Shown here: one piece after another, positions 1 to 40,953 of the stretch
Position numbering within the stretch: the first letter of the stretch is position 1
Layout: the number at the start of each line of letters is the position of its first letter
Assembly: GCA_031420755.1 (NCBI GenBank)
Contig: JANONI010000367.1
Span: forward strand, 1-40,953
Direction: 5' to 3'
Length of the DNA: 40,953 nucleotides
Origin: Bacteroidota bacterium
GTDB taxonomy: Bacteria; Bacteroidota; Ignavibacteria; UBA10030; UBA8401
Made by a program: the position numbers and the translations under genes
The notes under the pieces: model-generated
Database searches by the model: none
What the model was told of the DNA's origin: nothing
What the model saw: the letters and a program-made list of their open reading frames with translations, nothing else

Positions 1-2
1 AT

Positions 3-314
3 CTCAGTTTATTGAATAGTGCGCGAAAACTTTTTGATGCACAACATCTGCGTATTGCGGCAAAAGGGGGGGATGGCACTGTCGGTTGGTCTGAACATGA
101 ACCATACGATGCGATTATTGTCACCGCGGGCGCGCCATCAATTCCTGAAGCGTTGGTCAATCAATTAAGCGATGGAGGACGATTAGTAATTCCTGTCGGA
201 AATCGTGATGCGCAGCAATTAATTGTTGGAACAAAAATTGAAGGAAAATTACAGAGAGAGATTGTTGATGGATTTAAATTTGTTCCACTCATTGGAAAGA
301 ACGGGTGGAATTGA
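3..314 (+). CDS. pcm: Protein-L-isoaspartate O-methyltransferase, C-terminal part (5'-truncated by window)
   Basis: GDGTVGW..PYDAIIVTAGAP..L..QL..GGRLVIPVG..FVPLIG motifs; frame is open to the window start. Confidence 0.9.
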   Translation, partial: LSLLNSARKLFDAQHLRIAAKGGDGTVGWSEHEPYDAIIVTAGAPSIPEALVNQLSDGGRLVIPVGNRDAQQLIVGTKIEGKLQREIVDGFKFVPLIGKNGWN

Positions 315-325
315 ACTTCCTATTA

Positions 326-512
326 GAGACATCTGAAAAATCTCACATCAATGTCATTCTGAGGAGCGCAGCGACGAACCTGCCCGCCATCGGTCAGGCG
401 GGGAATCTTGCTTTTTCACTCTCTACGAGCCGTAGGCAAAAATAAAAACGAGATTCTTCTCCGCCTACGGCGGATCAGAATGACAATAGACAACCAATTT
501 TTCAGATGTCTC
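326..512. mobile_element. MITE-like element with GAGACATCTGAAAAAT ends carrying nested palindromic repeats
   Basis: Perfect IR 324-341/497-514; TATTA on both sides (321-325, 513-517); internal TGTCATTCTGA...TCAGAATGACA repeat with further small inserts. Confidence 0.8.
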
Positions 513-532
513 TATTAAATCGGTGAACCTGC

Positions 533-1444
533 GTGTCAAAACTTCCTACCATACTTGTTCTTGTTGGTCCAACCGCATCCGGTAAAACAGCGTTGGCATT
601 CTCCATAGCAAAAAGAATTCCGGTTGAAATTATTTCTGCTGATTCACGCCAAATTTATAAACATCTCACGATAGGAACAGCTAAACCCTCTGAAAAAGAA
701 CTGCATCAAATTCCTCATCATTTCATTGATCTGCTCGAACCAGATCAAAAATTTAATGCAGGAGATTTTCAGGAACAGGGAAGAAAAATTATTTCACAAA
801 TTCTTGATAAGAAAAAACTGCCGATCATTGTTGGAGGAACCGGTTTGTACGTTCAAGCGATTGTTGATGGATTTTTTGAACAACCGAAAATTTCCGGTGA
901 AGTTCGAGAACAATTGGAACTTCGTCTTGTGCGAGAGGGAAAAGAAGCTCTCTTCAAAGAACTGCAATCGATTGATTCTGAATCTGCGCAAACAATGGAT
1001 GCAAGCAAATATCGCCGAGTCATCCGCGCGTTAGAAATATTTCATGAAACCGGAACGCCAATCTCTCAGTTCCATAAACAACACAACGTAAACAAGATGT
1101 ACAACGCTCATTTTTTTGGATTAAACTGGGAACGAAGCAAATTGTACGAGCGGATTAATAACCGCGTTGACAAAATGTTTGCCGAAGGCTTTTTAGATGA
1201 AGTAAAACAATTGAAAGAAAATGGATTTGACGATCGATTTCAATCTCTTCAAACTGTTGGATATACAGAAGCGTTCGCATTCCTTCGGAACGAAATTTCA
1301 AAAGAACGAATGATCGAATTGATGAAACAAAACACACGCCGATTTGCAAAACGCCAAATGACGTGGTTCAGAAAAGAAGAACGGATACAATGGTTTGATA
1401 TTTCCGGCGAAGATCAGATTGACGAGATTGCAAAAAAATTATAA
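533..1444 (+). CDS. miaA: tRNA dimethylallyltransferase
   Basis: GPTASGKT P-loop, IISADSRQIY, VGGTGLY, TRRFAKRQMTWFR. Confidence 0.97.
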   Translation: MSKLPTILVLVGPTASGKTALAFSIAKRIPVEIISADSRQIYKHLTIGTAKPSEKELHQIPHHFIDLLEPDQKFNAGDFQEQGRKIISQILDKKKLPIIVGGTGLYVQAIVDGFFEQPKISGEVREQLELRLVREGKEALFKELQSIDSESAQTMDASKYRRVIRALEIFHETGTPISQFHKQHNVNKMYNAHFFGLNWERSKLYERINNRVDKMFAEGFLDEVKQLKENGFDDRFQSLQTVGYTEAFAFLRNEISKERMIELMKQNTRRFAKRQMTWFRKEERIQWFDISGEDQIDEIAKKL

Positions 1445-1708
1445 ATGGAAACGTACGACACGTTTTGTGTGTCTGACGTTTAGCGAGGGGAAATTTCAAT
1501 TCAAAGATAAGATGTCAGACGACTCTTTTCAAAAAAAAAGCGGGCAAGTCGTCGTCAGACATCAAATAAAAAGAGGTAAAATAATTTTTCATTGTTGTCT
1601 CTCTTTTCCGTATATTTACCTATGCAAGTTCAAATCCACACGTAACTACCTCAACCGTTTTATCGCGTTAGATCATTAATGCAATCCGCAATCTTTAATA
1701 ACTGAAAA

Positions 1709-1755
1709 AACCTTGCGAAGGTTGCCTGCAATCTTCATAAAACCTTCGCAAGGTT
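1709..1755. repeat. Inverted doublet of REP-like AACCTTGCGAAGGTT / AACCTTCGCAAGGTT (uninterrupted allele)
   Basis: 15-nt units at 1709-1723 and 1741-1755 are reverse complements with a 17-nt spacer; family recurs at 5662-5749 and 19755-19977. Confidence 0.8.
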
Positions 1756-1789
1756 TAACTTTCTCGAATTTAATTTTAACAAAACTATT

Positions 1790-3397
1790 ATGAACATTTT
1801 GAAGCAAATTCAAAATCGAAAAACATTTGCAATTATCAGTCACCCTGATGCAGGAAAAACAACGCTGACAGAAAAACTATTGTTGTATGGCGGCGCAATT
1901 CAAATTGCCGGAGCGGTGAAATCAAATAAGATCAAAAAAACGGCGACATCCGATTTTATGGAAATTGAAAAACAGCGCGGAATTTCAGTTTCAACTTCCG
2001 TAATGACTTTTTCCTATAACAATTATACAATAAATCTTCTTGACACACCCGGCCACAAAGACTTCGCAGAAGATACGTATAGAACATTGACCGCTGTTGA
2101 TAGCGTTATTCTTGTTATCGATTGCGTTAAAGGTGTAGAAGAACAAACCGAAAAATTGATGAATGTGTGTAGAATGCGAAATACGCCTGTCATCGTCTTC
2201 ATCAACAAATTAGATCGTGAAGGACGAGAACCGATAGAACTGTTGGATGAAATTGAAGCGAAATTGAATATTCATGTTCGTCCGCTTTCGTGGCCTATGG
2301 GAATCGGCGGGAATTTTCGCGGTGTGTTCAATATTCATGAGAACACATTCAATTTTTTCACGCCAAATAAACAACGGATCGAAGAAGATATCGTTTCATT
2401 CAGCGGTGTTGATGATCTGAAACTGCACGATCAATTCGGAAAACAAGCTGTGCAATTGAAGCATGACATCGATCTTATTAGGGGAGTATATCCTGAATTT
2501 GATGTTCAACAATATCTTTCCGGAAATGCAGCGGCAGTATTTTTTGGAAGCGCGTTGAACAATTTTGGCGTAAAGGAATTGCTTGAAACATTTGTGAAGA
2601 TCGCGCCAAAACCTCAAGGACGTGAAACGACAAAAGGTTTTATTGAACCGACTGATGAAAAATTTTCCGGTTTTGTTTTCAAGCTTCATGCGAATTTAGA
2701 TCCGCGCCATCGTGATAGAATTGCATTTCTTCGGATCGTTTCGGGAATATTTGAACGAAATAAATTTTATTATCATGTTCGTTTGAAACGCGAGTTGAAA
2801 TTCGCTAATCCTACGTCATTTATGGCGCAGGATAAAAGTGTGGTGGACTTCGCTTATCCGGGAGATGTGATTGGTTTGTACGATTCCGGAAATTTTAAGA
2901 TTGGCGACACGCTTACCGAAGGCGAACAGATGATGTATAAGGGAATTCCAACATTCTCTCCGGAAATTTTCAAAGAATTACAACTTACTGATCCGTTCAA
3001 ATCCAAACAATTGGAAAAAGGAATTCTACAATTGACTGATGAGGGACTGGCACAAGTATTTCTGCAGAATCAAGGAAACAGGAAAGTAGTTGGTACTGTG
3101 GGCGATCTGCAATTTGATGTTATTCAGTATCGTTTAGAAAATGAATATGGCGCGCCGTGTCTATTTCGTCCGCTTGCATTGAATAAAGCAACATGGGTGC
3201 AATACGAAAAAGAAGCGGATATTGAATGGCTCAAAACGATCCATCCTCACTCAATGTTCTATGACAAGCATGGTAATTTAGTATTCATTTCCGAATCCAA
3301 ATACGCATTACAGCGCGCGATTGATAATAATCCAAAAGCAAAATTCTTATTTAGCATAGAACATAATACTGAAACACATGAAATGGTGGAAAAATAA
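1790..3397 (+). CDS. prfC: Peptide chain release factor 3
   Basis: [45 protein letters not shown]. Confidence 0.97.
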
Positions 3398-3478
3398 TAT
3401 GAGCAAGCAGTATGTTAGCTGTTATTGTAAAACGACAGATGGACACGGTAGTTCTAAAATTAATAACCCTTAAAGATA

Positions 3479-3629
3479 TGTAACTACACAGCGTGTTTTT
3501 TTATGCCACACCTGCCCGCTCTACGACTCGTAGAGCGGGCAGGTGTGGCAATGATTTTCCTCAATGTTTTTATAGAAAGTCTTTGTCTACGACCTGTAAG
3601 GAAACAATAAATTGCACTGTATAGTTACA
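3479..3629. mobile_element. MITE-like element with TGTAACTACACAG ends containing a perfect 47-bp palindrome
   Basis: IR 3479-3493/3615-3629 (13/15 match); perfect 23-bp arms 3504-3526/3528-3550; two copies of the 16-nt unit inside. Confidence 0.7.
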
Positions 3630-3647
3630 ACGATATAATCAAAATTT

Positions 3648-4448
3648 ATGAAGACCAAAATTTTTTTAATAAAATCTACTAAATACTATTGGCATAAATG
3701 GTCAATCGCATTTAGGATAATGCCAATTGTAACACTTATTGCAATTCTAAAATATCTTTCTCACACTTATGAATTCGAGTTTATGGAGTTAAATGCTCTG
3801 TTTACCACTTTGGTGGCAGGTACAATTTTCCTCATAGGATTTCTTATCACAGGCGTGCTTTCTGATTACAAGGAAAGTGAAAAAATTCCGAGTGAACTTT
3901 CAACTACTCTTCAATCATTATTTGACGATACCTACACTATTTACAAGGGAAAAAACTCTGATACCGCACGACAGTTTATTGAATATCAAAAGTCATTTAT
4001 CAATTCGCTGAACGCTTGGTTTTATAAAAAAGAAAGAACTAATTCAATCCTAAATAAAATAAGTTTGATGAATGATTTTTTTGTATCACTTGACAAAGAA
4101 GGGATTCAACCTAATTACATTATTAAAATAAAAAGTGAGCAAAACAATATCAGAAAGTTAATATTAAGAATAGACACAATAAGAGATACAGGATTCATAG
4201 GTTCTGCTTACGCAATTGTTGAAGCAATGTGGCTTGCAATCGCTTTTGGACTAATTATAATTAAAATCGAACCGTTTTATGCATCTTTGTTTTTCACTAT
4301 ACTTATTATGTTTCTTATTTCATATATGTTTTTTTTGATAAAAGACCTTGATAATCCATTTGATTATTCTACAAGAGGCGAAAGCGGAACAGAAATTTCA
4401 TTAAAACCTATTCAGGACTTTGAAATTGTTCTGAAAGAATTTAATTAA
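3648..4448 (+). CDS. Hypothetical 4-TM membrane protein, bestrophin-like/DUF4239-like
   Basis: Two N-terminal and two C-terminal hydrophobic helices followed by a DLDNPF motif; AT-rich coding sequence. Confidence 0.6.
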   Translation: MKTKIFLIKSTKYYWHKWSIAFRIMPIVTLIAILKYLSHTYEFEFMELNALFTTLVAGTIFLIGFLITGVLSDYKESEKIPSELSTTLQSLFDDTYTIYKGKNSDTARQFIEYQKSFINSLNAWFYKKERTNSILNKISLMNDFFVSLDKEGIQPNYIIKIKSEQNNIRKLILRIDTIRDTGFIGSAYAIVEAMWLAIAFGLIIIKIEPFYASLFFTILIMFLISYMFFLIKDLDNPFDYSTRGESGTEISLKPIQDFEIVLKEFN

Positions 4449-4600
4449 ACTGCATTGTAACAGCAGACAACAACGATACACAAAACAACGAACCGCAAAC
4501 TGTTTTAAGGAATCGGATAAAATTGATTTTGTAAAACCTTTCTCCTTTTGTATATTCTATAAAATATACTCAACAGAATTACAATTTTTAAGAGGAAGTA

Positions 4601-5560
4601 ATGATTGAAAAGAGCGAACACATCGCACAGTTGGAAGAACAATTCAATCAGCGCATTGCGAACGGCGAAACGATCGAACCGAATGATTGGATGCCGGATA
4701 AATACCGCAAGCAGTTGGTTCGTCTTATCTCGCAGCATGCACATTCCGAAATTATTGGAATGCTCCCCGAAGGAAATTGGATAACCCGCGCACCATCGCT
4801 TCGCCGCAAACTTGCTCTGCTTGCAAAAGTACAGGATGAAGCGGGACACGGTCATTATCTCTACAGTTCTGCAGAAACTCTCGGCACTTCCCGCGAAGAA
4901 ATGTTCGATCAACTTCACGAAGGAAAAGCAAAATACTCCTCTATATTTAATTACCCTACGTTATCGTGGGCAGATATGGGAATAATTGGATGGCTTGTTG
5001 ACGGCGCGGCAATTATCAATCAAACCACAATGGCGAAATGTTCTTACGGTCCATACTCACGCGCACTGTTTCGTATTTGTAAAGAAGAAAATTTTCACAA
5101 AAAACAGGGAATGGAAATAATTGCCGCACTCATTGCTTCCGGTGAAAAAGGAAAAGCAATGGTGCAGGAATCGGTCAACAGATTTTGGTGGCAGTCACTT
5201 ATGATGTTCGGTCCGCACGATTCAAATTCTCCTAACAGTGCCGATATGATGAAATGGAAAATTAAACTAAAAAGTAACGATGAACTTCGCCAACGATTTA
5301 TTGATACGACCGTTGAGCAAGCTTATGCGTGGGATTTAACGATCCCAGATGCAAAATTGAAATTCAATGAAACAACGCGAAGCTGGGAAGCAGGTGAAAT
5401 TGATTGGGAAGAATTCAACGCGGTGATCAATGGAAATGGTCCTTGCAATCACGAACGAATGGAAGCTCGCCGGACTGCGCACGATAATGGAAAATGGGTT
5501 CGCGATGCTGCAAGAGCGTATGAAAATAAACAACAGTTGAAGAATAAATCGGCGGCGTAA
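4601..5560 (+). CDS. paaA: 1,2-phenylacetyl-CoA epoxidase subunit A
   Basis: [52 protein letters not shown] di-iron ligands; GAGG SD. Confidence 0.95.
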
Positions 5561-5583
5561 AAAACGAAAGACAAGAAACTCTG

Positions 5584-5820
5584 GGGTATCTCTCTACGAG
5601 TCGTAGACTAAAATCTATTTAGTCGTTCCTTAAAAATTATTCGTAAGAATGCTTCGCATAAAACCTTGCGATGCGAAGCATGCATACGCAAGGTTCTGCA
5701 AAATTCTTTCATAACCTTCGCAAGTCCCAAAGGGACACCTTTGGTGGTTGCTTGCACAGATTACATTTTGTCTACGACCCTTAGGGATGTTTTTAGTCTA
5801 CGACTCGTAGAGAGATGCCT
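5584..5820. mobile_element. MITE with GG(C/T)ATCT...CTAAAA ends, 4-bp target duplication TCTG, multiply nested inserts
   Basis: TIRs 5585-5613/5791-5819 (28/29 match); TCTG at 5580-5583 and 5821-5824; contains an interrupted AACCTT doublet and three 16-nt units. Confidence 0.8.
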
Positions 5821-5840
5821 TCTGAATTTCTAACTGCGCC

Positions 5841-6350
5841 TTATTGATTTCTAATCGCTGCATTCTTCTTCAACGACTCTTTCTCCAACAACTTCTTATA
5901 CTCAATCATTTTCTTCATCAATCTTTTGTCGCTTATTGCAAGCATTTGAACGGCAAGCAATCCGGCATTTTTTGCGCCATCAATTGCAACCGTTGCTACC
6001 GGAACTCCTCCCGGCATTTGTGCTATCGCGAGCAGAGAGTCTAATCCATCTAATGATGTTGTCTTAATTGGAACTCCGATAACCGGAAGATGAGTGTGCG
6101 ATGCTGTCATTCCGGGTAAATGAGCTGCCCCTCCGGCACCGGCAATAATAATTTTAATTCCCCGCTTCGCTGCTGTTGAAGAGTATTTCGTCATAAAATT
6201 CGGTGTGCGATGCGCGGAAGTGATTTTCATTTCATATGCTACGCCAAATTCTTCAAGCATGAGTGCTGCTTCCTGCATTACGGAAAGGTCTGAATCGCTC
6301 CCCATAATTATTCCAACACGAAGTGTCCTTCGGACAATAGGTTTTTTCAT
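5841..6350 (-). CDS. purE: N5-carboxyaminoimidazole ribonucleotide mutase
   Basis: [37 protein letters not shown]. Confidence 0.97.
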
Positions 6351-6384
6351 TTGATTAGCATAGAGGTGTCTGACATCTTAAAAT

Positions 6385-7521
6385 TTATAAACTAATTTTT
6401 TCTTCAATTGCGGTTGCTTCTTTAAGAATCCTCTTCAAATTATCACCAACAATCGTGATATGTCCCATCTTTCGCCCGACACGCGAACTATGCTTACCAT
6501 AAATATGTAAATGAATATTCGGATCGTTCAACGCAGTCTGATATACATCGCTCTTTTTTTGTGGATGCGGTTTTCCTAAAAGATTTACCATCACGGCGTA
6601 TGGCGTTACCATCTCCGTAGAGCCAAGAGGTAATTCCATAACAGAACGGATATGATTCTCGAATTGCGATGTGACACATGCTTCAATTGTGTAATGACCG
6701 GAATTATGCGGGCGCGGAGCCATTTCATTAACAATGATTGAATTGTCATGAGCTAAAAACATTTCTACACCAAACACTCCGAATCCCTTTACGGCGTTCA
6801 CCGATCGGATTGCAATTTTTATTGCGAGCGCAGAAATTTTCTTTGAAATCGGTGCCGGCGCAATTACAGTATGGCAAATATGATTTTTTTGAATGGTCTG
6901 AACAACAGGGTACACCTTGGTTTCTTTTTTGGTGCGAACGACCATCACGGCAAGTTCCATTGTGAAATTCACGAATGCCTCAGCCAGAAGATTGCTATGA
7001 CGATGGGACAAATGCTTTACAGCATTTTTGTATTCTTTTTCATTGTTGATGAGAACATTTCCGTAACCATCGTATCCCATCTTGCGGGATTTTAATACAA
7101 ATGTTGGTCCAAGAATCTTTGCAATCTGTTTAAACGTATGTACTTTTTTTATCTCAATGAATTTTGAAACAGGAATTTTATTTTTTTTAAGAATTTGTTT
7201 TTGCAGCAATTTATCCTGTATCAAGGCAATCGTGGCAGAAGATGGATAAACTTTCTTTCCAAGCGACTCAATAAATTTAAGTTTATGATGATCGACAAAT
7301 TCGTTCTCGAGTGTTATCACATTGCATTGATGAACGAAGGATCGTATATGTAATTCATCATCAACCCAGCCGATACACTCGTTGTGGGTCAATTGTCCCG
7401 CCGGAGAGTGCATTTCTTTATCCATAATAGCAATATCAAACCCCAACCGGGAAGCGGTAATTGTAGACATTTTTGCCAATTGTCCGCCGCCAAGAATTCC
7501 GATGCAGATTTTTTTATCCAT
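6385..7521 (-). CDS. purK: N5-carboxyaminoimidazole ribonucleotide synthase (ATP-grasp)
   Basis: GILGGGQL, GYDGYGN, NEMAPRPHNSGHYT, SQFENHIR, GRKMGHIT. Confidence 0.97.
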   Translation of the reverse strand: MDKKICIGILGGGQLAKMSTITASRLGFDIAIMDKEMHSPAGQLTHNECIGWVDDELHIRSFVHQCNVITLENEFVDHHKLKFIESLGKKVYPSSATIALIQDKLLQKQILKKNKIPVSKFIEIKKVHTFKQIAKILGPTFVLKSRKMGYDGYGNVLINNEKEYKNAVKHLSHRHSNLLAEAFVNFTMELAVMVVRTKKETKVYPVVQTIQKNHICHTVIAPAPISKKISALAIKIAIRSVNAVKGFGVFGVEMFLAHDNSIIVNEMAPRPHNSGHYTIEACVTSQFENHIRSVMELPLGSTEMVTPYAVMVNLLGKPHPQKKSDVYQTALNDPNIHLHIYGKHSSRVGRKMGHITIVGDNLKRILKEATAIEEKISL

Positions 7522-7647
7522 AATAATAGTGGGAATAAAGTGTAGTTCTAAAATGAAATGTCGGACTTGATCAGTACGAAACTATTTTCGGGAGAAAGAT
7601 AATGTGAATTGGCTCTATTAGCAACTATGAAAATGCTGGGATAATGC

Positions 7648-8922
7648 TCAGTAACTCAAAGATTTACCAGCATTCTCTCCGGCAACAAACCCTGTTGAAA
7701 ACGCCGCTTGCAAATTGTAACCGCCAACCGGTCCGGCAATATCCAAAATCTCTCCGCACAAAAATAAACCGGGAACAATCTTTGATTCCATTGTTGTCGG
7801 ATCAACTTCATTCAAAGCAACGCCGCCGGCAGTAACTTCACCGCGGTCCAAAGGAATATCTTTTACAACTCCAAGAGAACACCGCTTCAATTTTTCAACA
7901 AATTTTCGTCGTTCAGTTTTTGAAAGCTGATTTAATTTTTTTGAATAATCAATCGTTAGCTGAATCAATATATACTCTGCAAGTTTTTGCGGAACGAGAT
8001 ATTCCGTCAGTGTTAACATGCTTCGCAGAGGATTTATTGAAATTTCTTGGACAATTTTTTCCTCTAATTGTTCAACGGATAATTCGGGATAGAAATCGAT
8101 GCACATATCAATTTGGATTCCCTTTTGAAATTCCAAATATGTGTTTCTACTGACTTCCAACGTTGCAGGACCTGAGATACCGAAATGAGTAATAAGTACA
8201 TCGCCGGTCCATTTCGAAATTGGTGATGATTGTGTTTGGTTGGAACTTTGCGCAATTGCCATCAGTGTGCAATCCCGTATCGGTGTTCCTTGCCATAGCG
8301 ATGGAGGAGTTGGGTGCAAGAGTATTGGTGTAAGCGCAGGTCTGATCGGGACAAGAGAGTGTCCTAATTTTTGTATCCACCGAAATCCATCTCCGGTCGT
8401 TCCGGTTTTTTGATACGAAGATCCGCCGGTTGCAACGATTACTTTTGCTGCGGTAAAGATTTCACGATTTGTTTTTACGTTGAATGTTCCATTTTCATTC
8501 CGATAAATTTCCTTTACCGGTGTTTGAAAATGGATATCAACTCCATTGCGTTCCATTACGTTTTGCAGAGCATTTACAACATCTTGCGCGTCGTGACTTT
8601 TTGGAAATACTTTTCCGTTATCGCGTGTATATGTTTCGACACCTTCGTTGTTGAGCAGTGAGAGCAGTTGATTGTTAGTGAATGTGTGAAAGGCGAATTT
8701 TAGAAAACGTGATTCATTTTTTTGGAACTGCTTCAACATTGTTTGTATTTCACTTCCGTTGGTAATGTTACATTTGCCGCCGCCGGAAATAAGAATTTTA
8801 ATCCCAAGATTTTGATTTTTTTCGAGGAGAGTAACTGATGTACCGAGAGATGCAGCACGCCACGCAGCAATCATTCCTGCCGCGCCGCCGCCGATAACAA
8901 TAATGGAATTTGGTAAGTTCAT
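7648..8922 (-). CDS. HI0933/BaiN-family NAD(P)/FAD-dependent flavoprotein
   Basis: IGGGAAG, KILISGGGKCNITN, TGG.SY..TGTTGDG, VTAGGV, GGYNLQAAFSTG. Confidence 0.93.
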   Translation of the reverse strand: MNLPNSIIVIGGGAAGMIAAWRAASLGTSVTLLEKNQNLGIKILISGGGKCNITNGSEIQTMLKQFQKNESRFLKFAFHTFTNNQLLSLLNNEGVETYTRDNGKVFPKSHDAQDVVNALQNVMERNGVDIHFQTPVKEIYRNENGTFNVKTNREIFTAAKVIVATGGSSYQKTGTTGDGFRWIQKLGHSLVPIRPALTPILLHPTPPSLWQGTPIRDCTLMAIAQSSNQTQSSPISKWTGDVLITHFGISGPATLEVSRNTYLEFQKGIQIDMCIDFYPELSVEQLEEKIVQEISINPLRSMLTLTEYLVPQKLAEYILIQLTIDYSKKLNQLSKTERRKFVEKLKRCSLGVVKDIPLDRGEVTAGGVALNEVDPTTMESKIVPGLFLCGEILDIAGPVGGYNLQAAFSTGFVAGENAGKSLSY

Positions 8923-8962
8923 CGGAAGAATATAAGGATATTCTTCTCGTCTTGCTTAATGG

Positions 8963-9166
8963 TTATGGTTCATTTACTGTGTATGTTGATTTCCTTTTTA
9001 TTTCCCGCCACCATTTTCCCAAATTACCTTGTTCAGACTCATTGCGAAAATATTGAATTTGGTCTTCTTCGCTTAAATCTTTTATCTCATTGAATATTTG
9101 AGTTTGAATAGTGTCTTTTAATTCTACGGAGTCAAATGCTTTTTTAGTTGCTCGTAAATTCGTCAT
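8963..9166 (-). CDS. Small protein downstream of PIN gene, putative antitoxin
   Basis: 67 aa, overlaps the PIN gene end by 23 nt, AAGGA SD-like sequence upstream; role inferred from context. Confidence 0.6.
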   Translation of the reverse strand: MTNLRATKKAFDSVELKDTIQTQIFNEIKDLSEEDQIQYFRNESEQGNLGKWWREIKRKSTYTVNEP

Positions 9167-9614
9167 AATTAATTTCCTTTGGAGAAATTATTGTTAAAAT
9201 TCCGTAACCAAGTAATAAATTAATTTGGTTATATGCTTTCATTTTGTCAAGGCGAACAATGTGTCGAAAGTTCCAAGATACTATTGCATCAGCACGAGCA
9301 ATCGTTGCAGTGGCAACATGTGTTGCATCTTCGATCCATTGTTTCGATAAAATATTTGCTTCAAGATAAGCATTTCGTAACGATAATATTTCCTGAGTAA
9401 TGGGAACAAAATCAATATGCTCTTTGGGCAATTCGGTAATAATATTTTGGACTATAATTGGGGCTTTGTTGAGTTCACCAATAACGGCATCACTTAAGAG
9501 AAGTGTAAATTTTCCTGAACGGACTGATTCAATAAAACGCATTGAGTCAACCTTGAACTCATCATCAAGACAGCCGCCAATAACAGACGTATCTGAAAAT
9601 ATTCTAAATTTCAT
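9144..9614 (-). CDS. PIN-domain (VapC-like) ribonuclease
   Basis: DTSVIGG, VIGEL, EDATHVA, IVSWNFRHIV acidic PIN motifs. Confidence 0.88.
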   Translation of the reverse strand: MKFRIFSDTSVIGGCLDDEFKVDSMRFIESVRSGKFTLLLSDAVIGELNKAPIIVQNIITELPKEHIDFVPITQEILSLRNAYLEANILSKQWIEDATHVATATIARADAIVSWNFRHIVRLDKMKAYNQINLLLGYGILTIISPKEINYDEFTSN

Positions 9615-9810
9615 TTCTCATTTGAAGATATGTGATTATTACAATTTGCACTCTCTGCATTAAAAAAGCAATCTAAAAACCGAGGAACTTCCCATCATCA
9701 AAGCCGTCTAAATCGTTGATTATCTCTCCATAAAAGAGTATCTTAACGTTGTTTTCCAAATGTACTAATCGGGTACATTTCTCTTTTTGAATAATTTCGG
9801 AGCATTTGCG

Positions 9811-10653
9811 TTGGCTAAAAGTATGGTTCGTCCGGCGGGTCAGGATAAAAAACTGCAGGAACGACTTCACAAGAGCGGTCACATTCCGGAACATATTGCT
9901 GTAATTATGGATGGCAATGGACGGTGGGCAAAAAAACGTATGTTGCCGCGTGTAGCCGGTCATCATGAAGGGGTGAACTCCGTTCGTGATATCGTTGAGG
10001 CGTGCGGTGAGATTGGTGTTAAATATCTTACACTGTACACCTTTTCTACCGAAAATTGGAATCGTCCACAGGAAGAAGTTTCAATCTTAATGCGTTTGCT
10101 TGTTAGTTCGCTGCGCGATGAGCGCGACAAACTGCACAATAATAATGTGCGCGTTAAAACCATTGGTAATTTTTCTTCATTGCCGCAAGATGCACAAGAT
10201 GAATTTATTGATGCAATTGATCTGACAAAAAATAATACTGGGCTGACTCTTGTTCTTGCACTCAGTTACAGCGGGCGATGGGATATTACCAGCGGAATGA
10301 AACGTATTGCGGAACAAGTAAAAAGCGGAACGCTCGATCCTGAAACGATCACCGAAGAAATTATATCCCAGAATTTGGCGACCAAGAACATTCCCGATCC
10401 CGATCTATTAATCAGAACAAGCGGTGAACTCCGCATCAGTAATTTTTTGCTGTGGCAGATAGCGTATTCCGAAATGTATGTTACAGATGTGTTATGGCCA
10501 GATTTTCGGCGTACTGAATTGTATCACGCGATCGAATCATTTCAATCTCGCGAACGCAGGTTTGGTAAAGTAAGCGAACAATTAACTACCTCTTCAAATC
10601 CATCTTCTAAAAACTACGTGCGGCGTTTGTTAAAAAGTGTCTCCGGAATCTAA
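9811..10653 (+). CDS. uppS: Undecaprenyl diphosphate synthase (start 9811 TTG or 9823 ATG)
   Basis: HIAVIMDGNGRWA, YTFSTENWNRP, PDPDLLIRTSGELRISNFLLWQ, RERRFG; GGAG 7 nt upstream of 9811. Confidence 0.96.
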   Translation: MAKSMVRPAGQDKKLQERLHKSGHIPEHIAVIMDGNGRWAKKRMLPRVAGHHEGVNSVRDIVEACGEIGVKYLTLYTFSTENWNRPQEEVSILMRLLVSSLRDERDKLHNNNVRVKTIGNFSSLPQDAQDEFIDAIDLTKNNTGLTLVLALSYSGRWDITSGMKRIAEQVKSGTLDPETITEEIISQNLATKNIPDPDLLIRTSGELRISNFLLWQIAYSEMYVTDVLWPDFRRTELYHAIESFQSRERRFGKVSEQLTTSSNPSSKNYVRRLLKSVSGI

Positions 10654-10663
10654 TCGAATTATA

Positions 10664-13036
10664 ATGACCATAAAAAAAATATGTATTGCGATTCTTTGCG
10701 TTAGTAGTGTCGTGTTGGCGCAGAAAAATTTTCAACCTAAACAATATAAAATTCTCGGTATCAGTGTCGCAGGCAATAAACTCTCCGAGCCTGCCGCAAT
10801 CATCGGAAATTCCGGATTGAAGATTGGAGACGAGATTAGTGTGCCGGGCGAGCAAACCCGAAACGCAATTTTACGATTGTGGAACCTGCGTATTTTTTCA
10901 AATGTGGATATTAGTGCAGAAAATTTGGTCGGAGACGGTGTGTATCTGTTGATTACCGTGCAAGAATTTCCGCGCATTGAGAAGATAGAATATGCCGGCA
11001 ATGATGAACTAGATAATGATGATCTTGATAAAAAAGTGAATATCACAAAAGGTCAGATCATTTCGCCGCAAGAGATCAATAAGCTCATCAAGATCATCAA
11101 AAAAGCATACGAAGAAGAAGGGTACCTTCAAACGGGCGTTACATCGGAGTTGATTGAATCTACGGATTCGACTGCAAAGGGAAGGATGATTTTGAAACTA
11201 ACCATCTCCGAAGGAAGTGATGCTCGAATTCGCAAGGTTCAGTTTTTTGGTAATAAATTTTTTGAAACCAGCGATCTTGAAAGTGAACTTCCCGATGTTC
11301 ATACCACCACGTGGTGGAAATTTTGGCGCACAGGAAAATTGGAAAAGAAAAAATACGAAGATGCGAAAAAAAAGTTAGTGGAATTCTATAAGAAGAACGG
11401 ATTCCGCGATGCTGAATTGATTGCTGATTCTGTCGTGTTTAGTGAAAACAAGCAGGACATTATTCTAAAGCTGTTCGTTTTTGAAGGACCGCAGTATAAG
11501 ATTGGAAATATCACATGGGAAGGAAATACTGTATTCAAAACCGAAACGTTAGTAGAGCGTCTTGGTTTTAAAGCCGGTGAAGTGTACGACATGGAGAAGT
11601 TTGAACAAAATTTACGGGCAAATCAGGACCAGACCGATGTTGCTTCAATGTATCTTGATAATGGATACTTAACCGTTCAGATTGAACCGGAAGAACAAAA
11701 GATTGGCGAAGATGTCATCGATATTATTATTCGTCTCCGCGAGCGAAATCAATTTAAAATCGCCGCTGTTGACATCCGTGGAAATACAAAAACTGAAGAA
11801 CGTGTTATTCGCCGTGAGTTGTTTGTCCGTCCGGGAGATTATTTCAGCCGTTCAAATATTATCCGAAGCATTCGTCAGTTGTCGGTATTGAATTATTTCA
11901 ATCCAGAAAAAATTAAACCGGACACAAAATTTATCGATGATAAACATGTGGATATCGTTTTGGATGTTGAAGAAAAATCGAGCGACACATTCAACGCATC
12001 GGTTGGATATAGCGGCGCATTCGGTGCGACCGGCGCGCTTGGGTTGACGTTCAATAATTTCAACATCACAGAACCTTTTTCCGGCGGCGGCGGACAGGTA
12101 TTGAATTTTGATTGGCAATTTGGTGAAGGATCGCGCTACAGAACATTTTCAGTCTCATTCCGCGAACCGTGGGTGTACGACACGCCGACATCGTTCGGAT
12201 TTAGTCTGTACGATACGAAACAAGATTACTATTATTCCATTCACCAACAAGGCGGAACGATCAGTCTCGGACGTCGTTTCAAATTTCCTGATGATTATTT
12301 CAGTGCAACGTGGACATTCCGTTTTCAGAAACTTGATGTTAGCAACGTAGGCTCATCATATTATTATCAGGAAGGTAAGACCAGTCAGTTGAGTATCTCG
12401 CAAATGATTTCGCGTAACAGTGTAAACAGTCCTTTGTTCCCGACACAAGGGAGCAATATTTCTCTTTTAACTGAATTTGCAGGTGCTCCGATTCTTCCCG
12501 GCACTGCTCAATACAACAAACATATATTTTCTGCAGATTGGTATATGCCGGTGCTGAATAGTTCGCGTGTTGCATTGTATTTCGGCACTCAATATGGAGC
12601 AATCTTTCCATACAAAAAAAGTTCATATATTCCTTACATCGAAACTTTTTACATGGGTGGAACGGGACTTGGACAAATTGCAACAACGCCGCTTCGAGGT
12701 TATGAAGATAGAAGTATTGGTCCTGTAAATGTAAGCGGACAATACATTCCTGCGCATGCAATGGCAAAATATACTGCGGAGTTAAGATTTAATGTTGCAC
12801 TTAATCCAATTCCGATTTACTTTCTTGGGTTCGCTGAAGCCGGAAATACTTGGGAGAATCTTGCAAAATCAGAGATATTCGATCTCAAGCGTTCGGCAGG
12901 ATTAGGGGCACGGTTACTCATTAATCCTATCGGTCTTCTTGGGTTTGATTATGGTTACGGCTATGATAATATTACAGCCGGAATTAAAAGTCCGATGGGA
13001 TGGAAATTCCACTTCCAATTTGGAAGAGGATTTTAA
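10664..13036 (+). CDS. bamA: Outer membrane protein assembly factor BamA
   Basis: Signal peptide, POTRA repeats (GNTKT..VIRREL), LRGY loop motif, terminal Phe; follows uppS. Confidence 0.95.
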   Translation: MTIKKICIAILCVSSVVLAQKNFQPKQYKILGISVAGNKLSEPAAIIGNSGLKIGDEISVPGEQTRNAILRLWNLRIFSNVDISAENLVGDGVYLLITVQEFPRIEKIEYAGNDELDNDDLDKKVNITKGQIISPQEINKLIKIIKKAYEEEGYLQTGVTSELIESTDSTAKGRMILKLTISEGSDARIRKVQFFGNKFFETSDLESELPDVHTTTWWKFWRTGKLEKKKYEDAKKKLVEFYKKNGFRDAELIADSVVFSENKQDIILKLFVFEGPQYKIGNITWEGNTVFKTETLVERLGFKAGEVYDMEKFEQNLRANQDQTDVASMYLDNGYLTVQIEPEEQKIGEDVIDIIIRLRERNQFKIAAVDIRGNTKTEERVIRRELFVRPGDYFSRSNIIRSIRQLSVLNYFNPEKIKPDTKFIDDKHVDIVLDVEEKSSDTFNASVGYSGAFGATGALGLTFNNFNITEPFSGGGGQVLNFDWQFGEGSRYRTFSVSFREPWVYDTPTSFGFSLYDTKQDYYYSIHQQGGTISLGRRFKFPDDYFSATWTFRFQKLDVSNVGSSYYYQEGKTSQLSISQMISRNSVNSPLFPTQGSNISLLTEFAGAPILPGTAQYNKHIFSADWYMPVLNSSRVALYFGTQYGAIFPYKKSSYIPYIETFYMGGTGLGQIATTPLRGYEDRSIGPVNVSGQYIPAHAMAKYTAELRFNVALNPIPIYFLGFAEAGNTWENLAKSEIFDLKRSAGLGARLLINPIGLLGFDYGYGYDNITAGIKSPMGWKFHFQFGRGF

Positions 13037-13086
13037 TTATAGAAATTTTTTAATCAATTCATTTTAATTAATATATAGAGGTCATC

Positions 13087-13602
13087 GTGAAAAAGTTTTT
13101 AGTAGGAATGTTGTTCTTAACTGCAAGTGTATTTGCTCAACAAGGAACGTTGAAAATTGGATATGTCAATTCTGAAACGATCATAAAAGAATTGCCCGAA
13201 GCGAAAGAATCTCAGTCAAAATTAGAGACAATGTTAAAAGGCTGGCAGGAAGAGATTGAAAAACGCGGACAAGCATTACAATCGAAATATGAAGAATATC
13301 AAAAACAGGCAAACATGTTGAACGAGTCTTCAAAACAAGCAAAACAAAAAGAACTTGTTGAAGAAGAACAAAAGCTCAATCAATATCGCCAAGAAAAGCA
13401 ACAGGAACTTGGTGTTCAACGCGAAAAAATCATGAAGCCAATTCAAGAAAAAGTTTTTAAGGCAATTGAGAAAGTAGCGAAAGAAAAAAAACTTTCATTC
13501 GTGTTTGATAGGGCAACAGAAGTTCCGGTATTGTATGCTGATCCGGCTTACGATTATACTCCGGACGTTCTGATCTATCTTAAACGCGGCGGCGGAAAAT
13601 AA
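13087..13602 (+). CDS. skp: OmpH/Skp periplasmic chaperone (copy 1)
   Basis: Signal peptide, KIGYVN, coiled-coil body, D.T..V end; GAGG SD. Confidence 0.9.
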   Translation: MKKFLVGMLFLTASVFAQQGTLKIGYVNSETIIKELPEAKESQSKLETMLKGWQEEIEKRGQALQSKYEEYQKQANMLNESSKQAKQKELVEEEQKLNQYRQEKQQELGVQREKIMKPIQEKVFKAIEKVAKEKKLSFVFDRATEVPVLYADPAYDYTPDVLIYLKRGGGK

Positions 13603-13642
13603 TCTGTAGTTCATTCTGAACATGATTTTAAGGAGGATTTCC

Positions 13643-14155
13643 ATGAAAAAAATATTGTTGTTCGTTTTGCTACTCGGTGCAATTTCGCTGCTCTCCGCTC
13701 AAACAAAGATTGCTTATATCAATACAGCAACCGTAATGGAGCAGCTTTCGGAAGCACAGGATGCGCAAAAGCAGATTGACGCTCTTTCTCAGCAATGGCA
13801 GTCCGATCTGAATCAAATGGCAAACGACATGCAGAAAAAGGTGGAAGACTATGACAAACGGAAACTGATCATGTCGGACAAGCGCAGAGCGGAAGCGGAA
13901 AAAGAACTGCAGGATCTTGATAAGAAGATTGTCGATTTCCGCAATCAAAAATTCGGCACCAGCGGCGAGTTGTTTACGAAGCAGAATGAATTGATGAAAC
14001 CGATTCAGGAAAAGATATTTAAAGCAGTAAAGGATGTTGCCGATGAAGAAGGGTATGATTATGTGGTTGACAGAAGCAGTTCAACATTGTTGCTGTTCGC
14101 AAACAGTAAACATGATCTTACTCAAAAAATAATTCAAAAACTTCTGCAGAAATAA
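13643..14155 (+). CDS. skp: OmpH/Skp periplasmic chaperone (copy 2)
   Basis: AGGAGG SD before ATG 13643; KIAYIN, GYDYVVD, DLTQKII. Confidence 0.9.
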   Translation: MKKILLFVLLLGAISLLSAQTKIAYINTATVMEQLSEAQDAQKQIDALSQQWQSDLNQMANDMQKKVEDYDKRKLIMSDKRRAEAEKELQDLDKKIVDFRNQKFGTSGELFTKQNELMKPIQEKIFKAVKDVADEEGYDYVVDRSSSTLLLFANSKHDLTQKIIQKLLQK

Positions 14156-14157
14156 AT

Positions 14158-14194
14158 AAACGAGTCCCGATGTTTCGGGACTCGTTTTGTTTGT
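14158..14194 (+). terminator. Intrinsic terminator-like hairpin after skp
   Basis: AAACGAGTCCCGA-TGTT-TCGGGACTCGTTT followed by a T-rich tract. Confidence 0.7.
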
Positions 14195-14201
14195 AAATGT
14201 A

Positions 14202-14227
14202 GCAGGTCGGCATTAATGCCGACCCGC
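14202..14227. repeat. REP-like palindrome of the GGTCGGCATT/AATGCCGACC family (minimal form)
   Basis: GCAGGTCGGCATTAATGCCGACCCGC; relatives at 17620-17689, 21638-21651 (half) and 22617-22820. Confidence 0.7.
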
Positions 14228-14236
14228 CAATATTGA

Positions 14237-15310
14237 ATGATAACTGTAAATGACATCGCAAAAATATTGGATGGCGAAGTTGTAGGAGATGGAACGCAGA
14301 TAATTTCCGGTGTTGCTAAGGTTGAAGAAGCAAAAGCAGGGATGTTAGCGTTCATTGCCAATCCCAAATATGAAAAATATGCTGAGATCACGGCGGCGTC
14401 GTGCGTTCTTGTCAGCCGAACATTTGATCATACAAAATTCTCAAACCTTCCGCCCGCACTAATAAAACTTGATGATCCGTATTCTTCCTTCGTTATTGCT
14501 ATTGAAAAATTTGCGCCGAAAAAAAATGATATTCCTAAAGGTATAAATTCTACCGCTGCAATTCACTATTCTGCAACGATCGGAAAAAATTGTTCGATTG
14601 GAGCTTATGTCGTTGTGGGATCAAATGTTGTTATTGGAAACAATGTTACAATTCATCCGCACGTGGTCATCGGTCGCGATGTAAAGATCGGGAACGATTG
14701 TTTATTCTATCCGCACGTGACAATCAGAGAAGAATGTATTATTGGGAATAGAGTTATTGTACAGCCGGGAGCAGTGATTGGCGGAGATGGATTTGGTTTT
14801 GCTCCAAAAAAAGATGGGTCGTATCAAAAAATTCCTCAATTGGGAATTGTTGTGTTGGAAGACGATGTAGAAATTCAAGCGAATACTTGTATTGACCGTG
14901 CGACACTTGGTGAAACCAGAATCAAACGGGGAACCAAATTGGATAATCTTGTTCAGATAGCTCATAATGTTGTTGTTGGTGAAGATACGGTTATTGCGGG
15001 TTCATCCGGCATTGCAGGGAGTACAACGATTGGAAATAGGAATATGATTGGCGGCGCGGTGGCGGTGACAGGCCATGTCTCTACTGCGGATGATGTTAAA
15101 ATTGCTGGTGGTTCAAATGTTTCGCGTGCGCTTAGTGAAGCAGGTGGAACGTATTCCGGTTATCCTGCTAAAGAGCTGAACAAGTGGAAAAAAATTGAAG
15201 CGGCATCGCGATCACTCCCTGAATTGTTGACCGAAATGAGAGAAATGAAGAAAAAAATTAGCGACATTGAAAATGAATTAACTATGATGAAGTCAAAAGT
15301 TAAAAATTAA
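14237..15310 (+). CDS. lpxD: UDP-3-O-(3-hydroxyacyl)glucosamine N-acyltransferase
   Basis: Hexapeptide repeats, [25 protein letters not shown]. Confidence 0.96.
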
Positions 15311-15358
15311 AAGTTAAAAGTCAAAAAATGTTTTGTTTTACTTTTTACTTTTGACTTC
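15289..15358. repeat. Heptamer (AAAAGTY) tandem repeats with inverted copies
   Basis: aaaagtt-aaaaatt-aaaagtt-aaaagtc followed by acttttt-acttttg; similar tract at 35399-35478. Confidence 0.6.
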
Positions 15359-15372
15359 TTAGTGGAGGTTTA

Positions 15373-16779
15373 ATGCTCGTTCAACAACGCACTATCAAGA
15401 AACCAGTGTCAATGTCCGGAATCGGTTTGCATACCGGAACACAATGCACGATGACGTTTCGACCGGCTCCGGAAAATTACGGTATTCGTTTTCGTCGCGT
15501 TGATATTGGCGGTTCACCGGAAATTCCTGCAGATGTGGATCACGTTGTTGAAGTTGCCCGTGGAACAACACTCGGAATCGGTGATGTTCGTGTTCATACC
15601 ACCGAACATGTTCTTGCCGCAATTGTTGGTCTTCTCATTGATAACATTATTATTGACGTTGACGGAATCGAACCCCCAATCGGTGATGGTAGTGCTAAAC
15701 CGTATGTCGATGTGTTGCAGGAAGCTGGTTTTGAAATGCAAGATGCGCCGAAAGATTATCTTGTAATCGATCAGGCAATTGAATATAAAGATGAAAAACG
15801 CGGAGTGCATATTCTTGCTTTACCGACTGATGATTTTCGGATTACTGTCATGGTAGATTACAATAACCCCGCACTTGGAAGTCAGCATACCGGAATATTT
15901 GATCTTGAAAAAGAATTTGTTCCCGAATTTTCAATGTGTAGAACATTTTGTTTCCTTCATGAAGTTGAACAGTTGCGTGAAGCAGGATTGATTAAAGGCG
16001 GTTCTCTGGATAATGCAATTGTTATTGCCGACACAGATCTTCCTGATGATGAATTGCGCAGGATTGCCGACAAACTTGGGATTAAAGAATCAATATTTCT
16101 TGGTGGACACGGGCAGCCAATTAATAATAAAATGCTTCGTTTTAAAAATGAACCGGCACGCCATAAACTTCTTGATATGCTCGGAGATCTTGCATTGATC
16201 GGTGTTCCTATTAAAGGACACATTCTTGCAGCTCGTCCCGGACACGCGGCGAATATAGAGTTTGCAAAAATTGTCCGTAAGTTGTATCAACAAAAAAAGA
16301 TCGTCAAAAAATATCAGCACGAGAAAAAACAAGGAGTGGTGTTTGATGTAAATGCACTCCAACGAATTCTTCCGCATCGGTATCCGTTTCTGTTGGTTGA
16401 TAAAATTATTGAGTTCCAATTGAATGAACGATGTGTTGGTGTGAAAAACGTTTCGATGAACGAACAATTCTTTCAAGGACATTTTCCCGGTGCGCCGGTA
16501 ATGCCCGGAGTATTGATTATTGAAGGAATGGCGCAGACCGGCGGAATTCTTCTATTGGATGGTTCTGACCATAGCGATAAGTTGGTTTTATTTATGGGAA
16601 TCAATAACGCCAAATTTAGGCGGCAGGTTGTTCCGGGCGATCAATTGGTGTACGAATTAACAATGGTGAATCGCCGAAGCAAAGTCTGCACAATGCGCGG
16701 TGAAGCGTATGTTGATGGTCAACTTGTGTGCGAAGCAGAAATGATGGCGACTATTGTTGATAAGCCAAAAAATTCATAA
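15373..16779 (+). CDS. lpxC/fabZ: Bifunctional LpxC deacetylase / FabZ dehydratase
   Basis: GIGLHTG, TEHVLAA, RHKLLD.LGDL (LpxC); LPHRYPFLLVD, GHFPGAPVMPGVLIIE (FabZ). Confidence 0.97.
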   Translation: MLVQQRTIKKPVSMSGIGLHTGTQCTMTFRPAPENYGIRFRRVDIGGSPEIPADVDHVVEVARGTTLGIGDVRVHTTEHVLAAIVGLLIDNIIIDVDGIEPPIGDGSAKPYVDVLQEAGFEMQDAPKDYLVIDQAIEYKDEKRGVHILALPTDDFRITVMVDYNNPALGSQHTGIFDLEKEFVPEFSMCRTFCFLHEVEQLREAGLIKGGSLDNAIVIADTDLPDDELRRIADKLGIKESIFLGGHGQPINNKMLRFKNEPARHKLLDMLGDLALIGVPIKGHILAARPGHAANIEFAKIVRKLYQQKKIVKKYQHEKKQGVVFDVNALQRILPHRYPFLLVDKIIEFQLNERCVGVKNVSMNEQFFQGHFPGAPVMPGVLIIEGMAQTGGILLLDGSDHSDKLVLFMGINNAKFRRQVVPGDQLVYELTMVNRRSKVCTMRGEAYVDGQLVCEAEMMATIVDKPKNS

Positions 16780-16810
16780 TCAAAAAAAAATATTATTCTA
16801 TTAAAATATT

Positions 16811-17611
16811 ATGCCAACGCAAATTCACTCTACTGCAATCGTAAGTTCTAAAGCACAATTGGCGGACGGTGTAATTGTTGAACCGTATGCAATTATTGAA
16901 GATGATGTCACTATTGGAGAAGGAACATTCATCGGACCTCATACATTGATTGCCAATGGTGCGCGCATCGGTAAGAATTGTAAAATTCATAATGGTGCAG
17001 TTGTATCGACAGCACCGCAGGATCTTTCCTACAACAATGAACCGACAACGTTTGAACTTGGTGATAATTCAACCATCAGAGAATTTTGCACACTTAATCG
17101 CGGAACGGTGAAGCAGCACAAAAAATCTGTTGTCGGTAGTAATTGTTTGTTAATGGCATACACACACGTTGCTCACGATTGCGTTATCGGTAATAATGTG
17201 ATTATTGCCAATTCAGTGCAAATGGCTGGGCATGTTACCATTCATGATTTTGCGATCATTGGCGGACTTACTGCAATCCATCAATTTGTGAACATTGGTG
17301 CCTACACAATGGTTGGCGGACATTTTCGAATTCCAAAAGATATTCCGCCATATATCATGGCAGGCGGCTGGCCTGTAAGTTTTGAACGATTGAACATTAT
17401 CGGGCTTAAACGCCGCGGGTTCACTCAAGAAGCAATTGACTCATTGAATGATGCGTACCGAATCCTGTATCTTTCTAAATTAAATGTTAGTCAGGGTGTT
17501 GAAAAAATAAAATCAACAATGAACATTACTCCTGAAGTTCAACATGTAATCGATTTTATTTCAAACACCAAACGCGGCATTATTACTGCGCGTCGTTCAT
17601 TCAACGAATAG
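16811..17611 (+). CDS. lpxA: UDP-N-acetylglucosamine acyltransferase
   Basis: PQDL, IREFCTLNRGT, HVAHDC, AGHV, HQF, LNIIGLKRRGF. Confidence 0.97.
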   Translation: MPTQIHSTAIVSSKAQLADGVIVEPYAIIEDDVTIGEGTFIGPHTLIANGARIGKNCKIHNGAVVSTAPQDLSYNNEPTTFELGDNSTIREFCTLNRGTVKQHKKSVVGSNCLLMAYTHVAHDCVIGNNVIIANSVQMAGHVTIHDFAIIGGLTAIHQFVNIGAYTMVGGHFRIPKDIPPYIMAGGWPVSFERLNIIGLKRRGFTQEAIDSLNDAYRILYLSKLNVSQGVEKIKSTMNITPEVQHVIDFISNTKRGIITARRSFNE

Positions 17612-17619
17612 AAATTTTC

Positions 17620-17689
17620 GGTAGGTTGGCATTTGGCAATCCGAAGAATCACTTCGTGAAGCCATCCCTTTGGGAAATGCCGACCTACC
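17620..17689. repeat. GTAG-flanked REP-like palindrome with internal TCCGAAG...CCCTTTGGGA insert (MITE-free allele of 22617-22820)
   Basis: GGTAGGTTGGCATTT ... AAATGCCGACCTACC arms; internal sequence nearly identical to 22635-22661 joined to 22801-22810. Confidence 0.8.
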
Positions 17690-17701
17690 AACGATTATAA
17701 A

Positions 17702-18469
17702 ATGAAAAATATTTTTTGGCAGTTCATCAACTCCGGTCTTAATTCCGGTGCATTCAACATGCAGTTCGATATCGGACTTGCTGAGAAATTACAACGTCGA
17801 GAAATTTTGCCGACACTGCGAATGTACGGATGGAAACCATGGGCAATTTCTCTTGGTTACAACCAATCCGAACACGATATCAATGAAAATAAATGTTCAG
17901 AATTCGGATTCGATATCGTTCGTCGCCCCACTGGTGGCAGGGCGATTCTTCATGCAAATGAAATTACATATTCTGTGGTGATGTTTGCCGATGGAAAAAG
18001 TGTAACAGAAGTATATTCCAAGATCAGCAGATCACTTGTAAAAGCTTTGCAAAAAATTTGTCCTGAAGTTTCGTATGAGACTTCTCAGCCAAATTTTCAA
18101 TCGCTATATAAAAGACAAGAATCTATTCCTTGCTTTTCAGCATCAGCGCGATATGAAATTCAAATAAATGGTAGAAAATTGGTCGGCAGCGCTCAGCGTC
18201 GATATTCGACGGACAATCTTCCTGATGTTGTGCTTCAACATGGTTCAATTCTTCTTGGAACAGAACACAAGCTGCTTGCAGAGGTACTGAATCTTGAAAA
18301 CAAAAACGTCAAAGATAAAATTTTAGAAGATATTGAACAAAAAACAATCGATCTTTCTACAGCGTTAGGAAGAACCGTTACCTTTAATGAAACAGCGGAA
18401 GTTATTCGATCAGGATTTGAAGAAACGATGAATATTCGTTTCCAAAATAATATTGAGGCAGTATTATGA
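17702..18469 (+). CDS. Lipoate-protein ligase / octanoyltransferase (LplA/LipM family)
   Basis: NMQFD, LRMYGW, ISLGYNQ, VRRPTGGRAILH, KLVGSAQRR, QHGS. Confidence 0.9.
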   Translation: MKNIFWQFINSGLNSGAFNMQFDIGLAEKLQRREILPTLRMYGWKPWAISLGYNQSEHDINENKCSEFGFDIVRRPTGGRAILHANEITYSVVMFADGKSVTEVYSKISRSLVKALQKICPEVSYETSQPNFQSLYKRQESIPCFSASARYEIQINGRKLVGSAQRRYSTDNLPDVVLQHGSILLGTEHKLLAEVLNLENKNVKDKILEDIEQKTIDLSTALGRTVTFNETAEVIRSGFEETMNIRFQNNIEAVL

Positions 18470-19284
18470 GTACGCAAACATCGGACTATAAAAGAATTAC
18501 CACAAAGACTGTTCTTGCCATGAAACAAAAAGGCGAGAAACTTGCGATGCTGACAGCATATGATTTTACAACTGCCCGGCTTCTTGATGAAGCAGGAATT
18601 GATATTATTCTTGTCGGTGATTCGGTCGCAAATGTTTTTCAAGGACTTGAAACGACAATCCCTGTTACGTTGGATGAGATGATCTATCACACGAAAGTTG
18701 TACGACGCGCCGTTAAACGAGCAATGCTGCTTGCCGATATGCCGTTCATGTCATATCAAGTTGATGTGAAAGAAGCGGTAAAAAGCTGCGGACGAATGTT
18801 GAAAGAATCCGGTGCAGAAGCAGTAAAGATGGAAGGTGGGAAAAGATTGATTCCACTTATCGAACAATTGGTCGATATCGGAATTCCAGTTATGGGACAT
18901 CTCGGGCTTACACCGCAGTCAATTTATAAATTCGGCACGTATGAAGTACGAGCGAAAGAATCTGCAGAAGCAAAACAACTTGCGAACGATGCAATCGCGT
19001 TAGACAAGGCTGGCGTTTTTGGAATTGTTCTCGAAAAAATTCCGGATTCACTTGCAGCGAAGGTAACAAAATCTGTTGCGTGTTCAACAATTGGCATTGG
19101 AGCCGGCGCGGCATGCGATGGACAAGTTCTCGTTACAAATGACATGCTTGGAATGAATGAACAATTTCGCCCGCGCTTTGTTCGCCAATATTCAAACCTT
19201 TCCGAAACAATGAGGACAGCATTTCAATCGTACATTGCAGATGTAAAGGCATCGAAATTTCCTTCCAAGAAAGAAAGTTATTAA
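18466..19284 (+). CDS. panB: 3-methyl-2-oxobutanoate hydroxymethyltransferase
   Basis: MLTAYD, ILVGDS, ADMPFMSY, VKMEGG, GHLGLTPQS, IGIGAG..CDGQVLV. Confidence 0.97.
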   Translation: MSTQTSDYKRITTKTVLAMKQKGEKLAMLTAYDFTTARLLDEAGIDIILVGDSVANVFQGLETTIPVTLDEMIYHTKVVRRAVKRAMLLADMPFMSYQVDVKEAVKSCGRMLKESGAEAVKMEGGKRLIPLIEQLVDIGIPVMGHLGLTPQSIYKFGTYEVRAKESAEAKQLANDAIALDKAGVFGIVLEKIPDSLAAKVTKSVACSTIGIGAGAACDGQVLVTNDMLGMNEQFRPRFVRQYSNLSETMRTAFQSYIADVKASKFPSKKESY

Positions 19285-19287
19285 TTT

Positions 19288-19594
19288 CGACATCTGGAAA
19301 ACTTCTGAAGCGTAGTACCCGCAACCTTCCCGCTCGAAGAGTCTTTGACATGCCTTCATAATTCTCAGTCGGCGGGCAGGTATTGTTGCGAAGATTGGTT
19401 GGTTATGATTTTTTTAACGCACGCATTCCCGGGATGGAACTTGTGTCAAAAGTCAAATTTTGCGAAACACATCCCCGAAATCTCACCTGTCCGCCTTTGG
19501 CGGAAAGATTTCGGGGATGTTAACGTTGAAAAATAGTTTTGACACAGTCTCGATGGCTTTGCCAAAAGCGTGCGGATATATTTTTCAGATGTCG
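19288..19594. mobile_element. MITE-like element of the GACATCTGAAAAA-end family with nested elements
   Basis: CGACATCTGGAAAA / TTTTTCAGATGTCG ends (13/14), same end family as 326-512; contains MITE 19437-19551. Confidence 0.65.
19437..19551. mobile_element. MITE with (GAGAC)TGTGTCAAAA ends, GATG target duplication
   Basis: GATG at 19433-19436 and 19552-19555; ends GAACTTGTGTCAAAA and TTTTGACACAGTCTC; internal ACATCCCCGAAATCT...AGATTTCGGGGATGT hairpin. Confidence 0.8.
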
Positions 19595-19607
19595 CTAAAA
19601 ATAACTA

Positions 19608-19733
19608 TTGCAATAATTTCTTTTTCTTGATATATTGGAAACGGAAGAAACGATTAAAGTTTCTGAATAAAAAGCCGTGTAAATCCGGCTATTTTTTGGC
19701 TGGAATGGAAACTAAAGAAAATATAAAAGTTTT
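19608..19733 (+). promoter_or_regulatory. Sigma70-type promoter with two candidate TetR operator repeats
   Basis: TTGCAA (19608-13), 17 nt, TGnTATATT (-10 at 19631-36); 27-nt repeats at 19637-19663 and 19707-19733 are 21/27 identical. Confidence 0.55.
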
Positions 19734-19754
19734 CTTGTGTTAAGATGTGGACAA

Positions 19755-19977
19755 AATCTTGCGAAGGTTATATAGTCGAACCTTAAAAAGTAAGAAACCA
19801 TTAATGGTGTCCCTTTGAGACTTGTCAAGGTTTCTTGTGCAAGAATGAAAAGATGGCTGAATTTTAAGAAAACTAAAAACATAACCTTGCCTGCGGCTCG
19901 TAGAGACAAGGTTGTGCAAATGAAGACTTTTTAAGGGATAACTATAATACAACCTTCATAAAAATCTTCGCAAGGTT
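19755..19977. repeat. Cluster of four AACCTTNNNAAGGTT REP-like units, the inner two interrupted by micro-inserts
   Basis: Units at 19755-19769, 19796-19832 (22-nt insert), 19883-19913 (16-nt insert) and 19963-19977. Confidence 0.75.
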
Positions 19978-20005
19978 CAATGAAACAAAAAAATCAGGAG
20001 CATCC

Positions 20006-20632
20006 GTGGAAGTGTTAACTAAAAATGAACCAAAGGAAAGAATTTTAGATCTAGCGCAGGATCGTTTTTTTAAAATGGGCTTTAATAAAGTAACGCTTGA
20101 TGAACTTTCTGGAGAACTTGGTATCAGCAAAAAAACGATGTACAAATTCTTTCCAAGTAAAGAAGAACTTGTTAAAACAATAGTGCGAATGACCTTGCGC
20201 TCCGCGCAGAAAGAAGTTGAGCGAATCACTGTTCAGGATAAACCATTTGTTCATCGTCTTGCAGAAGTGATGATGTTTATTGGAAAGATGGTAAGCCGAT
20301 TCAGTAAATCGTTTCAACAGGATTTGCTTCGGTTTGCACCAACAATTTGGAAAGAAGCAGAAGCGTTCCGGAGAGAACATATTTTGAGTAAAGTTGTCGC
20401 AATGATTCATCAGGCAAAAAAAGAGAATGTCTTTCGCAGTGATGTTAATGATGAGATCATCGTTATGATGTTGACGACTTGTATTCAAAACATTGTAACA
20501 CCGGATGTATTATCGCGACACTCGTTCTCACCAAAAGATGCTATGTATACTATTTTTCATGTCATTTTTGAAGGCGCACTAACAGAAGGCGCACGGAAAG
20601 AATTTTTGAACTACGAAATAATAATTCTATGA
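20006..20632 (+). CDS. TetR/AcrR-family transcriptional regulator
   Basis: RILDLA..F...GF..VTLDELSGELGISKKTMYKFFPSKEEL HTH; AGGAG SD before GTG. Confidence 0.93.
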   Translation: MEVLTKNEPKERILDLAQDRFFKMGFNKVTLDELSGELGISKKTMYKFFPSKEELVKTIVRMTLRSAQKEVERITVQDKPFVHRLAEVMMFIGKMVSRFSKSFQQDLLRFAPTIWKEAEAFRREHILSKVVAMIHQAKKENVFRSDVNDEIIVMMLTTCIQNIVTPDVLSRHSFSPKDAMYTIFHVIFEGALTEGARKEFLNYEIIIL

Positions 20633-21633
20633 GGAAAACAATGAAGATAATATTTACTCAACAAACGTGTGTTCACAAATTAATTCCCGCAATCGTTATT
20701 GCGGTCGGCTATTTAGGGTCGTTCGGGTGTAGCTCTAAGCATGAGGGTGCAATCGAATCAAGCGGTATTTTAGAAGCTGTTGAAGTGAATGTCGCTTCCA
20801 AAGTATCCGGACAAATTTTACAAATAAATGTTCGTGAAGGTGACGCAGTTGTAAAAGGAGATACAATTGCATTGATAGATCATGAGACGCAGCAATTATT
20901 ACTTCAACAAGCGCAAGCCGGAGTTGATTTAGCAGAAGCACAATACCGATTGCTGTTGAGCGGTGCTCGATCGGAAGATATTAATGCTGCGGAAGAAACT
21001 GTTCGTCAAGCTGAATCAAGTTTCCAAACAGCAAAATCCGATTTTGAACGAATAAAGGAATTGTATTCGACGAATGCAGTATCAAAGAAACAATTTGAAG
21101 ATGCTGAGTCCCGCGTAATAATAACTCAAGCACAATATAATTCTGCAAAACAAAATCTTCAAAAATTACATCGGTTTGCGCGTCCTGAAGATATTGGCGC
21201 GGCTAAAGCTCGAATTGATCAAGCGAAAGCACAAGCGAATCTTATTAAAAAACAAATTGTGGATTCGTATATCGTTGCACCGGTAGCAGGAACGATTACC
21301 TATAAACCTGTAGAAGAAGGTGAACTTATTGGAATCGGAACGACAATTGCAAGAATATCAAAACTTGAAAAAATAGAATTAATGATCTATGTGAACGAAA
21401 CAGAATTGGGAAAAGTAAAATTAGGTTCTCGGGCTGATGTTGTAATTGATACATATCCCGATAAGAATTATTCTGCCACAGTTATCTATGTTTCTTCCGT
21501 AGCAGAATTTACGCCGCGCAATGTGCAGACTAAAGATGAACGTACAAAATTAGTGTTTGGAGTAAAACTTGAAGTCGTAAACACAAATGGTGAATTAAAA
21601 TCTGGCATGCCTGCAGACGCATACCTAAAATGA
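20629..21633 (+). CDS. HlyD-family membrane fusion lipoprotein (YbhG-like); start may be 20641
   Basis: Lipobox-like FGC, EVNVASKVSGQI, IVAPVAGTI, AEFTPRNVQTKDERTKLVF, LKSGMPA. Confidence 0.92.
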   Translation: MRKTMKIIFTQQTCVHKLIPAIVIAVGYLGSFGCSSKHEGAIESSGILEAVEVNVASKVSGQILQINVREGDAVVKGDTIALIDHETQQLLLQQAQAGVDLAEAQYRLLLSGARSEDINAAEETVRQAESSFQTAKSDFERIKELYSTNAVSKKQFEDAESRVIITQAQYNSAKQNLQKLHRFARPEDIGAAKARIDQAKAQANLIKKQIVDSYIVAPVAGTITYKPVEEGELIGIGTTIARISKLEKIELMIYVNETELGKVKLGSRADVVIDTYPDKNYSATVIYVSSVAEFTPRNVQTKDERTKLVFGVKLEVVNTNGELKSGMPADAYLK

Positions 21634-21655
21634 CGATGGCAGGTTGGCATTGGTA

Positions 21656-21688
21656 AAGTGCCACTCACTTTGAAAGTGAGTGGCACTT
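21656..21688. repeat. Perfect 33-bp palindrome
   Basis: AAGTGCCACTCACTTT-G-AAAGTGAGTGGCACTT between two operon genes. Confidence 0.8.
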
Positions 21689-21695
21689 ATAGAAT

Positions 21696-22616
21696 ATGAA
21701 TGCACTCGAAATAAAATCAGTAACAAAAACATTTGGGGAAATTACCGCAGTGGACGACATTTCATTGTTGGTGCATCGCGGTGAAATGCTCGCTCTTGTC
21801 GGTCCGGATGGATCAGGGAAAACGACCACTATCAGAATGTTATGCGGAATCGTTAAACCGACAAGCGGTAATCTATCGGTATTAGGATTCGATGTTCAAA
21901 AACAAAAAGATGATGTTAAAAAAAGGATTGGATATCTTTCGCAAAAATTTTCACTGTATGGCGATCTTACTATTGATGAGAACATCGAATTCTTTGCTGA
22001 AATCCACGGAGTGTATGACTATCACGCAAGGCGTGATGAACTGCTTGAATTTACACGATTGACACAATTCAGAGATCGGCTCGCAGAAAAACTTTCCGGC
22101 GGAATGAAACAAAAACTTGCGCTTGCATGCACGTTGATCCACACGCCGGACATTATTTTTCTTGATGAACCGACTACAGGCGTTGATCCGGTTTCGAGAC
22201 GCGATTTTTGGAAAGTGCTGTCAGCTTTGCTGAAAACAGGAATCACCATTGTCATGACAACTCCGTATTTGGATGAGGCAGAACGATGCAGCCGCGTTGC
22301 ATTGATGGATGCCGGAAAGATTTTAATGACTGATACACCAGCAAATTTGAAAACCATAATGAATGGTGAGGTTGTTGAATTGGTCTGTTCGAATATCAGA
22401 GGATCTTTTTCGTTGTTAAAGAAATTCTCACTCGTAAAAGAAGTGCAGGCGTTTGGTGATAGGTTGAATCTTGTAGTTAATTCATCTGTTAATGATATGC
22501 AACTAATTATTCAATATTTGAATAGCAATTCTATTGAAATAACCAATTGGCGGGTAGTTAAGCCATCGTTAGAGAATGTTTTTATATCGCTGTTGTCAGA
22601 AAAACAAATAAAATAG
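21696..22616 (+). CDS. ABC transporter ATP-binding protein (YbhF N-half-like)
   Basis: GPDGSGKT, LSGGMKQKL, FLDEPTTGVDP; atypical TTPY H-loop typical of this subfamily. Confidence 0.93.
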   Translation: MNALEIKSVTKTFGEITAVDDISLLVHRGEMLALVGPDGSGKTTTIRMLCGIVKPTSGNLSVLGFDVQKQKDDVKKRIGYLSQKFSLYGDLTIDENIEFFAEIHGVYDYHARRDELLEFTRLTQFRDRLAEKLSGGMKQKLALACTLIHTPDIIFLDEPTTGVDPVSRRDFWKVLSALLKTGITIVMTTPYLDEAERCSRVALMDAGKILMTDTPANLKTIMNGEVVELVCSNIRGSFSLLKKFSLVKEVQAFGDRLNLVVNSSVNDMQLIIQYLNSNSIEITNWRVVKPSLENVFISLLSEKQIK

Positions 22617-22661
22617 TAGGTCCGCATTTGGCAATCCGAAGGATTACTTCGTGAAGCCATC

Positions 22662-22796
22662 GAGTCTGTGTCAAAACTATTTGTATCGCCGAACTCTGTT
22701 CGGCGATGTTACTATTTTCTATTATTTTTACAATTAAAAGTGCCGACCAGCCTATGGCTCGTAGAGAGGTCGGCAATACACTTTTGACACAGTCTG
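22662..22796. mobile_element. MITE with TGTGTCAAAA ends and CATC target duplication, inserted in REP-like repeat 22617-22820
   Basis: CATC at 22658-22661 and 22797-22800; ends 13/15 complementary; removal restores the sequence seen at 17640-17675. Confidence 0.85.
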
Positions 22797-22832
22797 CATC
22801 CCTTTGGGAAATGCCGTTCCGTCGAATTATTT

Positions 22833-23783
22833 ATGAATACCATTGAAGTTGAAAATCTTACCAAGCAGTTCGGAGATTTTACCGCAGTCGATCACATTAA
22901 TTTTGAAGTGAAGCAGGGTGAGATTTTCGGATTTCTTGGAGCAAACGGTGCAGGAAAATCCACCACGATAAGAATGTTGTGCGGATTGCTTTCTTCAACA
23001 AGCGGAACTGCACGAGTCGGCGGTTTTGATATTAATCGGCAGACAAATTCTGTTAAAGAAAATATCGGCTATATGTCGCAGAAATTTTCTTTGTACGAAG
23101 ATATTACCGTGAATGAGAATATCGATTTTTTTGGAAAAGTATATGGTCTCTCAGACAGCGATCTTGCGCAGAGAAAAAAATGGGTTCTTGAAATAGCAAA
23201 TCTTCACGGTCGAGAAAAAAGTATCACTAAAACACTCAGCGGCGGCTGGAAACAACGCCTTGCACTTGGGTGTGCCGTTCTCCATCGTCCGAGGATTGTA
23301 TTTCTTGATGAACCGACGAGCGGAGTGGATCCTGTTATGCGCCGTAAATTTTGGGAGTTGATCAATGATCTTTCAGCAGAAGGTGTTACCGTTTTGGTAA
23401 CGACCCATTTTTTGGAGGAAGCGGAATATTGCAACGATATTATTCTTATCAATTCCGGGAAAATAATTGCTGGCGGAAGTCCGAAGGAATTGAAAGAAAA
23501 TTATGTCAAACACCCAATATTAGAAGTACAATGTTCGAATGTGGTTGATGCAATGGAAATAATCGAAGCGCAGCCTTGGGCAGTTGAAACGTCGGTATTT
23601 GGAACATATTTACATGTGAATGTTGAAGATGAGATTGTTGCGAAAGAAAAGATTAAAGAAATACTCTCTGTTAAATCCATCGATCTCATAAATATTGAAC
23701 GGATCACTCCATCACTTGAGGATGTTTTTATTTATCTCTTGGATCAGGAATCGAAGAAAAATATAACTGCTCGTCAGTATTAA
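22833..23783 (+). CDS. ABC transporter ATP-binding protein (YbhF C-half-like)
   Basis: GANGAGKS, LSGGWKQRL, FLDEPTSGVDP, TTHFLEEAEYC. Confidence 0.93.
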   Translation: MNTIEVENLTKQFGDFTAVDHINFEVKQGEIFGFLGANGAGKSTTIRMLCGLLSSTSGTARVGGFDINRQTNSVKENIGYMSQKFSLYEDITVNENIDFFGKVYGLSDSDLAQRKKWVLEIANLHGREKSITKTLSGGWKQRLALGCAVLHRPRIVFLDEPTSGVDPVMRRKFWELINDLSAEGVTVLVTTHFLEEAEYCNDIILINSGKIIAGGSPKELKENYVKHPILEVQCSNVVDAMEIIEAQPWAVETSVFGTYLHVNVEDEIVAKEKIKEILSVKSIDLINIERITPSLEDVFIYLLDQESKKNITARQY

Positions 23784-23786
23784 AAT

Positions 23787-23955
23787 GAAACATCTGAATA
23801 ATCCATAATCAACGTCATTCTGAGTCCCGCTGTTATTTAGCGGGGCGAGGAATCTTGTTTTTCTGCTTAAATTCGCAAACGAGATTTCTCGCTACGCCTG
23901 CCTTCGCTCTACGAGTCGTAGACCGAAACAAAGCGTTGGCTTTGTGCAGGCAGGT
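23787..23955. repeat. Partial copy of the 326-512 composite repeat with nested CCTGCC...GCAGGCAGG repeat and 16-nt unit
   Basis: ACATCTGAAT-AAT..GTCATTCTGAG..GAATCTTG..AAACGAGATT collinear with 329-455; right TIR not found. Confidence 0.65.
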
Positions 23956-24001
23956 GTTTTGGTGGCAAAAAATCATGAACAAGTAGTTACGAAAAATTAA
24001 T

Positions 24002-25129
24002 ATGTTCAGACAATTACTTCCAATCATAAAAAAAGAATTTCGTCAGATCAGACGCGACAGAAAAGTGCTGGCGATTCTTACGTTAGTGCCGGCGATGCTA
24101 TTGCTGTTGAATGGATACGCGCTGAATTTTGATGTTCGCAACATTACAATGGCGGTGTACGATGCTGAAAAGACTCCGCACAGCAGAGAGTTCATCAATA
24201 GTTTTATCACCGCAGGATATTTTGAGTATACAGAATATCTAACCGATTATTCAAAAGCCGAATTGATGATTGATGAAGGAACAGTGAAGCTTGTTCTGGT
24301 TATTCCTCCGGATTTCTCTAGTGATATTATTTCCGGCCGTCCTGCATCTGTTCAATTTCTTGTTGATGGAATGGATGCAAACGCAGCAACAACAATCATT
24401 GGATACGCTCAAGCCGTTACGGTACAATACTCGCAGAAGATCATTTTCACTAATCTTTCTAAAATCGGTAGGAAGAGTTTCATTCCAATACGATATGATG
24501 CCCGAATCTGGTATAATCCGGAAATGAAAAGTGCAAAATTTTTAGTCCCCGGATTGATTGCATTTATTTTAGCAATCACTGGTGTGATCGCTACCGCACT
24601 TTCAATTGTCAAAGAAAAAGAGAGAAATACATTGGAGCAAATTGATGTCTCACCAATTCGGCCGGTTAATCTTATTCTTGGCAAAATGATTCCGTATGCG
24701 ATCATTTCTCTTGTTGCGGCGGCAATTGTTCTCATTGCAGCATATTTTTTATTTGACGTTGTCGTAAAAGGAAGTTTTGTTTTATTGTTTATCACGACAC
24801 TGTTATTTATTTGCGCTGCATTGGGGCAGGGTTTATTGGTTTCAACTATAGCTGATAGTCAACAAGTGGCGTTTCAACTTGCAACGGTAATAGCAATGCT
24901 GCCAACGATGATTCTTTCGGGGTTCATGTTTCCGATTAGCAGTATGCCGTTGTTTCTTCAAATTCTTTCAAATATAACTCCGGCAAAATTCTATCTGGTA
25001 ATTATGCGGGGAATCGTGTTGAAAGGAGTTGGTCTTGAAGCATTTTGGGATCAGATCATTTATTTGGGAATATTTATTACAGTGGTTGTTGCAATCAGCA
25101 TCAAACGATTTAAGAATCATTCGGTATAA
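24002..25129 (+). CDS. ABC-2 type permease (YbhS-like)
   Basis: KEFRQIRRD, GYALNFDV, WYNPE, IVKEKERNTLEQ, LSGFMFPI. Confidence 0.92.
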   Translation: MFRQLLPIIKKEFRQIRRDRKVLAILTLVPAMLLLLNGYALNFDVRNITMAVYDAEKTPHSREFINSFITAGYFEYTEYLTDYSKAELMIDEGTVKLVLVIPPDFSSDIISGRPASVQFLVDGMDANAATTIIGYAQAVTVQYSQKIIFTNLSKIGRKSFIPIRYDARIWYNPEMKSAKFLVPGLIAFILAITGVIATALSIVKEKERNTLEQIDVSPIRPVNLILGKMIPYAIISLVAAAIVLIAAYFLFDVVVKGSFVLLFITTLLFICAALGQGLLVSTIADSQQVAFQLATVIAMLPTMILSGFMFPISSMPLFLQILSNITPAKFYLVIMRGIVLKGVGLEAFWDQIIYLGIFITVVVAISIKRFKNHSV

Positions 25130-26254
25130 ATGAACATTCAACGATTAAAAGCATTGGTGCAAAAGGAATTTGCGCAATTCTTCAAAGACAAAAGACTGCT
25201 GCCGATCATTTTTGTAGCACCGATTTTACAATTGGTGTTTTTGGGATTTGCTGCTTCGCTTGATGTAAAGAATATTTCATTTGTTCTTTGCGATCTTGAT
25301 AAAACGAGTGAAAGCAGAAAATTAGCGGAAGTATTTGTCAACTCGGGATATTTCAGACTTACATACTCAACCGAAAACTATAACAGTGTTCAACAATATC
25401 TTGATAACAGTACTGTGGCAATGGCAATTGTCATTCCGCCGAAGTTTGGGAATAAAATTTTGCGAAGTGAAACAGCGAATATTCAATTATTGTTCGATGG
25501 CAGTGAAGGGAACTCGACTGCGATTGCAGCAAGTTACGCCGGTCAAATCATAAACCGATTTTCACAAAATATTCTTGTGGATATGGTTGGAGATATGAAA
25601 AAGCTTGGCGGCATTAATACCGAAACTCGTGCGTGGTACAATCCAACATTGATCAGCAGAAAATTTATGGTTCCAGGGGTTTTGGTTCTTATCCTTCTGA
25701 TAACGACAATGAATTTAACATCAATGGCAATTGTCAAAGAAAAAGAGATTGGAACGCTGGAACAATTATTGGTAACGCCACTTCGTCCAATTGAAATGAT
25801 CATCGGCAAATTAGTGCCGTTCACACTTATTGGATTGATTGTCGTTTCGGTGGCGATCACGGTGATGGTGTTTGGTTTTTCAATTCCGATACGCGGAAGT
25901 GTTGTATTATTATTTGTGTTGACCGGATTTTTTTTAATGACATCGCTCGGACTTGGATTATTCGTTTCAACAATATCAAAAACGCAGCAACAGGCAATGA
26001 TGATTGGAATGTTTTTTGTCATGCAGCCGATGATGTATCTATCAGGTTTTGTTTTTCCGGTGGAGAACATGCCTGAACCGTTACAATGGCTGGCGCATGC
26101 CATTCCTATGAAGTATTATTTGACCGTGATTCGTTCTATCATTCTTAAAGGTGTTGGGATAGCCGATCTGTGGTTTGAAGCAACGATGCTTTTTGGAATG
26201 GGCGTTGTGATCTTAACTGCAAGTGTTATAAGGTTCAAAGAAAAAATTGACTAA
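25130..26254 (+). CDS. ABC-2 type permease (YbhR-like)
   Basis: KEFAQFFKD, WYNP, IVKEKEIGTLEQLLVTP, SGFVFPVENMP. Confidence 0.92.
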   Translation: MNIQRLKALVQKEFAQFFKDKRLLPIIFVAPILQLVFLGFAASLDVKNISFVLCDLDKTSESRKLAEVFVNSGYFRLTYSTENYNSVQQYLDNSTVAMAIVIPPKFGNKILRSETANIQLLFDGSEGNSTAIAASYAGQIINRFSQNILVDMVGDMKKLGGINTETRAWYNPTLISRKFMVPGVLVLILLITTMNLTSMAIVKEKEIGTLEQLLVTPLRPIEMIIGKLVPFTLIGLIVVSVAITVMVFGFSIPIRGSVVLLFVLTGFFLMTSLGLGLFVSTISKTQQQAMMIGMFFVMQPMMYLSGFVFPVENMPEPLQWLAHAIPMKYYLTVIRSIILKGVGIADLWFEATMLFGMGVVILTASVIRFKEKID

Positions 26255-29004
26255 AAGATCGGGTATCCAACTGAAAAATATGCAATGATCGGTCCGAGTG
26301 TAAATGGTTGATCAAGCAAGTCCCTTCTGATATAGAAACTTCTTCCGACCGATGCGTTGATTGGTCCTGCTGGTGTATCGAGTGATAAGATAATGCCTAC
26401 TCCGTGATGAAAATCTCTTAACCGAATATCTTCTTGCTGAGGCCAGATACTTCCCAGATCATATCTGAATCGAAAATAGGTATCCCAAATAATCTTAAAT
26501 GGAAATCGGGTTCTAAATTCCACACTGGTCAAAAAGATTTGTCGTCCTCGGGAATCGTACTCCCGTAATCCGAAGAAAGAATCTTCACCGCCAAGTGCAA
26601 ATTGTTGTGTTAAGGGGAGTGTTTGATCTCCAAATCCCACAATAATTTTTGGATGGAGGGTGAAATTTTTGTACGATGTATTGGTTTCATACGCAAAATA
26701 TATTTTTGAATACCCGACATCGCCAACAACCCCTTTTAATGTTGATAGGGCAGTTTCCCACGAAAAATTTGTGAGCGAGCCACTGCGCGCAAAAGGATAT
26801 CGGTCTCGTGAATCAATTGTTGAACCGATTCTGAATGTTTGGAGTGAAAATTCTCCCGGAGTATATCCTGTTCCGGATAGGGATTTTACTTCATCGGATT
26901 CAATCCGATATTCCAGATTAAAAATACCAAATCGTTCTACCTGCTGTCCCATTTGAAATGAAACTCCATAAAGAATCTGGCGATATTCTCCAATCTTTGA
27001 TCGAAAGAATTTTTTACTCGATGTTTTGTTTATATCATCTGCATAGGTATTGATGTCGCGCAAGTCATAATACGCATCCATATTAAAAGTGAAATATGTG
27101 TTAAAGATTCTATTTACCTGGAAATCGGTAAGATATTTTCTGTTTCGCATTCCTCCGGCAAAACTGGCACCGACTTCAGTTGCTGTTCCGAGAAGATTTT
27201 CGTTCCGAAATTCTAACGACGGTTGGAGATTTCGTTCGTTATCAAGTCTAAACCCAAGACGCGAAACATCAGTCGGCTTTTCTTCCATTTGGATTGTAAT
27301 CACCGGTTTATCGTTCTCATAGCCAACATCCATTGATACTTGTTCAAAAAGGTTTGTTCCATAGAGATTGGTGAGTGCTTTTTTTCCTTTGTCAACAGTG
27401 AAAATATTTCCATCACTAAATCCTAATTCCCGCCAAACCACCCAGTCTCGCGAGATTTTTTTCCCCCGAAGATAAATTTTGCTGACAATACCTTCGCTGA
27501 TTTCTAAAGATAAGTTTCCGGTTAATGAATCAAAACTTGTCTTTTGTATTCGTGCCAGAGAATAACCGTTTGAACGGTACATTCCCAGAAGTATTTCATA
27601 CGCATCTTCGGTTTTTGGATGATTAATTGGTTTTCCAATTAACGAATTGAATGATGAAAGCAGAATGTCCGATTGGATCAACGAATTTCCTGTGATGGAG
27701 ATTGAACGAAGCTGCGGATTTGCCGATGCTATAATTGTAACACTTGCCGTTGAATCCGAAATTGTAATTTCTGCTTTAACTTCTTTGTACCAACCCTTGC
27801 TATACAGAGCGGATATCATTTCACGAATAATCGGAACTGATGTTTTGGTGTTGGTTTGTAAAATATTTTTAAATGAAGAATCGTTGTATTCAATATTTTC
27901 ATTTAATGAATTGATGACCAGTGAAAAATTTGATAGCGGAGAAGCATCATATAGCATCATTCTTTTTTTCGATTCAATAGAATCTTGTATTGCCCGAATC
28001 TTTAGTTGAGCGGCTTTATTTCCCTGTTGTTTCACAAATGAAAGTTTTGAAAAATCTAATGACGGATAAGAACCTAAATCTGGGGTGATAACTATTGTTG
28101 CGTTGTCCAATGCTCTCTTATTCGATTCCTGCGCCATGATGTTGACTATCTGATCGTTGACTTCCCATGCATTATTCAGTTGTGCCGCCGTGCGCAGAGG
28201 GCTTACAGTATTTACTGCGATAATGATATCCGCACCCAGTTGCTTTGCAATATCAACGGGAATATTTGAAAGTATTCCGCCATCAGTGAGTTCAAGTGTA
28301 TCTTTTTTTAATGGGCTGTACAATAGCGGAATGGAAATACTTGCACGAAGTGCCTCGGATAAATTTCCTGAACTGAAAACAATCTGTTTTCCAGAAATAA
28401 GATCGGTAGAGACGCAACGAAATGGAATTTTAAGATCATCAAAATTTTGAATCGGGTGATAGAGACTTTGTAAGGTCAACTGATTGATGAAATTTGTCAA
28501 TCGCTGTCCGCTCGAAATTGCGGATGGAAGAATGGGCGTTAAGCCGTCGAATCGAATAGTTAATTGTTTTCTATCCGCCGCCACCTTATGAGCAAAATAG
28601 AGATCAGCTCTTTCATTATCTTGTGTAAGAGAAAGAACATAATTCCAATCGGTTGTATCAACTAATCGTTCAAGTTCATCCGTTGAATAACCTGAGGCAT
28701 ACAATCCTCCAATTATTCCACCCATACTTGTTCCAACAATGTAATCAATTGGAATGTTGTTCTTTTCAAGTTCTTTAATGACCCCAATATGAGCAATCCC
28801 TCTGGATCCGCCGCCGCTCAGTACTAGGCACACCGTTGGTCGCTTTATTGATTGAAACGGAATTGAAGTTGTTCTTCCGGTTAATCGTTCAGAAAATAGG
28901 GGTGTAACAAGTATTTTCTTTTCCTGAGAATAGAAAAAAGAGTTACACAGAAAAAATAGCAGTAATAATTTTTTAACAGGGTACTGAAAAGCAATTGTCT
29001 TCAT
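26251..29004 (-). CDS. Patatin-like phospholipase fused to POTRA and BamA/TamA-type barrel (PlpD / type Vd architecture)
   Basis: LSGGGSRGIAHIG, GTSMG nucleophile, DGG; POTRA-like segments; GLREY and DTPAGP barrel motifs, terminal Phe. Confidence 0.9.
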   Translation of the reverse strand: MKTIAFQYPVKKLLLLFFLCNSFFYSQEKKILVTPLFSERLTGRTTSIPFQSIKRPTVCLVLSGGGSRGIAHIGVIKELEKNNIPIDYIVGTSMGGIIGGLYASGYSTDELERLVDTTDWNYVLSLTQDNERADLYFAHKVAADRKQLTIRFDGLTPILPSAISSGQRLTNFINQLTLQSLYHPIQNFDDLKIPFRCVSTDLISGKQIVFSSGNLSEALRASISIPLLYSPLKKDTLELTDGGILSNIPVDIAKQLGADIIIAVNTVSPLRTAAQLNNAWEVNDQIVNIMAQESNKRALDNATIVITPDLGSYPSLDFSKLSFVKQQGNKAAQLKIRAIQDSIESKKRMMLYDASPLSNFSLVINSLNENIEYNDSSFKNILQTNTKTSVPIIREMISALYSKGWYKEVKAEITISDSTASVTIIASANPQLRSISITGNSLIQSDILLSSFNSLIGKPINHPKTEDAYEILLGMYRSNGYSLARIQKTSFDSLTGNLSLEISEGIVSKIYLRGKKISRDWVVWRELGFSDGNIFTVDKGKKALTNLYGTNLFEQVSMDVGYENDKPVITIQMEEKPTDVSRLGFRLDNERNLQPSLEFRNENLLGTATEVGASFAGGMRNRKYLTDFQVNRIFNTYFTFNMDAYYDLRDINTYADDINKTSSKKFFRSKIGEYRQILYGVSFQMGQQVERFGIFNLEYRIESDEVKSLSGTGYTPGEFSLQTFRIGSTIDSRDRYPFARSGSLTNFSWETALSTLKGVVGDVGYSKIYFAYETNTSYKNFTLHPKIIVGFGDQTLPLTQQFALGGEDSFFGLREYDSRGRQIFLTSVEFRTRFPFKIIWDTYFRFRYDLGSIWPQQEDIRLRDFHHGVGIILSLDTPAGPINASVGRSFYIRRDLLDQPFTLGPIIAYFSVGYPIF

Positions 29005-29170
29005 GATTTTATGTAGTAAGATACGAAAATCTTCAAAAAAAAGTTGAATATATTTAGTAACCCATGTTTGAAGTTAAGAATAAAAGAATAATGTTTACAA
29101 TCACAACAATTTTAGACATATAGCGTATTATGTATGCATCAAAAACAAACAAAAGAATGGGGGGACAATA

Positions 29171-29389
29171 ATGACACCTGATACTGCGAGCAACAGGATG
29201 CAAAAAAATAATGGTATTTTATTCTTTAATCTTGCCATTATACTTACTAGTTTTACAATTGCTTTAGTAGCACTGCCGCAAGAAATGTTTTTTGTTGTTA
29301 CAATCATTGTTTTAATTGCACTTCGTATAATTGAAAAGGATGTTACAAAATCTGAAAAACGACGGTCATCGATGCTTACGCAAATTTGA
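29171..29389 (+). CDS. Small hypothetical two-TM membrane protein
   Basis: GGGGGA upstream, two hydrophobic stretches, basic tail, followed by a terminator. Confidence 0.5.
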   Translation: MTPDTASNRMQKNNGILFFNLAIILTSFTIALVALPQEMFFVVTIIVLIALRIIEKDVTKSEKRRSSMLTQI

Positions 29390-29413
29390 TCTCATTAAAT
29401 AGTTCTCATGCAG

Positions 29414-29447
29414 AAAGGACGGATTCTAACCCGTCCTTTTTATTTTT
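29414..29447 (+). terminator. Intrinsic terminator
   Basis: AAAGGACGG-8 nt-CCGTCCTTT plus T-tract. Confidence 0.7.
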
Positions 29448-29565
29448 AAAAACAACTGAAAAACTTCTGACTTGAATTCTTTCTTGGACTGAAATCTTTA
29501 ATTGAGTAACTTTCCTCTATAAAGTTATACAACCTCAGAACGTTATAAAAAGCCGTTTATTATTT

Positions 29566-30846
29566 ATGAAACTTTCCTCTCTTATCGGGCATGTAACGGA
29601 ACTCTATAACGATGTGCTTGCTTCCCCAAAACCGGCAGACAGATTGATAGACGTTTTTTTTCGTGAAAGAAAATATCTCGGATCAAAAGATAGACGATTT
29701 ATTTCAGAAACCTTGTACGGCATTCTCCGGAACAAACGAAAAATAGAATTGAGCATACAATTCGTTCAAGATAAGCGAACAATCCTTTTTAGTTGCATTG
29801 CATATTTACTCCTCGACAAAAAATATTCCGCAGAATCTCTAAGCAGTGAAGTTGATATTCCGATTGATACGCTCTTAACAATTGGACAAAAGATCACTTC
29901 TAATCCCGTTTCTGATTCCAGTATTGAATCAATTGCGATACAATATTCTTTTCAAGATTGGATGATTAGTGAATGGAATGAATATTTTGGCAGATCAGAA
30001 GTAGATGCGTTGTGTACAACGTTGAATACACAAGCACCGATGACAATTCGTGTCAACACTATTAAAACTACTGTTGAAGAATGTAAAAATAAAATGATGC
30101 TTGAAGGAGTTGAGACTGAAAAAGCGCAATACTCTCCGTACGCGCTTCATTTAAAAAAAAGAATAAATATATTTCAATTACAGGCGTTTAAGGTTGGTTT
30201 ATTTGAAGTGCAGGATGAAGGAAGTCAATTGTTGGCAATGCTTGTCGATCCTGAACCTAAATCAAAAGTTCTTGATGCGTGCGCGGGTGCAGGCGGAAAA
30301 GCATTAGCGATGGCTTCAATCATGAATAACTGCGGAGAAATATTTGCGTTTGATATTCATTCGTTCAGATTGGATGAACTTAAAAAACGTATCCGCCGAA
30401 GCGGACTTGATTCCATTCACACAAGGACAATTCGTGAAAATGAAGTAGAAGAGAGTTTTATTGGTGAAGCGGATTATGTATTGGTAGATGCACCGTGCAC
30501 TGGAACGGGAACAATTCGTCGTAATCCGGGTATGAAATGGAGTGTTACACAACACATGGTTCGAGAATTGCGCGAAAAACAACTTTCAATCTTGTCGTTA
30601 AATTCTCAATACGTTAAAGTAGGCGGTCGTTTGATCTATGCAACCTGTTCACTAATAAAAGACGAAAACCAAAATGTGATAGAACAGTTTTTAAGTAACA
30701 AAAAGAATTTTGAATTAGTAAATCCATCGTCAATATTGGAAAGGTATAACCTTACAGGTATGACGAACGAGAAATACTTTCAATTATTACCTCACCGATA
30801 TAACACTGATGGTTTTTTTGCCGCCGTTATGAAAAGAGTAAGTTGA
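29566..30846 (+). CDS. RsmB/NOP2/Sun-family RNA cytosine-C5 methyltransferase
   Basis: VQDEGSQ, LDACAGAGGK, VLVDAPCTGTG..RRNP, YATCS, TDGFF. Confidence 0.92.
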   Translation: MKLSSLIGHVTELYNDVLASPKPADRLIDVFFRERKYLGSKDRRFISETLYGILRNKRKIELSIQFVQDKRTILFSCIAYLLLDKKYSAESLSSEVDIPIDTLLTIGQKITSNPVSDSSIESIAIQYSFQDWMISEWNEYFGRSEVDALCTTLNTQAPMTIRVNTIKTTVEECKNKMMLEGVETEKAQYSPYALHLKKRINIFQLQAFKVGLFEVQDEGSQLLAMLVDPEPKSKVLDACAGAGGKALAMASIMNNCGEIFAFDIHSFRLDELKKRIRRSGLDSIHTRTIRENEVEESFIGEADYVLVDAPCTGTGTIRRNPGMKWSVTQHMVRELREKQLSILSLNSQYVKVGGRLIYATCSLIKDENQNVIEQFLSNKKNFELVNPSSILERYNLTGMTNEKYFQLLPHRYNTDGFFAAVMKRVS

Positions 30847-31098
30847 TCCGTAAAAACAAAGAAACCTTCCCTATCCGAAGGATGCTTCGTATATTGAGAA
30901 AGACTCCGAAGAAGTCTCATATTTGTAACAAGCGATAAAAAAAATAATAGAACTCCGTTAGGTCTACGACCCGTAGGGAGTTCAACAATAGCACCGCGTT
31001 TAGCAATTACGGTGTAGATGTATTCAGGAACACTGTGTAGCGCGTTCAGTACGCCTTTCCATGGGAAAATTTTATGTAGGCGTACTTTTTTCAAATAG

Positions 31099-31280
31099 AG
31101 TAACTCCAGTTTTTATGTGGCTAAAGCCAGATTTGTGTTGCTTTTTTTATCAGTCCGCTAAAGCGGACTGAAGGAAATAATATTCAAACTTGTGCGCCCC
31201 GCCAAACCGCTTGCGGGCTGGCAGTTTTTTGGTGCAATAGAAATGGCTTTAGCCACATTTTCGAGTTACTTAGGAGTTAC
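31099..31280. repeat. Composite palindromic element with GGCTAAAGCC/GGCTTTAGCC arms
   Basis: Perfect 15-bp IR 31115-31129/31244-31258; outer GTAACTC/GAGTTAC; internal TCAGTCCGC-TAAA-GCGGACTGA hairpin. Confidence 0.7.
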
Positions 31281-31459
31281 GAATAGTCATATACATCACG
31301 TTAAAACGTTGGTTTATGTAATTCAAATGGCGACAACAGATTTATTAAAAACATATTTTGCTGTCCAGTCTGAGTCCTTTCCAAAGGATGCGAAGCATAC
31401 ATACGTAACACTTTGTGTCGGACAAGCAGCAGGGAATTATACCCTAAGAAATTAACAAT

Positions 31460-32668
31460 ATGAAACCAGTTTACATTATTGATGCGATAAGAACTCCTAT
31501 TGGTAAATACGGCGGGGCATTATCATCAATTCGTCCGGACGACCTTGCCGCCGTTGTCATAAAAAGATTGATAGAACGAAATTCCGAGATTGATCCAACG
31601 CTCTATGATGAAGTAATCCTTGGCTGTGCAAATCAAGCGGGTGAGGATAATCGAAACATTGCACGAATGTCATCACTGCTTGCAGGTCTTCCGACTTTCG
31701 TACCATCTGAAACAGTGAACCGTTTATGTGCATCGGGAATGAGTGCCGTTGCAAATGCTGCAAACAAAATACGAGTGAATGATGGAAATCTATATATCGC
31801 TGGCGGTGTGGAAAGCATGTCTCGTTCACCGTATGTGATGGCGAAACCGACTGAAGCATTTTCCCGTTCACCCGAAATGGTCGATACCGCGTTGGGATGG
31901 AGATTTGTAAATCCAAAGATGAAAGAGATGTACGGCGTTGATTCAATGGGGAACACGGCAGAAAATGTTGCTGAGCAATTCAATATTTCACGTGAAGATC
32001 AGGATACGTTTGCTTTGTGGTCGCAACAAAAAGCAAAGGAAGCAATTACAAGCCAAAGATTCTTTAAGGAAATTATTACAATCCAAGTTCATACAAAGAA
32101 AGAAACGATCATCGTTGGAGACGATGAATTTCCGAAACCGAATACGACGATTGAAAAACTTGCGAAACTTAAACCAGCATTTCGTACGGATGGAAAGGGA
32201 AGTGTTACTGCGGGAAATTCATCCGGATTGAACGATGGTGCGTGTGCGTTAATCCTTGCATCAGAAGAAGCTGTTACAAAAAATAATCTCAAACCAATTG
32301 CAAAATTCATCACTTCGGCAGTTGTTGGCGTTGAACCGAGAATCATGGGAATTGGTCCGCTTCCGGCAACGCAAAAAGTTTTGAAAAAAACCGGACTGAA
32401 TATTTCCGATATTTCCGTGATTGAGATGAACGAAGCATTTGCCGCGCAATGTCTTGCCGCTATGCGCGGACTTGGAATTGCCGATAATGATCCGCGCGTG
32501 AACCCGAACGGTGGAGCAATTGCACTTGGCCATCCATTAGGAATGTCTGGCGCGCGTTTGATCGCAACAGCGGCGTACGAACTCCAATTAAACGGCGGAC
32601 GTTACGCTCTCTGCACAATGTGTATCGGCGTTGGTCAGGGAATGGCGACGATTATAGAGAGAATATAA
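31460..32668 (+). CDS. Acetyl-CoA C-acyltransferase (3-oxoadipyl-CoA thiolase PcaF/PaaJ-like)
   Basis: GCANQAGEDNRN, NRLCASG, NEAFA, GAIALGHPLG, CIGVGQG. Confidence 0.92.
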   Translation: MKPVYIIDAIRTPIGKYGGALSSIRPDDLAAVVIKRLIERNSEIDPTLYDEVILGCANQAGEDNRNIARMSSLLAGLPTFVPSETVNRLCASGMSAVANAANKIRVNDGNLYIAGGVESMSRSPYVMAKPTEAFSRSPEMVDTALGWRFVNPKMKEMYGVDSMGNTAENVAEQFNISREDQDTFALWSQQKAKEAITSQRFFKEIITIQVHTKKETIIVGDDEFPKPNTTIEKLAKLKPAFRTDGKGSVTAGNSSGLNDGACALILASEEAVTKNNLKPIAKFITSAVVGVEPRIMGIGPLPATQKVLKKTGLNISDISVIEMNEAFAAQCLAAMRGLGIADNDPRVNPNGGAIALGHPLGMSGARLIATAAYELQLNGGRYALCTMCIGVGQGMATIIERI

Positions 32669-32764
32669 AATACAAGATTGCAAGTTTACAAATTAATTAT
32701 GTTCCAATTCTTACAGTTTAGAAATGAAACAAGTTACACTTATATTTTCAGTCAATTTCTGGTT

Positions 32765-32793
32765 TTGCATCTATCAAACAAGGGTGGTATATT
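32765..32793 (+). promoter_or_regulatory. Sigma70-type promoter for the small membrane protein cassette
   Basis: TTGCAT, 17 nt, TGnTATATT; 13 nt upstream of ATG 32807. Confidence 0.6.
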
Positions 32794-32806
32794 TCAATAA
32801 GAACTT

Positions 32807-33124
32807 ATGAAAAATTCGGCAAAAACAGGTGTGCAACTATCCAAAGTGTTCTTAAATGTTGGACAGGGAATTATTCTTGCAACAATTCTTGCTCGGCTTA
32901 TTCAACAACAATCTTCATTTCTCGAAATGGTTGTAGGTTTACTTATTGGTTTTTACACAATTGGTATTGGACTTTATTTATTTGATTTTTTCAACGAAGG
33001 GTGGGATAGAATGAGTGATTTAATCGTTATATATTTGATTATTGCATTGTTTGCGACTGTCTCGGCAGTCTTTTTTCGTTTTTTTGTTAAAAAAAACAAT
33101 AGCGAAGTCAGTAAAAAAATATAA
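32807..33124 (+). CDS. Small 3-TM hypothetical protein; last 37 aa (ATG 33011) are a paralog of the next peptide
   Basis: Hydrophobic helices; internal Met preceded by a purine-rich GGGTGGGA. Confidence 0.6.
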   Translation: MKNSAKTGVQLSKVFLNVGQGIILATILARLIQQQSSFLEMVVGLLIGFYTIGIGLYLFDFFNEGWDRMSDLIVIYLIIALFATVSAVFFRFFVKKNNSEVSKKI

Positions 33125-33132
33125 GAATAATT

Positions 33133-33246
33133 ATGGGTAGAATGATTGTCGGTTCTGGGATTATCGCTGTGTTTGCGACTGTTTCTGCGGTTTACTTTCA
33201 CTTCTATTTCAAGAAGCATAACAAAGAAGTTCAAAAGAAAGTATAG
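33133..33246 (+). CDS. 37-aa single-TM peptide (below the ORF-track cutoff)
   Basis: MGRMIVGSGIIAVFATVSAVYFHFYFKKHNKEVQKKV; 22/37 identical to the peptide encoded by 33011-33124. Confidence 0.65.
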   Translation: MGRMIVGSGIIAVFATVSAVYFHFYFKKHNKEVQKKV

Positions 33247-33279
33247 GTTAATTTTTTATTTCAGTCTCCGTATGATTAT

Positions 33280-33306
33280 AACGCCAAGAATACCTTGGCG
33301 TTTTTT
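33280..33306 (+). terminator. Intrinsic terminator
   Basis: AACGCCAAG-AATAC-CTTGGCGTT plus TTTT. Confidence 0.75.
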
Positions 33307-33369
33307 ATAAAATATTATTTACGAAAATAATTTTTTACCTCAATAACTTCACTACTCAAATACTTATCA

Positions 33370-35400
33370 ATGAAAATTAAATCGTACGCATACGGTCAAT
33401 GGATCGAGGGGAACGGTAAACCAGCGTCGCTGCTCAGTGCTGTTACGGGTGAACATATTTTTGATGCTGACAGCTCTGGTCTTGATTTTAATCAAATGCT
33501 TGAGTTCGGTCGTACCGTTGGCGGAGTGAATATCCGGAAATATACATTCCATCAGCGTGCGTTGATGTTGAAGGAGTTGGCAAAGTTTCTTACCGAACGA
33601 AAAGAGATTTTTTATAAACTCTCTTATTACACCGGTGCAACAAGAACGGATTCTTGGTTTGATATTGATGGAGGAATTGGAACGCTCTTTGCGTTTGCCA
33701 GCAAAGGGCGAAAAGAACTCCCAAATCAAACCGTATATATCGATGGCGGAACCGAAATGCTCTCCAAAGGCGGGACATTTGTCGGGCGGCATATTTGTGT
33801 TCCTCTTGAGGGAGTGGCTGTTCATATCAACGCATTCAATTTTCCAACATGGGGAATGTTGGAAAAATTTGCACCAGCATTTCTTGCCGGAATGCCATGC
33901 ATTATCAAACCCGCTACATCAACAAGTTATGTTGCGCAAAAAGTTGTTGAAGAAATAATCGCTTCAAAAATTCTTCCGGAAGGTTCGCTGCAAATTATTT
34001 GCGGCAGCGTTGGGAATTTATTCGATTATTTTACATTACAGGATGTTGTTACCTTTACCGGCTCACATTCAACAGGAATAAAACTCCGTCAGCATAAAAA
34101 TATCAATGAAAATTCTGTTCGCTTTACAATGGAATCAGATTCACTTAACTGTTGTGTACTCGGTAGCGATGCTACGCCCGACTCGGAAGAATTTTCTCTT
34201 TTCATAAAAGAAGTTTCCCGCGAACTAACTACCAAAGCAGGACAACGTTGTACTGCAATCCGCAGAATTATCGTTCCGAATAATCTTGTTCAGAATGTTA
34301 TTGCTGCTTTGCAAAAACGTTTGTCCGGAATTATTATTGGAGATCCGGCATTAGACGATGTGAAGATGGGTCCGCTGGTTGGGAAGGAACAGGTTGCGGA
34401 AGTTTCTGCGCGTGTTGTAGAACTTTCTCGTTCGAGTGAAAAAGTATTTGAGTATTCATCCCAATTCAAAAAGAATGGAAATTCACTTGAGAACGGCGCA
34501 TTCTTCCGTCCGACATTGTTGCATTGTGCAAATCCTTTTTCTGCAATCGAACCGCACGAAGTTGAAGCATTTGGTCCGGTAAGCACTGTCATGGGATATT
34601 CAACTATAGATGACGCGATCGAACTTGTGCGGCGCGGACGCGGTTCATTGGTCGGTTCATTCTTTTCAAATAATGATGAACTTTCAAAACAATTTGCGCT
34701 TGGCATTGCGCCATATCATGGTAGAATAATGATGGTGAACCGTTACAGTGCAAAAGAATCAACTGGTCATGGTTCGCCGATGCCGCAAATGGTTCACGGC
34801 GGTCCGGGACGCGCAGGCGGCGGAGAAGAACTTGGTGGTATTCGAAGTGTGCTTCATTATATGCAGCGCACTGCGTTACAAGGATCTCCGACAACGCTCG
34901 GAAAAATTTACAGTGAATTTACAACGGGTGCTGAAACCCATAGTGACGGAGTTCATCCTTTCAAAAAATATTTTGATGAACTTCAGATTGGTGATACACT
35001 ACTCACTAAAACCAGAACCATTACACTTGAGGATATTGAGAAGTTTGCCGATCTAAGCGGTGACCATTTCTACGCTCATATGGATGATGATCTTGCACGG
35101 AAATCAATCTTTGACCGCCGTGTTGCTCACGGTTATTTTATTCTTTCGGCAGCGGCTGGATTGTTTGTGGAGCCGGGGTTCGTTCCTGTAATGGCAAATT
35201 ACGGCCTTGAAGGTTTACGATTTATTAAACCAGTCTATCCTGACGACACGATACAAGTGCGATTGACGGTGAAATCAACACGACCGAAAGAGGGAGAACT
35301 TCAAGGAATTGTTGAATGGGATGTTGTTGTATTTAATCAAAATAATGAACAGGTTGCGGTATATACATTATTGACGTTGGTAGCGAAGAAACCTATATAA
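33370..35400 (+). CDS. paaZ: Bifunctional oxepin-CoA hydrolase / aldehyde dehydrogenase
   Basis: HINAFNFP, ESDSLN, KAGQRCTAIRR, STGHGSPMP..HGGPGRAGGGEE, C-terminal MaoC domain (GDHFYAHMD, VAHGY). Confidence 0.95.
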   Translation: MKIKSYAYGQWIEGNGKPASLLSAVTGEHIFDADSSGLDFNQMLEFGRTVGGVNIRKYTFHQRALMLKELAKFLTERKEIFYKLSYYTGATRTDSWFDIDGGIGTLFAFASKGRKELPNQTVYIDGGTEMLSKGGTFVGRHICVPLEGVAVHINAFNFPTWGMLEKFAPAFLAGMPCIIKPATSTSYVAQKVVEEIIASKILPEGSLQIICGSVGNLFDYFTLQDVVTFTGSHSTGIKLRQHKNINENSVRFTMESDSLNCCVLGSDATPDSEEFSLFIKEVSRELTTKAGQRCTAIRRIIVPNNLVQNVIAALQKRLSGIIIGDPALDDVKMGPLVGKEQVAEVSARVVELSRSSEKVFEYSSQFKKNGNSLENGAFFRPTLLHCANPFSAIEPHEVEAFGPVSTVMGYSTIDDAIELVRRGRGSLVGSFFSNNDELSKQFALGIAPYHGRIMMVNRYSAKESTGHGSPMPQMVHGGPGRAGGGEELGGIRSVLHYMQRTALQGSPTTLGKIYSEFTTGAETHSDGVHPFKKYFDELQIGDTLLTKTRTITLEDIEKFADLSGDHFYAHMDDDLARKSIFDRRVAHGYFILSAAAGLFVEPGFVPVMANYGLEGLRFIKPVYPDDTIQVRLTVKSTRPKEGELQGIVEWDVVVFNQNNEQVAVYTLLTLVAKKPI

Positions 35401-35489
35401 GTAAAAAGTTAAAAGTAAAAAGTAAAAAAATAAAAAATATTCTAATAAACTATTTGCCTTCGCGATTTTAACTTTTATTTTCCCATACA

Positions 35490-36266
35490 ATGACTTATCA
35501 ACATTTAATCGTAAAAATTGAAAATCACATTGCGCATGTAACATTACACCGTCCGCCTGTTAATGCCTTAAACAGAGAACTTGTTGAAGAACTTGTTGAT
35601 ATAGCAACACAATTCAAATCCAGCGACAATGTTTGGGTTGTTGCCGTTACGGCAACTGGAAAAGCATTTTGTGCAGGCGCAGACCTAAAAGAACGCGCGG
35701 GAGTACCGCAAGAGCAGGTAATGAATTTTGTGAAGGGGATTCAATCTGTTGCAGCGTCGTGGTGTGAAATTCCGCAGCCGGTAATTATGGGAATCCACGC
35801 TCCGGCACTTGGCGGAGGATTGGAATTTGCACTTGCCGGCGACATTCTTGCTGCAAGTGAATCGGCGACACTTGGTTTACCGGAAACAAGTTTGGGAATT
35901 ATTCCTGCTGCTGGTGGAACACAGCGACTTGCTCAACGCACATCATCCGCAATTGCAAAAAAATGGATATTGACGGCAAAACATTTTTCTGCTACGGAAG
36001 CAAAAGAAGATGGCGTGATTGATTTTGTCTTTCCGTCGGAAAAATTTGAAACTGAATTTTGGAAAATAGTTCAACAGGTTGCGTCGAACGCTCCTCTTGC
36101 GCTTCGACAAGCGAAAAAAGCGATTGACAGTTCGTATGATGAATGGCTATTAGATGGATTTGAAAACGAAAAAACATTCTATCAACCGTTGATACCGACC
36201 GATGACAGGCGTGAAGCACTAAAAGCATTTATTGAAAAAAGAAAACCGATGTGGAAAGGAAAATGA
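35490..36266 (+). CDS. Enoyl-CoA hydratase/isomerase family protein
   Basis: AFCAGADLKER, ALGGGLE, GLPETSLGIIPAAGGTQRL, AFIEKRKP. Confidence 0.92.
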   Translation: MTYQHLIVKIENHIAHVTLHRPPVNALNRELVEELVDIATQFKSSDNVWVVAVTATGKAFCAGADLKERAGVPQEQVMNFVKGIQSVAASWCEIPQPVIMGIHAPALGGGLEFALAGDILAASESATLGLPETSLGIIPAAGGTQRLAQRTSSAIAKKWILTAKHFSATEAKEDGVIDFVFPSEKFETEFWKIVQQVASNAPLALRQAKKAIDSSYDEWLLDGFENEKTFYQPLIPTDDRREALKAFIEKRKPMWKGK

Positions 36267-36278
36267 TTCGTAGAAATT

Positions 36279-37613
36279 TTATAACAACGTAAAGAAAAAT
36301 GCAGCAAGAAATCCTGCGATTGTTGCGAGTCCTACTTCGGCTCCGCCATCTTCGTATGCTTCAGGCATCATCACCGATGCAACCATAGCAAGAATTCCGC
36401 CTCCGGCTAATGCTTCCACAAATGTGATGATGGTCGGCTGAGCCCCGAGAAGAAAAATGTTTCCAGCAGCAGCGGCAAGCGCACCTGCAACAATCAGCGA
36501 TCCCCACAGAAAAAAAATTCGCTTCGGACTGAAACCCGATTCCATCATTGCATGAGAACTTGCCATCGCTTCCGGAAGGTTTGAAAGAAAAACCGCAGCA
36601 AGAAAAGTGTACTGATACGATGCAAAACTGACGAAACTCGCCCCGATGATGATCGATTCCGGTATCGTGTCCATCATTGCACCGAGAAATAATGCGAATG
36701 GCGCACCGCTCGATGCGTGTTTTTGCTTCAAGTTCAATTCTTCCATTTTACTCAGGCGACGAATATTTGCCACGGCAATCTTTTGCCAATGTTCTTTATC
36801 GGGCTGGAGGTTCAATTGTTGAACATTGCTCAAGATTCGAAGCGAATTTAATTGTTCAACGGATTTTTTTAACGTTGAAGAAACTTCCATCAATGCATCA
36901 AAATGTTCTTTTCTAATTTTTAACAATGTTGAACGAGTTATTGCAATTGCGGTTGCAGAACGCATTTCGCCGGTAAGCAATGCCATCTCGCCAAAAGACT
37001 TACCGGGACCGAGTGATGCAATGACCTGATTGTGATCCTCACTATCCGCAACAATGTTTACTTCTCCATCGGTAATAAGATATAATGCGTCTGCAGAATC
37101 ACCGCGGTGAAAAATAATTTCGTTCTCTTGTATTTCGATCGGAGTGACAAAATCCAAAATGCTTTCCATATCTTCGGGAGGAAGGGAGCGGAGCAGTTCT
37201 ACATTTGAGAGTTTTTTCAGAATATCGGTAGACTCTTCCCGTTTCTTTTTCAACAAATAAAATTTTGCCAATGCCGGATGTCTCATCGCGGCACCTTTTT
37301 TATCGAGCCATTTATTTCCAAGATAATATCCTACTCCGCCAATAATAAAACCAAGTGCAACCAAGCTCCACGCTTGAAATCCGGAATACTGAAGGAGCGT
37401 TGTTAACCGTTGGGCACCTTTAAAAGCAAGTTCAATGGCAAGGGCTTGAATCAATGCTCCGGTGCCGAATGCCATAACAATTGCATTTGTACGCTGGGAA
37501 GGTCTTACGTAAATACCAATGATCGTTCCCGCAATCATTGATGACATACCAATAACTGCAAGCAATGTTGCCGAGAAGACTCTTGTTATTTCGAATGTTT
37601 CGTGTGGGTGCAT
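36279..37613 (-). CDS. ZIP-family metal transporter with an internal cyclic-nucleotide-binding domain
   Basis: N-terminal 3 TM (MAFGTGALI), central CNB domain (FHRGD..LYLI..GEV..FGEMALL...RSAT), C-terminal ZIP half (DTIPES, SNLPEA, MMPEAY); likely start ATG 37613. Confidence 0.85.
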   Translation of the reverse strand: MHPHETFEITRVFSATLLAVIGMSSMIAGTIIGIYVRPSQRTNAIVMAFGTGALIQALAIELAFKGAQRLTTLLQYSGFQAWSLVALGFIIGGVGYYLGNKWLDKKGAAMRHPALAKFYLLKKKREESTDILKKLSNVELLRSLPPEDMESILDFVTPIEIQENEIIFHRGDSADALYLITDGEVNIVADSEDHNQVIASLGPGKSFGEMALLTGEMRSATAIAITRSTLLKIRKEHFDALMEVSSTLKKSVEQLNSLRILSNVQQLNLQPDKEHWQKIAVANIRRLSKMEELNLKQKHASSGAPFALFLGAMMDTIPESIIIGASFVSFASYQYTFLAAVFLSNLPEAMASSHAMMESGFSPKRIFFLWGSLIVAGALAAAAGNIFLLGAQPTIITFVEALAGGGILAMVASVMMPEAYEDGGAEVGLATIAGFLAAFFFTLL

Positions 37614-37978
37614 AGGATTAAGATATTCTTGTCTGAATATATCAATTTTTCTGCTCGTTTGTAAAGCTAATTGTTTGGAAAAATTGGAAAAATTATTGTA
37701 ACAGAACCATGCGAATAATCTTCCAATCATGGCGGGTTTGAAGAAGGCAGAAATAGACCGTGGTTAAAAAAATATTCTAACGCTGTGTAGTTGCAAATGA
37801 AGAATTGTAATTGTACCGTTTGTTGAAGAATATTCCGATGAAGAATATTTTCTTTGGAAATTTTTTGAATGATTCGTATCTTGTAATAACAACGATCAAA
37901 ACAATTATGTGAACGTTATCTACTGTTCACATAAAACGCGGCAGAAAGATATCGTTCAAATTTTTAGAAAAATACGTT

Positions 37979-38061
37979 GGTGAGTTGGCAGAACGGCTAT
38001 TGCACCAGTCTTGAAAACTGGCATCCGGAAGGATTTCTGGGTTCGAATCCCAGGCTCACCG
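37979..38061 (+). tRNA. tRNA-Ser (anticodon TGA), CCA not encoded
   Basis: Acceptor GGTGAGT/GCTCACC plus G discriminator; anticodon arm CCAGT-CTTGAAA-ACTGG; long variable arm; T-arm CTGGG-TTCGAAT-CCCAG. Confidence 0.93.
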
Positions 38062-38247
38062 CAAAACTACGTTCTGACAAAAAACGTCAGAACTTCGTTT
38101 TGCAGGCAAACTCATTAATACTAAGTACTACATTACTTGGACAACATTGAAATCATATGCAACCATTGAATACATTGACTTTTTTATTTTGTAATGTATT
38201 CTATGCAATGAAACCCTTAGTAAATATCCTTAAACGGAATTAGAATG

Positions 38248-38352
38248 ATGGAATTTTATTTCGTGTATATTCTTAAAAGTTTATTGAAGGAATTTATTTA
38301 TATCGGCTACACACGCAATTTATCTGCACGATTAGATCAGCATAATAGTGGT
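38248..38352 (+). pseudogene. Truncated GIY-YIG nuclease (N-terminal ~35 aa)
   Basis: FVYILKS....YIGYTRNL..RL.QHNSG, after which similarity is lost and the conserved C-terminal Glu helix is absent. Confidence 0.75.
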
Positions 38353-38448
38353 TGGTCATTCAAATTTTGTGTTGAACTGAATAATTTCTTGTTTTTTTGG
38401 TTCAAAGTGTATATTACATGTAGTGATTATTCATAAAAAGGTTTAGAA

Positions 38449-40638
38449 TTGAAAAAAGTTTTCGTTACTGCTTCATTGTTCGTTTTGTTGATAGGATGTA
38501 CAGGCACAATTCCTCAGAAATCCGAAACACAATCTTCTCAGGTACCGTATCAAACATCCTATAATAGTAGTTCAATATTATTAGCATCGTCATCGTCCTC
38601 ATTTTTTGTGCATGATACACTGATGCCCCGCCCTATCCAATCGGTTGAACCCACAGCGGATTCAATAGGGGCGGATTCTTCCGGTGATGCTGATGAACGG
38701 CATATAGCAGAATTACTTGAACAGGCGCGCGGACATTATCTTTCTGCTATGCAAGCACAGGCAGAGGGTGATTCAATGCTTTCAGCGGATGAATTTGAAG
38801 AAGCAATTAAACATTTGAACGAAGCAAGTTATTTTTCTAACATTGAAATGAATGCCGATTTTAATGAACTATCCCGCAGTGTTATTGAAGATTATGAAAA
38901 ATATATTGCCACCATTGATAGCATTGGACCGAACAGCTCTATCTTTGCGCTTCGCGAAAAATTGAACTTTGATATTGAAAGGATTGACATTACCAATATT
39001 CAAATCCCGTCATCACTTGTTCCGAAGACCGATGTTCCGCTTCATATCAATGAATACACAAAAAGAACAATCTCATTTTTTATGGGAAAAGGACGTTCGC
39101 ACATGGAGAGTTGGATATATCGTTCCGGAAAATATTTCCCCATGATGTCCAGAATTTTTGCCGAAGAAATGCTCCCTCCGGAACTGATGTATCTTTCGCT
39201 GCCGGAAAGCGGATTGAATCCGGTTGCACGCTCGTGGGCAAAAGCGGTCGGTCTGTGGCAGTTTATGAAAGCAACCGGAGGAATGTACGGACTGCGTTCG
39301 AATTATTGGTATGATGAACGCCGTGATTTTGAGAAATCTACTCGTGCTGCCGCCCGACACATGAAGGATTTATATAGAGAGTTTAACGACTGGCATTTGG
39401 TGTTTGTTGCGTACAATGCCGGAGGAGGATGGGTTCGCAAAGGAATCAGACGAACCGGTTCAACGGATTATTGGGAAATGCGTCATCGGCTGCCACGAGA
39501 AACCAGAAATTATGTTCCTCAATACATTGCCGTAGCACTCATTATCATGCGTCCGGAAGCGTTTGGCTTTGGCAATATAGAGAAAGCAGATTCATTATCG
39601 TATGAAATTGCTACGGTAGATGATTGTGTTGATCTTGGAATTTTGGCGGAATGTGCCGGCACCGATTTGGAAACGATTAAAGACCTCAATCCCGAGTTGA
39701 CACAATGGTGCACTCCGCCAAACTATAAAGGATATCAACTCCGAATACCGTTTGGAACTGCCGCAGTATTTGCCGAGAATTATTCGAAAATTCCGGATGA
39801 AAAAAAATTGGACTTTGCCACACATATTATTAAGCGTAAAGAAACGATCAGCCAAATTGCAAAACGGTATAATGTTACTACTGCCATTCTTTTGGAAGTG
39901 AATAAACTCTCTCGTTCCAAACGATTAAAAGTAGGGGCGACATTAGTAATTCCTATAAAATCTAATTCTGCTTTTGCATTGGTTGATGCGCAGCGTAAAA
40001 AAGAAATTGCGGATATTGCGAGATATAACCAAGTAAAAGAAGAAGGAAGAAAATCTTCTGCAGCGAGCAAATCAACATCGATTGCTTCTGTATCTCAAAA
40101 AAGGAAAACAAGAATTCAAAAAACAACCTATGAACCGCAAGGACGCGAAAAGATTGTGTACAAAGTTAAAACGGGCGAAACACTTGGTCATATTGCAGAA
40201 CGGTTCAATGTACGCGCAAGTCATATTCGGAACTGGAACAATATTCCGTACGGAAAACACATTTACGCCAGACAACGATTAGCGATATGGGTGCCGGAAG
40301 AGAAACTTGAATTGTACAAGAATCTGGCGAATCAACCAACAGCGCAAAAAGAAAAAAGTATTTCAACAGTTTCTGCAGTAAAGAAAAAAAGTGCGGCGCA
40401 GACCAATAAAGCGCGTGTTGGATGGGTGCGGCATAAAGTACTGCGAGGAGAGACGCTGGAAAAAATTGCGTCGGATTATGATGTTGCCATTGCCGATCTT
40501 AAATCGTGGAATCGGCTTCGCACAAGCAGAATAAATGCGGGAGAGATGCTGGAAATTTTCGCACCAGACCAAACGGAAGAACCGGCGGAAGAACCAGTAA
40601 TAAAAAGAAGTAACATCGCAAAAAAAATGTTGTTCTAA
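38449..40638 (+). CDS. mltD: MltD-like lytic murein transglycosylase lipoprotein with LysM repeats; 3' end altered by inversion
   Basis: Lipobox LIGC; PESG catalytic Glu, AVGLWQFM, AYNAG, LPRETRNYVP; three clear LysM domains. Confidence 0.88.
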   Translation: MKKVFVTASLFVLLIGCTGTIPQKSETQSSQVPYQTSYNSSSILLASSSSSFFVHDTLMPRPIQSVEPTADSIGADSSGDADERHIAELLEQARGHYLSAMQAQAEGDSMLSADEFEEAIKHLNEASYFSNIEMNADFNELSRSVIEDYEKYIATIDSIGPNSSIFALREKLNFDIERIDITNIQIPSSLVPKTDVPLHINEYTKRTISFFMGKGRSHMESWIYRSGKYFPMMSRIFAEEMLPPELMYLSLPESGLNPVARSWAKAVGLWQFMKATGGMYGLRSNYWYDERRDFEKSTRAAARHMKDLYREFNDWHLVFVAYNAGGGWVRKGIRRTGSTDYWEMRHRLPRETRNYVPQYIAVALIIMRPEAFGFGNIEKADSLSYEIATVDDCVDLGILAECAGTDLETIKDLNPELTQWCTPPNYKGYQLRIPFGTAAVFAENYSKIPDEKKLDFATHIIKRKETISQIAKRYNVTTAILLEVNKLSRSKRLKVGATLVIPIKSNSAFALVDAQRKKEIADIARYNQVKEEGRKSSAASKSTSIASVSQKRKTRIQKTTYEPQGREKIVYKVKTGETLGHIAERFNVRASHIRNWNNIPYGKHIYARQRLAIWVPEEKLELYKNLANQPTAQKEKSISTVSAVKKKSAAQTNKARVGWVRHKVLRGETLEKIASDYDVAIADLKSWNRLRTSRINAGEMLEIFAPDQTEEPAEEPVIKRSNIAKKMLF

Positions 40639-40953
40639 AAAAAATACTCTAAAAATTTATCCATCGATTTTTAATTTTTGACCGGCCATAATTTTGGAAG
40701 ATTTAAGATCGTTCCATTTTTTTACATCGTCTATAGTAACGTGATATTTTTCTGCGATTTTTTCCAACGTCTCTCCCCGTTTTACAACGTGCGTCGTCTT
40801 GTTATCAGTTGCAGCAGACTTTGAATTTGATTTCCGTTGAACCTGTTTTTTTACAATCGGTTCTTCCGCCGGTTCTTCCGTTTGGTCTGGTGCGAAAATT
40901 TCCAGCATCTCTCCCGCATTTATTCTGCTTGTGCGAAGCCGATTCCACGATTT
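40501..40953. repeat. Perfect 95-bp inverted repeat (40501-40595 / 40859-40953) around a 263-bp segment
   Basis: Last 95 nt of the window are the exact reverse complement of 40501-40595. Confidence 0.95.
40657..40953 (-). CDS. Inverted C-terminal portion of the MltD-like gene (linker plus final LysM domain)
   Basis: Shares MLEIFAPDQTEEPAEEP with the + strand gene, then HVVKRGETLEKIAEKYHVT..VKKWN..IMAGQKLKI LysM. Confidence 0.8.
   Translation of the reverse strand, partial: KSWNRLRTSRINAGEMLEIFAPDQTEEPAEEPIVKKQVQRKSNSKSAATDNKTTHVVKRGETLEKIAEKYHVTIDDVKKWNDLKSSKIMAGQKLKIDG

Follow-up and report, generated by a model that had tools for sequence, protein, structure and literature searches.

A 16-nt palindromic unit as a candidate mobile micro-repeat of the order Ignavibacteriales

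INTRODUCTION

In a stretch of 40,953 nucleotides (the window, that is, the whole stretch of DNA that was analyzed) from a 3.0-Mb genome of the order Ignavibacteriales (G000, a fragmented assembly of 440 contigs), a palindromic unit of 16 nt stands at ten separate positions. Has so small a sequence moved there, and if so, by what means? Among short palindromic repeats, REPs are described as 20 to 40 nt long (23 nt for the smallest one cited), and their GTAG stands unpaired on the 5' side of the stem (PMC3733652; PMC8266576). In these accounts REPs are found alone, in inverted pairs, or in clusters, and a Y1/HUH enzyme encoded by a single-copy gene is proposed to move them in trans on single-stranded DNA (ssDNA) (PMC8266576; PMC3116915), and TnpA-REP is described as cleaving and rejoining ssDNA at CT or CA beside small GTAG hairpins (PMC8266576). 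Bacteroidetes do not figure among the sources of GTAG REPs reported in a 2013 survey (PMC3733652).

RESULTS

Ten copies in the window

We scanned the window with the pattern CYCTACGRGYCGTAGR, allowing up to 2 mismatches. All ten positions listed by a first-pass annotation of this DNA were recovered, with a chance expectation of 0.04 and a largest shuffle value of 1; the scan lists 16 matches, given that the near-palindrome also matches the opposite strand at six sites. The copies, assigned to subtypes A, B, and C (see below), are as follows.

421..436, + strand: unit of subtype B (CTCTACGAGCCGTAGG), then C; centre of the module ttttcact^caaaaa of a larger palindromic repeat, a context that occurs elsewhere both filled and empty
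3520..3535, - strand: unit of subtype A (CTCTACGAGTCGTAGA), then G; apex of a perfect long palindrome (window positions ~3505-3550)
3586..3601, - strand: degenerate unit (CCTTACAGGTCGTAGA), 2 mismatches against subtype C; variant found 7 times in the genome
5592..5607, + strand: unit of subtype A; left inverted-repeat arm, gggyatct^ctaaaa, of a ~230-nt MITE-like element
5771..5786, - strand: degenerate unit (CCCTAAGGGTCGTAGA), 1 mismatch against subtype C; variant found 6 times in the genome
5797..5812, - strand: unit of subtype A; right arm of the ~230-nt MITE-like element, mirroring the copy at 5592-5607
19890..19905, - strand: unit, variant of subtype B (…GCCGCAGG); apex of an AACCTTG/CAAGGTT hairpin
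22751..22766, - strand: unit, variant of subtype B (…GCCATAGG); apical loop of a REP-like hairpin, TGCCGACC…GGTCGGCA; variant found 12 times in the genome
23907..23922, + strand: unit of subtype A; at gccttcg^ccgaaac, a junction that the empty paralogues of C381 and C424 cross gap-free
30963..30978, - strand: unit of subtype C (CCCTACGGGTCGTAGA); within a GAACT…AGTTC hairpin

As the first-pass annotation had described, all ten copies lie between long open reading frames (ORFs), the preceding base in unit orientation is T in 8/10 and the following base C in 9/10, and removal of exactly 16 nt restores the four host palindromes AACCTTG^ACAAGGTT, TGCCGACCAG^AGGTCGGCA, GAACTCCGTTAGG^AGTTC, and GGTATCT^CTAAAA. 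As ssDNA, the 50-nt region at the 3520..3535 copy folds at -31.2 kcal/mol (z, -13), and the unit alone gives a weak fold (-2.8 to -3.6 kcal/mol; z, -1.3 to -2.0). The context of the copy at 5592..5607 has 16 members, with an empty paralogue for 8.

The unit across the genome

Genome-wide, the 17-mer C-Y-CTACG-R-G-Y-CGTAG-R-C has 195 to 197 exact copies (by mismatch count, 195 exact, 58 with 1 mismatch, 24 with 2, and 32 with 3, which indicates little decay), and the non-coding DNA of G000 holds a total of about 200 to 300 unit copies. There are 223 CTACG-NNN-CGTAG sites, 216 of them with an RGY centre; of the 209 sites that could be oriented, 204 have C in front of the unit's Y and 198 have C directly behind the unit. 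The unit can be read as 16 nt or, equivalently, as the 15-nt palindrome YCTACGR-G-YCGTAGR, with inverted arms of 7 nt each, plus one duplicated C, this possible 1-bp duplication at insertion being indistinguishable from no duplication. CTAC/GTAG make up the stem itself, on both strands. There are three sharp subtypes (representative letters in the list above): of the 207 units flanked by 40 nt or more on either side, 94 belong to A, 53 to B, and 40 to C, and the double form has 0 copies. Such sharp subtypes point to copying from a few master sequences, not to decay.

Exact boundaries and target

Deleting exactly 16 nt produced a gap-free empty-site paralogue for 77 of the 207 units, and the equivalent 1-nt shift did so for 86 (union, 90), while deletions of 14, 15, 17, or 18 nt, or a 3-nt shift, did so for 0/207. 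Some empty copies are 100% identical to the flanks of the filled copy over 68 to 74 nt. The spacing of flank pairs was 0 nt in 169 cases, 16 nt in 134, and 32 nt in 6, and an unbiased indel spectrum of intergenic repeats peaked at 16 nt (62 segments, mostly the unit). The discrete insert with exact boundaries (16 nt, or 15 nt and a duplicated C) proposed for the window is thereby confirmed.

These spacings also bear on the explanation that the unit represents the joined ends or the excision footprint of a larger DDE-type transposon, its 7-nt arms being the tips of the TIR. The inverted arms and the possible 1-bp duplication would agree with such an origin, and an assembly of 440 contigs could miss a multicopy parent. 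However, only the 0-, 16-, and 32-nt spacings recur at the same targets, with no longer insert bounded by half-sites in the fragmented assembly of G000; no common longer sequence follows solo half-sites; and the near-complete unit-bearing genomes G003 (7 contigs) and G040 (6 contigs) hold only 5 to 6 copies. Known DDE transposase binding sites are also far longer than 7 bp per end. We regard this origin as very unlikely.

The units occupy 97 distinct flank contexts, 36 of them with an empty paralogue. Among these contexts, 80 have Y at position L-2, 59 have T at L-1, 87 have C at R+1, and 82 have R at R+3, giving a degenerate target of approximately Y-T^C-N-R-A-A with the unit inserted directly 5' of C, in agreement with the T^C-type site first described. 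A perfect stem of at least 5 bp across the junction was found in 17/97 contexts versus 4.4% of a control set of 5000 intergenic T^C positions. Insertion inside other palindromes, as claimed from the window, is therefore enriched approximately fourfold, but it is not the rule. Orientation showed no bias with respect to local GC skew (93 versus 83; p = 0.5). As many as 193 of the 207 units lie outside ORFs of at least 150 codons, though such ORFs cover 82% of the genome, and a plausible reason for its exclusion from genes is that a 16-nt insert would shift the reading frame, 16 not being divisible by 3.

Nesting, arrays, and host repeats

Several members share one context in 30 cases, with clusters of up to 18, so part of the copies must have been carried along as their host repeat multiplied. 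Extended to all copies, this would mean that the unit is not mobile by itself: after a single entry into a small number of larger repeats (MITEs, REPs), it would have multiplied along with these, and recombination or gene conversion would have exchanged it between copies. The multimember contexts themselves fit this explanation, as does the presence of a single subtype in 27/30 of them; units also stand at symmetric positions in both arms of a ~320-nt palindromic MITE, mirror positions that arm-to-arm conversion could yield. Nevertheless, 67 of the 97 contexts are singletons, 13 of them with an empty paralogue, and the contexts are unrelated sequences. Peeling 206 units exposed 18 further units and then 2 more, and subtype-C units were found at CTCTA^CGAG within subtype A or B units (n = 15), the identical internal position being used in A and B hosts with different surroundings. 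Tandem arrays with a 16-nt period occur in the sister species G014, and the identical 17-mer is shared by families of the order whose genes are only 65 to 70% identical at the DNA level. All of this argues against amplification with host repeats as the general explanation, which we therefore consider quite unlikely.

Taxonomic range and an orthologous empty site

The 17-mer was present in 56 of 277 genomes of the order (7 matches for a reversed control) and in none of 361 genomes sampled outside it. Empty and filled sites could also be compared between genomes. The copy at 22751..22766 belongs to the hairpin family that flanks the C392 RAYT gene, and units occupy apical loops of REP hairpins in G000. 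The first such hairpin past the stop codon of that gene reads ctgaccgg-[16 nt]-aggtcggc in G000, while its orthologue in G006 (RAYT, 81% amino acid identity) reads ctgaccgg-aggtcagc, with an empty loop; the REP loops at the G009 orthologue (70%) are empty too. This locus, filled in G000 and empty in both relatives, together with the empty and filled sites within the genome, supports the idea of an extremely small non-autonomous mobile unit put forward in the first-pass annotation. The closest genomes compared had ~80 to 87% gene identity, and the best metagenome locus had 84% protein identity; recent movement is therefore inferred from paralogues, not seen between strains.

A perfect 15-bp palindrome that is intergenic and conserved in sequence across families of the order might also be a protein-binding site (an operator or a nucleoid-protein site) kept by selection without any mobility. 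Against this stand the exact 16-nt presence or absence in 36 contexts, the self-nesting, the tandem arrays, and the copies in hairpin loops of other repeats. In addition, species within a single genus differ widely in copy number (0 to 197), and no Rfam family overlaps any unit copy. A selected binding site is thus an extremely improbable explanation.

Candidate enzymes

No mobilizing enzyme is encoded in the window, as noted before: Y1 genes are absent there, and the ten PF01797 matches of the genome (3 IS200-like and 7 RAYT-like) lie elsewhere. NCBIfam models were run on 8 of the 10 Y1 proteins, and the REP_Tyr_transpos cutoff was passed by 2 of the 5 RAYT-like proteins scanned. Only 1/10 of the Y1 genes of G000, the C392 RAYT gene, is flanked by units, and these sit in the loops of a different REP; the orthologues in G006, G009, and G003 have no flanking units. 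In five other unit-rich genomes, a unit-like sequence was found within 1.5 kb of only 1/21 Y1 loci. The C159-type IS200-like gene, the one family tested across the order, occurs in 142/277 genomes, many of them without units, and the unit-rich genomes G185 and G181 lack a close orthologue (33% and 44% identity). Thus, none of the Y1 genes examined is consistently next to units or tracks them, and the suggested REP-type link through GTAG found no support, GTAG lying within the stem here instead of being an unpaired tag. The left boundary, at or within C|T (subtypes A and B) or C|C (subtype C), is compatible with TnpA-REP cleavage at CT/CA.

G000 also contains classical REP-RAYT pairs: the C374 and C84 genes each lie between two hairpins with a trailing CTAC. 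The C392 RAYT gene is surrounded by REP arrays, and the C87 IS200-like gene has hairpins of a different type (GCCCT…AGGGC) on its flanks.

Sister families

Two further palindromes have the frame C-TC..GA-G-TC..GA-C in common with the unit. Each of the 16 copies of TCGAAGA-G-TCTTCGA stands between C..C flanks, and removing exactly 16 nt gives an empty paralogue for 10/16; TCCAAAGGA-G-TCCTTTGGA has 7 copies and shows the same behavior at exactly 20 nt.

A scenario without a dedicated enzyme is replication template switching, in which the growing strand, halted at a hairpin, would use microhomology to copy the unit from a different locus before returning. Short stretches of the flanks do match the ends of the unit (C at either end, T or R adjoining), giving a boundary ambiguity of 1 to 2 nt. 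Furthermore, the next base after the unit is G in 10/97 contexts, and in at least 3 of these ten the flanks extend the palindrome perfectly, as quasi-palindrome correction would give; the lack of any Y1 gene tied to the unit among the loci examined points the same way. On the other hand, exact boundaries in 90/207 testable units, with 0 at ±1 nt in length, are unexpected from microhomology of 1 or 2 bases; three unrelated palindromes with one frame and a similar target suggest recognition by a protein; and the restriction to a single order, where bursts appear in scattered genomes, is more easily explained by a genetic agent than by a replication error common to all organisms. We therefore hold template switching to be unlikely.

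It is possible, though on the doubtful side, that the unit, together with its sister families, represents a class of its own, "nano-transposons" of less than 20 nt with the form C-[mini-hairpin]-G-[complementary mini-hairpin]-C, pasted 5' of C in exposed loops by a structure-specific ssDNA enzyme other than the REP-flanked RAYTs. The 7- to 9-nt arms would each fold on themselves (TC-GTA-GA, TC-GAA-GA, TCC-AAA-GGA; GNA-type triloops). In a hand tally of the rows listed for other genomes, changes were paired within the arm (T..A to C..G) in 141/150 rows, while pairing between arms stayed Watson-Crick in only 70/150, which fits self-folding arms. If true, no smaller self-defined mobile DNA would be known, and the movement of REP-like repeats could be worked out on a minimal substrate.

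DISCUSSION

The explanation that we favor, with a probability of roughly 0.6, is that the unit is a non-autonomous mobile micro-repeat of Ignavibacteriales, moved in trans by a candidate structure-specific enzyme. Mobility is supported by sequence comparison, and the unit would rank among the smallest mobile DNA elements described. The putative enzyme would act on single-stranded or extruded DNA and would most likely be an HUH/Y1 transposase of the IS200 or RAYT type. It may recognize the small hairpin, or two GNA-type mini-hairpins formed by the arms, and would join the unit into exposed loop positions.

Like the REPs of REPtrons, the unit is a short, high-copy, extragenic palindrome containing GTAG. 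Nevertheless, it measures 16 nt compared with the 20 to 40 nt given for REPs in the sources above, and its GTAG is in the stem instead of the unpaired 5' tag described there; its weak fold as ssDNA is likewise unlike that of a REP. None of the RAYT genes has units around it in the role of its own repeats; instead, units are secondary inserts in the REP loops of another RAYT. The boundaries of the unit are base-exact, while REP insertion is rarely resolved to the base.

IS200/IS605 elements are described as strand biased with replication (PMC6006769) and as having two different subterminal hairpins and guide tetranucleotides (PMC8266576). The unit shares with them no or minimal target duplication and a specific, short sequence beside the insertion site; a mechanism that recognizes hairpins and works on single strands is also shared, although for the unit this is only proposed. 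It differs in having room for one hairpin only, a degenerate ~Y-T^C target in place of insertion 3' of a fixed tetra- or pentanucleotide, and no GC-skew bias (93 versus 83).

The unit likewise resembles MITEs in being non-autonomous and intergenic, with inverted ends and nested insertions. MITEs, however, are usually longer than 50 to 100 nt, derive from a recognizable IS, and generate target duplications of at least 2 bp, while the unit has 16 nt and a duplication of at most 1 bp, and no parent IS was found in the fragmented assembly of G000.

The nearest described phenomenon is that of the small dispersed repeats (SDR) known from cyanobacteria such as Nostoc, which are reportedly 21 to 27 nt long, some of them palindromic. 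They reportedly insert into each other as well as at hairpins, and no transposase is known to have been assigned to them. The unit is also shorter than 30 nt and self-nesting, with empty and filled sites and no assigned transposase, and by the definition of SDR it is a variant of very small dispersed repeats. Unlike SDR, it has 16 nt, belongs to another phylum, and has a different sequence, with the frame C-TC..GA-G-TC..GA-C common to its sister families.

To our knowledge, in vivo transposition of a single REP has never been shown, and the way in which REPs and SDR spread has been an open question for decades. The unit makes the spread of tiny palindromes testable, given its base-exact ends and dozens of empty and filled pairs in one genome, together with self-nesting at fixed positions, a defined target, and ten candidate enzymes. 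The three subtypes amount to natural compensatory-mutation experiments, and the sister families provide other stems in the same frame.

The intergenic DNA of some Ignavibacteriales consists of layers of repeats within repeats, which bears on the assembly and annotation of metagenome-assembled genomes. One spacer measures 712 nt in G000 versus ~160 nt in a relative.

A discrete 16-nt insert

All ten copies of the unit that the first-pass annotation had placed in the window (contig C367 of G000, the source genome, 3.0 Mb in 440 contigs with 40% G+C) were recovered at their positions, each matching CYCTACGRGYCGTAGR with no more than two mismatches (10/10 sites; 0.04 expected by chance). They all lie between long open reading frames (ORFs) and, in unit orientation, are preceded by T in 8/10 and followed by C in 9/10 cases, as described. 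Exact removal of 16 nt restores each of the four host palindromes named in that annotation.

Genome-wide, we counted 223 sites of the form CTACG-NNN-CGTAG in G000, 216 of them with an RGY center. The conserved block is the 17-mer C-Y-CTACG-R-G-Y-CGTAG-R-C, whose first C is present in 204/209 and last C in 198/209 oriented sites. As in the window, placement is mostly intergenic: 193 of 207 units fall outside ORFs of at least 150 codons, which make up 82% of the genome.

The flanks of each of these 207 units were joined and searched against the G000 genome for an empty site. Exact removal of 16 nt gave a gap-free junction match for 77/207 units and a frame shifted by one base did so for 86/207 (union, 90), while removal of 14, 15, 17, or 18 nt, or a frame shifted by 3 nt, gave none among the 207. 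Shifts of −1 and +2 worked for 16 and 22 units, respectively, only where unit and flank share a base (a shift of −2 gave none), the kind of ambiguity to be expected with a C at each unit end. Since the empty site retains one C, the insert can be read as 16 nt without duplication or as a palindrome of 15 nt accompanied by duplication of a single C (1 bp); these readings are equivalent and cannot be told apart.

The units occupy 97 distinct flank sequences (here, contexts), including 67 singletons, and an empty paralogue is present for 36/97, 13 of them singletons. In some cases, the empty copy matches the flanks of the filled one at 100% identity over 68 to 74 nt. Across all contexts, paired flanks were separated by 0 nt 169 times, by 16 nt 134 times, and by 32 nt 6 times, and G000 showed no further recurrent spacing attributable to a longer form of the unit. 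When indels were scanned without bias across the intergenic repeats as a whole, their lengths peaked at 16 nt (62 segments), and most of these segments were the unit itself. A parent element ended by unit halves is improbable on the evidence of the fragmented G000 assembly, in which solo half-sites lead nowhere and no longer insert was found at the same targets. There are 29 unit pairs lying 350 to 3,500 nt apart, and the ORFs between them are ordinary by size, as in the window.

Subtypes and arm pairing

Only three subtypes are common among the 207 fully flanked sites, namely, A (CTCTACGAGTCGTAGAC; n = 94), B (CTCTACGAGCCGTAGGC; n = 53), and C (CCCTACGGGTCGTAGAC; n = 40); the double form was not found in G000. 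Relative to the nearest subtype, 195 copies in G000 had no mismatch, 58 had one, 24 had two, and 32 had three, with reversed-sequence controls giving 3 raw windows at two mismatches and 16 at three. Folding of a lone unit as single-stranded DNA (ssDNA) is weak (subtype A, −3.6 kcal/mol; B, −2.9 kcal/mol; C, −2.8 kcal/mol). The changes between subtypes are paired inside one arm (TCTACGA to CCTACGG and TCGTAGA to CCGTAGG). Among 150 entries from other genomes tallied by hand (380 more lay outside this tally), there were 63 of subtype A, 44 of B, 27 of C, 7 of the double form, and 9 others; complementarity within the arm (T..A or C..G) was kept in 141/150, and Watson-Crick pairs between arms, confined to A and the double form, in 70/150. 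This predominance of intra-arm over inter-arm pairing is a lead rather than proof, because the independent events are few.

Nested units, tandem arrays, and an empty site in relatives

The earlier proposal of a tiny nonautonomous mobile unit with clean boundaries, often inside other repeats, is well backed by the paralogues together with the evidence from nesting, arrays, and distribution. When 206 units were peeled in silico, 18 more were exposed, and a further round exposed 2. Fifteen subtype C units sit inside A or B units at CTCTA^CGAG, in the same orientation, and the reverse nesting, an inverted A or B unit at the center of a C unit, occurs four times. The sister species G014 carries subtype C units head to tail with a period of 16 nt, with ordinary genes on either side:

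L030 (G014, contig C20), 1279-1339: subtype C array
L036/L048 (G014, contig C47), ca. 3845-3969: subtype C array

No nuclease or transposase was found beside these arrays, the neighbors being a CBM/T9SS-tail protein, an arylsulfotransferase-like protein, and a weak PAS match.

The empty and filled states could also be compared between species, at one locus. The REP (hairpin repeat) sequences flanking the REP-associated tyrosine transposase (RAYT)-like gene of contig C392 hold a subtype B unit in the apical loop. The first hairpin past its stop codon reads ctgaccgg-(16 nt)-aggtcggc in G000 versus ctgaccgg-aggtcagc in the relative G006, whose orthologue is 81% identical in amino acids, and in the relative G009 (orthologue 70% identical), every such hairpin loop is empty. 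This is the only alignable between-species empty site; in other relatives, genes are ca. 80 to 87% identical and the host repeats are wholly absent. No strains of the same species were present among 20 relatives or 80 metagenome loci, and the 80 loci, syntenic to the window (919 kb; best locus, 84% protein identity), contained no units.

Target sites and host repeats

Target preferences were profiled with one representative per context (n = 97). The second base to the left is C or T in 80/97 and the adjacent one is T in 59/97; on the right, the first base is C in 87/97 and G in the remaining 10, the third is A or G in 82/97, and the fourth and fifth are rich in A. A perfect stem of at least 5 bp spans the junction in 17/97 contexts, versus 4.4% of 5,000 intergenic T^C positions. 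Thus, the idea that the unit lands in hairpins holds as a preference and not as a requirement: hairpin loops are preferred targets but not obligatory ones.

Many units occupy mirror positions in the arms, and the center, of a palindromic MITE of ca. 320 nt (GGGCRGTTCT…AGAACYGCCC), with an occupancy that varies among copies. Examples of this almost perfect palindrome, built of short modules, are found in G000:

C17, 2895-3215: MITE-like element
C132, 4270-4640: MITE-like element
C147, 3495-3760: MITE-like element

Repeats also account for the intergenic expansion of the window relative to G001 and G002 (19285-20005 versus L010 to L012). The spacer downstream of panB is 712 nt versus ca. 160 nt in G001, and that between two ABC ATPase genes is ca. 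210 nt versus 57 nt in G002.

Sister families

We scanned G000 for every maximal palindrome of odd length centered on a G, and three stand out.

Odd palindromes with a central G in G000
TCTACGA-G-TCGTAGA: 100 copies, C..C flanks in 99
TCGAAGA-G-TCTTCGA: 16 copies, C..C flanks in 16/16
TCCAAAGGA-G-TCCTTTGGA: 7 copies, C..C flanks in 7/7

The second, as a 16-nt insert (CTCGAAGAGTCTTCGA), has an exact 16-nt empty site for 10/16 copies, and the third, as a 20-nt insert (TCCAAAGGAGTCCTTTGGA(C)), has an exact 20-nt empty site for 10/14 frames; for neither did a length 1 nt longer or shorter give an empty site. The two families occupy cccg^cc targets. Copies of these sister families include the following:

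G000 contigs C6, C44, C63, and C124, among others: sister-family copies
Window, near 19330-19350: cgctcgaagagtctt in repeats

All three palindromes have TC…GA arms, a GAGTC center, and flanking Cs, and the unit is a member of a small superfamily sharing one frame. Each arm can form, on one strand, a mini-hairpin with a GNA-type triloop, a class of loop that is probably stable. A restriction-modification or ruler-type cut measured from the central GAGTC was rejected, as GAGTC occurs at about the expected frequency (O/E, 1.02) and the 20-nt family has its ends 7 nt away from it, not 5 nt.

Further discrete inserts of 18 to 19 nt (GCGAAGCATCCTTCGGAT, GCGTATGCATGCTTCGCAT, and ACCTGTCCGCCTTTGGCGG) recur among repeat copies in G000. 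A GCGAAGC mini-hairpin motif is present in several of them, and one such insert interrupts a subtype B unit.

Window, 5660-5690: 18- to 19-nt inserts, intergenic repeats
Window, 19470-19520: 18- to 19-nt inserts, intergenic repeats

Distribution and known systems

The exact 17-mer pattern occurs in 56/277 genomes (24/110 genera) of the order Ignavibacteriales, with 7 hits in total for the reversed control. Across the 277 genomes, 11 carry at least 11 copies and 221 carry none. Rich genomes (G000, 197 units; G014, 40; G067, 37; G183, 29; G185, 26; G181, 21; G069, 21; and G017, 19) are dispersed over several families. In a phylum-wide sample, the pattern was found in 10/40 genomes of the order, in 0/60 from elsewhere in the class, and in 0/301 of other classes. 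Carriage by phages was rejected, a viral collection having given one match, on one viral contig.

No Rfam family overlaps the units. The 13-mer CTACGAGTCGTAG had no match in the papers searched, and none of the matches listed describes, by title or abstract, palindromic repeats of this kind in Ignavibacteria. The nearest described systems are REPs/REPINs and the small dispersed repeats of cyanobacteria, which are 21 to 27 nt long. The unit is shorter than REPs and fails their definition, and it is shorter than the cyanobacterial repeats and belongs to another phylum. It provides a minimal, experimentally tractable substrate.

Candidate enzymes

G000 has ten matches to the Y1 type of HUH transposase (PF01797). 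NCBIfam, applied to eight of the proteins, classed three as IS200-like and five as RAYT-like, and among the RAYT-like ones, two (C129 and C392) scored above the REP_Tyr_transpos cutoff; those of C84 and C310 were placed as RAYT-like by inspection of their sequences, outside the NCBIfam run. RAYT-like genes with hairpins of their own on both sides, several of these hairpins followed by CTAC as in classical REPs, are found at the following places in G000:

C392, 1-1000: REP-RAYT arrangement
C374, 7400-8270: REP-RAYT arrangement
C84, 1100-1750: REP-RAYT arrangement
C431, 2600-3300: REP-RAYT arrangement
C291, 4780-5500: REP-RAYT arrangement
C129: REP-RAYT arrangement

A 2013 survey (PMC3733652) reported no GTAG REPs from Bacteroidetes.

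The RAYT mechanism proposed at first is neither supported nor excluded. No RAYT-like gene in G000 has the unit as its own repeat. The expected RAYT or IS200-like gene flanked by dense copies did not turn up; units adjoin C392 only, and secondarily. No unit was found within 1.5 kb in 28/30 C392-like loci, in 28/30 C87-like loci (the exceptions being G000 and contig C19 of G032), or in 20/21 Y1 loci of five unit-rich genomes. At the G032 locus, an IS200-like gene lies between two direct repeats of ca. 200 nt with a subtype B unit in each and more repeats between them (L108, 1230-2660). The C159-type IS200-like gene, the one Y1 gene of the ten that was profiled order-wide, does not track the unit and is widespread across the order irrespective of it. 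Unit orientation showed no bias relative to local GC skew, and no replication-strand bias was found. An HUH enzyme is the most economical guess for the mover, though no more than a guess, because TnpA-REP enzymes cut and rejoin ssDNA at CT or CA next to small GTAG hairpins (PMC8266576).

Other features

The most underrepresented pentamer in G000 is CCAGG/CCTGG (O/E, 0.42), and this scarcity suggests a putative CCWGG-specific restriction-modification system. In the window, the phenylacetate degradation genes form two groups, with an LPS/BamA/Skp/LpxD-LpxC-FabZ-LpxA block and an ABC exporter operon between them, and the sole Rfam match is a tRNA gene:

4601-5560: paaA
31460-32668: pcaF/paaJ-like thiolase
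33370-35400: paaZ
35490-36266: enoyl-CoA hydratase
37979-38061, + strand: tRNA gene
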